Shown: positions 1-64,000, numbered from the stretch's first letter. The stretch: DNA of 64,000 nucleotides from Nitrospirota bacterium (GCA_963790025.1 CAWBMP010000004.1:64001-128000); one strand, 5' to 3'. Notes: generated by a model from the sequence alone, not told the origin. Numbers and translations are program-made.

Positions 1-512
1 ATCCTGTGCAGTTCCTCCGTCTTTCTTTTCGCCCCGGCGTTCGAGTAGAGTCCTGAATGTATCTCCACCATATCAGCCTCGATTTCCCGAGCTATATCCA
101 CATCAATAATGTGAGGATTAATAAAAAGGCTGACGGGAATATCGGCTTCATGGATTTTTCTGACAGCCTCCTTAAGGCGGTCTTTCTGTCCGATCATGTC
201 CAACCCGCCTTCGGTAGTGAGTTCCTGACGTTTCTCCGGCACAAGCGTTACCATGTCAGGTTTCACCTCAAGCGCTATGCGTATCATTTCCTCTGTTGCA
301 GCCATCTCCAGGTTCAGCTCGCACGGGACCGTCTCCCGCAAAAGCTTCAAGTCTCTGTCATGCACGTGTCGTCTGTCCTCCCTGAGGTGGACAGTTATTC
401 CGTCAGCCCCTCCGAGTATGGCCAAGGTTGCGGCCACAACAGGATCGGGCTCGATCGTTTTTCTCGCCTCTCTGAGCGTAGCCACGTGGTCAACATTAAC
501 ACCGAGTATCAT
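1..512 (-). CDS. pdxJ: Pyridoxine 5'-phosphate synthase (partial, runs off left edge)
   Basis: Not in the ORF track. Manual minus-strand translation from ATG 512 gives [17 protein letters not shown]...[15 protein letters not shown]...LNLEMAA...[24 protein letters not shown] at 520-524. Confidence 0.93.
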
Positions 513-528
513 CTATGAACCTCCTTCT

Positions 529-2226
529 TCAGTCCGCATCTGAAATCCTGACAAGAGTGCCTTTTTTAGCGGCATAACGGAAAACTGTTATACCTTTTGC
601 CCCCTTTTCATAAGCAAGGAGATAAGCCCCGGCAACATCCTCTTTCTTTGCCTTATGGGGGAGGTTAATAGTCTTGGAAACAGCGTTATCGGTATATTTC
701 TGAAAGGCCACCTGCATCTCAATGTGGTCCTCAAACGGTATTTCCAGGGCCGTCCTAAAAAGCTTTTTTATTTTCCCCGGTATTTCCCTTATTCCCCTGA
801 GGTTGCCATTGCCCAAAACACGTTTCATCACCGCATCAGAATAAAACTCCTGTTTTTTTGCTATCTCGATAAAATATTTATTAGTCTCATAGATTTCGGT
901 ATCAAGAACAAGCCTCTTGTATGCAACGGCAAAAAGAGGTTCGATGCCGCTCGAACAGTCTGCAATAGTGGATATTGTCCCGGTCGGAGCAACGGTAGTT
1001 GTCGTGGCGTTCCTGACCTTCGGCATACCGGGTGCATCGTAAACCGACCCCCTGAAATTGGGAAACATACCGCGGTTATCTGCAAGCTCCACCGAGGCCT
1101 CACGCGCCTTGTCTCTTATAAACTTCATTACCCGGCGGGCCAGCAGGAAGGCCTTCCTGTCGTTGTAAGGAATGCCCAGCAGTATGAGCATATCAGCCCA
1201 ACCCATAACGCCGAGTCCTATCTTTCTGTTCCCCTTATGCATTCTTTCAATGTCAGGCAGTGGATACCGGTTTGCATCAATGCAATTATCGAGAAACCGC
1301 ACTGCGGTCTTCACGTCACTCCCAAGGGCATCAAAATCGATCTTCCCTCCTGAAACATAAAGAGACAGATTCATGGAACCCAGGACACACGCCTCAAACG
1401 GCAGGAGCGGCTGCTCCCCGCAGGGATTGGTGCTTTCAAACTGTCCGATATGCGGCGTCGGGTTGGCCCGGTTAATCCTGTCTATGAAAATGAGGCCCGG
1501 GTCTCCGGTTTCCCATGCGCTTTCAACTATCTCGTTAAAAACATCCTTTGCCTTTAATCTGCCTGCTGATTCACCGCTGCGCGGATTGATCAGATCGTAT
1601 TCAGCATCGCTTTTCAGCGCTTTCATAAAGGCATCGCTTATTGAAACAGAAATATTAAAGTTGATCAACTCACTGCTGTCCCGCTTGATTTTTATAAATT
1701 CAAGGATATCGGGATGGTCGACGCGCAGCATACCCATATTTGCGCCGCGCCTGGCGCCCCCCTGTTTTATGACCTCGGTGGCTGTATTATATATCTTGAT
1801 AAAAGAGACCGGACCGCTGGCAATTCCTCCCGTAGACCTGACAACATCCATTCTGGGCCTTAAACTGGAAAAGGAGAAGCCGGTGCCGCCGCCGCTTTGA
1901 AGGACCAGCGCAGCGTTTGTCAATGTATCAAAGATGCTCTTCATCGAGTCCTGCACCGGCAGAACAAAACATGCGGCCAACTGTCCCATTTGCTTACCGG
2001 CATTCATCAGCGCGGGAGAGTTGGGGAGAAACCTGAGTGACGTCATAAGCTCGTAAAACTTCTCTTCCCAATAGGCGACATTGTCATGGTAAAGTCCCTC
2101 TGCATCTGCAACGCCGCGGGAGACCCGCCTGAACATTTCTTCAGGGGTCTCGATAATACGTGACTTTTCGTCCCTGAGGAGATACCGTGCCCGCAGTACC
2201 TTCAAGGCATTCTCCGATAATTTCAT
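529..2226 (-). CDS. nrdJ: Adenosylcobalamin-dependent (class II) ribonucleotide reductase, short form
   Basis: Motifs PNSPALMNAG, LAACFV, GGGTG, TNPCGEQPL, CVLGS, RKIGLGVMG, TTTVAPTGT, SSGIEP, AVSKTIN; start taken at MKLSENALKVL. Confidence 0.9.
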   Translation of the reverse strand: MKLSENALKVLRARYLLRDEKSRIIETPEEMFRRVSRGVADAEGLYHDNVAYWEEKFYELMTSLRFLPNSPALMNAGKQMGQLAACFVLPVQDSMKSIFDTLTNAALVLQSGGGTGFSFSSLRPRMDVVRSTGGIASGPVSFIKIYNTATEVIKQGGARRGANMGMLRVDHPDILEFIKIKRDSSELINFNISVSISDAFMKALKSDAEYDLINPRSGESAGRLKAKDVFNEIVESAWETGDPGLIFIDRINRANPTPHIGQFESTNPCGEQPLLPFEACVLGSMNLSLYVSGGKIDFDALGSDVKTAVRFLDNCIDANRYPLPDIERMHKGNRKIGLGVMGWADMLILLGIPYNDRKAFLLARRVMKFIRDKAREASVELADNRGMFPNFRGSVYDAPGMPKVRNATTTTVAPTGTISTIADCSSGIEPLFAVAYKRLVLDTEIYETNKYFIEIAKKQEFYSDAVMKRVLGNGNLRGIREIPGKIKKLFRTALEIPFEDHIEMQVAFQKYTDNAVSKTINLPHKAKKEDVAGAYLLAYEKGAKGITVFRYAAKKGTLVRISDAD

Positions 2227-2246
2227 ACAGGAATTATAACGCAAAT

Positions 2247-2313
2247 GACAGTGTCTGTGTCAGTGTCGGTGTCGGTTCATAGATTCCGTTATTGACACTA
2301 ACACTGTCACTGA
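2247..2313. repeat. Hexamer tandem-repeat inverted element
   Basis: CAGTGT CTGTGT CAGTGT CGGTGT arm, spacer, then GACACT AACACT GTCACT complementary arm. Confidence 0.75.
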
Positions 2314-2335
2314 AACTTCGCTTTGGTTATAATAA

Positions 2336-2887
2336 ATGATGGATGTTATCGGTTTAATTGAAAAATATTACTCTCACGATTCGGAGGCCTATTTTCTCCT
2401 GGTCCACCATAGCAGACTTGTAGCGGAAAAAGCCCTTCAGGTGGCTGCACGGATTTCAATGCCCGTTCCTGATTTAACCTTTATCGAGGAAGCCGCCATG
2501 CTCCACGATATCGGCATTTTCATGACCGATGAGCCGCTTATAGGCTGTTACGGAACTCACCCCTACATAGCCCATGGCTGCCTGGGAAGAGATTTGCTGG
2601 AGAAGGAGGGCTTGCCGGCCCACGCTCTGGTGTGCGAAAGGCACGTCGGCACCGGATTGACATCCGCCGACATAGCGGAAGGCAACCTCCCCATTCCTAG
2701 AAGATCGATGAAGCCTGTGACACTGGAAGAACAAATTATCTGTTTCGCCGACAAATTCTATTCAAAAAAGAAAGACAGGCTCATGCACGAAAAACCTGTG
2801 GCTGAAATCCGAAAAGGTTTGGCCCGATACGGCAAAAGCAAACTGCAGCAATTCGATGAATGGCTGGTCCTGTTTAAAGAGAAGTAA
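2336..2887 (+). CDS. HD-domain phosphohydrolase (HDIG type)
   Basis: HHS...AMLHDIG...H...ERHVG...ICFADK motifs. Confidence 0.85.
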   Translation: MMDVIGLIEKYYSHDSEAYFLLVHHSRLVAEKALQVAARISMPVPDLTFIEEAAMLHDIGIFMTDEPLIGCYGTHPYIAHGCLGRDLLEKEGLPAHALVCERHVGTGLTSADIAEGNLPIPRRSMKPVTLEEQIICFADKFYSKKKDRLMHEKPVAEIRKGLARYGKSKLQQFDEWLVLFKEK

Positions 2888-2972
2888 AAAGTGAAAAGGT
2901 AAAAAAATTCAAGCTAAGAATTTAAAAAAGCCTTTCCTTTTGACTTTACTTTTAACTTATTACTTTTAACTT
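2882..2972. repeat. Heptamer tandem-repeat inverted element between convergent genes
   Basis: AAAAGTG/AAAAGGT arm and CTTTTGA/CTTTTAA/CTTATTA arm. Confidence 0.6.
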
Positions 2973-4249
2973 GTTTTTAATGCCCTTTCAACCGTCCTGA
3001 TGGCGCAAAACTCCCCGCACATGCTGCACACCTCTTTCTCGGCAGGCGGGACCTTGCCCCTCCACTCTCTCACCTTCTCAGGGTTTAAACTGAGAGATAT
3101 CTGTCCCTCCCAATTGAGGTCCTTTCTGAAACGGGCCATCTGCTTGTCTTTTTCCAGCGCACCGGGTACTCCTTTGGCAATATCCGCCGCATGTGCCGCT
3201 ATCTTCGACGCAATGACCCCTTCACGGACATCTTCGATGTCAGGCAGCCTTATGTGCTCAGCAGGAGTCACATAGCACAGGAAATCGGCCCCTGCGGCCC
3301 CTGCGATGGCGCCTCCTATCGCTGCAGCGATGTGATCGTATCCCATAGCAATATCCGTGACCAAAGGCCCGAGTACATAAAATGGCGCACCTTTGCAAAT
3401 CTCCTTCTGCAACTTGATATTCAGTTCCACCTGGTCCAGAGGCACATGACCCGGACCTTCTATAATGGTCTGCACGCCTGCTTCAAGCGCCCTGTCCCTC
3501 AATTCACCGAGCGTGACCAATTCCTCCAACTGGCTCCGGTCGGTTGCATCAGCAATACAGCCGGGCCGGAACCCATCTCCCAGGCTCAGGGTCAAATCAT
3601 ATTTTTTTGCCATTTCCAAAAGCCGGTCGTACTGTTCAAAGAGGGGGTTCTCCCTGTCATTCAAGATCATCCACTCAAGCAAAAAAGCTCCTCCCCTGCT
3701 GACCACGTCAAGTATACGTCTGTCCTCTCTTAACCGCTGTATGGCCTTCTGCGTGATGCCGCAGTGAACAGTAACAAAATCAACACCATCTTTAGCATGA
3801 TCTTCAATCACTCCGAAAAGGTCTTCCGGGTCCATCCTGGCAATATGGCCGCTGCTTTCGGCGGTTTTTACAATGGCCTCGTAGATCGGGACCGTGCCGA
3901 CCGCAACAGAAGATCGTTTCATTAGCGTCTGCCTTAAATCCTTTATAGCTCCGCCGGTTGAAAGGTCCATCACCGCGTCCGCACCATGTCTTATCAGCAC
4001 TTCGAGTTTTTGCAATTCCTCATCATAAGAAATCCTGTCTTTTGACGTGCCGATGTTTGCATTAATTTTTGTACGCATCCCCCGTCCGATGCCAAGAGGA
4101 AAAATATTGTGAAGCGCATTGCGGGTAATTACCGAAAAGCCTGAGGCAATATCTGTGGCGAGCCTCTCCGGTGCCATAGACTCAGTACGTGCCACCATCG
4201 CCATTTCATCGGTAATAATGCCTTTTCTTGCCTGCTCTATTCTTGTCAT
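2966..4249 (-). CDS. thiC: Phosphomethylpyrimidine synthase
   Basis: TKINANIGTS, DAVMDLSTGG, GTVPIY, SLGDGFRPG, EGPGH, CYVTPAEH, C-terminal CSMCGEFC. Confidence 0.97.
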   Translation of the reverse strand: MTRIEQARKGIITDEMAMVARTESMAPERLATDIASGFSVITRNALHNIFPLGIGRGMRTKINANIGTSKDRISYDEELQKLEVLIRHGADAVMDLSTGGAIKDLRQTLMKRSSVAVGTVPIYEAIVKTAESSGHIARMDPEDLFGVIEDHAKDGVDFVTVHCGITQKAIQRLREDRRILDVVSRGGAFLLEWMILNDRENPLFEQYDRLLEMAKKYDLTLSLGDGFRPGCIADATDRSQLEELVTLGELRDRALEAGVQTIIEGPGHVPLDQVELNIKLQKEICKGAPFYVLGPLVTDIAMGYDHIAAAIGGAIAGAAGADFLCYVTPAEHIRLPDIEDVREGVIASKIAAHAADIAKGVPGALEKDKQMARFRKDLNWEGQISLSLNPEKVREWRGKVPPAEKEVCSMCGEFCAIRTVERALKTS

Positions 4250-4262
4250 AATTCATCTCCTT

Positions 4263-4353
4263 AAAAAGTAAGGTAAAAGTCGAGGCAGAGGTAATGAAAA
4301 AACAACAAAAAAGCTTTGTTTTAATCTATACCTATACCTTTACCTCTGCCTCG
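4263..4353. repeat. Hexamer tandem-repeat inverted element
   Basis: CGAGGCAGAGGTAA (4281-4294) is the perfect complement of TTACCTCTGCCTCG (4340-4353); flanking AAGGTA/TACCTA units. Confidence 0.8.
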
Positions 4354-5005
4354 CTTTTATCGTATTCAGATACTCTTTTGCTGCTGCATTTGTATCACCT
4401 TCACCCAGTATGCCGCTTATTACCGCTATCCCCATGGCGCCTGAGTGCATCACTACCTTTATCGTATCGCGCTTGACCCCGCCGATACCAAAAACCGGAA
4501 TGGCAATTTCTTCCGTAACTTTTTTCAGTGCTTCCAATCCGACCGGCGCACCGTATTGCAATTTTGAAGGGGTCTGGTAAAGCGGACCGAAAGTGATAAA
4601 ATCGGCCCCTTCCTTTTCAGCGAGGCGTGCCTCTTCCAAACTATGAGTGGAAACACCGATGAAAAGGCGGTCACCGGCTATCTTTCTGACTGCAAAGACA
4701 GGCATGGAGGCTTGTCCCAGATGCACGCCGTCAGCACCGGCGCATAGAGCTATATCAGCCCGGTCGTTTATAAAAAATTTTGCATGATAATGCATGGTCA
4801 GTTCTCTCATCCTGTATGCCATTGCAAGTAATTCCCTTGTGGACAAATCCTTCTCCCTTAACTGCACCGCTTCAACACCCGCCTTCAGAGCACCTCCAAG
4901 GGCCCCAAAAAAAGCATCATGGTCAGAGAATACCTTTCTATCAGTAATCAAATAAAGATTGAAATCTACTTTCCGTTCATGCATAAGAGCACCGCAATGC
5001 ATCAC
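4340..5005 (-). CDS. thiE: Thiamine-phosphate synthase
   Basis: LYLITD, VQLREK, INDRADIA, GVHLGQ, GVSTHS, TPSK, GIGG; start may be 4984. Confidence 0.95.
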   Translation of the reverse strand: MMHCGALMHERKVDFNLYLITDRKVFSDHDAFFGALGGALKAGVEAVQLREKDLSTRELLAMAYRMRELTMHYHAKFFINDRADIALCAGADGVHLGQASMPVFAVRKIAGDRLFIGVSTHSLEEARLAEKEGADFITFGPLYQTPSKLQYGAPVGLEALKKVTEEIAIPVFGIGGVKRDTIKVVMHSGAMGIAVISGILGEGDTNAAAKEYLNTIKARQR

Positions 5006-5010
5006 CGGTT

Positions 5011-5781
5011 TCAGAGCAATCCTTCTATCGGGCTGCTGGCCGCAGCGTAAAGCTTCTTCCCCATTCTCCCGGCCTTATATGCCAGCCGTCCTGCAATTAC
5101 AGCGTGCTTCATCGCGGTTGCCATTGCTATAGGGTCTTTGGCTGCGGCAATTGCGGTATTGATCAGCACCGCATCACAACCAAGCTCCATTGCAATCGTC
5201 GCATCAGAAGCGGTACCGACTCCAGCGTCAACAAGGACAGGGACCTTTGATACCTCGATGATTATTTTGATGTTGTAAGGATTTCTAATCCCCAGTCCCG
5301 AGCCGATCGGCGCACCGAGCGGCATCACCGCGGCGGCCCCTGCATTCTCGAGTCGCCTGGCCATTATGGGGTCATCGTTAGTGTAAGGAAAGACAATGAA
5401 GCCCTCTTTTGCAAGTATTTCAGTTGCCTGGAGGAGCCCTATGGTATCGGGAAACAACGTCCGCTCATCCCCGATAACCTCGAGCTTGATCATGTCCGAT
5501 ATTCCTGCTTCCCTCGCCAGACGTGAATACCTCACGGCATCCTCCACAGAGTAGCATCCTGCCGTATTGGGTAGTATCCTGTATCTCTTCGGGTCAATAT
5601 AATCGAGAAGATTCTCTGATTTCCTGTCCGTGATATTCACCCTCCTCACTGCAACGGTCACCACATCAGCGCCGGAAGCTTCTACCGCCTTCGCTGTTTC
5701 GGCAAAGTTTTTATACTTTCCGGTGCCGATCCAGAGTCGGGAATTAAACTCGGTCCCCCTGATGATTAATGTGTCATCCAC
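5011..5781 (-). CDS. thiG: Thiazole synthase
   Basis: [55 protein letters not shown] start 5781 with GGAGG upstream. Confidence 0.96.
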
Positions 5782-5980
5782 GTGAGCCTCCTCCAACAAA
5801 ATTCACTATTTCTACAACATCGCCTTCGTGCAGCGGAAGCCGCTCAAAGTCAGTCCTCCTGAGCACTTTGAGGTTCACTTCAACAGCAACCCTTTCAGGC
5901 TTGATTTCCTTCTCTTGCAAAAGCTGCAGCACTGTTGCCGCAGCTGTCTCCAAATCTTCACCATTTACTTTAAGTCTCAT
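5774..5980 (-). CDS. thiS: Sulfur carrier protein
   Basis: VNGE...VAVEVN...[13 protein letters not shown], followed by extra SRG. Confidence 0.93.
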
Positions 5981-5987
5981 AATAACT

Positions 5988-6022
5988 AAAAATCCCCTAT
6001 CCCTGATGGGGGAATAGAGGAC
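5988..6022 (-). terminator. Intrinsic terminator, expression platform of the TPP riboswitch
   Basis: Minus strand TCCTCTATTCCC...GGGATAGGGGA followed by TTTTT just before thiS. Confidence 0.75.
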
Positions 6023-6028
6023 TGTCTT

Positions 6029-6116
6029 CCATTCCCTACGCCGGAATTATCCGGATCAGGTTCAAGGGGTATATTCCAAAATAGGAAAACTCTCAGGCCT
6101 AAGGCCTCCCCCATGG
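6029..6116 (-). ncRNA. TPP riboswitch aptamer
   Basis: Minus strand ...GGGGAGGCC TTA GGCCTGAGAG...ATACCCCTTGAACCTGATCCGGATAATTCCGGCGTAGGGAA upstream of thiS. Confidence 0.95.
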
Positions 6117-6124
6117 TTAATTGA

Positions 6125-6154
6125 ATCATATACCGAAAAAATTATATTTGTCAA
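6125..6154 (-). promoter_or_regulatory. Sigma70 promoter of thi operon
   Basis: TTGACA-N18-TATGAT directly upstream of the riboswitch. Confidence 0.7.
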
Positions 6155-6159
6155 TAAGA

Positions 6160-6220
6160 AAGGAAGAGTAATGAAGGATATGTCTCTTCCGTCTCAGACG
6201 CTACAGAGACACATCCTTCA
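6160..6220 (-). terminator. Probable terminator of greA-pyrK-pyrD-DUF62 operon
   Basis: 16-bp stem (6172-6187 / 6205-6220, one G-U on the minus strand) followed by a pyrimidine-rich tract. Confidence 0.55.
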
Positions 6221-6246
6221 ATACACTTCATGGATTGCAGATAAAG

Positions 6247-7038
6247 TTATTTGTAAACTAAAATCTTATCTCTTTTTTGAAGCCCGAATTCTTTCGCTGC
6301 ATGCCCGTTTTTAACAAATAACTCAAGATGACCTGAGCTGTTCACGAGGCAGCTAAGACTGTTTTCTTCGGTCTGAGCATAATACTGTACAGGCTGAATA
6401 ATAACATTGTTGACCTCAACATTATATCCATTGCCCATCGATGTAAGATCATCACTTCTAATGCTGGTTATGGCGTTGCCAAAACCGTCTATATAAATAA
6501 CTTCTCCGGAGATGCCACTGCGCGCAACTTGGGCACATGCAACAGGAAGCAAAACGAAATCTTTGGCAGGCGACCCTAATTTACGTGGTTCCAGCCCTTT
6601 TGACAGCCAGGCAGCAACAGGCGCAAACATATCCCTGCCTTGGAATGTGGGGCTCTTTGCTGAAACCATGTATTTTTCTTCATATATATGATGCACGGAA
6701 AAAGAAACGGAGTCTCCTTTTCTGTTGAGTATATAAGAAAACACTCCATTATCAGGCCCTATAAAATAGTGGCCTTCTGCCTCGATAATAAGGGCTTTCC
6801 GTCTGGAACCTACGCCTGGGTCCACTACACCTATATGTATAGTTCCCGAAGGGAAATAGCTGAAACTCGATCCGATAATGTATGCGGCCTCATCAATATC
6901 CTGAGGCTGTATCGAATGGGTCATGTCAACAATTGCCGCGTCTCGATTTATCGATAAGATAACACCCTTCATTTGGGCAACGAAGGGGTCTTTACAGCCA
7001 AAATCAGTAGTGAGTGTTATTATTCGATTATCGCTCAT
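6247..7038 (-). CDS. SAM hydroxide adenosyltransferase / chlorinase-fluorinase family (DUF62)
   Basis: [45 protein letters not shown]. Confidence 0.92.
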
Positions 7039-7991
7039 TCACCCCTTTTCTCATTCACTCTGAGGCTTCCGATAAGGTCATTAATATCGGCAATGTTTTC
7101 TTCTAGCATGAACCGTTCTATTCCGTCTATTATCTCAAGTGCAGCAGTGGGATTGACGAAATTGGCAGTCCCTACGGCAACCGCTCCGGCGCCGGCAATC
7201 AAAAACTCCAACGCATCCCGGGCCGTCATGATACCTCCCATTCCAATAACCGGGATGCGGACCGCCTTGTGTGTCTCCCATACCATCCGAACGGCAATAG
7301 GTCTTATGGCCGGACCGGAAAGCCCTCCGGTATTATTTGCGAGTACGGGTCTTCGCTTCCTTATGTCCACGACCATGCCTGTGATAGTGTTCATGACAGA
7401 CAAAGCATCCGCGCCGGCATTTTCTGCCACCTTTGCCATCCAGCCGATATCTGTAACATTAGGGGAGAGCTTAACAATCAAGGGCAGATCGGTGGCCTTC
7501 CTCACTTCCGTGATAACATGGTCCATTGTCCCGGGATCAGTGCCGAACACAATCCATCCTTCCTGCTTATTGGGGCAGGATATATTCATCTCAAGGGCTT
7601 GGACACCTTCCGCTTTACTCAATTCGCCGGCAGCCTTGACATATTCCTCTACTGAATCTCCGAAAAAATTTACAATCACCGGCGTATCGAATTGCTTCAG
7701 GAAAGGGAGTTTATCTTTTATAAATGCCTTGACGCCGATATTCTGAAGACCTATGGCATTTAGCATGCCGGCAGGCGTCTCGACAATCCGGGGCGTCGGA
7801 TTTCCTTCACGGGGTGTTATCGAGAGTCCCTTTACTACGATGGCCCCGAGCCTGTTCAAGTCGAAATACTCCGCATACTCCTCACCATAACCGAATGTCC
7901 CCGACGCAGTCATAACAGGGTTTTTCAGTTTCAGAGAGGCAACGTTTACGGATAACCCGGGACTGCCCGGATGGTCTGTTACATTTACCAT
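7035..7991 (-). CDS. pyrD: Dihydroorotate dehydrogenase 1B catalytic subunit
   Basis: [44 protein letters not shown]. Confidence 0.95.
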
Positions 7992-8788
7992 ACAATATCC
8001 TCGATGTTAAAGACGGGACCTTCTTTACAGACCCGTTTTTGTCCGTTAACAGTCTTCACCATGCATCCAAGGCACGCCCCTATGCCGCATGCCATATGCT
8101 CTTCCATGGATGCATAGCAGGACAGCCCGGCAGCGCGCGTAATCTCGGACAGTGCTTTCAACATGGGAACCGGTCCGCATGCGTATATCTGTGATCGGTG
8201 ATACGTGCCGGGTGAAGCGGCGAGAAAATCTTTAACTGCATGGGTAATCCATCCTTTTTGTCCATCGGACCCGTCATCAGTCGTTATGAATATTTCCTTT
8301 GCCAATTCCCTGATCTCCTCCAGCATGACCAGTTCGTCAGTGTTCAAGGCGCCGTAAAACAAATAAGCCCGCTGCCTGTATTTTCTTATAAACGGAATCA
8401 GTGAGGCTATTCCTATCCCGCCGGCAACAGCGATAAAGTCTCCATCAGGCTCCGGGTAGCTGTTCCCGAGGGGTCCGATAACCTGGACCACATCACCTTC
8501 CCTGAGCTGTGAAAGCGACAAAGTCCCTTTTCCCCGGACCCGGTAAAGAAAACTCAAGCGGTCCTGTTGGGCACTGTAGATACTGAACGGCCTTTTAAGA
8601 AGAGGATCATAAGCGGTCCCTGTCTGCAGCATATAGAACTGGCCGGGTTCTGCTATAACGCTTTCAGATAACGGCCGCAACGTCAGCAGTTTGAAAGAAA
8701 GGTTAGAGGTCAGAGGTTGGAGGTTCTCACATCTTTTTATGTGGGTGTTGCCAACAATTTCAGCATTAAAAAACCTGGGGCTAGACAA
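7985..8788 (-). CDS. pyrK: Dihydroorotate dehydrogenase electron transfer subunit
   Basis: [32 protein letters not shown]...VCKEGPVF. Confidence 0.94.
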
Positions 8789-9254
8789 AACTGATCTCTA
8801 CAATCTCATACTCAATTTTACGCGCAGGAGCCTTGACCACAGCAATATCGCCCACCTCTTTGCCGATTAGCGCCCTTCCTACAGGAGAACTTATGGATAT
8901 TTTGCCGCCTTTGACGTCCGCCTCGTCAGGACCCACAAGAATAAACTCATACTCTTCGTCGGCCTCTATATCAAGCACTTTCACTCTTGCGCCAAAGGCC
9001 ACAGTAGATTGGCTTATCTTTGAGGTATCAATAACATCTGCCATTGCGAGCTTCCCCTGAAGTTCCTGAATCCGCCCTTCAATAAATGACTGCCGTTCCT
9101 TGGCAGCATGGTACTCTGCGTTCTCGGACAAGTCACCGTGCGCCCGCGCTTCAGCTATAGCCTTGATGTTCCTCGGCCTGTCTTCTTTCAACAATCTGTC
9201 AAGCTCTTCCTTCATCTTTTGGTGTCCATCAGGTGTCATCGGCACGCGGCTCAT
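8781..9254 (-). CDS. greA: Transcription elongation factor
   Basis: ARAHGDLSENAEYHAAK, ISISSPVGRALIG; start at MSRVPMT with GGAGG RBS. Confidence 0.96.
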   Translation of the reverse strand: MSRVPMTPDGHQKMKEELDRLLKEDRPRNIKAIAEARAHGDLSENAEYHAAKERQSFIEGRIQELQGKLAMADVIDTSKISQSTVAFGARVKVLDIEADEEYEFILVGPDEADVKGGKISISSPVGRALIGKEVGDIAVVKAPARKIEYEIVEISFV

Positions 9255-9392
9255 GTATCGGTGTTCCCTCCTTAGCAATGCAATAATGATTGTAATATAT
9301 AGGGCAGACAAATGAATAGTATGATTTAAGATAACATGTTTAGAGAGTTTTTTCAAAAAAGGAGGTGAATCAAAATGTTAGTTGCATCTGCT

Positions 9393-9422
9393 CTGGATTC
9401 CAGTCCGCGCGGGAATAACGGC
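9393..9422. repeat. REP-like palindrome (GTYATTCCCGC...GGAATCCA family)
   Basis: Minus strand GTTATTCCCGCGCGGACTGGAATCCAG; related copies at about 19922-19984 and 47000-47067. Confidence 0.65.
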
Positions 9423-9448
9423 TTTTTACCCAGCCGCCAAAATTTATT

Positions 9449-9874
9449 TCACGTTTTGTTAGGCAGCGAAGGCAGCGGGGTTTTAAACGAATACTTGTCA
9501 TCATCGAGAAGGACCTGCGCTGCCTTGAGATTAGCGCTATTCATAACAAGCGGACCCCTCAGGTTGACCGTAATAGTCTGATTTGTAACAGTTAGAATGG
9601 ATAGTATCACCAAATCTTTCGGTTCCTTGATCTCCAGGAACGACTCAATATCATCCTTGATATCCAAGGAATAATCCGGGAACATATTGAATGGATTGAT
9701 CACTATAAAAGCCACATCCGGATCATCCACGGCATGGAGCCATTGTATGGGGTCTTTGTAGTCTATCAGCACATAACGTTTTAAGTCGGTAAATCCAGGA
9801 ATTCCCACTGGGAAAATAATAATTTTTTTCTCGTCAATTTCAATTTCACCGAATCTTGTTGTGCTGATTTTCAC
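9449..9874 (-). CDS. fliW: Flagellar assembly factor
   Basis: TTRFGEIEI, FPVGIPGF, WLHAVDDPDVAF, TVNLRGPLVMN; adjacent to csrA. Confidence 0.93.
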   Translation of the reverse strand: MKISTTRFGEIEIDEKKIIIFPVGIPGFTDLKRYVLIDYKDPIQWLHAVDDPDVAFIVINPFNMFPDYSLDIKDDIESFLEIKEPKDLVILSILTVTNQTITVNLRGPLVMNSANLKAAQVLLDDDKYSFKTPLPSLPNKT

Positions 9875-9885
9875 TTTTACCTCAC

Positions 9886-9990
9886 TTATGCGTTATATCC
9901 TACTCCGTTCAGCGCTAAAAAATCAACATCATGAAATCTTTCAATAACTTTTCGTTCTTACGCTGAACGCACAACGCAGTACGCTGTACG
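9886..9990. repeat. Heptamer tandem-repeat inverted element (ACGCNNN family)
   Basis: ACGCTGA ACGCACA ACGCAGT ACGCTGT arm with degenerate GCGTTAT/CCGTTCA/GCG opposite arm. Confidence 0.75.
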
Positions 9991-10224
9991 TTATTTTTCT
10001 TTCATCCCCAGAAAATCCCTCAGCTTGTCCATGTCAGCTTCGACCGATTCTTTATTTAATTGTTTAAGCTTCTCGTATAGTTCCTCACGGTATATCGGCA
10101 GGTCTCTCGGGGCCTCGATGCCGATCTTGACAACGCCGTTGCTTAAGTCGACAATCTTGATCCGTATATTGTCGCCAATCTTAATAATCTGCCCCGTCTT
10201 TCTGCTAAGAACAAGCATTCCCAC
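9991..10224 (-). CDS. csrA: Carbon storage regulator
   Basis: [18 protein letters not shown]...[17 protein letters not shown]. Confidence 0.95.
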
Positions 10225-10237
10225 CTCATTTCAAAAA

Positions 10238-13009
10238 TTAAAACTTTAAGAAATCAAATAGACTTTGATTTAAAACCTGCGATGAAATAGTCCGAAGTGC
10301 TGTAAGCGCCGCTTGTCGCTGCGTCAGATCGGTACTGACTTTGGCAATGTCCGTATCATCGGCATTCGATAAAAAAGTCTGTATATTAGTTGAAGTGTTA
10401 GTCTGATAAGTGGTTTCCGCAGTTAGTTCATTCTCCCTGGCCCCGACTAACGCCTGATTTTGGGAAACAATATCGGTCAAATCGTCCATGTATTTTATAG
10501 ACTGTCCGATACGCCCGCTATCATTGTTCAGAAGGGATTGGTTTTCGAAATTCAGCGCCCTGAGAACGTATTTATCATTGAGATAGTTGTTATTGAAACT
10601 GTAGTAGTTGGCCAATACAGAATTGTCGCTTTGAACAGATCCCCCGCCCGCCGCTATCCCGGAGTTGATTGTCATGGCGGGACTAAATCCTAATAGCTGT
10701 GCTGTTGTTGTATTCAAACTGTTCCATTGAAAAGTGACAGCCACACCTGTCGCATTAGTTTGAGCAATCTTGAATTTCATAGCATTGGGGTCGAAGGTAA
10801 CTGAATATGCGTTAGTATTGGCCCCATCAGGGTTAGCAGCACTATTAAGGGCATTTTGTATTGCCACAGCCAGTTGGTCCCTAGTATATGTACCGCGGGC
10901 AATGGCAACGGGCTGGGACGCAAACCCGGTTTCCTCCACAACGATTTTGTTATTTGCAATCCCGCCGGAAGTACCATCGCCTATTACTATACTATCGTTT
11001 GCCCCTGTCTGGGTAATATAATTGTAGTTTGTGATGTTTGTTCCCAGTGTCATATTTTGCGCCGTACTTTGATCATATGATAGCATATTAACGCCTGCAG
11101 CGGGCGGGCCTGATGAATCCGGAGCAAACCCGAACTGCTGCGGCTCGGCAGTGCCGCTGCCCGTGCCGGTCCACAAAATATTTACATTGTCTGTTGCATG
11201 ATTGTTCGTAATGGTCAAAGTGTTGTTTGCGTTCGCGGTAACGGTAAAGTTATTGCCGAATGCCGTCCCATTCAAGGCAGCCGCGACTTGCGGGGCAAGC
11301 TGGGCAACGGTATACGTGCCTGCCGCTATCGCCGGGGTCGTGTAGTTGACGCCGGTAGTCGCATCATTAAAGCCTATAGTAGTGCCTGCGCCGATAACAA
11401 CCGAGGGTGAGACAAGCCCCCCGGTCAGGGTGCCGCCACTTGATAATATGGTGCTCTCCGCTAGGCTTGGAGACGCCAAAACCTTGATATCGATGCTGGC
11501 CGAACTCCCGGCGGGGTCAGATGCAACAATGAGCCTGAAATCGGGGGTTATCGTTGTCCCTTCATTTACGACTTTCGCTTTTACGCCCAAGCCTGTAGTG
11601 TTTAATGCATCACTGACGTCTTGCAGGGTAGAGCCGGCAGCGAGATTTACATCACCAAGCACGTTATCGCTTGTAATGCCTGTAGTACTTAAATTTTGAG
11701 AAGCCGCTGAATCAAACCCGATTATATTCCTGGCGGTTGATTTGGAAAGATCGATGCTGTGCCCAGAACCGGCAATAGTGAATTTATGAGCCGCCCCACT
11801 ATAATTGAACGTCACCCCTGAAACCAAATTGGAAAGGGCCGCAGCAAGGCCCACTCCAGTATAAACATTGCTTGCTATGGTATATTGAGCACCATCAATA
11901 TTGATCTCATTATTTGAACTGTTGATAACAAACCCTCCGGTTGATGTCGTGCTGTTCGACCCGACATTAACCGATAAGGCGCCGCCATTTTGAGTAAAAA
12001 TATTATCGGACGCCGTAAAATTGCCGATCGTATTATCACTTTCAATATATCCGCTTGCCCCAATTGTCTGAGGGCCATTTGAGGTAAATCCAAGAGTTTG
12101 CTCTGCCTGCAGCGTTGTCGATTCCCAGTGTATTGTGGTCCCGGGGGCGGCGGTCATCTTAATTTTATTGGTAGCGGCATCATATGAAAATGTTACTCCT
12201 GATGCGGGTACGCTGGTATCATTATTAAGTTGTGTTGCCAGGGCCGCGGCGCTGGAATATGCTCCGGGAGTCAGGTTGTAAGTGTTGGCGCCTATTGTAA
12301 TTTTATCTCCTTGATTAATAGTATATATAGGAGCAGACGGCACAGTTGTCTCTAACGCAGATACAGGATCAGCATCAGGAATCGTATTGGCCCCGCCATT
12401 TGCCCAATTGTAGGCAGGCAGAATGCCAACTGCCGAATCCGTAGTATTCACACGCTGGAAGCTGAACAGGCTGCTTGCCGCAATATTGGTAGTGATATTA
12501 ATGCCGTTGGCTATGCCGACATTGACTGAATTATTATCGGAAACAGACTCGCCGGTGGTCGGATCTATGGGGTTTGTAGTCGACTTATATCCCGCGAAAA
12601 TGTACTTTCCGTCTACCTGCGTATTGGCAGTGCTGACAGCAGTGTCAAACAGTTGCTGGACCTGGTCCGATATCATGAGTCGCGTATTGGCGTTTTGCGT
12701 GCCGTTCGCTCCATTTATCGCAAGTGTGTTCGCACTGGCAAGGGTCTGGTTCAAGCCTGAGAGTGCCGTGTCCAGGGATTGTAAAGGGGACTTTGCGTCG
12801 GTCATCGCCTGCTGGTACTGTGCGATTTCGGATATTTGCGTCTGGTAGTCGACAACTTTCGTAAGTGCGGAAGGATCATCTGAAGGAAGACTGAGTCTTT
12901 TGCCGCTCGCAATCTGATCGGTATCCGTCAGTTCAGCCTGCAGGTTCTGCTGCAACCCGGTAAGAAATTGCTGATAAAATAATTGTGAAGTTATCGTCAT
13001 CATGCTCAT
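10238..13009 (-). CDS. flgL: Flagellar hook-associated protein 3, very large (923 aa)
   Basis: ASGKRLSLPSDDP, ANTQVDGKYIFAG, C-terminal DTDIA...SLFDFLKF; follows flgK. Confidence 0.92.
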   Translation of the reverse strand: MSMMTITSQLFYQQFLTGLQQNLQAELTDTDQIASGKRLSLPSDDPSALTKVVDYQTQISEIAQYQQAMTDAKSPLQSLDTALSGLNQTLASANTLAINGANGTQNANTRLMISDQVQQLFDTAVSTANTQVDGKYIFAGYKSTTNPIDPTTGESVSDNNSVNVGIANGINITTNIAASSLFSFQRVNTTDSAVGILPAYNWANGGANTIPDADPVSALETTVPSAPIYTINQGDKITIGANTYNLTPGAYSSAAALATQLNNDTSVPASGVTFSYDAATNKIKMTAAPGTTIHWESTTLQAEQTLGFTSNGPQTIGASGYIESDNTIGNFTASDNIFTQNGGALSVNVGSNSTTSTGGFVINSSNNEINIDGAQYTIASNVYTGVGLAAALSNLVSGVTFNYSGAAHKFTIAGSGHSIDLSKSTARNIIGFDSAASQNLSTTGITSDNVLGDVNLAAGSTLQDVSDALNTTGLGVKAKVVNEGTTITPDFRLIVASDPAGSSASIDIKVLASPSLAESTILSSGGTLTGGLVSPSVVIGAGTTIGFNDATTGVNYTTPAIAAGTYTVAQLAPQVAAALNGTAFGNNFTVTANANNTLTITNNHATDNVNILWTGTGSGTAEPQQFGFAPDSSGPPAAGVNMLSYDQSTAQNMTLGTNITNYNYITQTGANDSIVIGDGTSGGIANNKIVVEETGFASQPVAIARGTYTRDQLAVAIQNALNSAANPDGANTNAYSVTFDPNAMKFKIAQTNATGVAVTFQWNSLNTTTAQLLGFSPAMTINSGIAAGGGSVQSDNSVLANYYSFNNNYLNDKYVLRALNFENQSLLNNDSGRIGQSIKYMDDLTDIVSQNQALVGARENELTAETTYQTNTSTNIQTFLSNADDTDIAKVSTDLTQRQAALTALRTISSQVLNQSLFDFLKF

Positions 13010-15960
13010 GCCCCCCCGCTTCCAGGCTGCACTATCTGGAGAAGCGTTGTTAGAAGAGTGTTTGCAACCGTTATCATCTGGGCCGAGGCCTGATATAATT
13101 TCTGATACATTACCAGATTGGCAGCCTCGGTATCCAGGCTTACGCCCGAGACTTCAGATTGCCTTTGTGTAAGCTGGTCCACCAAATTACTCTCATATTT
13201 CTGGTTGTTATTTGCAGATGCAGAATCGACGCCCACATTAGAAACCAGGCTCATATAGAAATCGACCGGCGTTGTGCCGCCAAAAAAAGTTCCGCTTGCC
13301 AGGTTGGCAATGTTTGTCGCATTTCTGTTGTCGCCGGGGACGCCCTGGTTCGCGCTCAAGAGAACGGAGGCAGGGTTATCGCTCACAGCGGAGTCTCCGA
13401 CATTCGTTATTGTCGGCGAACTGCCGTTGCTGAAACCAAATAAAGACGCTGCCGTCGAGTTGCCCCATTGGAATTGAATCGGATCGGTTCCGTTAGTCTT
13501 AATGATCTTGAACTGTTTTGTATTCGGGTTGAATACAACGTTGACTGTATCAGGCAGCGTGCTTCCGGTGGCATTAGTATATGCTGTTTGGATCGCGGTC
13601 GACAATGCCGCAGATATATCATCCGTTGCACCGGCAGTGGGATCATTTGTATAAGAGCCCGTTGGAATGGTGGCGGTCACCTGCGTAGCAACGCCCCCAA
13701 CAGTTGCAGTGAAAGATACACTATTATTTGTGCTGTTGACAGCCCACATATCGGTAGAGGCCGCGACTTTATTAGGAGCGTCAATGACTGTCTTGATATC
13801 GCTCGCAGCATTTGGGTCCAACTGCACGTCGAAGGTTTCTCCGTTGGGGTTTATATTACTGCCTATCCCATTGCCGTCTATCTGGACCTTGATCCCTTCG
13901 AACTCAAGCGTTCTGGTGAAATATCCCGAAGAAGAAGGACTGGACTGATTATAGTCAGGGGTCAAATTGACCTCTGATTCGTTAATAGTCGCGGGGTTGG
14001 AAGAAACATAACTTGCATTTGGATCAAGCGTTGTCCAGGTGCTGCCATCCGTCGATTTCTGGACACGCCAAAAAATTGTGGAAACGCCTGCAGCAGTCGA
14101 AGGAGGATTGACTTCCGGCTGATATGCGCCGTAAGCAGCTGAGCTGGTCTGGCTGCCGCCTCCCGAAATACTTAGACTGCCTGAAGGAAAACCGAACATC
14201 TCCGGCGTTGCAGTACTGCCGGCCAGAAACATTTGCGCAGCGCCTCCTGTATTAGCGATAACAAATTGACCCGAGGCATTATATTTAGTGCCGGCGCCGT
14301 TTAGATTGGCATCTCCAGCCGCAGTTAAAGCCGCCTTCAAAGCCGTCACCAGACCGCTGGCGGAATAACTTCCTGCAGCGATGGTTGCGGTCTTATTGGC
14401 CCCCCCATCATTAAAAACTATAGTACTATTGGTTGAATTGATTACAAAGGCGTTGGGAACATTGCCGAAATTTGCAACTGCTGTGTCAACATAGTCAACC
14501 TTATATTGGGCCTGGCTATCAAGGCTGTTCACATTAGTAACGCTTACTGATGACAATTCAGTGCTGGCGCCTCCAGCTGAGCTGTTAAGGCTATTGGCAA
14601 GCAAATTGAGCCCCTCTCCTGCAACATCAGTAGTACTGACCCCGATCCTCACTTGTCCCAGATTCCCGTCCGGGTTTGACTTGATGCTTATCCTGTAATC
14701 ATGGGTCCCTGTGGGATCCAGATCAACCACTGACGCCGTCACTTTCGAGCCCGCTACTGAATTAATATCATTTACCACGTCATTAAGCGTCGCCCCGGCC
14801 GCCACATTAAACGTTGCAGGTGTCGTATCATTGTCCCCCAGCTTAATAGTTAACTGACCGCCATTTTTTGTAAATTGAAGCGTCGGCGACGTGAAAACAC
14901 CATTAGCGTTACTGCCGTCAGAGGTACCTGAACCGAGGGAGTTGGAGTTATACCGTGCCTGAGCAGTTAGTAGTTGAAAGAAATTACCTCCCTGCATGCC
15001 GTTGAGATCGTATCCCTGCTTCTGATAGTAATTGGTCGTGTCGGCAAGATCTATCGCAAAAGCATTCAGCTGATTAAGATAGGATGGTATTTGGGTATCT
15101 CTCAAGTCATAATTGGCTTTGAGCTGGCCGCCTGTGACCGAAGAAGTAACATCAGGATTCTCGGCGCTGCCTTGGGTCGCGCCTGGTATAAGGTCTACAT
15201 AAAAATGCATATTGTTAGCTGTGTCAGAGTTAACACTCAATTGATACGTATTTGTGCCTTGAACAAGGGAGGCGCCGCCGATCATGACCGTAAGATTTCC
15301 AGCATTATCACTAAAAGTTGAAACTTTTATAATCGAATTCAGATTCTGCACAAGGGTGTCGCGCTGGTCCTGAAGATCCAGTGCTCCGGGGCTTGCTGCA
15401 ATCTCTGCATTTAAATTCGCAATTTGAGCGGTATCGGAATTCACTTGAGTGGCAAGTGACTGGCTGTCTGACAACAATTGGGTCCTCTCGTTTTGGAGCG
15501 AAGCAGAAGCCGAGTTCAAACGGGAACTGAGATTATTTGCATCCGTAAGAAGAGTTGCACGCTGCGCATCGTCCACTGGACTTTGCGCAACATTCTGCCA
15601 GTCAGAAAAAAATGTCGTTATGACAGGGCTTATGCCGGTAGTGGATGTCTCGTTAAAAACATTTTCGACCGGTGCGATGCCTGTCTGATAATTGTTCCAG
15701 TAAGAAAGGTTTGAATTCTCAGTGTTGAGCTGCGAAGCTACAAATGAGTTATAAGCCCTTTGTATATCAGTGATCTGGACCCCGTTGCCGGAAGTTCCTG
15801 TTGAGGTTATTAAAGCTGAGGGGATGGCCTGCACAGTCGCTTCCTGACAGGAATAGCCAGGGGTATTTTGATTGGCGATATTATGTGCCGTAATGTTAAG
15901 TAACTGGGTTGTACTTTGTAGCCCGGTCAAGCCGATATTGAACAAACTGGAAATAGACAT
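13006..15960 (-). CDS. flgK: Flagellar hook-associated protein 1, very large (984 aa)
   Basis: AHNIANQNTPGYS, DLQDQRD, GDNRNA, VSGVSLDTEAANLVMYQKLYQASA. Confidence 0.94.
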   Translation of the reverse strand: MSISSLFNIGLTGLQSTTQLLNITAHNIANQNTPGYSCQEATVQAIPSALITSTGTSGNGVQITDIQRAYNSFVASQLNTENSNLSYWNNYQTGIAPVENVFNETSTTGISPVITTFFSDWQNVAQSPVDDAQRATLLTDANNLSSRLNSASASLQNERTQLLSDSQSLATQVNSDTAQIANLNAEIAASPGALDLQDQRDTLVQNLNSIIKVSTFSDNAGNLTVMIGGASLVQGTNTYQLSVNSDTANNMHFYVDLIPGATQGSAENPDVTSSVTGGQLKANYDLRDTQIPSYLNQLNAFAIDLADTTNYYQKQGYDLNGMQGGNFFQLLTAQARYNSNSLGSGTSDGSNANGVFTSPTLQFTKNGGQLTIKLGDNDTTPATFNVAAGATLNDVVNDINSVAGSKVTASVVDLDPTGTHDYRISIKSNPDGNLGQVRIGVSTTDVAGEGLNLLANSLNSSAGGASTELSSVSVTNVNSLDSQAQYKVDYVDTAVANFGNVPNAFVINSTNSTIVFNDGGANKTATIAAGSYSASGLVTALKAALTAAGDANLNGAGTKYNASGQFVIANTGGAAQMFLAGSTATPEMFGFPSGSLSISGGGSQTSSAAYGAYQPEVNPPSTAAGVSTIFWRVQKSTDGSTWTTLDPNASYVSSNPATINESEVNLTPDYNQSSPSSSGYFTRTLEFEGIKVQIDGNGIGSNINPNGETFDVQLDPNAASDIKTVIDAPNKVAASTDMWAVNSTNNSVSFTATVGGVATQVTATIPTGSYTNDPTAGATDDISAALSTAIQTAYTNATGSTLPDTVNVVFNPNTKQFKIIKTNGTDPIQFQWGNSTAASLFGFSNGSSPTITNVGDSAVSDNPASVLLSANQGVPGDNRNATNIANLASGTFFGGTTPVDFYMSLVSNVGVDSASANNNQKYESNLVDQLTQRQSEVSGVSLDTEAANLVMYQKLYQASAQMITVANTLLTTLLQIVQPGSGGA

Positions 15961-16404
15961 TTACACCTCCAGTGATACTCTCTGACGCGCGGTTACACCA
16001 AAAGTGTTAAGGAAGTTGTAAGAGGTTCTGATGTAATAAAGCGATTTTTCAATTAATTTACCGTTAAGTTTATTGAGTTCAGTGATGCTCTGAATAACCG
16101 ACGTAAATTTCGATGCAATATCACTAAGCCGTTGTTTGTAATCATCAGCTGCAACTGCCGCAACCTGTGATATCGTCTTTTCTTTGAAACCGAGGTGATT
16201 GAGCAATCTTTCACGCGCTTCTTCGCACATCCTTATGTTGGATGTCACTGTGTCCTTGTCAGAAAGCAGTTCTTCAAGCGCTAACATATCAAGACTAACA
16301 ATGACATCCTTTTCCTTCTGCATAAGTCCAACAAGTTGAACGCAAAGAGAAAATTCTTTTTCCAGGACATCAATAAGTTCTTCATATAATTGAATCAATG
16401 ACAA
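15961..16404 (-). CDS. flgN: Flagellar export chaperone
   Basis: Helical 147 aa with LNKLNGKLI, between flgM and flgK. Confidence 0.85.
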   Translation of the reverse strand: MSLIQLYEELIDVLEKEFSLCVQLVGLMQKEKDVIVSLDMLALEELLSDKDTVTSNIRMCEEARERLLNHLGFKEKTISQVAAVAADDYKQRLSDIASKFTSVIQSITELNKLNGKLIEKSLYYIRTSYNFLNTFGVTARQRVSLEV

Positions 16405-16681
16405 CCTCCTTTAACATCTTTCCGGCTACAGTTTCGCCTCTGACATTGTAAGTACCTGTATTTATTGCATTTTGTACGTCATTCACACGGTCCGGCCTAA
16501 TGTCCGGGAGTTTACTCACTTCGGCCTGCAGTCTCCCTATTTCCCTCGCCTGACCGGAAACCGAAACCTGGTCCTGAGGCATAATCTCGCTGCTATTACC
16601 CGATGCTTTTTCCTTCGTCTTATCAGGTAGTTGCATGCCTGCACCTGCAATATCAACACTGTCTGTAATCCTCATTTCCAT
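16382..16681 (-). CDS. flgM: Anti-sigma28 factor
   Basis: DQVSVS...PDIRPDRV...AINTGTYNV...VAGKML. Confidence 0.9.
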   Translation of the reverse strand: MEMRITDSVDIAGAGMQLPDKTKEKASGNSSEIMPQDQVSVSGQAREIGRLQAEVSKLPDIRPDRVNDVQNAINTGTYNVRGETVAGKMLKEVVIDSII

Positions 16682-16725
16682 TACCCCCCAATATTTTGTC
16701 GTATCTATATACGTATACGCTTACT

Positions 16726-16752
16726 ATATCGGGGAATTTACTAAAATATTAA
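16726..16752 (-). promoter_or_regulatory. Sigma28 promoter of flgM-flgN-flgKL
   Basis: TTAA-N15-CCCGATAT. Confidence 0.7.
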
Positions 16753-17138
16753 CCCGTCACGCCTGATTTGGATATAGTATTGTTTTTATTCATTAGTCCT
16801 CCCGTTTTTTGATCAATTGTTTGTAACCCATTGCCCTTCAGGAAGAAGTCTCCCAGACCTATCCCTCCTCGTTCAGCCAAAGACGTCGAGAGCTCCGACG
16901 TTATGGCAGGTAAAAAGGTGGAAACAGTTCTGTCTTGCCCAAAGGATGTCTGCTCCATCATAATTCTCATCAATTCATTCAGAAATACCGTTTCAATTTG
17001 TTTCGCGGCTATTGTGGCATCAGACTTCCCGGCGCCCTGTGTTGCAGGCTGTGCAGGAACGTCTGTCGGCTTGCCAACCTGCCAGCCTGCAAGCTTGTCA
17101 GCTTGTAACATATTGATATTATGTTCTATCCCACTCAC
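16749..17138 (-). CDS. flgJ: Short rod-binding protein (no muramidase domain)
   Basis: AAKQIETVFLNELMRIM...GGIGLG, downstream of flgI. Confidence 0.75.
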   Translation of the reverse strand: MSGIEHNINMLQADKLAGWQVGKPTDVPAQPATQGAGKSDATIAAKQIETVFLNELMRIMMEQTSFGQDRTVSTFLPAITSELSTSLAERGGIGLGDFFLKGNGLQTIDQKTGGLMNKNNTISKSGVTG

Positions 17139-18412
17139 ATTAGCACCAGATCTGCCTTGAGACTTCCGGCAGCCTTGATGGCTTGCAGTATTGCTACAAG
17201 ATCCCTGGGAGTAACGCCCAGGGCATTCAATCCCTTCACAAGCTCTCCGATAGTAGAGCCTTTTACCTGCACTAAATTCGTCTTTTTTTCCTCGACAGTT
17301 ACCTGTTTTTGAGGTATAACGACAGTCTTCGCACCTGCCGGCGCAAAGGGAGGAGGCTGTGAAACCTGATAATCCGTGTTAATTACTATGGTCAGTGAGC
17401 CGTGAGCGAGAGCAACAGGGCTGATCGTAACATTTTCTCCGATAACAACAGTACCGGTCCGCTCATTAATGATCACCCTGGCAGGGGTGTCTATAGTAAC
17501 ATTCAGCATTTCGACAGTTGAGATCAGGTCCACTACTTTATCGGCAAAGGCGTCAGGGACAATCAACGACACCTCTGATGGCCCTTCGGCTTTTGCAAAA
17601 ATACCTCCGAGGTGCTCATTAATTTTATTGGCAACCCTGGTAGCAGTTTCGAAATCCTGCATGTTAAGCAAAAGATCAAGACTGTTCCTCCGGTTTAACT
17701 GCACAGGAACCTCTCTTTCAACTATGGCGCCGTTAGGCACTGTTCCGACATTAGGATGGTTCTTAATCGTCTGTGTGCCGCCGCCCCCAGCCAAAAAACC
17801 TCCGATTGATACTGGTCCCTGTGCCACCGCATAGACATTATCATCAAGTCCCTTGAGAGGGGCTGCCAGAAGCGTCCCTCCCTGCAAACTCGATGAATCC
17901 CCGATCGAAGAGACCTGGACGTCGATTTTTCCGCCGGGCATGATCATCGTGGGAAGCTTCGCCGTAACAATGACCGCAGCAACATTCTTGGTTTTACCTT
18001 TTACATCGCCGGGGTTCACATTAATACCCATCTTGGCAAGCATATTGGCAACGGGCTGATAATAATATGTTCCGTCCCTGTCTCCCGTTCCGTGAAGACC
18101 CACAACAAGACCATATCCGATAAGATCATTCTCCCTCACGCCTGAAAATGCAGCTATGTCCTTTATACGCTCAGCATATGCTTCAGTAGGAAAAAAGCAT
18201 GAAAAACAAATTGTTAATGACAAAAGGCTAAAGGGCAAAGACCGTAATAGAGATAGACTTCTTAATGTTTTCCTGATCGAACCTTTAGCCTTCAGCCATT
18301 CGTCTTTTGCCGATTTATATATGAACATCTGCTTTTTACCACCCTTCATAATGTCTTCCTTTAACCTTTTACCTTTAACTATTTGTTTTACCTTTTTTAT
18401 CAGAACGGCCAA
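17135..18412 (-). CDS. flgI: Flagellar P-ring protein (start uncertain, possibly 18349)
   Basis: RIKDIA...GVRENDLIGYGLVVGL, SLQGGTLL, INERTGTVV, ILQAIKAAG. Confidence 0.95.
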   Translation of the reverse strand: MAVLIKKVKQIVKGKRLKEDIMKGGKKQMFIYKSAKDEWLKAKGSIRKTLRSLSLLRSLPFSLLSLTICFSCFFPTEAYAERIKDIAAFSGVRENDLIGYGLVVGLHGTGDRDGTYYYQPVANMLAKMGINVNPGDVKGKTKNVAAVIVTAKLPTMIMPGGKIDVQVSSIGDSSSLQGGTLLAAPLKGLDDNVYAVAQGPVSIGGFLAGGGGTQTIKNHPNVGTVPNGAIVEREVPVQLNRRNSLDLLLNMQDFETATRVANKINEHLGGIFAKAEGPSEVSLIVPDAFADKVVDLISTVEMLNVTIDTPARVIINERTGTVVIGENVTISPVALAHGSLTIVINTDYQVSQPPPFAPAGAKTVVIPQKQVTVEEKKTNLVQVKGSTIGELVKGLNALGVTPRDLVAILQAIKAAGSLKADLVLM

Positions 18413-19170
18413 ACTTTGTCCATTACGTTTAATAGCCAGCCTTGTGACTGCTTGTTATCAAGCTCGCCTTCACCAACTATGTATATCTTGGCGTCGGCCA
18501 CCTGCTGGGAAGCGATTGTATTAATAGCAGAGATATCCTCCGGCCGTATTATGCCCCGCACAACTATGATCTCCTTATCATTATTTATTATTGTTTCTTT
18601 TCTGGATTCGAGCACCAGGTTCCCGTTAGGAAGCACTTCTATCACCTTCGCGCCAATCGAAGCGGTAATAGTTCCTGTTCTTGCAGTGTCACCCTCCCCT
18701 TTCAAAGAAGTAGTTCCAGATCCCGAAAGACCGGTCTGCAGGTTCTTTACCGGGAATGAATAACCGGCCAGTCCCAAAGCGTTCGTCATGCTGTCGTTAA
18801 CAGAAGATGCGCGGCTGCTGTTCGTTGTCGCCTTATTTTGTGCTGTCGTAGTTTCAGTGATAAGAATGGTAACGATGTCATTAACCCGCCTCGCTCGCTG
18901 GTCTTCATAGAGCGACGCCCTGTCGGCCCAAAGAGAGCCTTCGCCTGTGTATGATTCTTTTTCTTTTGTGTGAACGTATTTTGGAGGCATGGGCTCATCC
19001 TTGATCTCACGCGCCTCCTTCAAACCGGAACAACCAAAAAGCAACAGAAGGCTAAAGGTTAAGGGTATAAGGTGAAAGGGAAAACAAACTTCCCTTCCAT
19101 ATTTCGCCTTTTGTCTTTTCTCTTCTGTTATTAACCTTTTACCTTTCACCATTGACCTTCCACCTTTCAT
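18400..19170 (-). CDS. flgH: Flagellar L-ring lipoprotein
   Basis: Lipobox LLFGC, GSLW, EVLPNGNL, GIIRPEDI, VADAKI, VWPF. Confidence 0.95.
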   Translation of the reverse strand: MKGGRSMVKGKRLITEEKRQKAKYGREVCFPFHLIPLTFSLLLLFGCSGLKEAREIKDEPMPPKYVHTKEKESYTGEGSLWADRASLYEDQRARRVNDIVTILITETTTAQNKATTNSSRASSVNDSMTNALGLAGYSFPVKNLQTGLSGSGTTSLKGEGDTARTGTITASIGAKVIEVLPNGNLVLESRKETIINNDKEIIVVRGIIRPEDISAINTIASQQVADAKIYIVGEGELDNKQSQGWLLNVMDKVWPF

Positions 19171-19991
19171 ATTTTTACTTTTACTGTATCCGCCGAGACA
19201 AGTATTCCGCTGACCTCTTTCTTTTTAGAATCAAGAAGGACCCGTGCCACCCCGCCCACTACGGCATCATGATTCAGCACCCCTCGTGTAGAAATCTGCA
19301 TGCTTGCTCCTTCGACAAGAACTATTACTTCCCGGCCCTTTTTAATGTTCGATGTGTTGATAAAATTGTCAGACCGAAGTATTACGCCCTGCGCAATATT
19401 AGACTTAAGTTTCCTGCCTTTGATCTCACTTATATCAGTTATCGCACCCGACGGCAGTCTTGAATTCTTTTGTTTCACGGTATAGACATCCTCTTCAGTA
19501 ATGATCGTGTTGCTCGATATGGGCTTTGCAGCAACAAAAATATCTGTAAGGACGTCATATGCCGCTTCCACCCGCACTTTGAAAACCATTTGCCTGTCGT
19601 CATAAAGAGACACCAGATAGACGATTTTATTGCGGCCATTATATCCGTCCATTGCTATATTACGAACCGTGTAACTTTTGTCTTCATCCAGAGTGTCAAG
19701 GCCTTTTAGAATTCTTATTCCGTCAAGCTCAACGTTTGCAGAGACGGTGCGTACGAGCTCGGTCATAACAGCTTGCTTTATTGTGTCCATAACTTGCGGC
19801 CTGGCAGCAGCCAGAACAACAGCAGGCAGAAAAAAAGTAAGCAGTAAGCAGAAGGCAGTATGCAGAAAAATAGCAGGCCGTAGGGAGTAAGTAGTACGAA
19901 ACAAAGAAGAAAAAGAAGAATCTCGGATTCCCTGCTGCGCGGGAATGACAGTCAAACGTTTTTCAAAACTTTTGACGAGCTCGACCTTCAT
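19167..19991 (-). CDS. flgA: P-ring formation chaperone
   Basis: Signal peptide, SAF-like C-terminal half, position between flgG and flgH. Confidence 0.85.
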   Translation of the reverse strand: MKVELVKSFEKRLTVIPAQQGIRDSSFSSLFRTTYSLRPAIFLHTAFCLLLTFFLPAVVLAAARPQVMDTIKQAVMTELVRTVSANVELDGIRILKGLDTLDEDKSYTVRNIAMDGYNGRNKIVYLVSLYDDRQMVFKVRVEAAYDVLTDIFVAAKPISSNTIITEEDVYTVKQKNSRLPSGAITDISEIKGRKLKSNIAQGVILRSDNFINTSNIKKGREVIVLVEGASMQISTRGVLNHDAVVGGVARVLLDSKKKEVSGILVSADTVKVKI

Positions 19992-20076
19992 CGGTTATTC
20001 TCCTTTTTCCCTGCTTCTTACTGTCTCTTGCCTTCTGCTTACGGCTCACTACTTACCGGCTTCTGCTTATTTTTTT

Positions 20077-20865
20077 TTACGATTTCATCGCTGCGGTGGT
20101 CTGCAGCATCTGGTCGGATGCCTGGACCGCTTTTGAATTCATGTCAAAGGCCCGTTGTGCTGTGATAAGATTTGCAAGTTCCTGGACCACATTGACATTT
20201 GAGTTTTCAAGAAATCCCTGGCTTATATCGCCAAACCCTTCGGCATCTGGAGTACCTGTTATGGGGTCGCCTGAAGAATCAGTGGCGAGAAATAAATTTT
20301 TACCGATGGCCTGCAGCCCTCCGGGATTTATGAAGCGTGCCAAGGTGATCTGACCTGCCTGTGCCGGTTGTGTTTGTCCTGCTGATAGTATATTGACAAT
20401 GCCGTCATAGGTCACTGTTACTTTTGTGGCGGTTGTAGGGATCTGGACCCCTGGGGAAAGAAGGTAACCATCGGGGTTCACAATATTTCCATCTTTATCG
20501 AGGCTGAAATTGCCTGCCTTTGTATACGCAGTGGTACCGTCAGGCCTTTGGAGCTGGAAAAACCCGTCACCCTCAATCACAAGATCAAGATCGTTCCCTG
20601 TATTTATAAAGTCTCCCTGGGTAAAAAGCTTTTGTACTGCCACAGGTTTTACGCCGAGTCCGACCTGAATGCCGGAAGGCACCTGCATCCCTGTTTCAGA
20701 CGGTGCCCCGGGAGCCCTCAACTGCTGATATAACAGGTCTTCAAACTCTGCCCGACCGGCTTTATAACCAGTCGTATTGACATTCGCAATGTTGTTGGAT
20801 ATAACATCAACATTCAACTGCTGGGCTTCCATCCCGGTTGCTGCTGTAAAAAGCGATCTGATCAT
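20077..20865 (-). CDS. flgG: Distal rod protein
   Basis: SNNIANVNTTGYK, FEDLLYQ, LENSNVNVVQE. Confidence 0.96.
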   Translation of the reverse strand: MIRSLFTAATGMEAQQLNVDVISNNIANVNTTGYKAGRAEFEDLLYQQLRAPGAPSETGMQVPSGIQVGLGVKPVAVQKLFTQGDFINTGNDLDLVIEGDGFFQLQRPDGTTAYTKAGNFSLDKDGNIVNPDGYLLSPGVQIPTTATKVTVTYDGIVNILSAGQTQPAQAGQITLARFINPGGLQAIGKNLFLATDSSGDPITGTPDAEGFGDISQGFLENSNVNVVQELANLITAQRAFDMNSKAVQASDQMLQTTAAMKS

Positions 20866-20885
20866 AAAACCTCCAATTTAGTCTA

Positions 20886-20983
20886 ACGGCAAAAGGGTAA
20901 AGGCCAAAGGAAACAGATAAGAAATAAACATCAAAAATCTTCCACTTCTTCCGCCTTTAGCCATCAGCCCTTTGCCCTTTGCG
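20886..20983. repeat. Heptamer tandem-repeat inverted element
   Basis: AAAGGGT AAAGGCC AAAGG arm and GCCTTTA GCCATCA GCCCTTT GCCCTTT arm. Confidence 0.75.
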
Positions 20984-20989
20984 ATTTTT

Positions 20990-21715
20990 TTAAACTTTTG
21001 CAATTTGCGTAACGGTCTTCTCTGCCAGTGTATCAAAGTTCTTTATAACAGTCTGCGCCGCTTCAAACTGTCTTGAGGCCGTTATAATTCCAACCATCTC
21101 CTTAATAGGGTTCACATTGGACATCTCAAGATTACCTTGCAGTATTTGTGCGTCCGAGACACCAGTCTCAGTGCCCGAAATCATGGAGTTACCGATATAT
21201 GACATGGAAGACTGATCGAGCTTTACCACTTTCAGCTTGCCCATGGTGTTTCCATCCATAAAAATGGTACCGTCTGCCGAGATCTCAATTTTCGAGCCCT
21301 GTATGAGTATCGGTCTGTTTGCCGTATCAAGGACCTGCTGCCCGGTCGCGTCTACAATAAAACCTGCTTTATCACGGCTGAAATTGCCGTTTCTTGTGTA
21401 ATATATATTGTTCTTTCCCTGCACCGCAAAATAACCGTCTCCCTTCAAAGCAAGATCAAGTGGGTTCCCTGTTGCCCTCACGTCGCCATCCGATAAGTCA
21501 ATTGAATATTGCCCGAAGTAAGTCATGTCATTTGCACCGGAATAGGCGGCTTTCTGCTTGTCTGTCACTCCCTCAAGAAGCGGATAAAGCCGGGAGGCAA
21601 ATGATGTCCGTTTATATCCGGTAGTATTGGCATTGGCCAGGTTATGGGCCACATTGTCCAGTTCCTGGTCCCTGATCATCGCTCCGGTCATTGCGACATA
21701 TATCCCTTTATACAT
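20990..21715 (-). CDS. flgF: Proximal rod protein
   Basis: AHNLANANTTGYK, TGNPLDLAL, YTRNGNF, LEMSNVN. Confidence 0.92.
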   Translation of the reverse strand: MYKGIYVAMTGAMIRDQELDNVAHNLANANTTGYKRTSFASRLYPLLEGVTDKQKAAYSGANDMTYFGQYSIDLSDGDVRATGNPLDLALKGDGYFAVQGKNNIYYTRNGNFSRDKAGFIVDATGQQVLDTANRPILIQGSKIEISADGTIFMDGNTMGKLKVVKLDQSSMSYIGNSMISGTETGVSDAQILQGNLEMSNVNPIKEMVGIITASRQFEAAQTVIKNFDTLAEKTVTQIAKV

Positions 21716-21752
21716 AAGCGCATCACCTCAATCAATATTGAAATAAGAGAAA

Positions 21753-21767
21753 GCAATAACAATGCCA
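21753..21767 (-). promoter_or_regulatory. Sigma54 promoter of flgF operon
   Basis: TGGCAT-TGTTA-TTGC. Confidence 0.85.
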
Positions 21768-21823
21768 GAAATACGTCAAGCGTCGAGCGCCAAAAGAAGG
21801 TGAGCAAACTGCCTGTTTTGATG

Positions 21824-21906
21824 GTCATTGCGGGCCCTGACTTATCAGGCGCAGCAATCTCAGGGGTTCAACAACGCAGATTCCTTAGATTCACTCGCAA
21901 GGACAA
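21824..21906. repeat. REP/MITE-like palindromic element (GTCATTGCG...GCAATCTC...CTCGCAANGAC)
   Basis: Same family as 53600-53746. Confidence 0.6.
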
Positions 21907-21957
21907 CTGTTTTCCTTGTTTTTTTTATGTTGCTTGTGGCTCTTAACGCATCCAGGC

Positions 21958-21991
21958 GGGAAAATTTTACCTGAGGCGGGAAAATTATACC
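21958..21991. promoter_or_regulatory. Tandem candidate activator boxes
   Basis: GGGAAAATTTTACC and GGGAAAATTATACC, 20 bp apart, upstream of the flgF sigma54 promoter. Confidence 0.55.
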
Positions 21992-22185
21992 TCTATATCG
22001 ATACCTTCGCGCATCTCTTTCGCAGACTTCAACAACTCTTTTTCTTTCTGCCGGGACTCCTCTTCGTCTTCGGGGCGATTTTTTTTCTTCTTCACAATGC
22101 GGGTCTTGGGCAGGACATAGCCCGAGCCGATATTCCTCACCCCCGTAATCCTGTATAAGTCCGTTATGCCATCATAATCAGCCAT
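21985..22185 (-). CDS. Small charged hypothetical protein (66 aa)
   Basis: ORF directly behind a near-consensus sigma28 promoter; ends GIDIEV. Confidence 0.7.
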   Translation of the reverse strand: MADYDGITDLYRITGVRNIGSGYVLPKTRIVKKKKNRPEDEEESRQKEKELLKSAKEMREGIDIEV

Positions 22186-22195
22186 CTTGCCTTAT

Positions 22196-22222
22196 TTATC
22201 GAATAAAATCATAATTACTTTA
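22196..22222 (-). promoter_or_regulatory. Sigma28 promoter
   Basis: TAAA-N15-TTCGATAA. Confidence 0.75.
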
Positions 22223-22238
22223 AAAAACAGGTAAAAGG

Positions 22239-23079
22239 CTACAGCAAATTAGTTCTTTGCTCCGCATGACAGTGCTTCAGCCTTTCCTGCAATGAGTTAA
22301 ACTGTGTTGTCGTCAGCCCAAGCTGCTCAAAGCCAATTTGGCTAAAATCTATTGCAGTACGCATCCCTATTCCCATGTGCAGACACATCGCATCGGCTAC
22401 CTGAACAATCTGGCACATAGTCTCGTAGCCGCTGTCTTGAAAGGCAGGATACTGTTCAGCATGATGGTATTCAATTACCGCCTCAAGGTTCCGCGGCAGC
22501 TTCCACTTCCTGGCAATAAGCGCCCCGACATTGCAGTGATTGAATCCCAAAATTTCATCCTCGGCAACAATAGAGTTAAGTTTCTCCTGATCAACCTTTT
22601 TTATAACAGCTTTGTATTGCTCAGGCAGACTATTGTTGATAACGATCTTTCCCATATCATGTATGAGACCGCCGATCAGCGCCTCTTCCGGTATCAGCAT
22701 CCCGGTCTCAGCCGCCAGGAGTGCCGCCGCAATAGACACACCGAGGCTGTGCTCCCAATGCTGCTGCTCGAATAGTCCGAATTTCCTGTGGAGAATCTTT
22801 TAGTGAGGCAGCCGCCACCAGAGACTTCATTGAACTAAAGCCGATAAGAATTATAGCCGTGGAAATAGTATCAATCCCCCTGCCGCGGCCGTAATATGGC
22901 GAATTGGCTATTCTCAAGAGACGGGTCGAAAACGATTCATCCTGGGAGATAATCTCTTCCAGCTGATTGATGGAAGTAAAATCACTGCTGACAAGCTGAA
23001 GAACTTTTGATGCCACAGGAGGCAGACTCGGGACATCGACGGTTTCAAGAATAATCTTTTCCAGCACGTCTTCTTTCAT
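22239..23079 (-). pseudogene. HDOD-domain protein split by a +1 frameshift near 22795
   Basis: N-half LPPVASKVL...LLRIANSPYY; C-half GLIHDMGK...HCNVG...WKLP...YHH; removing one T restores KDLHRKFGLFEQQHWEHSLGV. Confidence 0.85.
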
Positions 23080-23125
23080 CAGCTCTCCATTGGTTGTTTA
23101 TAAGTATATGAGTGCACCCATTTAC

Positions 23126-24187
23126 TCATACACTATTAACTATTTCTCCTGCCATTTCTTCCAGTGGAAGCACTTTATCAGCGATTCCCGCATCTACCAC
23201 TGCCTTCGGCATACCATATACTACACAAGTTTCCTCATCCTGTGCAAATATGCGCCCCCCTGATTTTTTTAGGTTGATCAATCCTTTCAGGCCGTCATTC
23301 CCCATGCCGGTCAGTATTATGCCCAGTGCCCTGTCTGGGAAAAATTCGGCAACTGAAGACATCAGTGCGTCCACGGAAGGCCTGTATATGAATTCCTCTT
23401 TATTGACCGAAATGCTTATTATTGTCTCTATACCCCTTACCCTGGTTAAACGCATATGGCCCCGGCCCGGAGCAATCAGGGCCAATCCCGGCTTTACAGG
23501 CTCTCCTTCCACAGCCTCCCTGACTTCTATCTGACTCAACTGATTCAGCCTTTCAGCAAACGGACCGGTAAAGTTGGGCGGCATGTGCTGGGCAATAACA
23601 ATAGGGACGGGAAAGTCCTTCGGAAGTTTAGGTATTATCTCCTGCAGGGCCTTGGGCCCGCCGGTGGACGTGCCGATGGAGACAATTCCAACCCTGCGTG
23701 CGCCCACGGTCCTGAGCGGCATATGTGTCGGGACCTCAGTTACTCTCGGAGCTGCCGTCCCGGAGACCTGCCTGATGCGCTTTTTAACCATCCCCCTCCT
23801 TGCGATGTTCTTTATTTTGTCGAGCAGTATCTCCTTGATCTTCACAATATTGACAGAAAGGTCCGAGAGGTTTTTTGGGATAAAATCAACAGCGCCCAGA
23901 TCCAGGGCATCCAATGTTACCTTTGCGCCTTCCGTCGCTATTGAACTCACCATAATTACAGGCAAAGGGTTTGTCTCCATAATTTTCTTTAATGCGGCGA
24001 TCCCGTCCATTCTTGGCATTTCAATATCCATGGTGACAACATCCGGCTTAAGGGCCACGATCTTTTCAATCGCTTCAAGTCCATCTCTTGCCGTGCCGAC
24101 AATTTTGATTTCGGGATCAGAGGAAAGCATGGTGGACAACGCATTCCGCATGAAAGCCGAATCATCAACAATAAGAATTTTTACCAT
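23126..24187 (-). CDS. cheB: Chemotaxis methylesterase (REC-CheB)
   Basis: REC domain; GTSTGGP, QHMP, RPSVD, LTGMGNDG. Confidence 0.97.
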   Translation of the reverse strand: MVKILIVDDSAFMRNALSTMLSSDPEIKIVGTARDGLEAIEKIVALKPDVVTMDIEMPRMDGIAALKKIMETNPLPVIMVSSIATEGAKVTLDALDLGAVDFIPKNLSDLSVNIVKIKEILLDKIKNIARRGMVKKRIRQVSGTAAPRVTEVPTHMPLRTVGARRVGIVSIGTSTGGPKALQEIIPKLPKDFPVPIVIAQHMPPNFTGPFAERLNQLSQIEVREAVEGEPVKPGLALIAPGRGHMRLTRVRGIETIISISVNKEEFIYRPSVDALMSSVAEFFPDRALGIILTGMGNDGLKGLINLKKSGGRIFAQDEETCVVYGMPKAVVDAGIADKVLPLEEMAGEIVNSV

Positions 24188-25366
24188 CTAGAATCCAAAA
24201 TCTTTCAGCAGATCGTCGACGTCCTCTTGTGAAACTTTTTCCGGGGCTGCAATATCCGCTTTCAGACCCGTCTCAGATTTGGAGCCGAACGTCGTTACAA
24301 GTTTTACCAGCTCTTCTTCGATATCTCCGACAAGTTTTATGACCTTCTTTATAGTCTGCCCTGTAAGGTCCTGGAAAGACTGGGTCGTAAGAATTTCGGT
24401 CAAATCATCCTCAAACCCTGACTTGAATGTCTTGAGATACTGGACAGATTCTTCAGGCCCCTGCAGATTTCGTATATGTGAAGCCAGTTCATCCATGGTC
24501 AATATATGTTTTTCGACTATCCCCATGGTCCGGTTCGCAGCATCTTCCGTCTTCTCGATAACAAACTGCAACTGGTCAACTGCATTAGGCATCTCGGTGG
24601 CCGCCATATCTTTGAGTTTCGGATTAAGCGTTTCCTTAAAGCTTCGTATAGTATCATGGAGCTTGCGCGTTACCTTGCCGACCTCCCGGAAGAGATCATT
24701 CTGTCCTTTCTTCATTATGCTCTGGGCAGCGATGTCGGCTTTCTCAAAGTCCTCGCCTGCAATCGCATTCATGAAGCCGACCATGTCATCAAAAAGAGCA
24801 TAACGAGGATCTGAGGGGGCCACCCCCTGCCGCGAAAAGAAATTTTTAGCTTCGAGCACTTCTTTGACCAGCGTTTCTCCTCCTATCCCCTCAACCTTCT
24901 TAATCACCTCGACCTGATCACCTGTTTCCTTCACTTCATAAATTTCATCTTCAAACATGCTCATGTCTTCGAGAGGGATCAGCTTCCTTGTATCCAGCAG
25001 TACGAGCAATTTCTCGCCGACCTTTGCAACTCCTGACACGATCTCGGAGGTGTTAAAGTCTGTGGGCGGCTCTATCGATGAATCCTCTATCGTAATTACA
25101 CCCGTTATTTCATCAATAAGCACTCCGAAAGTAATCCGGCCGGTTGTTACGACAATGACTTTCTCTCCTATGGAATCTCCTCCGAAGCCGGCAAGTTTTT
25201 TTAGATTGACGATGGGAATAATCCTTCCCCTGAGGTTTGTGATCCCCTCTATATAATGAGGTACCTGCGGCAGTTTGGTCAGGCGCGGCAGATTAACAAT
25301 CTCCTGAACCTTCAGAATAGGAATGGTGTATTCATTATTATTCATGGTAAAACCTATATACTGCAT
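24188..25366 (-). CDS. CheW-CheZ fusion protein
   Basis: N-terminal CheW (VQEI...GITNLRGRIIPIVNL); C-terminal CheZ (TEDAANRTM, QSFQDLTGQ, SQEDVDDLLKDFGF). Confidence 0.9.
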   Translation of the reverse strand: MQYIGFTMNNNEYTIPILKVQEIVNLPRLTKLPQVPHYIEGITNLRGRIIPIVNLKKLAGFGGDSIGEKVIVVTTGRITFGVLIDEITGVITIEDSSIEPPTDFNTSEIVSGVAKVGEKLLVLLDTRKLIPLEDMSMFEDEIYEVKETGDQVEVIKKVEGIGGETLVKEVLEAKNFFSRQGVAPSDPRYALFDDMVGFMNAIAGEDFEKADIAAQSIMKKGQNDLFREVGKVTRKLHDTIRSFKETLNPKLKDMAATEMPNAVDQLQFVIEKTEDAANRTMGIVEKHILTMDELASHIRNLQGPEESVQYLKTFKSGFEDDLTEILTTQSFQDLTGQTIKKVIKLVGDIEEELVKLVTTFGSKSETGLKADIAAPEKVSQEDVDDLLKDFGF

Positions 25367-25383
25367 ACTTCCTCCTTAAAATA

Positions 25384-25458
25384 CGTCTACAGCGTACTGC
25401 GTTAAAAACCTAAAACCAGTCTTTAAAACACAGAACGCCGAACGCAGTACTCATACCG
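25384..25458. repeat. Heptamer tandem-repeat inverted element
   Basis: AGCGTACTGCGTT arm and GAACGCC GAACGCA GTACTC arm. Confidence 0.7.
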
Positions 25459-25469
25459 CTTAAGTCCGT

Positions 25470-27260
25470 TCAAGCGGTCTTATTCGTAAAAATACTGCGC
25501 GAAAACACTGCAAGATCAAGAATGAGCACGACTCTGCCATCGCCGGTGATTGTGGCGCCCAATATGCCGCACTCTTCAGATTCTATGCCATTGATGGTCT
25601 TAATCACAATTTCTTCCTGTCCGAGCAATTCGTCAACAGCGATGCAGAACCGCCTGTCTCCGACGATCGCGACAAGCACATATGTATGGTCACTGCTCTC
25701 TTTTTTTATGTTCCGCACCGCGAGAACAGCAGACATGTCGAACATCGGGATGACCCTGCCTCTTATAGTCAGCACCTTTTGCCCTGTTATGTCCTTGACA
25801 TCGCTTTTTTTGATCCTGAATGTTTCTTCTATCATGGATTGCGGGACAGCGTAATACTCATCGCCGACCCTGACCATCATGGCCTGCAAAATTGCAAGTG
25901 TGAGCGGCAAACTTATCTTAAAGGTGGTCCCGATATCTTTTTGGGTAATAACTTCAACATAGCCGTTCAGTTTCCCTACGTTAGTTTTAACTACATCCAT
26001 TCCTACCCCACGGCCGCTCAATTCAGTAGAAACCTCTTTTGTCGAGAATCCTGGAAGGAATATAAGGTTTATTGCCGTGTCGTCAGACATCTTCTGTGAC
26101 TCTTCTTCGGATATGAGCCCCTTCGACAACGCCTTCTTCTTTACCGCATTAACATCTATCCCTTTGCCGTCATCCGATACTTCAATAACAATCTGCGTAC
26201 CTCTTTGGTAGGCGCTGAGAATGATCCTGCCCCTTTTGGGCTTGCCTTTAAGTTCTCTTTCAGCAGAAAACTCGATCGCGTGGTCTATGGAATTCCTGAT
26301 GATATGCACGAGAGGGTCGCCGATATTCTCTATAACGGTTTTATCGACCTCCGTATCCTCGCCAAACATCTCCAGATCTATGTCCTTGCCCAGTGTTCGG
26401 GACATATCTCTCACCATTCTGGGGAACTTGCCGAAGACCTTCTGAATAGGCTGCATCCTCATCTTCATAACGGCAAGTTGCAGGTCTGAAGTGACTCTAT
26501 CCAGAAAACCCGTAGTCTCGACCAGGCCTTCCACATAGGGGTCATCAGAATAATTTATATCGAGCTTGGTTGCAAGATTAAGGAGCCTGTTCCGGGCAAG
26601 AACTATCTCTCCGGCAAGGTCCATCACTTTATCAATTCTCGATATATCAACCCTCAGGTGAGAGACGACTTCCCTTTCCTTCGCCATCTCTTCAGCGACA
26701 GAGGAAGGTCCAACGGCAGGTGAAGGTATAGGTTTAGGTTTAGATTCAGGTTCAGATTCGGGTTCATTTGTTTGCTCTGCCTCTGCCTCTTTTTCGGGCT
26801 CTGCCTCAACCTTTACTTCTGCTTCTACTTTTGTTTTTGGCTCTGCCTCTGCCTTTACCTCTGCCTGTGGTTTCGCCGACTCGGAAGCCTTGTCCAGTTC
26901 TGCAAGCAGCGTTGAAATGTCTTCCTCAATGCCATCTTTAATTTTTATATGGAAAATAAGGAGCCGTAAGGTATCGACACTCTTAAGGATGACATCCATT
27001 AATTCCATCGAAAGGGCAATCTCGGCATCCCGGACCCTTTTCATGATGCTTTCGGCCCTGTGGGCAACATCGACTATCGGCTGAAATCCGAGGAACCCCG
27101 CAGCACCTTTAAGCGTATGCATGCCGCGGAATATCTCGTTGATCATGTCTTTATCGTATCCCTTTGTTTCCAGCTCGACAAACATGGGATCGATTCTTTC
27201 GAGCGTTTCCGAAGCTTCGGTAACGAACTCGTCTATTATTTCTTCCATCTCATCAGCCAT
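25470..27260 (-). CDS. cheA: Chemotaxis histidine kinase (no recognisable P2 domain)
   Basis: HPt IFRGMHTLKG, HIIRNSIDH, DDGKG, GFST, SGRGVGMDVV, C-terminal CheW domain. Confidence 0.96.
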   Translation of the reverse strand: MADEMEEIIDEFVTEASETLERIDPMFVELETKGYDKDMINEIFRGMHTLKGAAGFLGFQPIVDVAHRAESIMKRVRDAEIALSMELMDVILKSVDTLRLLIFHIKIKDGIEEDISTLLAELDKASESAKPQAEVKAEAEPKTKVEAEVKVEAEPEKEAEAEQTNEPESEPESKPKPIPSPAVGPSSVAEEMAKEREVVSHLRVDISRIDKVMDLAGEIVLARNRLLNLATKLDINYSDDPYVEGLVETTGFLDRVTSDLQLAVMKMRMQPIQKVFGKFPRMVRDMSRTLGKDIDLEMFGEDTEVDKTVIENIGDPLVHIIRNSIDHAIEFSAERELKGKPKRGRIILSAYQRGTQIVIEVSDDGKGIDVNAVKKKALSKGLISEEESQKMSDDTAINLIFLPGFSTKEVSTELSGRGVGMDVVKTNVGKLNGYVEVITQKDIGTTFKISLPLTLAILQAMMVRVGDEYYAVPQSMIEETFRIKKSDVKDITGQKVLTIRGRVIPMFDMSAVLAVRNIKKESSDHTYVLVAIVGDRRFCIAVDELLGQEEIVIKTINGIESEECGILGATITGDGRVVLILDLAVFSRSIFTNKTA

Positions 27261-27262
27261 GA

Positions 27263-27670
27263 CTATCCCTCAGCTTTCAAAGACTTTTTCTTATCAGCAA
27301 TTTTTTCGAGTTTCTCCTTTAGTATCTCGGCTGTAAATGGCTTGACGATATAGTTGTCTACCCCGGCTTTAATGGCCTCTATCACTTTTTCTTTTTCGGC
27401 CTCTGCCGTCACCATGAGAAAAGGAATATTTTTTAATGGTTCAGTCTCCTTCCGGACATTCCTGAGCAGTTCAATCCCTTCCACATTCGGCATATTCCAA
27501 TCAGAAATTACCAGTCCATAATTGCCGCTTTTCAGCCGTTGCATGGCCTGTCCCCCATCTTCAGCCTCGTCTATATTTTCGAATCCAAGCTGTTTGAGAA
27601 GGTTCTTCACTATTCTCCTCATAGTCGGGAAGTCATCCACAACAAGTACTTTGATAGTAAGATTAAACAT
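27263..27670 (-). CDS. cheY: Chemotaxis response regulator
   Basis: [37 protein letters not shown]. Confidence 0.95.
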
Positions 27671-28053
27671 TACTCCCCACCTCCGCTAAATATCTTTTTA
27701 AAAATGAGTTTTATGCTTTCATTGATCTTGTCGGCATTAGTAGGTTTGACCAGATAGTCATCAACGCCGGCATCGAAGGCCTTTTTCTTTTCATCGTCAT
27801 CAGCTTCTGTAGTAACCATAATAATCGGAATGTTCTTCAGATTGATGTCTGACCTGAGCGTCTTAGTAAGTTCGATGCCGTCCATATAAGGCATATTCAT
27901 ATCGGTGACAACAAGGTTGATACTTTCAGTCCCGAGTTTCTCAAGCGCATCAAGGCCATTTTCTGCCGACGCCACCTCGTACCCCTTGCTTTTAAGATAC
28001 AAGCCCAGCAGTTTCCTCGTTGTCTTGTCATCATCAACTATCAATAGCTTCAT
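27670..28053 (-). CDS. Single-domain response regulator (CheY-like)
   Basis: MKLLIVDDD...TDMNMP...MVTT...YLVKP. Confidence 0.9.
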
Positions 28054-28062
28054 GGGACCCCC

Positions 28063-28231
28063 CAAAGGCAGACAAAGATTAAGGCAGAGGTAAAGACAAA
28101 CGAAAAGCAAAGTGAAAAAACCCCATCTCTTAATTCCACGCGCCTTTCTATCTTCATCTTACCTTCATCATTTTGTTCTTGCCTTTATTTTTCTCTACCG
28201 CTGCCTCTGCCCTTACCTTTACCTCTGCCTT
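28063..28231. repeat. Hexamer tandem-repeat inverted element
   Basis: AAGGCAGAGGTAAAG arm and CCTTACCTTTACCTCTGCCTT arm. Confidence 0.75.
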
Positions 28232-28236
28232 TCTTT

Positions 28237-29067
28237 TTAGACCTTCTGATATATGATTACTCTATTTATCACTACAGGCCTGAAAGCCCTCGTCACATTA
28301 TGGAGACTTTCAGATGTGCCGATAAAGAGATAGCCTCCCGGCCTTAGCGCATCATATAAATGCGATACAACCTTTTGTTTGGCCTTATCATCAAAATAAA
28401 TAAGAACATTGCGGCAAAAAATTATATCAATCCCGCGTATCGACCTTACATCTTTTTCTTCCATCAGATTTACCCTGGATAATTTTACCAGGGATTTTAC
28501 CGCATTTGATAAAGTATATTGCTGGTTTGAATCTGTAAAGTATTTCTTCAAATATGCGGCCGGGATATTCCGGATGGCATATGAACCGTATACCCCTGCA
28601 CGCGCCGATGCCAGCACCGATTCGCTGATATCAGAAGCATATATATCTTTTTTAAATCCGATGAGTTCACCTTTCTCAAGAAGGACTATGGACAAGGTAT
28701 ACGGTTCCTCTCCGGTAGAAGACGCAGCAGACCATATTCTGATGTCCCTCCGGCCCGCATTTGCATTTTCGGTGGATATCCGGCTCAACAATTCGCTGCC
28801 GAATACCTCGAATTGCTGGGGCTCGCGGAAGAAAAAAGTCTCATTGGTCGTTATTAAGTCAAAAAGCCGCTGAAGCTCCAGGCGGTCCGCCCCATATTTG
28901 AGATTATAAAGGTAATCCTCATAGCCCTTCAGATTCATTTCCTGTACTCTTCTGCCGAGCCTGTTTTCAAGGAAGTATTTCTTATTGTCCGGAATAAAAA
29001 TACCGCTTTTTTCGTAAATAAAGTCCCTGAACTGTTTAAATACGTCATCCTGTATCGCGATGATCAT
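28237..29067 (-). CDS. cheR: Chemotaxis methyltransferase
   Basis: TTNETFFFRE, IWSAASSTGEEPY, IFCRNVLIYF, GTSESL. Confidence 0.97.
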   Translation of the reverse strand: MIIAIQDDVFKQFRDFIYEKSGIFIPDNKKYFLENRLGRRVQEMNLKGYEDYLYNLKYGADRLELQRLFDLITTNETFFFREPQQFEVFGSELLSRISTENANAGRRDIRIWSAASSTGEEPYTLSIVLLEKGELIGFKKDIYASDISESVLASARAGVYGSYAIRNIPAAYLKKYFTDSNQQYTLSNAVKSLVKLSRVNLMEEKDVRSIRGIDIIFCRNVLIYFDDKAKQKVVSHLYDALRPGGYLFIGTSESLHNVTRAFRPVVINRVIIYQKV

Positions 29068-30911
29068 AAGGAATTGAGCGCCTCCCTTATTTTCTCCTGA
29101 ACATCCTTGTTTTGATGGTCAAAATACGGAGAGAGGGCCTCATAAGCTTCACGTCCTCCAAGTTCAACTATGGCATCGATGGCAGACATGACAACAGGAA
29201 TGAATTCATCAAGCAGCAGCGGCGATATCCTGACAATAGCTGTGTCTCTATCGCAGGAGAAGGCAATTGTTTTGATCGCATAAAAACGGACCCAGGGGTC
29301 ATTGTCCTGTAAGACTCTGAAAAGTCCAGGGTGGCAGCAGCGCGCCTCTCCAAGCCCAACCACTGCGGCCTTGCGTACATCTGCATCACTGTCTCCCAAA
29401 AACGCGGACAACCGCGATGTGGCCTCTTCGGTCGCCATACGGCCAAGGCTGTTTATAGCGGCAATCTTTACTTTCTTCTCGGGGTCTTCCGTCAGTTTAC
29501 AGAGAATATTCTCATCCGATACTGTCTTTGATATAATCTCGCGGACCTGACTGCTGTAATCCGCAACGCCGGAAAGAAATCTCTCGGCATCTATTTGATT
29601 CAGCGATTCGACGATATTCTCAAGCACATCATAATAAGTCTCTATACCTATAAGTTTCATGAGCGGGCCATAAGCTTGTTTTGACTGCATCTTCCCGAGG
29701 GCCTCAATTGCGAGTCGCCGCACATGGCCGTCTGCATCGCGCTGCGCAGTCTCAAGAAGCGCGTCTATAGACTCGGAAGCCCCTATGTTGCCAAGCGCCA
29801 GGGTCGAAGCTCGCCGCAAATCCCTCTTCGCGTCACCCAAAAATCTGATAAGAATTGGCACAGCTCTCGTGCTTTTTATTTCACCCAGAATTCCCATCAC
29901 AAACAATATCCCCCGGCATTTCAAGCCGGGGGACTCAATCAGTCGCAAGAGTACCATTTCAGGATCAAGGGCCTTGATAGTGGTCTTCAACATTTCAATT
30001 CTTTCTTCACTATCCGGCAGTGAGGGATCAAGTGCTCCTGCAATATCAACCATCAGGTCGACAGCTTCCCTGCAATTAAGAGCTACGATCCCTTTCAGGG
30101 CCACCTCCCTGTCCTCCCATTCTCCATCCTTGAGCATGGTCATCAGGTATTCCGAGATATTGGACATGTCTGGGGTAATGCCTATCTTGAAAAGGCTCTT
30201 TATTACCGTATTCCTTTCATCTTCCGGCGCGTGCCGCAGGTAGGCGGCGAGTTTGTCAGCCGCCTTATCCGAGCCGAGTTTGCCCAGCGTCTCGATGGCC
30301 TCATGCCGAACAACTTCAGAAGGGAGCGCAAGCAGGGCGGCTATCTTCTCGACAGCACTGTCATCCTTGAGCTCTCCAAGGGCTTCCAACACAGAAAAGC
30401 AGACCCATTCCTCATCGTTCAGCGCATCAACCAGTTCCGGAACAGCCTGCCTGTATCCGAGCAGGCCGAGTGCCCTTGCCGCAGCCGCCCGCACATTGCT
30501 ATTGCTGTCCTTGAGCATCGGGACGATGAATGCCGGGGCAATGCCTTCACCTATATCGGCCAGAAGATCAATTGCGAATTTTCTTACATCATCGTCTTTA
30601 TCTTTGAGCAGCGGATATAGAAACGGTACCGATACGCTCCCCAGTTTTGTAAGTATAATCAGGGCCGTGTTTCGAAGATAGGTATTTTCCCGCAGGAGAG
30701 GCAGGACCATGTATGCTGTCACTTCGCCGCCGATGGCGATAAGGGACCTCATTGCGGCATCCTGCACCCCGACATTCTCATCGCTGAGCGCTTTGAGCAA
30801 TGGATACACCGCCGTATCATCACCGGCTGCCAGATCTTCAATAATCCTCTTTCTTACGGAAGGGTCTTTATCTTTCAGTTTTTGAATCAGTCTCTTGACG
30901 TTCTTCGCCAC
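29064..30911 (-). CDS. HEAT-repeat protein
   Basis: Repeated L.D....VR..A..ALG units across 615 aa. Confidence 0.9.
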   Translation of the reverse strand: MAKNVKRLIQKLKDKDPSVRKRIIEDLAAGDDTAVYPLLKALSDENVGVQDAAMRSLIAIGGEVTAYMVLPLLRENTYLRNTALIILTKLGSVSVPFLYPLLKDKDDDVRKFAIDLLADIGEGIAPAFIVPMLKDSNSNVRAAAARALGLLGYRQAVPELVDALNDEEWVCFSVLEALGELKDDSAVEKIAALLALPSEVVRHEAIETLGKLGSDKAADKLAAYLRHAPEDERNTVIKSLFKIGITPDMSNISEYLMTMLKDGEWEDREVALKGIVALNCREAVDLMVDIAGALDPSLPDSEERIEMLKTTIKALDPEMVLLRLIESPGLKCRGILFVMGILGEIKSTRAVPILIRFLGDAKRDLRRASTLALGNIGASESIDALLETAQRDADGHVRRLAIEALGKMQSKQAYGPLMKLIGIETYYDVLENIVESLNQIDAERFLSGVADYSSQVREIISKTVSDENILCKLTEDPEKKVKIAAINSLGRMATEEATSRLSAFLGDSDADVRKAAVVGLGEARCCHPGLFRVLQDNDPWVRFYAIKTIAFSCDRDTAIVRISPLLLDEFIPVVMSAIDAIVELGGREAYEALSPYFDHQNKDVQEKIREALNSL

Positions 30912-30937
30912 GCAATCAGCCTCCGTATGAAGATCAA

Positions 30938-30964
30938 TTATCGAATATTATAGTATATATATAA
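30938..30964 (-). promoter_or_regulatory. Candidate sigma28 promoter of chemotaxis operon
   Basis: TTAT-N15-TTCGATAA (good -10, weak -35). Confidence 0.55.
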
Positions 30965-31009
30965 GGAAACATAAGAGCAAGAGCGAACAAGGTATCAGGT
31001 TGACCTTCT

Positions 31010-31732
31010 TTATTTGAAGTCTTCCATAACAGACCGGAGCTTCAAAAGGGCCTTGCCGTGCAGTTGGCAAACTCTAGACTCGCTTATTTCAAGGACTTTT
31101 CCTATTTCCTTCATAGTGAGCTCTTCGTAATAATAGAGGGTAAGCACAAGCCTTTCTTTTTCCGGCAGTGCGTCGATGGAGCTGCCGAGGACTGATCGTA
31201 ATTCCTTCAGATTCAGTTCATCGACAATGTCCCTGTCGTTTCTGTCAGAGATACATTCCAGTATATCCAGAGACTCACCTTCCTTATTTGTCATTCCAAG
31301 GTCCTCGAGTTTTATCATGCGCATGGTATTGGCAGTAGATAATGTCTTGTAAAGATCATCCATGGATATATTCAACCTTTCGGCAACTTCCTCATCACTC
31401 GCACTGCGGTTCAGCTCCTTCTCCAGCGATGCATAAGCGTGTTTCGTCTCATCCAATTTTTTTCTGGCATCTTTCGATCCCCACTGCATGGACCTGATTT
31501 CGTCAATAATGGCGCCCCGTATCCTGAAATCCGCAAAAGTGCTCAAACTGGCATTCAAAGAGGGTTTATACCGTTCTATTGCCTCAAGCAGCCCTATTAT
31601 TCCAGCAGACACCAGGTCTTCAATGCTTAATTCCGGCGGCAGATAAAAACCATACCTGGAAGCATAGTACTTTACTCTAGGCAGAAATTTCTCGACTATC
31701 TCTTCCTTTTCCTTCTCAGATACATTTCCCAT
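31010..31732 (-). CDS. fliA: Flagellar sigma factor sigma28
   Basis: EDLVSAGIIGL, RIRGAIIDEIR, LYYYEELTMKEIG, SESRVCQLH. Confidence 0.96.
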   Translation of the reverse strand: MGNVSEKEKEEIVEKFLPRVKYYASRYGFYLPPELSIEDLVSAGIIGLLEAIERYKPSLNASLSTFADFRIRGAIIDEIRSMQWGSKDARKKLDETKHAYASLEKELNRSASDEEVAERLNISMDDLYKTLSTANTMRMIKLEDLGMTNKEGESLDILECISDRNDRDIVDELNLKELRSVLGSSIDALPEKERLVLTLYYYEELTMKEIGKVLEISESRVCQLHGKALLKLRSVMEDFK

Positions 31733-31745
31733 AAATCCCCCAAGA

Positions 31746-31825
31746 AGCAGGCAAAGGTAAAGGTAAAGGTAAAGAAAAGACTAAAGACATTAAATAAGAA
31801 AAACTCTACCTTTACCTTTGCCTCC
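31746..31825. repeat. Hexamer tandem-repeat inverted element
   Basis: GCAAAG GTAAAG GTAAAG GTAAAG arm and CTCTAC CTTTAC CTTTGC arm. Confidence 0.8.
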
Positions 31826-31838
31826 ACCCGTTTTATTA

Positions 31839-32651
31839 TTACGTTTGACGCATCAATGCCTTTTTCAAAAAGAATTGTATATTACCTTTAACATCGTTCA
31901 TCGGATCATCAAGCAACCTTTTCGCTATAACGCCCAGTTTCTTTGAAAACGTACTGTTAGGGTACATGGCAATGTAGCCCTTCTGTGCAATAATAGCATC
32001 TTTTACATGCTGTTCATAGGGCAGATAGCCGACGTAGTCCACAGATAGTTTCAGAAATCTGTCCGCTACAATCGCCAGCTTCCGGAAGGTATCGAATGCC
32101 TCTTTTTCGGAGCGTGCAGTGTTGACGAGAATCCTGAAACACCTTTCTCCAAAATCTCTTGACAGCACCTTTATCAGGGCATAAGCGTCTGCCAGCGACG
32201 TCGGCTCCGGGGTGACAATCACAATAGTCTCCTGCGCTGCGCTGCAGAAAAACAGCACGTTGTCCGCTATGCCGGCGCCGGTGTCGATAAGAAAGATATC
32301 GAATGGCACATTAAAATTATCCAGTTCGGTGACAAGTTTCAGCCGGCTCTTATCGGAAAGTTCCGTCAACTCTCTCACCCCTGAGCTTGCGGGCAAAATC
32401 ATTATGTCCAATGGACCTTTCACAATAATGTCTTGCATCGTCTTTTCACCTAACAGAACGTGCTTCAGATTGAATTTCGGAGCTATGCCGAACAGAACAT
32501 CTATGTTGCTTAAGCCGAGGTCGGCATCGAGAATAAGGACTTTTTTGTTCAAGCCAGCATAGAACAGGGCAAGATTTGCAACAAAGTTAGTCTTGCCGAC
32601 ACCGCCTTTTCCGCTGGAAACAGCTATGATGCGTGGTCCCGCCTTAGTCAT
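31839..32651 (-). CDS. flhG: MinD-like flagellar number regulator (FlhG/FleN)
   Basis: SGKGGVGKT, DADLGLSNID, DTGAG, TPEPTSLADAY. Confidence 0.93.
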   Translation of the reverse strand: MTKAGPRIIAVSSGKGGVGKTNFVANLALFYAGLNKKVLILDADLGLSNIDVLFGIAPKFNLKHVLLGEKTMQDIIVKGPLDIMILPASSGVRELTELSDKSRLKLVTELDNFNVPFDIFLIDTGAGIADNVLFFCSAAQETIVIVTPEPTSLADAYALIKVLSRDFGERCFRILVNTARSEKEAFDTFRKLAIVADRFLKLSVDYVGYLPYEQHVKDAIIAQKGYIAMYPNSTFSKKLGVIAKRLLDDPMNDVKGNIQFFLKKALMRQT

Positions 32652-33688
32652 TAGATACCTCCAATAATCAGGCCGGCAAGAAAGTCCGATGTTGGGACCC
32701 TTATGTCGTCCGGCACACCTGGCCCTGTAGTTATAAATGATAGCGGCCTGCTTGTAAGCATGGAAATGTTGTAGAGGCCTCCGTACTGAGTAGCCATATC
32801 AAGTTTTGTAAACCCGATTGAGTCGATCATATCGCTATCGCACTTCTTCCATGCTTTAAGTGCGGAAGACACGCTCATCGATGAATCTACAAGAAAGCAT
32901 TTTTTGACAGGGAACCCGGAAGGGAATATATCTTTTATGTCGCCCAGAATATTATGGAATTCGGTCCCGGGTGTATCGATGAGCAGAGGCCCCTTCTTCA
33001 TTTCCTTATACACCATTTTCGGCAGGTCACTTATTCTTCTCGCCATTTTTAAAGGACATCGCAGTTGTTGTGAAAGCGCTTTCATGTTTGCAACAGAACC
33101 AATCCTGTCGGCATCAAGAGAGATAAGGTTTACAGGCATTCTTCTTGAAGCAAAGAGATGAGCAACTTTACAGACAGTCGTCGTTTTGCCTACGCCTGGA
33201 GGTCCGAGAAAAATCAACCCACTCTCTTCAGCCGGCAGAAGTCCCTGAATTTTGATGTCACCCTTTATGCTGTTCTTCAAACTGTCGAGTGTTTCCTGAG
33301 ATCTTTCCAGCAGAAGCATCGCAAACTGGATATCGACCCCTTGCTTTACAAGAAGATTGAAAAGTCCTTTTTTGTCCTTTCCTATTCTGAGGGTTGGGAC
33401 AATCGGCCGCAGTGTCTCTTTAAGATAACAGACCTCCTCCCGGAGCCCTCTTATCTCCCTTAACAGTTCGTCCCTTTCAGAAGCAGCCGCGGCTTCAGAG
33501 GGATTGGACAATGCTTCATCATTTTCGTCAAGGGCAACGGTAACTTCCACAGCCTCTTTACTGCGCATTCCGAACGGGCCCGATTTTACTGATTTACTCG
33601 ACAAAATTATTGCGTCCGAACCCAGTTCTCTCTTGACCGTCTCTAATGCATCCTTGAAGCTCCGCCCTACAAATTTCTTGATCCTCAT
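32651..33688 (-). CDS. flhF: SRP-type GTPase
   Basis: MRIKKF...VKRELGSDAIIL, GPPGVGKTT, DTPG, TKLD. Confidence 0.92.
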   Translation of the reverse strand: MRIKKFVGRSFKDALETVKRELGSDAIILSSKSVKSGPFGMRSKEAVEVTVALDENDEALSNPSEAAAASERDELLREIRGLREEVCYLKETLRPIVPTLRIGKDKKGLFNLLVKQGVDIQFAMLLLERSQETLDSLKNSIKGDIKIQGLLPAEESGLIFLGPPGVGKTTTVCKVAHLFASRRMPVNLISLDADRIGSVANMKALSQQLRCPLKMARRISDLPKMVYKEMKKGPLLIDTPGTEFHNILGDIKDIFPSGFPVKKCFLVDSSMSVSSALKAWKKCDSDMIDSIGFTKLDMATQYGGLYNISMLTSRPLSFITTGPGVPDDIRVPTSDFLAGLIIGGI

Positions 33689-33740
33689 AGTATCCCCCTT
33701 AAAAAAGCGTACGGCGTTCCGGGCACAGCGCTGCACGCCT

Positions 33741-35786
33741 TTATTCCAGCTTCAGCGTTCCAATAGAAAATACTTGCGTACTAGGCGTAATCTCGCCCTG
33801 TGATACGATCATGATACTGCCTGATATCCGTTCAGCCAGTTTCTTCAGAAACCTCCTGATCGTAGGCGAACATAGCACGACCGGTTGATATCCCTTACGG
33901 ACCCCGTCCTCATAATTTTTTTTCAAGTTCTCGCTGATCTTATCAGATGTCACCGGATCAAGGGCCAGATATGAGCCCTGCGGTGTGCTCTGAACAGCTT
34001 CTATTATCTGCCGCTCAACTTTAGGGTCCACTACAATGACGGATATTGACCCATCGGTCCCCTGCAATTGTTTTGTAATGTTACGGGCCAGCGCTTGCCT
34101 GACATACTCTGTCAGTACTTCCGGGTCCTTGGTGACCGCAGCATAATCCGAAAGAGTTTCAAGTATAGTTTGAAGGTCTCTAATAGAAATTCTTTCTCTC
34201 AACAGGTTTTGCAGCACTTTCTGCACTGCGCTTAAGCCAAGAAGGGCGGGGATGAGGTCCTCCACCACTTTGGGGTGTGTTTTAATCAGATTATCAAGCA
34301 GCTTCTGTACATCCTGTTTGCCTAATAATTCATTTGAATAATTCTTTATTACTTCGGTCAGGTGTGTCGCCATCACTGACGGCACATCAACAACCGTATA
34401 GCCGAGCAGTTGGGCTTCCTCCCTGTTTTTTTCATCAATCCAAACTGCATTTAAGCCAAAAGCAGGGTCTTTTCCCGGTATGCCTTCAATCTTTGACGTT
34501 TCGGTACCTGGCGCAATAGCAAGGTATTTATTAAGCATTACATCTGCGGTAGAAACCCCAACTCCTTTTATAAGAATCGAATAAGAATGCGGCTTCAATG
34601 ATAAATTATCTTTTATATGGACCGGTGGAACAATATAGCCCATGTCCGTGACCATTTGTCTTCTGATCGCCTTTATTCTGCTCAGAAGAGTGCCGCCTTC
34701 CTCCACAAGCGGTATCAACCCGTAGCCAATGTCCAGCGATAGAGGATCAATGGGGAGCAATGATTCGAGTGTCTCGGGAGGTTTTACCTCCTCCACTGCC
34801 GGGGCTTCCACAGCTTCCTTCAGCGTGAGTTTCTGTTTTATAAAGTACGCCGTTGTCCCGGTTATGGTTGCGAGAATAATAAAAGGTAAATGAGGCAGCC
34901 CCGGAATCAGTCCGAAAAAACCCAGTATACCGGCTGTGGTACCAAGCACCTTGGGGTTCGCAAAAAGCTGATTAACCACATCGGTGCCGAGGTTCGCCTC
35001 CGCAGCCGCCCTTGTGACAATAATACCGGCGGCGGTTGAGGTGACCAGTGCAGGGATCTGTGCCACCAATCCTTCTCCTATTGTCAGTATGGTGTAAGTC
35101 TGCGCGGCTTCCGCCATAGGCATGCCCTTCTGAATGACCCCTATCATAAATCCGCCAATAATGTTGATTACCATGATAATGATAGCGGCAATGGCATCTC
35201 CCCTCACAAATTTGCTGGCGCCGTCCATAGATCCGTAGAAATCAGCCGCCCTGCTTATTTCCTGCCTTCTCTTCCGCGCTTCTCTTTCATCTATAAGACC
35301 TGCATTCAGGTCCGCATCGATACTCATTTGCTTGCCCGGCATTGCATCGAGGGTAAACCGGGCCGAAACTTCGGCAATCCTGCCTGCGCCCTTCGTAATA
35401 ACAACAAAATTTATTATTATCAAAATAAAAAAGATGACGAAGCCCACCACAAAATTACCGCCGACTACAAATGCCCCGAAAGATTTAATTACCATTCCGG
35501 CGGCCTCGATACCGGTATCGCCCTTCGTGAGAATAAGCCGCGTGGAGGCGATGTTCAAAGCGAGTCTCAGCAGCGTCGCTACAAGCAAAATGGAAGGGAA
35601 GACGGAAAAATCAAGGGGCTTTTCAGTATAAGCCGCCACAAGCAGCACAACAATAGACAGCGTAATGCTGAAAGATAAAAAGAGATCAAGCAGAAGGGCC
35701 GGCACTGGAATGATCATCAATCCGAGGACCAGCACTATGCCGAATGCCAATAAAATGTCGCTCTGTCTTAACAGCCTTTCAAGCAT
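33741..35786 (-). CDS. flhA: Flagellar export gate protein
   Basis: RFTLDAMPGKQMSIDADL, FYGSMDGASKFVRGDA. Confidence 0.98.
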   Translation of the reverse strand: MLERLLRQSDILLAFGIVLVLGLMIIPVPALLLDLFLSFSITLSIVVLLVAAYTEKPLDFSVFPSILLVATLLRLALNIASTRLILTKGDTGIEAAGMVIKSFGAFVVGGNFVVGFVIFFILIIINFVVITKGAGRIAEVSARFTLDAMPGKQMSIDADLNAGLIDEREARKRRQEISRAADFYGSMDGASKFVRGDAIAAIIIMVINIIGGFMIGVIQKGMPMAEAAQTYTILTIGEGLVAQIPALVTSTAAGIIVTRAAAEANLGTDVVNQLFANPKVLGTTAGILGFFGLIPGLPHLPFIILATITGTTAYFIKQKLTLKEAVEAPAVEEVKPPETLESLLPIDPLSLDIGYGLIPLVEEGGTLLSRIKAIRRQMVTDMGYIVPPVHIKDNLSLKPHSYSILIKGVGVSTADVMLNKYLAIAPGTETSKIEGIPGKDPAFGLNAVWIDEKNREEAQLLGYTVVDVPSVMATHLTEVIKNYSNELLGKQDVQKLLDNLIKTHPKVVEDLIPALLGLSAVQKVLQNLLRERISIRDLQTILETLSDYAAVTKDPEVLTEYVRQALARNITKQLQGTDGSISVIVVDPKVERQIIEAVQSTPQGSYLALDPVTSDKISENLKKNYEDGVRKGYQPVVLCSPTIRRFLKKLAERISGSIMIVSQGEITPSTQVFSIGTLKLE

Positions 35787-35793
35787 AATAAAC

Positions 35794-35883
35794 CTCGTAC
35801 TGCGTACTGCGTTTTAAAGGCTGCTTTAAGCCTTGTTACGCTGAACGCAGAACGCAGTATCCGGAACGATATATTCTGTACGC
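35794..35883. repeat. Heptamer tandem-repeat inverted element
   Basis: CGTACTG CGTACTG CGT arm and ACGCTGA ACGCAGA ACGCAGT arm. Confidence 0.8.
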
Positions 35884-36942
35884 TCATCGTATTTTCCCCT
35901 TGAGTTTATACACATTGGCAAGGATTGCTGCCATTGCCTTGTAAAAAACCTCCGGGATTTCCTGATCGATCTGAAGCTTGTATAAAGACCGGGCCAGCAG
36001 TTTATCTTCAAAGACCGGCACTCCATGTGCCCTTGCGATCTCCCTTATCTTTTCCGCGATCAGATTGGCCCCTTTTGCCTTTACCGCAGGAGCGCCCATA
36101 GTGGCTGAATCGTACTTGAGTGCAACGGCATAATGGGTGGGGTTGGTAATTACCACGTCTGCCTTCGGCACTTCCTGCATCATTCTCTTGCGTGCCATCT
36201 CTCTCTGCAAGCTCTTCAGCCTTGCCTTGACCCGTGGATCGCCCTCCATCTCCTTATGTTCTTCTTTCACTTCCTGTTTCGTCATTTTCAGGTCGCGTGA
36301 GTACTGCCACCGCTGGTATGAAAAATCTACAACGGCAAATATAGAGAGAACAATAACAGAGGTCATAAAAAGCTTTTTTAGTAACACAAATGAAAATTGG
36401 GCCATTCCCGAAATGTCCATGTCGGTGATAAGTGGAATATTCATCATCTCCTTTTGTAAAAGCTTATAAAGGACGAGGCCGAGGACAATCACTTTTAACA
36501 AACCCTTTGCCGCTTCGAAATACATACTAAGATTAAAAAATTTTTTGATCCCTTTCAGCGGGCTGAGCCGCGTGATGTCAGGGGTCAGAGGCTTGGTAGT
36601 TATTAAAAAGCCGCTCTGCAGAAAACCCACAGTCATAACCGCTATGAGCAATGACACGAACAGCGGGGCCATCATTAAAAGCGCTCTTATTGAATCTCCC
36701 CTGAATATTTGCACAAAAGAGGAATCCGTCAGCGAGACCTCAAAGCCTCTTTTAAGCGCCATTCTTAAGTAGTTCAGCAGCATCGTGAACATAAAACCGC
36801 CGAAAGATAGATATAAAAATACAACCCAGAGCGGCATGATGCCGACAATATCCCGGCTCTTTGGGATATTACCCTCTTCACGTGCCTTTTCACGCCTTCG
36901 CCCTGTAGCCTGTTCCGTTCGCTCCTGATCTTCTTCAGCCAT
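35884..36942 (-). CDS. flhB: Flagellar export switch protein
   Basis: ERTEQAT, EGDP, VITNPTHYAVAL. Confidence 0.97.
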   Translation of the reverse strand: MAEEDQERTEQATGRRREKAREEGNIPKSRDIVGIMPLWVVFLYLSFGGFMFTMLLNYLRMALKRGFEVSLTDSSFVQIFRGDSIRALLMMAPLFVSLLIAVMTVGFLQSGFLITTKPLTPDITRLSPLKGIKKFFNLSMYFEAAKGLLKVIVLGLVLYKLLQKEMMNIPLITDMDISGMAQFSFVLLKKLFMTSVIVLSIFAVVDFSYQRWQYSRDLKMTKQEVKEEHKEMEGDPRVKARLKSLQREMARKRMMQEVPKADVVITNPTHYAVALKYDSATMGAPAVKAKGANLIAEKIREIARAHGVPVFEDKLLARSLYKLQIDQEIPEVFYKAMAAILANVYKLKGKIR

Positions 36943-36953
36943 TCCTCTCTCCT

Positions 36954-37004
36954 AAAAAAAGCAGGCAAAGGTAAGGGCAGAGGCCTGCTTTTACCTTTGC
37001 CTGC
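36954..37004 (-). terminator. Hexamer-family hairpin with T7 tail between fliR and flhB
   Basis: Perfect 14-bp stem GCAGGCAAAGGTAA / TTACCTTTGCCTGC followed by T7 on the minus strand. Confidence 0.55.
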
Positions 37005-37005
37005 C

Positions 37006-37743
37006 TCATCTCGTAATCACCATGATGGTGTCTTTAACAGTCATAAAAGCACTTGAAATGACCTGAATACTTAGCGGCAAAGATAGGACCATAAATATCA
37101 AACCCAAAGTTATGAGTAACGGGAAGCTTACGAAAAAAACATTCGCCTGAGGAATTGCTTTTGAAAGAAATCCCAATGACAGGTTTATCAGCAACTGTAC
37201 CAGCAGCACAGGGGCAGCTATTTTAAGTGCCATCGGGAAAAAAAACGCATTCAATTTTATGACAGAACTGAACACGCCATTATAACGAATGCTGCTGACA
37301 TCAAAGCTCCGCACAATACCCTCGATGATAAAATAGTGCACGTCGAAAATAAAGAATAACGCCATAGACAGCATCGAATAAAAGAGACTCAAGGGACTCA
37401 GTTGCTCGCCAAAGGTCGGATTGAAAACTGCCGCCATCGATAAACCCATCGCCAGGCTTACCCATTGCGCCGCCATCTCAATGGCGCCCAGGATTATTCG
37501 TGTGGTCAATCCCATGGCAGAACCCACAAAAAAAGCCTCAAAAACCGCCTTTACCGGATTAGAGGCGTCAACATTAACTATCGGAAGGAGCATCAACGTT
37601 AAAGCTATTGAAAGGCCGGCCCTTATCAGTATAGGGGTTTGCTGCGCGCCGATAAAAGGAATAAAAGACAACATCACAGCCACCCTGATAAATATGGGAA
37701 TGAATTTGTCCGCATAGACATTTATCAAGTTATATAATTCCAT
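37006..37743 (-). CDS. fliR: Flagellar export protein
   Basis: Hydrophobic; MGLSMAAVFNP, PQANVFFVSFP. Confidence 0.93.
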   Translation of the reverse strand: MELYNLINVYADKFIPIFIRVAVMLSFIPFIGAQQTPILIRAGLSIALTLMLLPIVNVDASNPVKAVFEAFFVGSAMGLTTRIILGAIEMAAQWVSLAMGLSMAAVFNPTFGEQLSPLSLFYSMLSMALFFIFDVHYFIIEGIVRSFDVSSIRYNGVFSSVIKLNAFFFPMALKIAAPVLLVQLLINLSLGFLSKAIPQANVFFVSFPLLITLGLIFMVLSLPLSIQVISSAFMTVKDTIMVITR

Positions 37744-37817
37744 AATTAAAGCTTTAATTTAACTTCTTTCAACTTCCTCTTTTTCTTTGCCTTCATCTTC
37801 ATCTTTATCTTTACCTG

Positions 37818-38087
37818 TTATTTGATGTACATCGGTATATTCTCAAAAATACTTTTTGTGAAACCCACAACTGTCTTTACCATCCAGGGAAGTGCTACGA
37901 GTAAGGTTATAAAGACTGCAACAATCTTCGGAACGAAGGTCAGGGTCATCTCCTGGAGTTGTGTAACTGACTGAAAAATGCTTATCATCAATCCGATGAC
38001 AAGGCTCACCATCAATACGGGCCCCCCCACCAGCAGAATAGTTTCAAATGTCTGCCTGGAAAGCTGGTTCAATAACTCAGTTGTCAT
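37818..38087 (-). CDS. fliQ: Flagellar export protein
   Basis: FQSVTQLQEMTLTFVPK. Confidence 0.96.
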   Translation of the reverse strand: MTTELLNQLSRQTFETILLVGGPVLMVSLVIGLMISIFQSVTQLQEMTLTFVPKIVAVFITLLVALPWMVKTVVGFTKSIFENIPMYIK

Positions 38088-38866
38088 CTGAATCCCCCGA
38101 TAAGAGAACCGATCAGGAGCTGCCATCCATCGACCATGACAAAAAGCAGCAACTTAAAGGGCATGGAAACCATGACAGGGGGCAGCATCATCATACCCAT
38201 CGAGAGCAGTACGCTTGCAACAACCATATCAATAACCAGAAAGGGAAGAAAAATAAGGAACCCTATCTCGAATGCCTTTTTAAGCTCTCCGATGGCAAAG
38301 GCAGGAATCACCACCCGCATAGGCAAATCCATCGGTTTTGCAGGTCTCTCCGATTTAGACATCTTCAGAAAGAAAGCAAGCTCCTTCTCTTTAGTCTGTC
38401 TAAGCATGAACTCCTTCAGAGGGCCCCCTGCCCTGTTAATGGCATCTTCGACCCCAATCTCTTTTTTTGAATATGGTTGATACGCTTCCGAGTAAATCCG
38501 GTCGATGACCGGTGACATGATGAAAAATGTAATAAAGAGGGCCAACCCCAGGATTACTTGCGTCGGCGGCACCGAAGGAGTGCCGAGCGCCTGCCTCAAA
38601 AAAGAAAGCACTACAACAATTCTGGTGAATGAGGTGACCATGACAAGAATTGCAGGCAATATGGACAAAAGGGTCAGGAACAGGAGCAACTCAAGGGGCG
38701 TCGACAGGCCAAAAAGTCCGGCACCAGCAGGAGGGGCAGCTGTCGCCGGTGTCTGGGCTAAAACAAAAGAAGGCAACAAAAGGCAATAGGCGATAGGCAA
38801 TAGGCTATAGGTCAAAAACGAAAGACCTTTTCTGTTCTGTTTTTTTATCGTTGACCTATTGCCCAT
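38084..38866 (-). CDS. fliP: Flagellar export protein
   Basis: TSFTRIVVVL, MGMMMLPP, KLLLFVMVDGW. Confidence 0.97.
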   Translation of the reverse strand: MGNRSTIKKQNRKGLSFLTYSLLPIAYCLLLPSFVLAQTPATAAPPAGAGLFGLSTPLELLLFLTLLSILPAILVMVTSFTRIVVVLSFLRQALGTPSVPPTQVILGLALFITFFIMSPVIDRIYSEAYQPYSKKEIGVEDAINRAGGPLKEFMLRQTKEKELAFFLKMSKSERPAKPMDLPMRVVIPAFAIGELKKAFEIGFLIFLPFLVIDMVVASVLLSMGMMMLPPVMVSMPFKLLLFVMVDGWQLLIGSLIGGFR

Positions 38867-38869
38867 AGC

Positions 38870-39217
38870 CTATTGCCTATCGCCACCTTGCTTTGTCCCT
38901 AGCCATTTAAGTCTGCTTTTTTGAATTTCGCTGTACGCTTTGGGCCCATCGTCATTTGCTTTTCGCAATTCTTCAATTTCTTCACGATTCAGTTTGCTCA
39001 GGAGCGAGATGCTCTCGTCGGCTATACCCACTGCAATGTAATCATTCACTATTTTAATAATGGCTATGCCTCTCTTGGGTCCTAACGACTGATAATGGAG
39101 CATCTCGATCATCCCCTTTTGCGGCAGCATTTTTTGCTTCATAAACCTGAGCAGCAGATATACCGCAGCAAGGGTCAACAGTAAAGCTGCAGAAACTTTA
39201 ATAATTTCGAAACCCAA
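38870..39217 (-). CDS. fliO: Flagellar export chaperone
   Basis: One TM helix, LGPKRGIAII, position between fliN and fliP. Confidence 0.85.
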   Translation of the reverse strand: MGFEIIKVSAALLLTLAAVYLLLRFMKQKMLPQKGMIEMLHYQSLGPKRGIAIIKIVNDYIAVGIADESISLLSKLNREEIEELRKANDDGPKAYSEIQKSRLKWLGTKQGGDRQ

Positions 39218-39252
39218 GAAAACCTCCTATACCTCTACCTTTACCTGTTTTT

Positions 39253-39582
39253 TCATCTTAGTTGCCTTACCCGCTCCGTCGGGCTTACGATGTCCGTCAG
39301 CCTGATGCCGAATTTTTCATTCACCACAACCACCTCGCCCCTGCCTATGAGCTTTTGATTAACATACACCTCCATAGGCTCACCGGCCAGCTTATCAAGA
39401 GCGATCACCGATCCCTGTCCAAGCTGCAACAGCTCCTGAACGAGGATTTTTGTGTTCCCTATAACCACCATCAGTTCAAGCGGGACATCAAGAATAAAAT
39501 TGATATCACGATGGGTAGTCTGAGGTGGTTGGACCTCTCCTTTAAACTCCTGCACATCCAGATTTTTGACATCTTCCGACAT
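39253..39582 (-). CDS. fliN: C-ring protein
   Basis: ILDVPLEL, GEVVVVNEKFGIR. Confidence 0.96.
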   Translation of the reverse strand: MSEDVKNLDVQEFKGEVQPPQTTHRDINFILDVPLELMVVIGNTKILVQELLQLGQGSVIALDKLAGEPMEVYVNQKLIGRGEVVVVNEKFGIRLTDIVSPTERVRQLR

Positions 39583-39612
39583 TATAAAAACCTCCGTTCC
39601 CTGTACGCGTTT

Positions 39613-40593
39613 CTAATGTTTTTCATCCTGCTGTATTACTTTTGTTATTCTTAAGGCCCTGTATCCCCTGTGCACGCCGAATTTGGCTTTAAACTTGGCG
39701 CTTCCTTCAACCATCACATTGAGGTCTTCATCAACATTGCTATTAAGGACAAGCACATCCTCCTCCTGCAGATCGAGAACATCTTCGACAGTGAGCACAG
39801 TCCTGCCCAGCACTCCGGTCAAAGTGACAGGTATCTCTGTCAGCCGCTCCTTCAGACGCTCAAGCCATTTGATATCCAGTTCATCCCTGTCGGCGGAAAA
39901 AGCGCTGTATAATTTCTCCTTAATCGGCTCTACCGACCCGTAAGGAATACAGAGGAAGGCCTTGCACTGTTTACCTTCAACCTCGAGGACAAACTCTACT
40001 TTAATGACAACATCTACCGGGGTAACAATAGTTACAAACTGCGGGTTCATTTCCGAACGCACGTAGATAGGTTTGATAGGGTAAACAGGCTTCCAAGCCT
40101 CTTCCATGTCATCAAAAAAAAGTAATACTACTTTATGTATGATTTTCTGTTCTATAGGCGTAAACTCTCTTCCCTCCGGTTTATAGTAGCCTTTCCCGGT
40201 GCCGCCGAAAATGAATTCGATAAGACTGAATATCATGGAGGCGTCAAACACCAGAAGCCCGAAGCCCCTGAGCGGCTCCATCTTGAAAATGTTTATGCTC
40301 GAAGGAAATGGGACACCTCTCATAAAATCATAAAATTTGGTAATAGTGACATTGACGTTCGTGATATCCACCATATGCCTGATTACCGCTGACAGAGAAA
40401 GGCGGAAGTTCCTTGCCAGCCGCTCGTTGGCAATATCGAGGGACGGCATCCTTCCCCTGACAATCTTCTCCTGGCCGGTAAAATCATATGCCTTGACGCC
40501 GGAAGTTTCCTCCAGCTTCTCTGTTTCTACCTCTCCTTCAGCAATGCCCTTTAGAAGGGCATCAACTTCATCCTGCGAAAGAATATCTTCCAT
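39613..40593 (-). CDS. fliM: C-ring switch protein
   Basis: ILSQDEVDALL, YDF, EGREFT, SEMNPQF. Confidence 0.97.
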   Translation of the reverse strand: MEDILSQDEVDALLKGIAEGEVETEKLEETSGVKAYDFTGQEKIVRGRMPSLDIANERLARNFRLSLSAVIRHMVDITNVNVTITKFYDFMRGVPFPSSINIFKMEPLRGFGLLVFDASMIFSLIEFIFGGTGKGYYKPEGREFTPIEQKIIHKVVLLFFDDMEEAWKPVYPIKPIYVRSEMNPQFVTIVTPVDVVIKVEFVLEVEGKQCKAFLCIPYGSVEPIKEKLYSAFSADRDELDIKWLERLKERLTEIPVTLTGVLGRTVLTVEDVLDLQEEDVLVLNSNVDEDLNVMVEGSAKFKAKFGVHRGYRALRITKVIQQDEKH

Positions 40594-40607
40594 TTAACCC
40601 CCAAAAG

Positions 40608-40697
40608 ACAGGCATAGGTAAAGGTATAGGTAAAGGAAAAAACTTTTTCTCTTATTATGTTTGCCTTTTCTTTCACTCTACCGATACCTCTGCCTTC
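40608..40697. repeat. Hexamer tandem-repeat inverted element
   Basis: AGGCAT AGGTAA AGGTAT AGGTAA arm and CTCTAC CGATAC CTCTGC arm. Confidence 0.75.
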
Positions 40698-40701
40698 TTT
40701 C

Positions 40702-41202
40702 TCATTGCATGACAAATTCTGTAAGGTAAACATTTTTCACTGTGTTGTTTCCCAGAATCTGGTTTGCCATCATATTTATTTCATCTTTGAGCTGCAGTTT
40801 TCCTTCCGCCGACATCAGGGTATCAGAAGTCTTGCTCGTCAACAGATTTATGACCGCATCCCTCAGTTGCGGTGTTTTTACCTTGGCGCTTTCCATAGCA
40901 GCCTGGTTCGCAAGCTCCAATTGCATTGATACCTTCAGAAACTTGGAGGCACCCTGGTCGCCCAGATTAACTACAAAAGGGTCCAGAGCGAACATTGAAC
41001 TTTCTTCCTTCGGGTTTGCCTCTCCCTTTTTTGGTCCTTTATCACCGCCGCCGCCTGATTTCGTAAGAAAGAAAAATGCGCCGCCACCGCCCAGGATAAC
41101 AGCAACAGCAATGACTATAATAAGAATAAACTTCTTTCCCGATTTCTTTTTACTGGATCCCGTACCTTCCAAGTCAAATTTTTCGTCCTTTTCATCATCC
41201 AT
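40702..41202 (-). CDS. fliL: Flagellar basal body-associated protein
   Basis: TM helix, FVVNL, LRDAV, VYLTEFVMQ; start MDDEK with GGAGG. Confidence 0.93.
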   Translation of the reverse strand: MDDEKDEKFDLEGTGSSKKKSGKKFILIIVIAVAVILGGGGAFFFLTKSGGGGDKGPKKGEANPKEESSMFALDPFVVNLGDQGASKFLKVSMQLELANQAAMESAKVKTPQLRDAVINLLTSKTSDTLMSAEGKLQLKDEINMMANQILGNNTVKNVYLTEFVMQ

Positions 41203-41320
41203 AAAATACCTCCGAAAATAGCGTGTTGCTTCGCACTTCAAGCGGCCACAATAATCGTTGTTCCTACCACAAGCATGACTCGCCAACGGCGCAGAAAAGC
41301 TTCCAGCAATAGAATATAAA

Positions 41321-41434
41321 GCTAAAACTATGCCAGGATATAACTATTTGATTTTATGAAAGTATTAATAAGGAAGGTCAAAAAAATGACGGAATAGAAG
41401 CCATTAGAGGCTCCCTAACCGTCAATAAATTAGC
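41321..41434 (-). promoter_or_regulatory. Sigma54 promoter of fliL operon with IHF site and FleQ-type boxes
   Basis: TGGCAT-AGTTT-TAGC (41321-41335); IHF AATCAA-ATAG-TTA (41341-41353); GTCAAAAAAATGAC (41377-41390); GTCAATAAATTAGC (41421-41434). Confidence 0.75.
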
Positions 41435-41492
41435 TCATAGCTCATAGAAAAGCACTTTCTGCCTTTGCTATGAGTTATGAGCTATCAGCTAA
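41430..41492. repeat. Heptamer tandem-repeat inverted element
   Basis: TAGCTCA TAGCTCA TAG arm and CTATGAG TTATGAG CTATCAG CTA arm. Confidence 0.8.
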
Positions 41493-41495
41493 TTA

Positions 41496-43373
41496 CTATT
41501 GTTTCGCCTGCTGTAAAGCAGTAAACAGTTCTTCAGAAGTTGAAATAACCTTTGCGCTGGCCTGATATGCGCTCTGAACAGTTATCATGGCAACAAATTC
41601 GCTTGATAAGTCGACATTGCTTTCCTCAAGTGAACTTGAGAATATCTTTCCAAATCCTGCATTGCCTGCAAGACCAGGAATCGGTTGTCCTGAATCACTT
41701 GTTTGGCTGTACATATTGTTTCCCACATCCGTGAGTTTATCCGGAGCATTAAACCTGACAAGCTCAATCTGGGCAATATTCTTTGTCTGGCCATTAGTAA
41801 AGGTGCCGGTTATGACGCCCGTCTGGGAAACAGCATAACTATCGAGACTGCCTGCTGCATATCCATCCTGGTACTGGTTCGCGACCGAACTCGATGAACC
41901 ACCAAATTGAGTTGTGCCGGCAGTTCCGCTGCCGCCCTGGTTAACCGTCTCGGCCTCCAACTGGCCGAAATCAAAAGTAATCGGCTGGGCTTGTTTTACA
42001 CCTCCTGAGAAATCGAAGCTGTTATAAGTCGGGGCAACAGTGTCAACAAGTGCACCGGCGTCATTGAACTCGAGAGTCCCCTGGCTGGCTATCTGGGTCA
42101 GACCACTAGCGCTGTCGCCCGAAGAAACCGATGACCACCACATCCATGTGTTGCCTTTTGCCGCCAGGTTAGCGTTCTGCAGCAGTTCACTATTGTCTAT
42201 CTGCTCGAAATAAATATTGGCCAAATGGCCGTTGCCGGCCGAGTCATATAGCGTCATCGACGTTGAAAAAGCAGTGCCGGGATTAGTCGGATCGAACCCG
42301 GCAGTCTCGAAATCACTTGTGGCTGCACCTGCAGCAGCAAGTGCCGTTATGCCTGCTCCGGTCCCGTTAGTGTTAGTGCTGGAATAACCCAGTATATTCT
42401 GCAATCCATCCTTTTGAGTCCAGTCAATGTTAAAAGCCGTACCGGCAGTTATTGTGAATGTGTATGGGGTGCCCGCGCCTGAGTTTGCCGGGAGGTTGAG
42501 GCCGATTTTTGGATCATTGTAAACAACCGTTGCCGCAGCGCTTACTGCAGCTCCGTTTATCTGGTAAGCTGCGGCTGAATAGTCTGCGTTTGCGCCTCCA
42601 TTAGCATTATTGAGCAGGTTCTGGATTTGGTTGGCCAGTCCCTCACCGTCATAACTGCCGGTATTAAGGGTAAAGGTCTTGTAAGTCATGACGCCGGCAA
42701 CCAGTACGCCTAATTTAATTGAATTATTTGAAGTGGTAATAACAAAGGGTTTTGTGCCTGTGGCGGCTGCGCCTACAGTATTATAATTGACGTTGGTGTT
42801 TGTAAGTGTTGCAGAGGTTGGGTCATCGAGGGGCGCCGACTGCGACAAATTAGCGAAGATTGTCGCATTTGCCGTTGCCGCTGGAGAACCGATGCCGATC
42901 TGGGACATGTTGATGTTGCCTATAGCACCGAACGTGCCGGGCGTCGTGCCTGTTTTTGAAATAACCGGCTGATCCACCGCCACAGCTCCCTGTACGAAGT
43001 CGCCAGTGGGAGTCACAATGTTACCATCTTTGTCCACGCTGAATTGGCCGGCCCTTGTATAAAATTGACTCCCATTTGGATCTTTAATACTAAAAAAACC
43101 AGACCCCTGAATAGCCATGTCAAGGGGATTCGCTGTCGCTTGCAGCGTCCCCTGCGAAAAGTCTGCAGCTACCGAATCAACCTGAACGCCGCTTCCGGCA
43201 TCGAGTCCGGTAGAACCTCCCAGACTTGTACTCAAAAGATTGGCAAATTCTGTAGTATCTGCTTTAAAACCTACCGTATTGCTGTTGGATATGTTGTTGC
43301 CGATAACCGACAAATCTGCGGACATTGCGTTCAGTCCGCTTACCGAAGTGTATAGTGCCGTTCCAAATGCCAT
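41496..43373 (-). CDS. flgE: Flagellar hook protein, long form
   Basis: GNNISNSNTVGFK, YTRAGQF, YDSAG, QDGYAAG, LEESNVDLSSEF. Confidence 0.93.
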   Translation of the reverse strand: MAFGTALYTSVSGLNAMSADLSVIGNNISNSNTVGFKADTTEFANLLSTSLGGSTGLDAGSGVQVDSVAADFSQGTLQATANPLDMAIQGSGFFSIKDPNGSQFYTRAGQFSVDKDGNIVTPTGDFVQGAVAVDQPVISKTGTTPGTFGAIGNINMSQIGIGSPAATANATIFANLSQSAPLDDPTSATLTNTNVNYNTVGAAATGTKPFVITTSNNSIKLGVLVAGVMTYKTFTLNTGSYDGEGLANQIQNLLNNANGGANADYSAAAYQINGAAVSAAATVVYNDPKIGLNLPANSGAGTPYTFTITAGTAFNIDWTQKDGLQNILGYSSTNTNGTGAGITALAAAGAATSDFETAGFDPTNPGTAFSTSMTLYDSAGNGHLANIYFEQIDNSELLQNANLAAKGNTWMWWSSVSSGDSASGLTQIASQGTLEFNDAGALVDTVAPTYNSFDFSGGVKQAQPITFDFGQLEAETVNQGGSGTAGTTQFGGSSSSVANQYQDGYAAGSLDSYAVSQTGVITGTFTNGQTKNIAQIELVRFNAPDKLTDVGNNMYSQTSDSGQPIPGLAGNAGFGKIFSSSLEESNVDLSSEFVAMITVQSAYQASAKVISTSEELFTALQQAKQ

Positions 43374-43410
43374 AATAATCCTCCTTTTTACGCTATAACG
43401 CTTTATATAT

Positions 43411-44178
43411 CTATGTTGTTTCAGCCAACATGGATGTGAACATCTCATTTGTTGTGTTCAAAACCGTAGTCCCCGATTGAAACGCATTTTGCAGCGAAAT
43501 CATATTTACAAATTCATTTTCCATGTTCACATTGCTCGCCTCAAGAGAACTCCCCTGAATAGTGCCTGTCCCCCCTGTGCCCGGAGTCGCCACTACGGGC
43601 ACCCCCGACCCGGCAGTCTGCGAATACAAATTATTCCCCATATTTTGAAGCTGGGTCGGAGCATTGAATTTAGCCAGCAATATCTGGGTTTTTGTGACCT
43701 GTCCACTTGGATAAGTTGCGTTAAGCATGCCATACTGGTCCACTTGCAACGAAACAGGTAAATTACCTCCTGCATCAGGAGGAACAAATAAATCGCCAGG
43801 GGGTCCCTGAAGAATCAAACCCTGGGGGTTTACAATATAATTATTCTTATCGAGCGAGAATTCACCGTCCCTCGTATAAGACATAGTGCCGTTTGGATTT
43901 CTGACTATGAAAAAGCCGTCTCCGCTGATCCCAAGATCAAGAGGATTACTGGTAGCTTGGAATGTGCCTTGTGTAAACTGGGTCTGGACCGCCTGGGTCA
44001 TGACGCCCGAGCCGATAGTCTGCCCCATGGCCTGAGTTAACAAATCACCGAACAGCGGCCGGCTCCCCTTGAACCCGACTGTATTGCTATTGGCCAGATT
44101 GTTGCCGATAATACCAAGACCGGAACTCGCTGCGTCAAGACCGCTCTGAATAATATTAACTGACGATAACCCCCCCAT
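43411..44178 (-). CDS. Second, short hook/rod-type axial protein (FlgE-like, about 255 aa)
   Basis: GNNLANSNTVGFK, NPLDLGISGDGFF, YTRDGEF, LEASNVNMENEF. Confidence 0.85.
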   Translation of the reverse strand: MGGLSSVNIIQSGLDAASSGLGIIGNNLANSNTVGFKGSRPLFGDLLTQAMGQTIGSGVMTQAVQTQFTQGTFQATSNPLDLGISGDGFFIVRNPNGTMSYTRDGEFSLDKNNYIVNPQGLILQGPPGDLFVPPDAGGNLPVSLQVDQYGMLNATYPSGQVTKTQILLAKFNAPTQLQNMGNNLYSQTAGSGVPVVATPGTGGTGTIQGSSLEASNVNMENEFVNMISLQNAFQSGTTVLNTTNEMFTSMLAETT

Positions 44179-44188
44179 GTTCCCTCCT

Positions 44189-44698
44189 TTAACTGCCGCT
44201 CGTTGTCGAACTGCCGGCGCCGGACGCAGAGTTAAAGGAAACACTTGCAATAGCTGAGTAGTTGACTGTCATAGGGACAGTCTGTGTCGTGCCATCGCTC
44301 TGGGTCTGCTTGGCATTAATGGTAAGTTGAACACCATTTGTCGGATCGACGCTCACTTGTGTCACTACGCCTGTATCACCACTCGTGTCTGTTATGTTCA
44401 TCCCGATCATGCCTGTCGCAGAGCTCTCTTGCACAGCTTGTGTTGTTTTGATTTGCTGATCAAGGCTGTTAAAAGTGGCAAGCTGCGCTACAAAATCACT
44501 GTTGCTCATGGGATTGGTAGGGTCCTGGTTCTTTAACTCCGCGACCAACAGTGTTAAGAAATCGCTCTCCCCCAGTGCATTTGTTCCCGACGCACCGGAT
44601 GAACTGCCGGTGCTGCCTGTAGTGCTGGAGCTGTTGGCAGTGCTCGTGTTGTTTGTGTAGCCCGAATTGTTCAAAATCGATGTTATGTCTGCTGACAT
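44189..44698 (-). CDS. flgD: Hook-capping protein
   Basis: [19 protein letters not shown]...[11 protein letters not shown]. Confidence 0.94.
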
Positions 44699-44715
44699 CT
44701 CATAACCTCCTTTTT

Positions 44716-46383
44716 TTACGCAAAGAAGTCGAAGAAACCTGTTTTTTGTTCCTTTTGCTGTCTTTGCTGCCGCTGGTTTGTATCGTCCTGTTGTCTTCTT
44801 CCATCCTTAAAGCTGTCTTCTTTCAAATCTGTAAAAAAATTCCCGGTCTTTATGCCCGAACTTTCGATTGACTGCTTGATTTGAGGCATTACGGTAGTGA
44901 ACATGTCTTTTACCGCAGTAGAGTCAACCTTGATGTCCGCTGTCAAAATGCCGTTTTCCATTTTGAGTTTTATCTGTATTGTGCCCATATCGGGAGGCGA
45001 AAGTTTTATTGTCAGATTACTGTCTCCGGAAGCCAGCGTTTTCATTATGGGTTCGCTCAATTCGCCCAACCTGCTGACGGGAATGGCTTCCTGTGCCGGT
45101 TTCGCATCATTGGCATACTGGGTCTGCTGTGCCGGGACAGCAGCGCAGAGCGCAGAGTGTTCAGCGTTCAGCGACGTCGAGTCAGTGTTGCTGTTCGGGT
45201 TTTTTTGCGTTATAGCGCTCAGAACTGTAACCTCTACGCCATTTGCGCCAAGAGTTGCTGAGTTCATTGCATTCGTAGCCGGATTACCTGCATTATTGGT
45301 TGCGTTAAGATTTCCAGCGTTTATTTCATTCGATGTTGGATTGCCGGCATTATTGGCTGTCTTTAGAGTTGCAGCGCTTATTGAATTCGTCGCTTGATTG
45401 CCGGCGTTATTGGCTGCGTTAAGAGTTGCAGCGCTTATTGAATTCGTCGCTTGATTGCCGGCGTTATTGGCTGCGTTAAGAGTTGCAGCGCCTATTGCAC
45501 CTGTCGTTGGATTGCCGGCGTTATTGGCTGCGTTAAGAGTTGCAGCGCCTATTGCACCTGTCGTTGGATTGCCGGCGTTATTGGCTGCGTTAAGAGTTGC
45601 AGCGCCTATTGCACCCGTCGTTGGATTGCCGGCGTTATTGGCCGCGTTAAGAGTTGCAGCGCCTATTGCACCTGTCGTTGGATTGCCGGCGTTATCAGGC
45701 AAGTTTTGTTGCGCCATAACGGTCAACGCGGTATTATCAACAATAGCGTCAGGCGTTAGATTACCAGTATAGCCGGCAACGCTAGTAGTCAAGTTTTGTT
45801 GCGCCGCTGAGCCCTTAACGTTTTCGCCGCCATTGGCAGCAGGCACGGCACTTTTTTGAAGTGCCTGCTCCAACACCGCAATCAGAGAGGTCGTACCATT
45901 GCCTGTGCCATTGCTGCCGGCTATGCCGGTAGCGGCAATTGAGGTATCAGAGGAAGCAGCATTTAAGGACTGACCCGGCGCAATTAAAATATAAGGCTGG
46001 GCAACCGATGTCTGCAGCTGACCTATCATCTGCTGAAGCAGGTCCGTCATGCTGTTTCTGGAATCTGTTTTTTTGTCTGGACCTGTCTTATTGTCGGTCC
46101 CGTTGTTGATAAAAAGTCCTTGCATTAATTCAGCGAGTGAAACTGTTTTGCCGTCGGCGTTTATAAAAGTGCCGTTCTGAAGATTGCCTGTCCCTTTGTC
46201 AAGACCGGAACTTATTGCCCGTAAAAGGCCCGCAAAGTCTGCGGTCGGGTCTCCATTTCCGCCAGCGCCTTGAGTAACACTGCTTGTAGTCATGCCTGAC
46301 ACCGGGGTCACCGAAGAATCGGATATTCGTTGGGGTACGGCAGGCATGATTTCATTAACTTTAGCTATGATATTATCGACCAT
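44716..46383 (-). CDS. fliK: Hook-length control protein
   Basis: C-terminal [13 protein letters not shown] domain; low-complexity N-part; start MVDNII downstream of a sigma54 promoter. Confidence 0.9.
45249..45695 (-). repeat. In-frame 57-bp tandem repeat (about 8 units) in fliK
   Basis: Encodes [19 protein letters not shown] x4, [15 protein letters not shown] x2, plus 2 degenerate units. Confidence 0.95.
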
Positions 46384-46436
46384 ACGATTCTCCTGGCCTC
46401 CTGATGACTTTTTGAACTTTTGCAATACGAGATAAA

Positions 46437-46451
46437 GCAAGCCGCATGCCA
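46437..46451 (-). promoter_or_regulatory. Sigma54 promoter of fliK-flgD-flgE
   Basis: TGGCAT-GCGGC-TTGC; candidate boxes GGTTACTTTTTTCC (46528) and GGGAATTAATTTCC (46546) upstream. Confidence 0.85.
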
Positions 46452-46569
46452 AGGGAAAAAACGGGTATCAAGTGGCAAACAGCAAAGGAAAAGAAAAAAA
46501 CGGGTACTTGCTACCCTTCATTTTGCCGGTTACTTTTTTCCTATGGGGAATTAATTTCCTGCTCTACGA

Positions 46570-47073
46570 TTACTTCGGGGCTTTGGGGATTTTGGTAATA
46601 ATCTTTTTTGAAATGGAAGCCGCCTTGTCACTGTCCATCTGGGCAAGAATTCCACCGGCAGTCCTCGGCTTCAGTGAGCTGAGAATAGCCGCGGCAGTGT
46701 CCTCGTCAAGTTTTTCGAGTGCTTTTGCAGCTTCTTCAGGGGGCATCGCCTCGTATATCTTGCTTACCTTCAGCAGACGCTGTTTTGCGGCTTCATCCAA
46801 ACCTTTTTGCGCCTCTTCAATATCTTTTTTCAGCTTCTCGTTGTATTCTATTTCCTTTTTTATATCAGACTTTATGATACCAAGCCGTTCCTTATCGAGT
46901 GACCCCTGGTCCTGCCCGTAAGCGGGCGTAAGCAGTAAGCAGTAAGCAGTAAGCAGTAAAACAGTAAATAAAGAAAAAAAAGAACCCAGAGCTTCAAAAG
47001 AATGGATTCCCGCCCGTGCGGGTATAACAATCAAGTGCTTTTTAAGACTTTTTACGAGCTGGTCAGACTTCAT
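46570..47073 (-). CDS. MotE-family (MgtE N-terminal-like) flagellar protein
   Basis: Signal peptide, coiled coil, KIYEAMPPEEAA...LKPRTAGGILAQMDSDKAA; after fliJ. Confidence 0.85.
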   Translation of the reverse strand: MKSDQLVKSLKKHLIVIPARAGIHSFEALGSFFSLFTVLLLTAYCLLLTPAYGQDQGSLDKERLGIIKSDIKKEIEYNEKLKKDIEEAQKGLDEAAKQRLLKVSKIYEAMPPEEAAKALEKLDEDTAAAILSSLKPRTAGGILAQMDSDKAASISKKIITKIPKAPK

Positions 47074-47143
47074 TGTTTATCTCCTTACCACTCACTTCTT
47101 ACCCTTTTTGCTAAATCCTATTTTCTTTTTTACTGCTTACTCC

Positions 47144-47584
47144 CTACCGCCTGCTATCTTTCCTTTGATGCCGTATTATCGCACTCTCGTCTATGTTTAT
47201 CTGTTCTTTTCTTTTAATTTCTTTACTGAGCATACTTTTTTGTTTCTCGTCCAGTTTTTCAAATGTCTTTTTTTCCTTCGAAGCCTCCTGAAGGGCCTTG
47301 CGCGACTCTTCCACCTGAAGCTCCTTTTGCAAGATCACTTTCTTCTGACGCTCTATCTTATCCAGCAAATATTCTATATATCTATTCAGTCTCCTGATTT
47401 CAGCAATTTCGATCAATTTATTCGTCGCCGCTTCAAATTTTGTGCCGGCATCCTTATACTGCTCTTCCAAGGCAAGAAGGCGTTTCTCTTCTACCGCAAG
47501 CTGTTTAAGGCAATGAGCAAACTGCTGCTTTGCCTCATCCTCCTTCCATCTTTTCAGATTCAACAGACTCGCGATAGTACTCAT
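47144..47584 (-). CDS. fliJ: Flagellar export protein
   Basis: Coiled coil, LLNLKRWKED...EKLDEK...EQINIDE, after fliI. Confidence 0.88.
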   Translation of the reverse strand: MSTIASLLNLKRWKEDEAKQQFAHCLKQLAVEEKRLLALEEQYKDAGTKFEAATNKLIEIAEIRRLNRYIEYLLDKIERQKKVILQKELQVEESRKALQEASKEKKTFEKLDEKQKSMLSKEIKRKEQINIDESAIIRHQRKDSRR

Positions 47585-47710
47585 ATAGCGTACTGCGTAC
47601 GGAGTTCAGCGTGCCGCGTAAAAAAAATCGCAGACTTTCTGTTAGTCACTTCTCTATTCATGTCCGTTATAGTCCTTTAACGCTGTACGCTGAACGCACA
47701 ACGGCGAACG
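47585..47710. repeat. Heptamer tandem-repeat inverted element
   Basis: AGCGTAC TGCGTAC GGAGTTC AGCGTGC arm and ACGCTGT ACGCTGA ACGCACA ACG arm. Confidence 0.8.
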
Positions 47711-49036
47711 TTATTCAAATAAACCATTGAGATCCTGCAAGCCCTGTTCAAAAGTGACCTTGTCGGTAATGTTTTGTCTCAGAAAAGCCCTGATTTTTTC
47801 CATCATACGTATGGCTGCATCCAGCCCCGGATTTGTCCCTTCCTTATATGCTCCGATGGTGATGACATCTTCGTATCTTTTATACAAGGCCATTATTTCC
47901 AGCACTTTTTCCACCTGCATTTTGTGCTTCGGGTCGGATATATCTTTCATAAGCCTGCTTATACTCTGAAGGACATCAATTGCCGGATAGTGATTGTGGT
48001 TGGCAAGCTCCCTGGAGAGGACTATATGGCCATCGAGTATTGACCTGGCGGCATCGGCAATCGGCTCATTCATATCATCGCCTTCAACAAGGACTGTATA
48101 CAGGCCGGTTATTGTTCCCTCCCGCTCCCATGTGCCTGCCCGTTCAAGGAGCTTGGGCATGAGATTGAAAACTGACGGTGTATACCCTTTCATAGTCGGC
48201 GGTTCACCGGCAGCCAAACCTATTTCTCTTTGCGCCATTGCAAATCTCGTCAGCGAGTCCATCATTAACAGAACGTTTTTGCCCAGCGACCTGAAGTACT
48301 CGGCAATGGCCGTTGCGACAAAAGCGCCACGTATTCTTATAAGCGGAGAAGTGTCCGATGTGGCTACCACAAGCACCGACCTATTTAGTCCTTCCGCGCC
48401 GAGGTCTTTCTCAATAAACTCCCTTACTTCCCTCCCGCGCTCACCGATAAGGGCTATGACATTGACATCTGCGGCCGTATTCCGTGCCATCATGCCTAAA
48501 AGCACACTCTTGCCGACACCGCTGCCGGCCATTATCCCGATCCTCTGGCCTTTCCCAATGGTAAGCAAGGTGTTTACAGAACGTATCCCGAGGTCAAGAG
48601 GAGTGGTTATTCGCTGACGGTATAACGGATTTATCGGCTCGTTATATACCGGATATAGCTGGCCTGTCACAGGTTCTTTGGCATCCATCGGGTTGCCGAC
48701 ACCGTCAAGTATTCGTCCCAAAAGGCCCTTGCCCATCCTTATGTAACGCTGCCTGCCCTTTGCTACTATTCTGGAGCCCGGACCGATGCCCCTCAATTCA
48801 CCAAGAGGCATCAAAAGTATTTTACCTTCTTTAAAACCTATAACTTCGGCCTCCATAAACTGTTCTGCTCCATTGCCGTTTAATTCTATCTGGCATATAT
48901 CGCCGATATTGGCCTGAGGACCAAGTCCCTCAATCACAATACCGATCCCTTTGTTCACCTTGCCGTAAACCTTGACCGGATCGGTTTCCCTGACAATAGA
49001 CTTACATCTTTCTATGAGTTGCAGTGCCGATGACAT
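47711..49036 (-). CDS. fliI: Flagellar export ATPase
   Basis: AGSGVGKS, IGERGREV, MDSLTR, ILDGHIVL. Confidence 0.97.
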   Translation of the reverse strand: MSSALQLIERCKSIVRETDPVKVYGKVNKGIGIVIEGLGPQANIGDICQIELNGNGAEQFMEAEVIGFKEGKILLMPLGELRGIGPGSRIVAKGRQRYIRMGKGLLGRILDGVGNPMDAKEPVTGQLYPVYNEPINPLYRQRITTPLDLGIRSVNTLLTIGKGQRIGIMAGSGVGKSVLLGMMARNTAADVNVIALIGERGREVREFIEKDLGAEGLNRSVLVVATSDTSPLIRIRGAFVATAIAEYFRSLGKNVLLMMDSLTRFAMAQREIGLAAGEPPTMKGYTPSVFNLMPKLLERAGTWEREGTITGLYTVLVEGDDMNEPIADAARSILDGHIVLSRELANHNHYPAIDVLQSISRLMKDISDPKHKMQVEKVLEIMALYKRYEDVITIGAYKEGTNPGLDAAIRMMEKIRAFLRQNITDKVTFEQGLQDLNGLFE

Positions 49037-49769
49037 CCTCGACTTCCTTCATTTGCTCTTCGATCCTGGCATCGACCTCTCCTGTCGGGGTTTCAATGTA
49101 GCACCCTCCAGGGGATATCGTCGCAGAGGGCTCAAGAGATATGTTTTTAAGACCTGACTGCTCTTTGAGCAGGTCAATATGGGGAATCATTACTTCGTAA
49201 TCCAGCGGATTTATTTTTATGACAAGGTATTCTTCTTTTTCTCCAACCTTCCGTACAGCATCCTGGGCAACCGAGAGTATCAGGTCTCTATCGAGATCTA
49301 TTTCCTTATGCACTATCTTCTTTGCGATTTCGATGGAGAGCTCAATGATTTGGGGCAATATTTCAGTGAGCTTGTCAACCCTGAAATTCTCAAGCGATGC
49401 TATAATTTCTCCGAGTCTTGTGAGCGTGGCGCTGACTTTATCATTTCCCCCGGTCAGTCCTTCGGCAAAACCTTCCGCATGACCTTCCGCATGCCCCCGC
49501 GAGCGCGCCTCCTGTTCAAGGTTTCTTATACGCTCCTGCACTTCCTCACCCAGCGGCTCTTCCACAGGGGGGCTCTCTTCAGTTTCCTGCAAACCTTCCG
49601 GCCCGACAGGAGCAACGATACCGGCAAGCTCATCATTAAAATCCTGAAGTGTATACAGTTCCGCCTCAACGAATCTTCGATTCTTCGGGGACGCCGCAGC
49701 TCCCCCCCTAAAAGTCTGCTGACTTTTCGGGGACCCCGGTTGCACGTCGTTTTCGTGTGCGCTAGGCAA
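49002..49769 (-). CDS. fliH: Flagellar assembly protein (probable TTG start 49769)
   Basis: GxxxG repeats (GHAEGHAEGFAEG), GGCYIETPTGEVDAR. Confidence 0.88.
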   Translation of the reverse strand: MPSAHENDVQPGSPKSQQTFRGGAAASPKNRRFVEAELYTLQDFNDELAGIVAPVGPEGLQETEESPPVEEPLGEEVQERIRNLEQEARSRGHAEGHAEGFAEGLTGGNDKVSATLTRLGEIIASLENFRVDKLTEILPQIIELSIEIAKKIVHKEIDLDRDLILSVAQDAVRKVGEKEEYLVIKINPLDYEVMIPHIDLLKEQSGLKNISLEPSATISPGGCYIETPTGEVDARIEEQMKEVEDVIGTATHRKM

Positions 49770-50742
49770 TAATTTCTTCTCCACCTTTGCCTCCGACCAC
49801 AATCTTGCCCTCTTCTTCAAGCCTGCGCGCAACCCTTACGACATTCATCTGGGCCTTTTCAACATCCGAAACCCTTACAGCGCCTTTAGTTTCCATTTCT
49901 TCCTTCAGTATCTGAACAGCCCTCTGAGACATATTCCCGTATATTTTTGCCTTGAGATCATCGGACGCCATTTTGAGGGCAAGAGCAAGGTCATCAGTGG
50001 TTATTTCTTTGAGAATCATCTGTATGCCCTTGGCATCTATATTGACGAGGTCATCAAAGGTAAACATAAGCTTCCTGATCTCATCCGCGAGTATCTGGTC
50101 CTTCTCTTCAATATTCTTGATGATCAGGTCCTCACTGGCCCTGTCGAGCTGGTTCAGTATCTCAGCAACAGTTTTAATACCGCCGATCTTTTTACCCCTG
50201 GTGTAACTCTGCAACTGGGACTGCAACACGTCCTCCAGTTCTCCCAGGATAGTAGGCGATATCTGATCGAGACTCGCAATTCTCAGGGAAACGTCTATTT
50301 TAACATGCTCCGGCAGCTTAGACAACACCTCGGCGGCCTGAGTAGGCTCGAGATAAGCGATAATTATGGCGATCGTTTGCGGATGCTCCCTCGCCAGCAT
50401 GTTTGCGATAGCACCGGAATCAAGCCACCGGAGGATATCGAAAGCGCTTGCACCGCTTTCGATCTTGTCCATCAATTTTTTTGCATGGTCTTCGCCGAAG
50501 GCCTGCACCAATATTTTCTTAATATAGTCCTCATCGACCGCAAGCATGGCCGAACCTGTTTTATCGAAAAACTCCTCCAGGAGACCGTCAACTAATTCTG
50601 GAGTCAGCTTTATGCGCGCCATCATGGGAACGACCCTTGCCAGTTCGAGAGGATCGAGATGCTTGAAAATCTGCGTTGCCGCATCCTCCCCTACTATTGA
50701 CAGAAATGCGGCGACCTTTTCAACACCGGACAACTTTTTCAT
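49762..50742 (-). CDS. fliG: Motor switch protein
   Basis: EHPQTIA, GGIK, MFTFDDL, NMSQRA. Confidence 0.97.
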   Translation of the reverse strand: MKKLSGVEKVAAFLSIVGEDAATQIFKHLDPLELARVVPMMARIKLTPELVDGLLEEFFDKTGSAMLAVDEDYIKKILVQAFGEDHAKKLMDKIESGASAFDILRWLDSGAIANMLAREHPQTIAIIIAYLEPTQAAEVLSKLPEHVKIDVSLRIASLDQISPTILGELEDVLQSQLQSYTRGKKIGGIKTVAEILNQLDRASEDLIIKNIEEKDQILADEIRKLMFTFDDLVNIDAKGIQMILKEITTDDLALALKMASDDLKAKIYGNMSQRAVQILKEEMETKGAVRVSDVEKAQMNVVRVARRLEEEGKIVVGGKGGEEIIA

Positions 50743-50743
50743 T

Positions 50744-52267
50744 TCATTCCTGCAGCCATTCCTTCAGTACCATCGCTGCCGTGCGCGGGTCTTTTTTCAC
50801 CACCTCCGTCACTTGTTCTTTCCTCAAAGCTTCAGTACTGACTTCTGTCTCAACCGCCGAAGGCACTACCGGCTGCACCTCTTTGGGTGACGGGGCAATT
50901 TTCGGTTGGGCTTTCAGCGTCTCTATAACAGGTTTGATGACAAAGAAAATGATCAATACGATCAGGACGAGAGGCACCATATATTTTAATACGGAGAGCG
51001 CGGCCCTCATGTAATCCGTTTTCTCGACTTCTTCGGGCACCGTTTCAAAGGGAACATTCTCTACAATCACCTGATCGCCACGATCTTTATTGAATCCTAT
51101 GGCAGCCTTTATTATTTCGTCATATTTCTTTAATTCCTCATCACCCCTGGCCTGGTATACTGTTTTATCCTTCACTTTTTTATAGGTGCCGTCGACAAGC
51201 ACGGCAACGGACACGCTTTTAACTTCACCCCGCGGCTGGATTATCTTGCTGACACTCCTGCTTACTTCGTAATTTATATTTTCAGTAGTCTTCTGTGAGG
51301 AAGAAGATGAAGATGAGGGAGCTGCAACTGCAGCTTGAGGTCCCGGCTGGTTTGAAAGCACACCAGGAATGCCGCCACCGCCACCGCCACCGCTGCTTTT
51401 TTCCGTGTTGCGTTGTACGCTGCGCATGGCTATTGTGTCAGGATCGAAACTTTCTTCGGTCTTTTCGACTTGCGCGTAATCTATCTTTGTCGCAGCCCTG
51501 ACAATCACTTTGCCTTTTCCGATAATGCCCTCAAGCATGCTTGCCAGCTTGCTTTCGTAATCCTTGTCCACTGCTTTCTGGTAATCACGTTGTTTCGCAT
51601 CGACAGTGGCATCCCCATCAGCAGGCCTTGAAAGCATGTTACCCATGCTGTCTATTACCGCCACATTATCAGGGGACAAGCCTTCAACAGCGCTCGAAAC
51701 CAGGTGCAAAATACCGCCTATCTGTCCCTGGCTCAAGACTCTCCCCGTCCTAAGTTTCAAAACAACAGAGGCGGTAGGCCTCTCTTCTTTTTCTGTAAAA
51801 ATAGTCCGTTCGGGTATAGCTATATGCACTCTTGCCTGGTCCACTTCGGAAAGTTGCCGTATTGTCCTTGCCAGCTCGCCCTGCAACGCCCTTATATAAT
51901 TCAACCGCTGAACAAATTCAGTCACACCAAGCTGGTTCTTGTCAAATATCTCAAAACCGACCCCTCCCCCGGAAGGAATGCCCTGAGCAGCCAACTCAAG
52001 CCTGAGTTCATAGACTTTATTACCAGGAACATAAATGGCATTTCCATCTACCTTGTAAATCACCTTCATGTCTTTTAATTTATTGATGACCTGACCGGCA
52101 TCTTCCTGGGTCAGATTACTGAAGAGGACCTGGTAGTCAATACGCTCACTCCACAGCATGATCCCTGCCATGAGAGCTATGGTAAGTGCAATAACAGAAC
52201 AAAGGGCTATTTTCTTCTTAAGCGGCCATGTTTTTATTTGATTCAGCACATCATTCCATGCCATCAA
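50744..52267 (-). CDS. fliF: MS-ring protein
   Basis: GFEIFD, RALQGELARTI, ARVHIAIP, PTASV, NYEVS. Confidence 0.97.
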   Translation of the reverse strand: MMAWNDVLNQIKTWPLKKKIALCSVIALTIALMAGIMLWSERIDYQVLFSNLTQEDAGQVINKLKDMKVIYKVDGNAIYVPGNKVYELRLELAAQGIPSGGGVGFEIFDKNQLGVTEFVQRLNYIRALQGELARTIRQLSEVDQARVHIAIPERTIFTEKEERPTASVVLKLRTGRVLSQGQIGGILHLVSSAVEGLSPDNVAVIDSMGNMLSRPADGDATVDAKQRDYQKAVDKDYESKLASMLEGIIGKGKVIVRAATKIDYAQVEKTEESFDPDTIAMRSVQRNTEKSSGGGGGGGIPGVLSNQPGPQAAVAAPSSSSSSSQKTTENINYEVSRSVSKIIQPRGEVKSVSVAVLVDGTYKKVKDKTVYQARGDEELKKYDEIIKAAIGFNKDRGDQVIVENVPFETVPEEVEKTDYMRAALSVLKYMVPLVLIVLIIFFVIKPVIETLKAQPKIAPSPKEVQPVVPSAVETEVSTEALRKEQVTEVVKKDPRTAAMVLKEWLQE

Positions 52268-52283
52268 TTAAACCCCGCAATAA

Positions 52284-52357
52284 CGTGCTGCTTACAGCGC
52301 ACTGCGTTCCAAAGTCCGTTTCGGGGGCTTTTCACGCAGTGCGCTGTAAGCAACACG
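52284..52357. repeat. Heptamer-family inverted element with 19-bp perfect stem
   Basis: TGCTTACAGCGCACTGCGT (52289-52307) / ACGCAGTGCGCTGTAAGCA (52334-52352). Confidence 0.85.
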
Positions 52358-52362
52358 CGAAT

Positions 52363-52659
52363 TTATACCTGCATGCCCATAATTTGACTATATGCAGCCA
52401 GGAGCTTGTTTCGTACCTGAAGCAAGGTTTGCATGGAAACATCGGCCTTTTCCATGGCAACTACGACGGTATGCACATCCTTAACGTTGCCTTTTGAAAA
52501 ATCCTGGATAGCGTTATCAGCATCATTTTGAACTTCCGACACGGCCTTTATTGCATCCTTTATGGCTGTATCAAACGATGCAGTTCCTTTCTGGACCGTT
52601 TTTGAAGCTTCAGGAATGCCCTGCTGTATATCTCCCACGACCTTTCCGATTTCATTCAT
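52363..52659 (-). CDS. fliE: Hook-basal body complex protein
   Basis: DVHTVVVAMEKA...QVRNKLLAAYSQIMGMQV. Confidence 0.95.
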   Translation of the reverse strand: MNEIGKVVGDIQQGIPEASKTVQKGTASFDTAIKDAIKAVSEVQNDADNAIQDFSKGNVKDVHTVVVAMEKADVSMQTLLQVRNKLLAAYSQIMGMQV

Positions 52660-52670
52660 AAAAACCTCCG

Positions 52671-53078
52671 TTACACTTTAGTAATATCAAGTGTTTTCAT
52701 AAACATATCTTTATACGATGCCATCAGAGTCAGGTTCGCCTCATAGGAGTGAGTAGCGTCTATGAGATTGACCATCTCCTCCATAGTATTCACATTAGGG
52801 TAGCTTACAAAGCCATCTTTATCGGCATCAGGATGACCAGGTTCATAGACCTTTTTAGGGGGCCTCTGGTCTTCAACAATTTTCGAGATATTGACGCCAA
52901 CGGAACTCGCGTCATAGAGATACGATTCGAATCTCACATCCTGCCTTTTGTATGGCCCGCCGGCTGGAGTCGAAGTCGAGTTAACATTAGCTATATTGGA
53001 AGCAATAATATTCATTCTTATCTTCTGAGCTTCAAGTCCGGTTGCACTAACTTTTAACGGCAAAAACATATCTTCCAT
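52671..53078 (-). CDS. flgC: Proximal rod protein
   Basis: ASNIANVNS, GGPYKR, YEPGHPDA, YEANL. Confidence 0.96.
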   Translation of the reverse strand: MEDMFLPLKVSATGLEAQKIRMNIIASNIANVNSTSTPAGGPYKRQDVRFESYLYDASSVGVNISKIVEDQRPPKKVYEPGHPDADKDGFVSYPNVNTMEEMVNLIDATHSYEANLTLMASYKDMFMKTLDITKV

Positions 53079-53088
53079 TTAAAACCCC

Positions 53089-53164
53089 CGTTCAGCGTGC
53101 GGCGAACAGCTTACTGCGTCAAAAGCCTCTAAAGCGGACCTTGGAACGCTGTAAGCAGTACGCG
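53089..53164. repeat. Heptamer tandem-repeat inverted element
   Basis: CGTTCAGCGTGCGGCGAACAGCTTACTGCGT arm and AACGCTGTAAGCAGTACGCG arm. Confidence 0.7.
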
Positions 53165-53167
53165 TTT

Positions 53168-53506
53168 TTATGGTGCTGTTAACACATTCTTTATCATGCG
53201 GATTTTCATACTCATTAACTGGGTCCCCGTGTCGTATAATAACGTATTTTCGGCAACCTTTGCCATCTCAATATCGAGATTTACCGTATTACCGTCTCTC
53301 TCAGGCAATGTTGTTCTGGACTCATAGACCTCGTACCCTGAATTTCCGTCTGAACTAATCGCCTTTTGCATCTCTTTCTGGAACGATATATCTTGTGCCT
53401 TATACCCGGGTGTGTCCGCGTTGGCGATATTTGATGTCAACACTTTATTCCTGTACGCAGTAACGTCAAGCATATGTTGAAGTGTTGTTAACGGATCGTT
53501 CGGCAT
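53168..53506 (-). CDS. flgB: Proximal rod protein
   Basis: SNIANADTPGYKA, DGNTVNLDIEM. Confidence 0.95.
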   Translation of the reverse strand: MPNDPLTTLQHMLDVTAYRNKVLTSNIANADTPGYKAQDISFQKEMQKAISSDGNSGYEVYESRTTLPERDGNTVNLDIEMAKVAENTLLYDTGTQLMSMKIRMIKNVLTAP

Positions 53507-53549
53507 TACATCCCTCCTTCTCGGTAAAATAGCAGACGCTGTTTTATAT

Positions 53550-53564
53550 GCAATTTTTATTCCT
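53550..53564 (-). promoter_or_regulatory. Sigma54 promoter of flgB operon
   Basis: AGGAAT-AAAAA-TTGC (GG-N10-GC); IHF site TATCAA-GCAA-TTA at 53751-53763; box GGTAATTTTTTCCT at 53773-53786. Confidence 0.7.
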
Positions 53565-53599
53565 GAAATTCGTTAATAAATTATTGTCTTTTTACATAT

Positions 53600-53746
53600 C
53601 ATCAAACTCTTAAAAAAAGTCCTCCAGTCTGTGATTGCGAGCAGGGCAAAGCGATCTCTCAGTTTATAACTCATTGAAAAAATGAGATTGCCATGTCGCT
53701 TAACTCCTCGTAATGACAATGGTAAAGACTTTTTATATGTTCGTCA
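53600..53746. mobile_element. Degenerate MITE/REP-like element
   Basis: Outer inverted ends ...AAAAAAAGTC / GACTTTTTATATGTTCGTCA; inner GTGATTGCGAG...GCGATCTC / GAGATTGC...CTCGTAATGAC. Confidence 0.6.
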
Positions 53747-53800
53747 CAGTTAATTGCTTGATAATTCGACCAGGTAATTTTTTCCTGATCAGCCAATTAA

Positions 53801-55108
53801 CTATTCACCCATATACTCCTCGTCACGAATAGTATACTCCTTTATCTTGTTCCTGACGGTCCGGACTGTTTTCCCTAATAATCCTGCAGCCTTTGTCTTA
53901 TTCCCGCCGGTTTTTCTGAGTGTCTCAATTATTAATTCCCGTTCCATGTCTTTAATGGTTCCAGTTTTGGCAGCATCCGCAGCCGCTTCATTCTTCGACG
54001 GTCCACCGGACGGCTGGGCGGACGGAGGCGTTAATACTTCTGCCCGAGATATAACCGCAGTCCTGTAAATAAAATTATCAATTTCCCTGGCATTGCCTTC
54101 CCAGTCAGCATCAAGAATATATGATTTAAGCTCATCTGAGAGTGAGAAGTGTTTGCTCATCTTGACAGACAATTTCTTCAGAAAGAACTCTGCCAAAGGG
54201 ATGATATCGTTTCGACGTTCCCTGAGAGGCGGCAGCTTCAGGGGGAAAACATTTAACCTGTAATAAAGGTCCTCCCTGAAACGCCCCTTTTTCACTTCGG
54301 CGAGAAGATCGCAATTTGTTGTAGCAATGACCCTCACATCTACGGGAATAGGTAATCGGCCCCCTATGCGGTCTATCTCTCTTTCCTGAATTGCCCTAAG
54401 CAGCTTAGCCTGCAAAGAATGCGCCATTTCACTGATTTCGTCCAGAAGCAGTGTTCCATGATTGGAAAGCTCAAACTTGCCCATGTGCCGGTCTACTGCA
54501 CCGGTAAAAGCGCCTTTTTCGTGACCGAACAATTCCGATTCCAGAAGGTTTTCGGAAATAGCGGCACAATTGATGGCAATAAAAGGCTTGTCGGCCCTGA
54601 GGCTGTTCCTATGGATAAATCGGGCAATTACCTCTTTGCCGGTCCCGCTCTCTCCCGACAACAATACGGTAATATCGCTTTTTGCCACTTCCTTTGCTAT
54701 AGACAGCAGATTTTTCATCTCCGATGATTGAGCGACAATATCGGCGTCATCCGACGGAAGTATCCGGTCGATCACCAGTCTGAGCGAGTCGAAAGAAAAC
54801 GGTTTCATAATGTAATCAGTTGCTCCGAGTTTCATGGCATCTACGGCATTCTCAACGGTGCCAAAGCCTGTGATGACAATCACAGGAACAAAAATATGCC
54901 GTTTCCGTATTTCCTGGAGAAACTGGATTCCGTTCATCTTCGGCATCTTCATGTCCGTGATGATCAGTGAGAAATTCATGAGGTTGCAAGACGCAAGGAC
55001 TTCTTCCGGGTTGTGATATACAACAGGATCAAAACCGAACCGCTTCAGCGATTCCTTGAGAGCAAGCGCCATATCGACTTCGTCATCAACTATTAAAACT
55101 GATTTCAT
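53801..55108 (-). CDS. Sigma54-dependent response regulator (FleR/FlrC-like)
   Basis: REC + GESGTGKE + GAFTGA + HTH. Confidence 0.92.
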   Translation of the reverse strand: MKSVLIVDDEVDMALALKESLKRFGFDPVVYHNPEEVLASCNLMNFSLIITDMKMPKMNGIQFLQEIRKRHIFVPVIVITGFGTVENAVDAMKLGATDYIMKPFSFDSLRLVIDRILPSDDADIVAQSSEMKNLLSIAKEVAKSDITVLLSGESGTGKEVIARFIHRNSLRADKPFIAINCAAISENLLESELFGHEKGAFTGAVDRHMGKFELSNHGTLLLDEISEMAHSLQAKLLRAIQEREIDRIGGRLPIPVDVRVIATTNCDLLAEVKKGRFREDLYYRLNVFPLKLPPLRERRNDIIPLAEFFLKKLSVKMSKHFSLSDELKSYILDADWEGNAREIDNFIYRTAVISRAEVLTPPSAQPSGGPSKNEAAADAAKTGTIKDMERELIIETLRKTGGNKTKAAGLLGKTVRTVRNKIKEYTIRDEEYMGE

Positions 55109-55135
55109 TTCATTTTTCTCCGAAAAACCTGACCA

Positions 55136-56239
55136 TTAACTTTTTATCTCCGGCAAGGTAATCACAAACTCCGTACCGACCCCAGAGCTGCTCCTAACCT
55201 CTACGCTACCCTCGTGGGCCGCTATAATGCTGGACGTTATTGACAAGCCGAGGCCGGTCCCCCTGTCTTTTGTCGAAAAGAAGGGTTCAAATATCTTTGA
55301 CCTCGTCTCATTGTCCATGCCGGGACCGTTGTCACGGACCAGAATTTCGGCTGCCTCAGGCCTGACCTCGGAATGACGGATTTCAACGGCTATGGTCCCT
55401 CCCTCAGGCATTGCCTGGACCGAATTCAAAAGTATGTTGATCAACGCCTGCCTTATTAATCCCTTGTCAGCATAGACAGAATGACGTCCGTGTTCTATAA
55501 ATTCAAGTCGCACATTACTTCCCGAAAACAATTCTCTGAATTCCCCGCAAATTTCATCAACAACTTCGTTTAGCAAGCACTCTTCCCGGCGAGGCTTTAT
55601 CTCTCTCGAAAATCTTAGCATGTTATCGAGTGTATTGACGAGCGATTTTACCGAATTAGATATCCTATTTGCATAATCACCGTGTGTCGTGCCCTTGAGG
55701 TCACTGGAGATGAGATTTGCAAACAGCTCTATGCTGCCAAGCGGGTTCCTGATTTCGTGGGCAATTTTTAACACTAACTCGCCCATTGCACTTAGCCGCG
55801 CGTTTCTTTCGCTTTCCGATTCAAGTTGTTTAAGCCTTGAAATATCTTTAAATATCAGTACATGCCCGACATTCTGATCTTCGGAATCGTTGACAGCAAA
55901 ACGGGACACAATGGCATAAAAAGGCTTGCCGTTTTCGGGCAGTATCATGTCATCGTTAATCTCGGCGCGGAGCGAGTCACCCCCTACGATTTCGCCTGCC
56001 TTCACAGAAAGCAACTGTTCTACAGCGCTATTAACCAGACGTATAATCCCCTGATTATCAAAAAAAACAACTCCGACATCAATGCTGTCCAGAATGCTGT
56101 TGAGGAGCCGTTTCTTGTGATCTACCTCTTCGGTCAGCAATATGACCTTGTCTTCGAGCGTCTTGTAATAGTGTGACAGCGTCGCCGAAGCAGAATTAAA
56201 GCTTTCGATCGCTTTGTTGAGCAGTTCTATATCAGCCAT
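55136..56239 (-). CDS. PAS sensor histidine kinase (FleS/FlrB-like)
   Basis: AIESFNSASATL...Y..LE N-terminus, IAHEIRNPL, N/G1/F/G2 boxes. Confidence 0.92.
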   Translation of the reverse strand: MADIELLNKAIESFNSASATLSHYYKTLEDKVILLTEEVDHKKRLLNSILDSIDVGVVFFDNQGIIRLVNSAVEQLLSVKAGEIVGGDSLRAEINDDMILPENGKPFYAIVSRFAVNDSEDQNVGHVLIFKDISRLKQLESESERNARLSAMGELVLKIAHEIRNPLGSIELFANLISSDLKGTTHGDYANRISNSVKSLVNTLDNMLRFSREIKPRREECLLNEVVDEICGEFRELFSGSNVRLEFIEHGRHSVYADKGLIRQALINILLNSVQAMPEGGTIAVEIRHSEVRPEAAEILVRDNGPGMDNETRSKIFEPFFSTKDRGTGLGLSITSSIIAAHEGSVEVRSSSGVGTEFVITLPEIKS

Positions 56240-56246
56240 AATTAAT

Positions 56247-56333
56247 CAGGCATAGGCATAGGTTAAGATTGAGAATAAAATTTTTTTCTTCACTTTATTC
56301 TTTTACTCCACCTTTACCTTTTCCTTTACCTCT
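56247..56333. repeat. Hexamer tandem-repeat inverted element
   Basis: AGGCAT AGGCAT AGGTTA arm and CCACCT TTACCT TTTCCT TTACCT arm. Confidence 0.7.
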
Positions 56334-56337
56334 CTTT

Positions 56338-58035
56338 TTATTCACCTTTAATTAATAATTTGGCAGCTTCTCCCACTGCCCCGCCGCCATTAGCGGCCTT
56401 TTTCAGATACTCTTTGTCATTGGTCATTTTGCCGTACTGGTAGTAAGCCCACTGGCGGCTCTTCTCATCGGGAAGCCCCAGACTCAGGGCCCGTTTATAA
56501 TACACACGTGATTTGGAAAGATTCCCTGAGAGGAATAGCAGATCACCCGCCTTAAGCGCAGCGACCGCATCGCCGTATACGTCAGAAGCCACTTTGTAAT
56601 ATTGCAATGCCCTGGCCTTGTCTCCGGTCTCAAGATATAAATCTGCGATTTTATTGCTGATCCTGGCGCTTTTTGAATATTTGTTTGCCTTTTCCAGATA
56701 ACCGATAGCGCCTTGCAAGTCGCCTTTTTGGCTCAATATGTCAATCATGAGAAACGTCGCCTTTACAAAATATCTGTTGTCCAGCAAAAGAGGGGCCAGA
56801 GTTTTTTCGGCTTCGCTGTATTTACCATCTTTGAAAAGCATTTGGGCCATTAACAGCGCGGCATCTCCTTCCTGAACACCGTGCATCGCCTTATTGAGCA
56901 GTAAATTGCCCTCCAATTTTTTTCCGTTTTCGATCAGGTATTGTGCGGCAGTAAGAATGAAAGGGCTTTCCTGGCTGATCGAAGCCAGGAATTTGAGAAG
57001 GCATTCCGCAGCCTTAGGATCTTTGGCGGCAATAAGCTGCCTCAGTCGCTTTTCAATTTCTGACGACCGTTTTCCCTTGTCCTTCAGCAGACTCGCATAT
57101 CTCAATGCATTTTCTCTATCTCCCTTTTTATCGTAAAGCGAGGCTATGGACATTTTAACGCTGTCGTCTGTTTCGTAAGGCCCTAAATCGAGATACAATT
57201 TCAGAGCATCATCCACCCTTCCCTTACCTTCATACACTTTGGCAAGAATTTTCTGTGCCTTCTGTTTCTCGATCATGGATACAGGGTCTGCAATGATGGA
57301 CTCACACAGTTTCTCTGCCCTATCCATCCGCGAAGCGTTAAAATAAATCAATGCCTTGTCCGCCCTCAAGTCCTCTTCTCTCAATATTACATCGAAAATT
57401 TTATTGATAACGCTCACTGCCTCTTTGTGCATTCCCTTTTTGCTTAATATGACGGCCTGTACATAGAGCGCCCGTGGATTGCGTCCCAGCTCTTTTTTGT
57501 CCATGGCGTTAATGATGGATTCCGCAGCCGCAACATCATCGCGCTTAAGGGCCACCTCTGCTCTTCCTATATCAGCTTTTTGTTTTAAAGGAGCGACTAC
57601 CTGCTCAAAATAATGCTGTGCCTGATCGAATTTTTTGTCATACATTAAGATATAGCCCGTGAGTAAAAAGGCCTCGTCCACATACTCAGACTGAGGGAAG
57701 GCCAGTAAAAAGCGCTGCAGATTCAGACGCGCTTCAGAATAGCGCTTCAGTTTGTAATCAGTTCTCACCATGCCCCACAATGCACGTTCGGAAAACGGGC
57801 CCCTCCTGTTGTTAATAAAAACTCCCCGATAAATCTCTTCCGCCTTATTGTAGTGTCTGGTCTTATAAAAGTAGTCTGCTGATTTCAGCGGATCTTCGGC
57901 AGCAAATGAGCGAATGGGTAAAAAGGTAAATGAGCAGATGAGTAAAAGTGTAAATGAAAGGTCAATTATCTGACATAGAGTCATTAGCAATCTCTTGCAA
58001 GTGTTATTTTTATGACAGTTTATCCATTCTCTCAT
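56338..58035 (-). CDS. Exported TPR-repeat protein
   Basis: Signal peptide ending SFA, multiple TPR helices (FLLAFPQSEYVDEA). Confidence 0.85.
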   Translation of the reverse strand: MREWINCHKNNTCKRLLMTLCQIIDLSFTLLLICSFTFLPIRSFAAEDPLKSADYFYKTRHYNKAEEIYRGVFINNRRGPFSERALWGMVRTDYKLKRYSEARLNLQRFLLAFPQSEYVDEAFLLTGYILMYDKKFDQAQHYFEQVVAPLKQKADIGRAEVALKRDDVAAAESIINAMDKKELGRNPRALYVQAVILSKKGMHKEAVSVINKIFDVILREEDLRADKALIYFNASRMDRAEKLCESIIADPVSMIEKQKAQKILAKVYEGKGRVDDALKLYLDLGPYETDDSVKMSIASLYDKKGDRENALRYASLLKDKGKRSSEIEKRLRQLIAAKDPKAAECLLKFLASISQESPFILTAAQYLIENGKKLEGNLLLNKAMHGVQEGDAALLMAQMLFKDGKYSEAEKTLAPLLLDNRYFVKATFLMIDILSQKGDLQGAIGYLEKANKYSKSARISNKIADLYLETGDKARALQYYKVASDVYGDAVAALKAGDLLFLSGNLSKSRVYYKRALSLGLPDEKSRQWAYYQYGKMTNDKEYLKKAANGGGAVGEAAKLLIKGE

Positions 58036-58047
58036 ATACGTGTTTAC

Positions 58048-59043
58048 TTATAGATCCAATCGTTTCATTTTCTCGATTAATGTAGTGCGGTTGATATTAA
58101 GATATTTTGCAGCCTGGCTCTTAACCCCTTTATATAGCTCCAGCGCGTGGAGAATAAGTCTTTTTTCATAACCCACAAGTGCGGCATTAAGGTCTATGCC
58201 GCTCACAAAGGGGTTGCTATCGTCATCCTCAACATCAGGGAATTCCGGTATCCGCTTTCCTGTCATGCTTTCAGGTAAATCGGCAGGCTTCACTACGTCA
58301 TCGTCCTTGAGCACAAGAAGTCGCTCTATGGCGTTTTCAAGCTCCCTGACGTTGCCGGGCCATGAGTAACCGGCTAAAACCTTTGTCGCCTCCTCGGTAA
58401 TTGTTATAGGGTTTCTTCCAAATCTTTGTGAGTATTTATCGATAAAGAAGCTGCAAAGCAGAGGAATATCATCTGTCCGATTCCGAAGAGGAGGTATTTC
58501 TATTGGAATGACATTAAGGCGGTAGAAGAGATCTTCCCTGAAACGTCCGCTTTTAACAGAAGTCTCAAGGTCCTGATTGGTTGCTGCGATTATTCTAACG
58601 TCTACATTGATCGTCCTGGTACCGCCTACCCGTTCAAAGGAACGTTCCTGCAGCACCCTGAGGAGCTTCACCTGCAGTATCTGAGGCATCTCCCCGATTT
58701 CGTCAAGAAGTATCGTTCCCCCATCGGCAAGCTCGAACCTGCCAATCCTGGTCGCGATTGCACTGGTAAATGCACCCTTCTCATGGCCGAACAATTCAGA
58801 TTCAAGCAGATCTCCCGGAATTGCCCCGCAATTTACCGGGATAAACGGCCTGTCCGCCCTGTCGCTATGCAGGTGAATGGACTTGGCAATGAGTTCTTTA
58901 CCGGTACCGCTCTCACCTGAAATAAGAACGGTACTCTGACAGCAAGCCACTTTGGCTGTTAACTCGTAAATACGCTTAATACCGGGGGAATTTCCAACAA
59001 TACTGACGGGACTGACGCTTCCTGAAGAGGTACCGTAACCCAT
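58048..59043 (-). CDS. Sigma54 activator, FleQ/FlrA-like, without N-terminal sensor domain
   Basis: GESGTGKE, VNCGAIP, GAFTSA, GRFELA, WPGNVREL, INRTTLIEKM HTH. Confidence 0.9.
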   Translation of the reverse strand: MGYGTSSGSVSPVSIVGNSPGIKRIYELTAKVACCQSTVLISGESGTGKELIAKSIHLHSDRADRPFIPVNCGAIPGDLLESELFGHEKGAFTSAIATRIGRFELADGGTILLDEIGEMPQILQVKLLRVLQERSFERVGGTRTINVDVRIIAATNQDLETSVKSGRFREDLFYRLNVIPIEIPPLRNRTDDIPLLCSFFIDKYSQRFGRNPITITEEATKVLAGYSWPGNVRELENAIERLLVLKDDDVVKPADLPESMTGKRIPEFPDVEDDDSNPFVSGIDLNAALVGYEKRLILHALELYKGVKSQAAKYLNINRTTLIEKMKRLDL

Positions 59044-59078
59044 GTCATAAATATGACATAAATGATATCAAATGTCAA
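59043..59078 (-). promoter_or_regulatory. Sigma70 promoter overlapped by palindrome TGTCATAAATATGACA
   Basis: TTGACA-N17-CATATT ending 6 nt before the ATG; palindrome 59043-59058. Confidence 0.6.
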
Positions 59079-59098
59079 TAAATTTTTGTTACACTTCA

Positions 59099-60901
59099 TT
59101 AACTTCCAGTTTGACACCACATACGCCATACATCCCTAACTGCCTGTGTCCACATTCGCGTAAATCGCTTACCATCACAAAGTGAAGATTTTTCCATACT
59201 GCAGCGCAAATTGCTCCTGAGTCGGGAAAGCATTTCCAGGTCTGATGCAGTTTTCAGAGCTATGTCTAAATATTCTTCTTTTGTTTTTGCAGTTAAATAT
59301 TGCAACCCAAGCTGGGCATTAATGCTTGCTCCCTGACGTCCAAGAGCAGTCTGTCCATATAACGTAACGACAGGAACTCCCATCCACAGCGAGTCACAAC
59401 TCGTAGTGCCGCCGCTAAAGGGGAATGGGTCCAACGATATATCTATTTCATTAAATGCGGCCAGATATTGATCGTGTGGCGATGACGGTAAGAAATCGAT
59501 TTGCTGAGGGTCTATGCCGTGTGTACAAAACAAATCCCGATAATACTTCATTGTCGGGTTATCACTCAACGACCTGTTTTTCAGAACAAGCCTCGATGCA
59601 GGCATCTTTCTTAACAGTTCACACCAGACACTTATCACCTCGTCATTGATTTTTGCCAGATTATTGAAACATCCAAATGTGATAAAACCCCTTGTCAGGA
59701 CCGGCGGGGGCCCAATCTGAGGCGCATATCCATGAGGGGCATAACACAGAAACCCATCGGGCAACCTGATTATTTTTTCCGTAAAATAAACTTCTTCTCC
59801 CTCCGGAATGCATACATTGTCCGACATCAAATAATCAATCGCGGAAAGCCCGGTAGTGCCTGCATAGCCTATCCATGAGATCTGAACAGGGGACGGCCTG
59901 AAGGCAAAGACAGGCAGCCGATTATTGGAAGTATGCCCGCCCAGATCAAACAAAATATCAATCGCGTCTCCGTGAATGAGTTGTGCCAGCGCCTCATCCG
60001 GCAAGCCAATGACCCGCCGCCAAATCCGCGCTGTTGACCTGATTCGGGCGGTCATCTCATCCTCTCTATTTGAATTTGAGTAGCAGATAACTTCCATCTC
60101 GCCGGGGTCAATATTTTCAAAAACACTGACAACAAAAAAACTGACCGGGTGCCGGTTCAGATCGGATGAAACAAATCCCAGACGCAGCGGGCGGTCCGGA
60201 TCGCAACTATTTAAGTGTGACTGCCGATTATAAAGTGCCCGGCCGAAAAGCCGGGCCCCGAATTCTTCATGCCATAGTTTGAGGTAAGCATTGTTTACGC
60301 CGGATTGATATTGCAATGCCAATAAAAGATTGCTGTGTGCCTCGTTGAAATCGGGTTTCAAAGACAGAGCACGGCGATAACAGGCTATTGATTCCTCAAG
60401 CCGCCCCTGAGCGTTAAGCGCATTGCCCAGATTGTTATGGGCTAAATGAAAATCCGGTTTTAGGGACAGAGCACGGCGGTAACAGGCTGTTGCTTCCTCA
60501 AGCTGTCCCTTTCCCTGCAAAGCCAGGCCAAGGTTGTTGTGTGCCTCGGGAACTTTAGGATTTAAGGATAAAGCACGTTTGTAACGCGCTATTGCTTCGT
60601 CCAATTTATTGAGGGCCCTATAGGCTTCGCCGGCATTAGTATAAAAAGATGCTGCCATTGGCTTTAGTGCTATCGCTTTTTCAATAAACTCGATCGCCTC
60701 TTCGTTTTTTCCGGCTCTTAGGGCCATAACTCCGAGCAAATGCAATGCATCGGCATTGTTTTTGTCCACGCGCAATACTTGATTATAAATATCTTCCGCT
60801 TGTTGCAACTCCCCCTTCTGATGGTGCCTTACGGCTGATTGCAGGGCATCGGAAATATTGAAGGATTGCTTCTGGCTGCTACTTTTTATTTTTTTTACCA
60901 T
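59099..60901 (-). CDS. TPR + GT41 (O-GlcNAc transferase / SPINDLY-like) glycosyltransferase
   Basis: About 5 TPRs, LRLGFVSSDLNRHPV, IDILFDLGGHT, PVQISWIGY, FGCFNNLAK, LDPFPFSGGTT, WMGVPVVTL. Confidence 0.92.
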   Translation of the reverse strand: MVKKIKSSSQKQSFNISDALQSAVRHHQKGELQQAEDIYNQVLRVDKNNADALHLLGVMALRAGKNEEAIEFIEKAIALKPMAASFYTNAGEAYRALNKLDEAIARYKRALSLNPKVPEAHNNLGLALQGKGQLEEATACYRRALSLKPDFHLAHNNLGNALNAQGRLEESIACYRRALSLKPDFNEAHSNLLLALQYQSGVNNAYLKLWHEEFGARLFGRALYNRQSHLNSCDPDRPLRLGFVSSDLNRHPVSFFVVSVFENIDPGEMEVICYSNSNREDEMTARIRSTARIWRRVIGLPDEALAQLIHGDAIDILFDLGGHTSNNRLPVFAFRPSPVQISWIGYAGTTGLSAIDYLMSDNVCIPEGEEVYFTEKIIRLPDGFLCYAPHGYAPQIGPPPVLTRGFITFGCFNNLAKINDEVISVWCELLRKMPASRLVLKNRSLSDNPTMKYYRDLFCTHGIDPQQIDFLPSSPHDQYLAAFNEIDISLDPFPFSGGTTSCDSLWMGVPVVTLYGQTALGRQGASINAQLGLQYLTAKTKEEYLDIALKTASDLEMLSRLRSNLRCSMEKSSLCDGKRFTRMWTQAVRDVWRMWCQTGS

Positions 60902-60984
60902 GCATTCCGTATAGACTTCACTGCAAATACTGTCTTAGTGTCTGTTTTATTTTAGCCACAATAAAAGCTCTTTCGACCCTTGCT

Positions 60985-61407
60985 TCACTTCAATTTCTTC
61001 CCCCTGCGCATATCTTCCGGTGATATCCGGGTAACGGAATCGAAAGCATTTTTGTAGTCCTCGACATTCCACTGCCATGCCTCTTCGATTTCATAAGCGG
61101 TGTTGTAGTTGATCCATATCAAATAGTCCCATTCGTAATTTGCGGCTTTTGGGACCTTCGTGACCGTGCTCTCTGGCTTACCACCCGGACGGGTTCCTTT
61201 GACTTGATATCTCTTACCGGCATATACAAAGTCAGCTCCCCTGGAAACCGCTGTCCTGTCCTGCATGAAGCAGGAATAATCTTCTTCGGAGCATCCTGCA
61301 AGGAGTGCCGCATCGTATTCAGATAAGGCCGACGTTATTGCCGGAGCTACCCCGAAAAGCCGTTGCCATCCTAATGCCGTTGAGACCAATTTTTGTCTTA
61401 TATCCAT
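60985..61407 (-). CDS. Hypothetical protein with PD-(D/E)xK-like motifs
   Basis: SEYDA...GADF...YQVKG; overlaps the upstream gene by 10 bp. Confidence 0.6.
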   Translation of the reverse strand: MDIRQKLVSTALGWQRLFGVAPAITSALSEYDAALLAGCSEEDYSCFMQDRTAVSRGADFVYAGKRYQVKGTRPGGKPESTVTKVPKAANYEWDYLIWINYNTAYEIEEAWQWNVEDYKNAFDSVTRISPEDMRRGKKLK

Positions 61408-61973
61408 TTTCCGCCTCCGTGGTACAAATTCAGGATGTGACCGAGGACCTCACTTAGGCTTGAATACAGTCCGAATCTATTATCTGCATATTCTCTGTTC
61501 CACGGAAATAACAATCCCATAGCCTTCACCCCATTCTCAACTGCCCTTCCCAATACCTCCGGGTGATCATCTACTACAACATAAGTAGATGTAGTAATCA
61601 ATCTGGTTTTTTGAAAGGAAAGGTGGAGATCATCATACACAAGGCCGTGCTTACTAAGCCATCTCTCAGTTGGCTCTCTATAATCGGGTGACCTATGACT
61701 TGCTATGGTGATATGGAAGCCGTTTTCCCTTAAAGAAGCAAGAAATTCCTTCGCGTCGGGATAAGGCAAAAAATTGTCGCTGTCCTGTTTGGCATGTATC
61801 GCGTTAACTGCTCCATAAAACTCTTCTTTTGAACAATATCCTTCCCATATGTCCCATTGTGTCCAGGCATCGATGGGAGGAAAATTCTTGTTTATCTTAA
61901 GCAGTTCAACGTAGAAAGGATCGCAAAACCGCCACAGAGTATTGTCTATGTCAACTATCGCGTTCTTATTCAT
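61398..61973 (-). CDS. HAD phosphatase, 5'(3')-nucleotidase-like
   Basis: VDIDNTL, IASHR, TERWL, VVDDHP, FPWN. Confidence 0.8.
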   Translation of the reverse strand: MNKNAIVDIDNTLWRFCDPFYVELLKINKNFPPIDAWTQWDIWEGYCSKEEFYGAVNAIHAKQDSDNFLPYPDAKEFLASLRENGFHITIASHRSPDYREPTERWLSKHGLVYDDLHLSFQKTRLITTSTYVVVDDHPEVLGRAVENGVKAMGLLFPWNREYADNRFGLYSSLSEVLGHILNLYHGGGKWI

Positions 61974-62098
61974 CGGAACTCCATCCTCAATATTATAACT
62001 GACTAAATCAATGTTAAAATAGCAAAAAAAGCTGTTAGAGGCTCTTTATCTGATTATTCTTACTTGGTACTACTTGAAAGTCAATCACTTGAGGAATA

Positions 62099-62137
62099 GA
62101 GCGGGCGACGGGATTCGAACCCGCGACCCCCAGCTTG
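62099..62137 (-). pseudogene. 3' half of a tRNA (Gly-like), att-site-like remnant
   Basis: CAAGCTGGGGGTCGCGGGTTCGAATCCCGTCGCCCGCTC; no matching 5' acceptor or D arm upstream. Confidence 0.75.
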
Positions 62138-62260
62138 AGAAGTTACAGTGGCAGCTATTATATCTTCTAAATACAATGCGGTTTGATTAGATCAAACTAT
62201 AACACTAATTTTACACCCTTTTACGTATAATAATCGAAGGGAACACCATTGGGAAAATTC

Positions 62261-64000
62261 ATGACAGAACAGCTTTATAACAGCAGGGTAATCAATACTT
62301 TTATCAAGTTCATAAAAAATCGTTACAGCTACGTCGATGTTAATGAGCTTCTGAAATATTCGAATATGGAACCATATCAGGTAGAGGATGAGGGACATTG
62401 GTTCACACAGGAACAGGTCAATCTCTTTCATGACCGGCTTGTGAAACTGACCGGCAACGAACATATCGCGCGCGACTCTGGCAGGTATGCCGCCTCTCCC
62501 GACGCTATCGGGGTATTGAGACAGTACGTACTCAGCATGGCGAGTCCGAAATTAACATATGAACTGATAGGCAAGGTCGCCACGAATTTTACGCACGATG
62601 CCGTATACAAGTCCAAATCCGTAGCCGGCAATAAGGTGGAACTTACGGTAACTCCAAAGGAGGGGGTCAATGAAAAACCCTTTCAGTGCGAAAACAGGAT
62701 AGGTCATATGGAGGCGGTACCATTGCTATTTGGACAAAAGAACTTTGCTGATATAGAGCATCCGGAATGCATCTTTAAGGGTGACAAAGTCTGCCGATAC
62801 ATTATTAGTTGGCAGTCGACCCCATCCGATTTTATGAAACGAGTTCGCAATTCATCGCTTCTGGCGCTTTCACTGGCATGTATTTCCGGGCTCATTATTT
62901 ATCCTCGCTTCACTATTTCCGCTCTTATTCCTGTGTCGGCCGTTGCGATATTAGTTATAAGCCTCATCGTCAAACAACTCGAGAAAAAGGAACTGGTCGC
63001 TGCGCTTGGACATGTCCGGGGGTCGGTTGACCAGCTAATGGAACAAATAAACACGAATTACAGAAATGCACTGGTTGTAAAGGACATAGGTCATGCGCTG
63101 AGTAAACAGATGTCTACAGAAGATATACTCGAAAGCTTTGTCAAGGTGCTGCAAAAAAGGCTGGACTTCGGGCGTGGTATGATAATGCTTGCTAATCCAG
63201 AGAAAAGTATTCTCTATTTTCGCACAGGCTTCGGTTATACCCAGGATCAATATGCACTATTGAAAAACACCACCTTCCATCTCGATAACAAAGAATCCCG
63301 CGGAGTATTCGAACATGCTTTCCATGAGCAGAAGCCGTTTTTAATCAACAATGTCGAGCATATGACCAATTCTCTTCCAGCCCGCAGCCTTCAGTTCGTA
63401 AAGGACATAGGTACAAAATCTTTCATTTGCTGTCCAATCATATATGAAGGAGAGTCGGTTGGCGTGCTTGCAGTGGACAATCTCAACGTCAAACGCCAGC
63501 TTGTGCAAAGCGATCTCAATTTGCTTATGGGAATTGCGCCCGAAATCGGTATCAGCATTCATAACTCAAACCTGATAGCAGAGAAGGCTTTTAATGAACG
63601 GTTATCCATACTCGGATCCACTGCCGCGGCCCTGGCCCATGAAATCAGGAATCCCCTTGCAGCCATAAAGACTTTTGCGCAGCTATTGCCTGAAAAAAGA
63701 CACGACGATGAATTCTACGCTTCTTTCAACGCCATTGTACCACCGGAAATCGAGCGCATAAATCGGTTGATAACCCAGCTTCTAGAATTTGCAAAAACTC
63801 CTCGTCCTGAAAGCGCCATGAGAATAATGTCGCTCGCAGCCCCTCTCAAAGAATGTTCTTCGTTACTCTCTGAACAGTTAAGAAAGGCGGGTATTACATT
63901 CAACACATACTTCCGTAACTCCGACATTTATATCATGGGGGATGCAGATCAACTCAAACAGGCTTACCTGAATATTATGACAAACAGTCAACAGGCTATG
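62261..64000 (+). CDS. Membrane sensor histidine kinase with V4R/H-NOX-like N-domain and GAF (partial at right edge)
   Basis: Not in the ORF track. Open from ATG 62261 to the window end: FQCENRIG...HPEC..KGDKVCRY, two TM helices, GAF (FICCPIIYEGESVGVLAVDN), LAHEIRNPL in frame. Confidence 0.88.
   Translation, partial: MTEQLYNSRVINTFIKFIKNRYSYVDVNELLKYSNMEPYQVEDEGHWFTQEQVNLFHDRLVKLTGNEHIARDSGRYAASPDAIGVLRQYVLSMASPKLTYELIGKVATNFTHDAVYKSKSVAGNKVELTVTPKEGVNEKPFQCENRIGHMEAVPLLFGQKNFADIEHPECIFKGDKVCRYIISWQSTPSDFMKRVRNSSLLALSLACISGLIIYPRFTISALIPVSAVAILVISLIVKQLEKKELVAALGHVRGSVDQLMEQINTNYRNALVVKDIGHALSKQMSTEDILESFVKVLQKRLDFGRGMIMLANPEKSILYFRTGFGYTQDQYALLKNTTFHLDNKESRGVFEHAFHEQKPFLINNVEHMTNSLPARSLQFVKDIGTKSFICCPIIYEGESVGVLAVDNLNVKRQLVQSDLNLLMGIAPEIGISIHNSNLIAEKAFNERLSILGSTAAALAHEIRNPLAAIKTFAQLLPEKRHDDEFYASFNAIVPPEIERINRLITQLLEFAKTPRPESAMRIMSLAAPLKECSSLLSEQLRKAGITFNTYFRNSDIYIMGDADQLKQAYLNIMTNSQQAM

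Follow-up and report, generated by a model that had tools for sequence, protein, structure and literature searches.

Tandem-repeat hairpins and intervening sequences in bacteria

The 23S rRNA genes of bacteria such as Coxiella, Leptospira and Salmonella carry intervening sequences (IVS) with a long terminal stem, tandem heptamers having been noted in that of Coxiella; they occur sporadically among relatives and rRNA operons, optionally contain an ORF of the four-helix-bundle S23p/PF05635 family, and have their stems excised by RNase III (PMC4990558). Tandem heptamers arranged as convergent pairs with the G-rich array first are known from Xanthomonas (GGGAATC) and Nostoc, where they are described as over-represented in intergenic DNA, close to stop and start codons, and variable in copy number among relatives (Rehm et al., 2015, PMC4692102). 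The P6b stem-loop of the Nostoc tRNA-Leu(UAA) intron is likewise a hairpin of two complementary 7-nt repeat motifs, in which the word class has been swapped at one site repeatedly and independently (PMC4476775). Finally, Beggiatoaceae possess TAACTGA direct repeats and long simple sequence repeats, with abundant intergenic heptamer arrays by start codons and a patchy phylogeny (MacGregor, 2015, PMC4679880, summarizing Mrazek, 2007; accessible portion). Heptamer repeats, fragmented 23S rRNA and the PF05635 family have each been without an explanation for decades, and our full-text searches outside the subscription journals turned up no paper joining the three.

We analyzed a window of 64,000 nt from a Nitrospirota bacterium (GCA_963790025.1 CAWBMP010000004.1:64001-128000), in which a first-pass annotation had noted inverted arms of degenerate 6-, 7- or 8-nt units at many gene junctions and had called them undescribed. 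This was partly right: both 23S IVS and inverted heptamer pairs are in print, as far as the portions of those sources used here go. The genome's own 23S genes carry an insert of the IVS kind, built from the words of its intergenic copies; unlike known IVS, the copies here lie mostly between protein genes and in signal-peptide coding sequence, and they comprise about a dozen word families. Like the Xanthomonas repeats, the genome's hairpins consist of tandem 6–9-nt units in two convergent arrays; however, the Xanthomonas and Nostoc arrays have a single dominant word per genome in place of many, and the portion of that report used here connects them neither with rRNA IVS nor with PF05635 or signal peptides. 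The P6b hairpin, as described in the available part, is a lone site in a group I intron with no genome-wide family and no cargo, and the Beggiatoaceae repeats, in the accessible account, are of a single word and nearly all direct and unpaired (1 inverted set of 170).

Small, non-autonomous, hairpin-forming dispersed elements also include MITEs, REP/REPIN and the Rickettsia palindromic elements; some are translated within host proteins, the Rickettsia elements having inserted in frame into genes. The elements of this genome differ from all of these in that we found neither a transposase-bearing parent nor a target-site duplication, and in having arms that are internally tandem and change words.

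Word hairpins in the window and across the genome

The first-pass annotation spoke of about 28 elements and listed coordinates for 25, each of which we scored against 100 dinucleotide shuffles of its own segment for periodicity, inverted repeat and fold energy (z-score). TRF recovered arrays of 6-, 7- or 8-nt units at the majority of these sites. At 19 of the 25 sites no more than 2 of 100 shuffles reached the arm periodicity, and the number of sites rises to 21 if 5 shuffles are allowed; the inverted-repeat score was matched by at most 5 shuffles at 14 sites, and the fold-energy z was −2.5 or lower at 14. The reported pattern is largely real: arms are more periodic and more complementary than shuffled DNA at 19 and 14 sites, respectively, the latter including site 37770, which passes via a small AT palindrome alone, its arm not contributing. 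Sites 2882, 4263, 9886, 20886, 25384, 47585 and 57903 are periodic but weakly complementary under the strict inverted-repeat score; a separate pairing count gives 10–26 paired bases for each of them. Sites 33705 and 53089 exceeded their shuffles in neither periodicity nor inverted repeat.

From the nrd genes to cheY, the junctions hold hairpins of several words (parentheses give fold z, shuffles per 100 reaching the score, and paired positions). A CAGTGT-hexamer hairpin lies between the divergent nrd and HD-domain genes (2246..2309; z −4.9, periodicity 0/100, 19/24 paired), and the HD gene and thiC, which converge, are separated by one of AAAAGTN heptamers (2882..2972; 26/31 paired, with an inverted repeat, 48/100, not above shuffles). 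They are followed by an AGGTAA/AGGCAG hairpin at the thiE–thiC junction (4263..4350; periodicity 1/100, inverted repeat 14/100, 11/11 core positions paired), a GCGT-word hairpin 5′ of fliW (9886..9990; periodicity 0/100, z −2.7), an AAAGGNN hairpin between flgF and flgG (20885..20979; z −2.9, periodicity 2/100, 20/26 paired), a GCGT-word hairpin at the junction of cheA and a cheW-cheZ fusion gene (25384..25450; periodicity 1/100, inverted repeat 17/100, 10/10 core), and an AGGCAG/AGGTAA hairpin between cheR and cheY (28063..28236; z −3.3, 20/20 paired).

Farther along the window, an AGGTAA hairpin separates flhG and fliA (31749..31823; z −3.9, 19/20 paired), a GCGTNCT hairpin flhB and flhA (35798..35859; 15/16 paired), and an AGGCAA/AGGTAA hairpin, followed by a T-run and a Shine–Dalgarno sequence (SD), fliR and flhB (36961..37004; z −3.7, 18/20 paired). 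Single arms are present at both places where they had been reported: a decayed hexamer arm between fliQ and fliR (37768..37816), where the related genomes G004 and G008 have a full hairpin, and an AGGTAN arm between fliN and fliO that continues into the SD (39223..39250; periodicity 0/100, no inverted repeat). Further AGGTAN and AGGCAT/AGGTAA hairpins lie between fliL and fliM (40604..40700; z −3.4, 28/35 paired) and between a TPR gene and a histidine-kinase gene (56248..56331; z −4.3, 22/31 paired). A TAGCTCA-heptamer hairpin lies 3′ of flgE (41431..41484; z −5.6, 20/22 paired); its first arm, as in few others, has more C than G. GCGT-type words recur between fliI and fliJ (47585..47695; periodicity 0/100, inverted repeat 11/100, 17/20 paired) and, in a strong hairpin whose periodicity is not significant (51/100), between fliE and fliF (52284..52357; z −8.5, 23/24 paired). 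The unsupported site 33705 falls in the flhA/flhF coding overlap (33703..33742; periodicity 14/100, inverted repeat 68/100, z +0.7), and the weak site 53089 between flgB and flgC (53102..53163; periodicity 12/100, inverted repeat 24/100, 15/18 paired).

Across the whole genome, arrays of period 6, 7 and 8 number 291, 183 and 67, against 70, 8 and 11 in a Markov-3 genome. A reverse-complement partner lies within 300 nt of 187 of 555 arrays (reversed control 5, complement control 33), and in a search reaching to 2,500 nt such partners were found for 184 arrays versus 10 in the reversed control. The pattern is thus far beyond chance, and the genome scan for periodic arms with an inverted partner, which the annotation had suggested, yielded 127 hairpins with spacers below 300 nt. 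Their medians are 31 nt for the stem, 34 nt for the loop and 99 nt in total, and 3295 of 3881 aligned arm positions are Watson–Crick pairs. The fixed polarity claimed for the window extends to the genome, the G-rich arm coming first in 120 of the 127 hairpins (opposite in 5, tied in 2); since this order is identical when read on either strand, it is uninformative as to gene direction.

The unit sequence, by contrast with the earlier claim, is not free at each site but belongs to one of about 12 word families found repeatedly in the genome, which therefore contains several dispersed families rather than one architecture with free sequence. The elements do differ from a single REP or MITE family in being more than one, yet the families themselves are dispersed and recurrent. 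At least 7 loci with unrelated flanks share homologous AAAAGTN-family loops, and a nested hairpin is common to six loops of the GCAGTAA family.

Placement and coding properties of the arms

With context taken from crude gene calls (ORFs of 80 aa or more), 83 of the 127 hairpins are flanked by co-directional genes and 33 by divergent genes, the latter in proportion to intergenic length, whereas convergent pairs are depleted (11 hairpins versus 17% of intergenic bases). Between the upstream stop codon and the start of the first arm the median distance is 11 nt, and 20 nt is not exceeded in 53 of the 83 co-directional cases. Stems with a T-rich tail number 22 of 127 against a background of 9%, so some hairpins may attenuate transcription. 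Intrinsic terminators have a short G+C-rich stem and a small loop, then a U-run; we rejected this identity for the hairpins given their median stem and loop lengths and the T-rich tail at those 22 stems only.

First arms are purine-rich and stop-rich, with 9.0 stop triplets per 100 nt, while second arms (2.9 per 100 nt) are pyrimidine-rich, open in most frames and read as Leu/Phe/Pro. The placement at gene junctions claimed by the annotation has exceptions: several elements lie within the first coding stretch of genes for exported proteins, and the signal peptides of FlgA, FlgH, FlgI, FliP and one TPR protein are encoded by arms. The second arm, in mRNA sense, of an AAAGGNN-heptamer hairpin between flgH and flgI (18210..18382) forms part of the FlgI signal peptide. 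Another AAAGGNN hairpin lies entirely within the 5′ coding end of flgH (19054..19167), where one arm encodes a K/R/G-rich head and the other the hydrophobic core up to the lipobox LLLFGC. Between flgG and flgA, the GCAGTAA-heptamer hairpin (19836..20069; z −4.9) has a long loop with a nested ATTCCC-N8-GGGAAT hairpin, an SD and an ATG, and its second arm encodes the FlgA signal core. At the fliO end and fliP start, one arm of an ATAGGCN-heptamer hairpin (38777..38884; z −8.8, 29/34 paired) terminates FliO with the stop codon TAG and the other is the core of the FliP signal peptide. Lastly, the 5′ end of the TPR gene carries an AATGAGYR-octamer element (57906..58035), an arm of which translates to LSFTLLLICSFTFLPIRSFA, followed by AEDP. 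The elements occupy places where a compact stem-loop is of little harm, namely directly behind stop codons, ahead of ribosome-binding sites, at the tip of an rRNA helix and in signal-peptide coding sequence; function could be an alternative reason for the post-stop position and the depletion between convergent genes.

The same hairpins in 23S rRNA and around PF05635 genes

Both 23S genes of this genome have 109 nt where the Rfam model RF02541 has 6, at about model position 283, and in both a CAGG(TTRAGG)n...CCTG hairpin of GGTTRA words makes up the insert. Over seven genomes of the genus, insert length spans 14–145 nt and four types of word occur. There are GGTTRA hexamers also in G006 and G002, AGTRAAT heptamers in copy a and GAAGKTGN octamers in copy b of G004, whose two copies are thus unlike, the same octamers in G003, a decayed copy in G007 and 14 nt only in G001. 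Copy a of G004 has the lower rRNA stem in common with the genome studied here but different words; such word change at one site could represent in-place turnover instead of fresh insertion. As in IVS, both rRNA copies are extra sequence at a helix tip with complementary, stem-forming termini and a sporadic presence among relatives and operons, and a PF05635 ORF is optionally present within word hairpins (2 here and at 25 of 28 loci in relatives). Classical 23S IVS sites are helices 9, 25 and 45, outside which we take the present site to lie. The window's own elements are in mRNA, not rRNA.

The two PF05635 genes (rRNA-IVS/Avd-like, four-helix-bundle) lie outside the window, between operon genes, and are enclosed by GGTTAA and AGGTAA arms that have the same design, word families and CAGG...CCTG ends as the empty hairpins. 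PF05635 is present in 22 of 31 genomes, and the arms at those 25 loci in relatives are inverted tandem-word arms that beat 50 shuffles. In relatives, the two cassette junctions hold hairpins without cargo, no element at all (G009) or the same cassette (G003); the empty hairpin of G006 has arms homologous to the cargo-bearing ones, and homologues of the cassettes occur at other loci in relatives. PF05635 is the only cargo found in word hairpins. The suggested link to small-gene cassettes therefore stands for these loci but not for the window: its orthologous junctions, at which the annotation had suggested looking for short ORFs between the arms, showed no cargo in 109 junction-by-genome instances, the longest spacer being 160 nt, and none of its genes encodes PF05635. 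Empty hairpins may be docking sites, as the annotation suggested, or remnants of elements that have lost their cargo.

Turnover within the genus and origin of the hairpins

Species of one genus differ in their hairpins at one and the same junction or rRNA site, which shows gain, loss and replacement of the elements. Between flhB and flhA, the words are GCGTNCT here, GGTNATR in G004 and G006, and ATAGGCN in G002 and G008; G005 and G007 are empty, and a metagenome relative has 16 nt in place of the element. At fliL–fliM, G007 and G008 carry homologues of the hairpin, G004 has a different word, and G001, G005 and G009 are empty, with similarly patchy filling at fliR–flhB and fliQ–fliR; the flhG–fliA element is missing or different in the genus relatives recovered. 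By eye, no target-site duplication was seen between filled and empty junctions at window, rRNA and cassette sites.

We consider it probable, with moderate confidence, that the hairpins are cargo-less members of a class of 6–8-nt-word hairpins shared with the 23S insertions and the PF05635 arms, and that they are selfish or near-neutral. Being of the same kind as these, they look like fast-turning-over selfish DNA rather than conserved operon control. Such DNA would spread via a copying step, and its complementarity and periodicity may be kept up at the DNA level by replication slippage and template switching within the palindrome. The genome encodes one RNase III, which would cleave transcribed stems of about 31 bp, as happens with rRNA intervening sequences, and cuts in the polycistronic flagellar mRNA would be a by-product, not conserved control. 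Counting against this reading, no mobilizing enzyme for the hairpins emerged from the analysis, and comparison of filled with empty junctions gave no target-site duplication.

The annotation had alternatively proposed mRNA hairpins for processing and stoichiometry, that is, selected intercistronic stem-loops that process, stabilize or partly terminate flagellar transcripts. The position between stop codon and next ribosome-binding site, the co-directional majority, the excess of T-rich tails and the low fold z at 14 window sites all speak for this reading, but we regard it as unlikely. A strand-specific RNA signature is absent: in the 83 co-directional elements G·U-type mismatches number 101 in sense and 102 in antisense, so the strand-bias check the annotation recommended reveals no bias. 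Conservation gives no support either, as one junction can lack any element in certain species of the genus and contain words of unrelated type in further ones; moreover, the hairpins between divergent genes track intergenic length, and the same elements sit in rRNA and inside coding regions.

It also seems improbable to us that the elements are non-mobile, arising by in-place slippage of a post-stop seed with template-switch ‘correction’, the families being convergent word preferences. This would account for same-word seeds at empty sites (GCGTGC at flhB–flhA in G005), for AAACGCGT, common to fliM–fliN as a same-word footprint, for the single arms, for the kept lower stem with new words in G004 copy a, and for the strand-symmetric mismatches. 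Against it stand non-repetitive loops that are homologous at unlinked loci, the nested hairpin of the six GCAGTAA loops, three unrelated word families at one junction, and whole PF05635 cassettes present or absent at precise junctions with homologues elsewhere in relatives.

Mobilizing enzymes and the PF05635 family

In agreement with the annotation, which saw no recombinase encoded in the window, none of the 63 ORFs scanned there matched transposase or integrase families at E≤1e-5; an RVT_1 reverse transcriptase was not found in the genome, which is 98.8% complete. MITEs are marked by a target-site duplication and a transposase-encoding parent element, integron cassettes by an integron integrase together with R/L boxes that are conserved where recombination takes place, and REP/REPIN systems with RAYT by a RAYT gene flanked by the genome-dispersed repeat. 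The genome has 11 Y1_Tnp matches, one pair about 400 nt from a TAGCTCA hairpin, which could suggest REP/REPIN-type elements moved by RAYT/IS200-like Y1 transposases. This is very unlikely: 9 of the 11 genes have their own flanking 23–31-nt inverted repeats, which contain no tandem words and bear no relation to those of the hairpins, and none of the 11 lies within a word hairpin. That the arms are regulatory repeats which form G-quadruplexes, an explanation put forward for the heptamers of Xanthomonas and Nostoc (PMC4692102), is scarcely credible in spite of the G-rich first arms and the resemblance to inverted GGGAATC pairs, because in place of one dominant word with three or more Gs there are about 12, most without GGG and mostly with at most GG (AGGTAA, GGTTAA) or no G-run (AAAAGTN, GCGTACT, GCAGTAA, CAGTGT).

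Returning to the selfish or near-neutral hairpins that we favor, a broader and more tentative idea is that rRNA IVS, heptamer-repeat hairpins and the orphan PF05635/Avd-like family might be one class of mobile element, with the PF05635 pentamer possibly acting as a nucleic-acid-handling factor without a resident reverse transcriptase and the arm order possibly adaptive. To our knowledge, PF05635 is not among the known recombinases or transposases. If the one-class idea were true, the order of a purine- and stop-rich arm followed by a pyrimidine-rich, open one would allow harmless landing between the genes of an operon, at the tips of rRNA helices and in sequence that encodes signal peptides, and the elements would be raw material for new export signals. 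In one genome, heptamer repeats, 23S inserts and PF05635 use one hairpin design with words in common, and since that design occurs within one genus at junctions that are empty, filled or cargo-filled, what copies the hairpins and whether PF05635 is involved become testable questions.

For genome annotation, starts of exported-protein genes fall within the repeats, ORF callers run genes on through the open second arm, and such operon spacers are not to be equated with conserved regulatory RNA. The GCAGTAA hairpin 3′ of fliJ (46921..47141) has a loop resembling that at 19836; an SD and ATG in this loop are read via the second arm into an MgtE_N-domain gene.

Inverted tandem-word hairpins in the flagellar region and across the genome

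The window corresponds to C4:64001-128000 of the source genome (3.45 Mb, 47% G+C), and its closest named flhA loci come from Nitrospirota MAGs (87% and 79% amino-acid identity). Pfam annotation of the 63 ORFs in the window recovered nrd, thiC/E/G, pyrD and greA genes followed by a stretch of about 50 kb devoted to flagella and chemotaxis, with nearly all of its genes on the minus strand; none of the 63 matched a transposase or integrase family, in agreement with the first-pass annotation, which had seen no recombinase here. Within this region an HDOD domain is halved over two neighboring ORFs (window 22239-23079; profile positions 1-86 and 103-195), as if an HDOD/HD gene had been split or frameshifted, and a single ORF (window 24188-25366) combines a CheW domain with a CheZ phosphatase domain.

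The first-pass annotation had described junction elements in which 6-8-nt words in tandem are followed by a spacer and the reverse-complement array, and this architecture is visible on reading the 25 sites that it had placed, at most of which TRF reports arrays. Against a per-segment null of 100 dinucleotide shuffles, no more than 2 shuffles match the periodicity at 19/25 sites and no more than 5 at 21/25, and the inverted-repeat score is matched by at most 5 at 14/25 (including 37770, where it comes only from a small AT palindrome), with a fold z of −2.5 or lower at 14/25. The arms are more periodic than shuffled DNA at 19 sites and more complementary at 14. Sites 33705 and 53089 find no support against the shuffles, 52284 is a strong hairpin with no periodicity, and 37770 and 39223 each have only one arm, as originally stated. 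Two further sets of repeats in the window are coding and are not hairpin elements, namely a 57-nt unit repeated 7.3 times in fliK (window 45281-45695) and hexamer runs (CTCTGC x15, AGGTTC) in cheA (window 26724-26866).

Genome-wide, arrays of period 6, 7 and 8 number 291, 183 and 67, as against 70, 8 and 11 in a Markov-3 simulation. A reverse-complement partner lies within 300 nt of 187 of 555 arrays (controls: reversed sequence 5, complement 33), and the merged arrays form 149 arm pairs (85 of period 7, 43 of period 6, 17 of period 8), 127 of them with a spacer below 300 nt; median stem, loop and total lengths are 31, 34 and 99 nt. Arm pairs 300-2500 nt apart were considered as additional cargo carriers and discarded: beyond the two PF05635 cassettes (see below), they are arms of neighboring hairpins, between which lie ordinary genes or tRNAs. 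By crude ORF calls, 83 of the 127 hairpins lie between co-directional, 33 between divergent and 11 between convergent genes (intergenic bases: 224, 102 and 69 kb, respectively). Where the flanking genes are co-directional, the median distance from the upstream stop to the first arm is 11 nt (at most 20 nt in 53/83), and a T-rich tail follows 22/127 stems versus a 9% background.

Several dispersed families with a fixed arm order

The unit sequence does not vary freely from site to site; about a dozen word families recur over the genome (RAGGYA, GGTTRA, ATAGGCN, AAAAGTN, GCAGTAR, AAAGGCN, GAGGTTR, GCGTNNN, AATGRGTR, CACAGAGR, CAGTGT and TAGCTCA). Moreover, the non-repetitive loops of the AAAAGTN family are homologous at at least seven unlinked loci, and six GCAGTAR loops have in common a nested ATTCCC-N8-GGGAAT hairpin. 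Given these recurrent words, homologous loops and the common nested hairpin, the elements are several dispersed families. The reported polarity, with the G-containing arm first, extends genome-wide, the G-richer arm preceding the other in 120/127 hairpins (5 opposite, 2 ties). As an inverted repeat is identical on both strands, arm order cannot track gene direction; it passes automatically to any copy.

A small nested hairpin, GGATTCCCGC-N4-GCGGGAAT, is seen in GCAGTAA-word loops at window 19870-20030 and 46960-47110, and at C2:665606, C2:722422, C4:925264 and C5:127878 on the contigs C2, C4 and C5. About 60 nt, including a strong SD and an ATG, are also common to the two window loops, as is a conserved peptide (MK..LVKS..K.L.VIPA..GI) that continues into flgA and a gene for an MgtE_N-domain protein, respectively. 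The identical hairpins at C2:711157 and C4:1569986 were rejected as a case of recent transposition, as they sit within duplicated rRNA operons.

A 23S rRNA insert and turnover across the genus

Both 23S rRNA genes of this genome are 3029 nt long against a 2925-position model. The excess sits in one hairpin loop, at model position ~283, and consists of 109 inserted nt that form a GGTTRA-word hairpin with the ends CAGG...CCTG. In 23S genes retrieved with a DNA query from relatives in the genus (numbered G001-G009), the same site holds GGTTRA words in G006 and G002, GAAGKTGN octamers in G003, a decayed copy in G007 and just 14 nt in G001, while the two copies in G004 (L139, L144) carry AGTRAAT heptamers in one and GAAGKTGN octamers in the other. 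The inserts of the two G004 rRNA operons differ in both words and lower stems. This is the classical behavior of rRNA intervening sequences (IVS); in Coxiella, RNase III is described as cutting the terminal stem of the IVS, whose tandem heptamers vary in number among strains (PMC4990558).

The junctions of the window are filled or empty in a patchy manner, as seen in the fliL-to-fliA stretch of nine other genus genomes (e.g., locus L001 in G005 and L003 in G004). The fliL>fliM spacer, 108 nt in our genome, is occupied by a homologous element in G007 and G008 and by one of GCAAAGR words in G004, and measures just 18-25 nt in G001, G005 and G009. At flhB>flhA, the words are GCGTNCT in our genome, GGTNATR in G004 and G006, and ATAGGCN in G002 and G008 (a 27-nt perfect palindrome in the latter); G005 and G007 have just 9-12 nt, and a metagenome relative 16 nt. 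Some empty sites retain a word-like stub (e.g., GCGTGC or AAACGCGT), which may represent either a footprint or a seed. No relative has a cargo gene at any of the window's junctions, and none of the 109 junction-by-genome instances has a spacer longer than 160 nt. That length is seen in G006 (L117/L127) at flhA>flhF, which spans 4 nt in the window, and the spacer includes a GTCATTCCCGCG-type motif resembling the nested hairpin of the GCAGTAA loops. Screening 80 flhA loci crudely by array density failed to separate the taxa.

The best-supported reading is that the window elements are cargo-less members of the IVS-type hairpin class. They would represent DNA that spreads and turns over fast and is tolerated at sites where a compact stem does no harm, with arms that may be maintained by slippage and template switching. 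The genome has one RNase III gene, and transcribed word hairpins are probably cut by this enzyme. The component pieces are already published: besides the IVS, these are inverted heptamer pairs in Xanthomonas (PMC4692102), a Nostoc intron P6b hairpin with one heptamer word class replaced by another (PMC4476775), TAACTGA arrays and LSSR (PMC4679880) and the Avd/PF05635 relationship (PMC10053308). A paper uniting IVS, heptamer hairpins and PF05635 was not found in the full-text literature, subscription journals lying outside its scope.

PF05635 genes within word hairpins

Two PF05635 genes (the rRNA-IVS/Avd-like four-helix-bundle family; 122.7 and 121.7 bits), one of them at C2:647880-648194, lie inside word arms, CAGGTTAAGG...CCTTAACCTG and CAGGTAAAGGTAGAGG...CCTTTACCTTTGCCTG, each between and co-oriented with genes of a minus-strand sugar-nucleotide operon. 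The word families of both cassettes recur as empty hairpins in the window. In an order-level sample, PF05635 is present in 22/31 genomes, and at 25/28 loci examined the flanking inverted tandem-word arms (periods 6-9, many words) beat all 50 shuffles; the gene is oriented like both neighbors at 17/28 loci, opposite to both at 1, and mixed or unclear at 10. The corresponding junctions are 4 nt with no hairpin in G009 and empty hairpins with various words in G004, G002, G001 and G006, the arms at the second junction in G006 matching those of our cassette. The second cassette is also present in G003, and homologues of the first occupy other loci in G002, G003 and G006.

The link to small gene cassettes in the earlier proposal is supported in that two PF05635 genes sit within arms of the same design, with an empty hairpin or none there in several relatives; the window junctions carry no cargo. 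The hairpins may be PF05635 docking sites or leftovers after PF05635 loss; no PF05635 remnant was recovered from the empty-hairpin loops (2 matches among 10 scored candidates; cassette junctions by eye).

RNA-level selection and candidate movers

RNA helices under long selection normally display a clear sense-strand G·U excess. Aligning the arm pairs with strand-neutral scoring gave 3295 Watson-Crick, 159 G:T-type, 141 A:C-type and 286 other positions. In the 83 co-directional elements, G·U-type mismatches number 101 in sense and 102 in antisense (p = 1; by element, an excess in 31 versus 30). There is thus no sense-strand excess in these elements, and the alternative that they are mRNA hairpins, when put to this G-U versus A-C strand comparison, gained no backing from it.

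As for a mover, the genome has eleven Y1 (IS200/RAYT-like) transposase matches (C5:249351-250331, C4:1215123-1216097, C5:55813-56811, C4:1309146-1310099, C5:305385-306305, C2:671844-672341 and C2:673071-673568, among others). Nine of the 11 genes have their own flanking 23-31-nt inverted repeats (e.g., GGGGTCAGG-type) and not tandem words, and nothing links them to the word hairpins; this RAYT route was accordingly rejected. These flanking repeats constitute a second, unrelated repeat system. The reverse-transcriptase route was also rejected, with no RVT_1 match in the 98.8% complete genome.

Coding consequences of the arms

The purine-rich first and pyrimidine-rich second arms differ in coding capacity: stop triplets per 100 nt number 9.0 in first and 2.9 in second arms versus 5.0 in the intergenic background, being commoner in the first arm of 96 elements and in the second of 13. 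Every frame is closed in 44/127 first arms, and every frame is open in 64/127 second arms. In translation, first arms are rich in K (20%), R (11%) and stops (10%), and second arms in L (23%), F (15%) and P (8.5%).

Upstream of genes for cytoplasmic or inner-membrane proteins (fliM, flhB, flhA, fliA and cheY) the order is element, SD, ATG, whereas in the Sec-exported proteins of the window the element lies within the 5' coding end. Thus, the start of FlgH overlaps flgA at an ATGA, with one arm encoding MKGGRSMVKGKR... and the other ...IPLTFSLLLLFGC; the FliP core LTYSLLPIAYCLLL derives from a second arm, and FliO ends in the first arm. FlgI and FlgA have similarly built 5' ends, as does the TPR protein at 58035 (LSFTLLLICSFTFLPIRSFA followed by AEDP). 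Across eight genus genomes, arms with differing words underlie six of the FlgA signal peptides, and in G004 FlgA the entire hairpin is in frame. Genome-wide, an open second arm with an SD-preceded start is in frame in 12/101 cases, the two shifted frames giving 3 and 5. At least eight of these 12 resemble signal peptides or lipoproteins; these, like the other signal peptides described here, were judged by eye from the n- and h-regions and from an A-x-A motif or lipobox.
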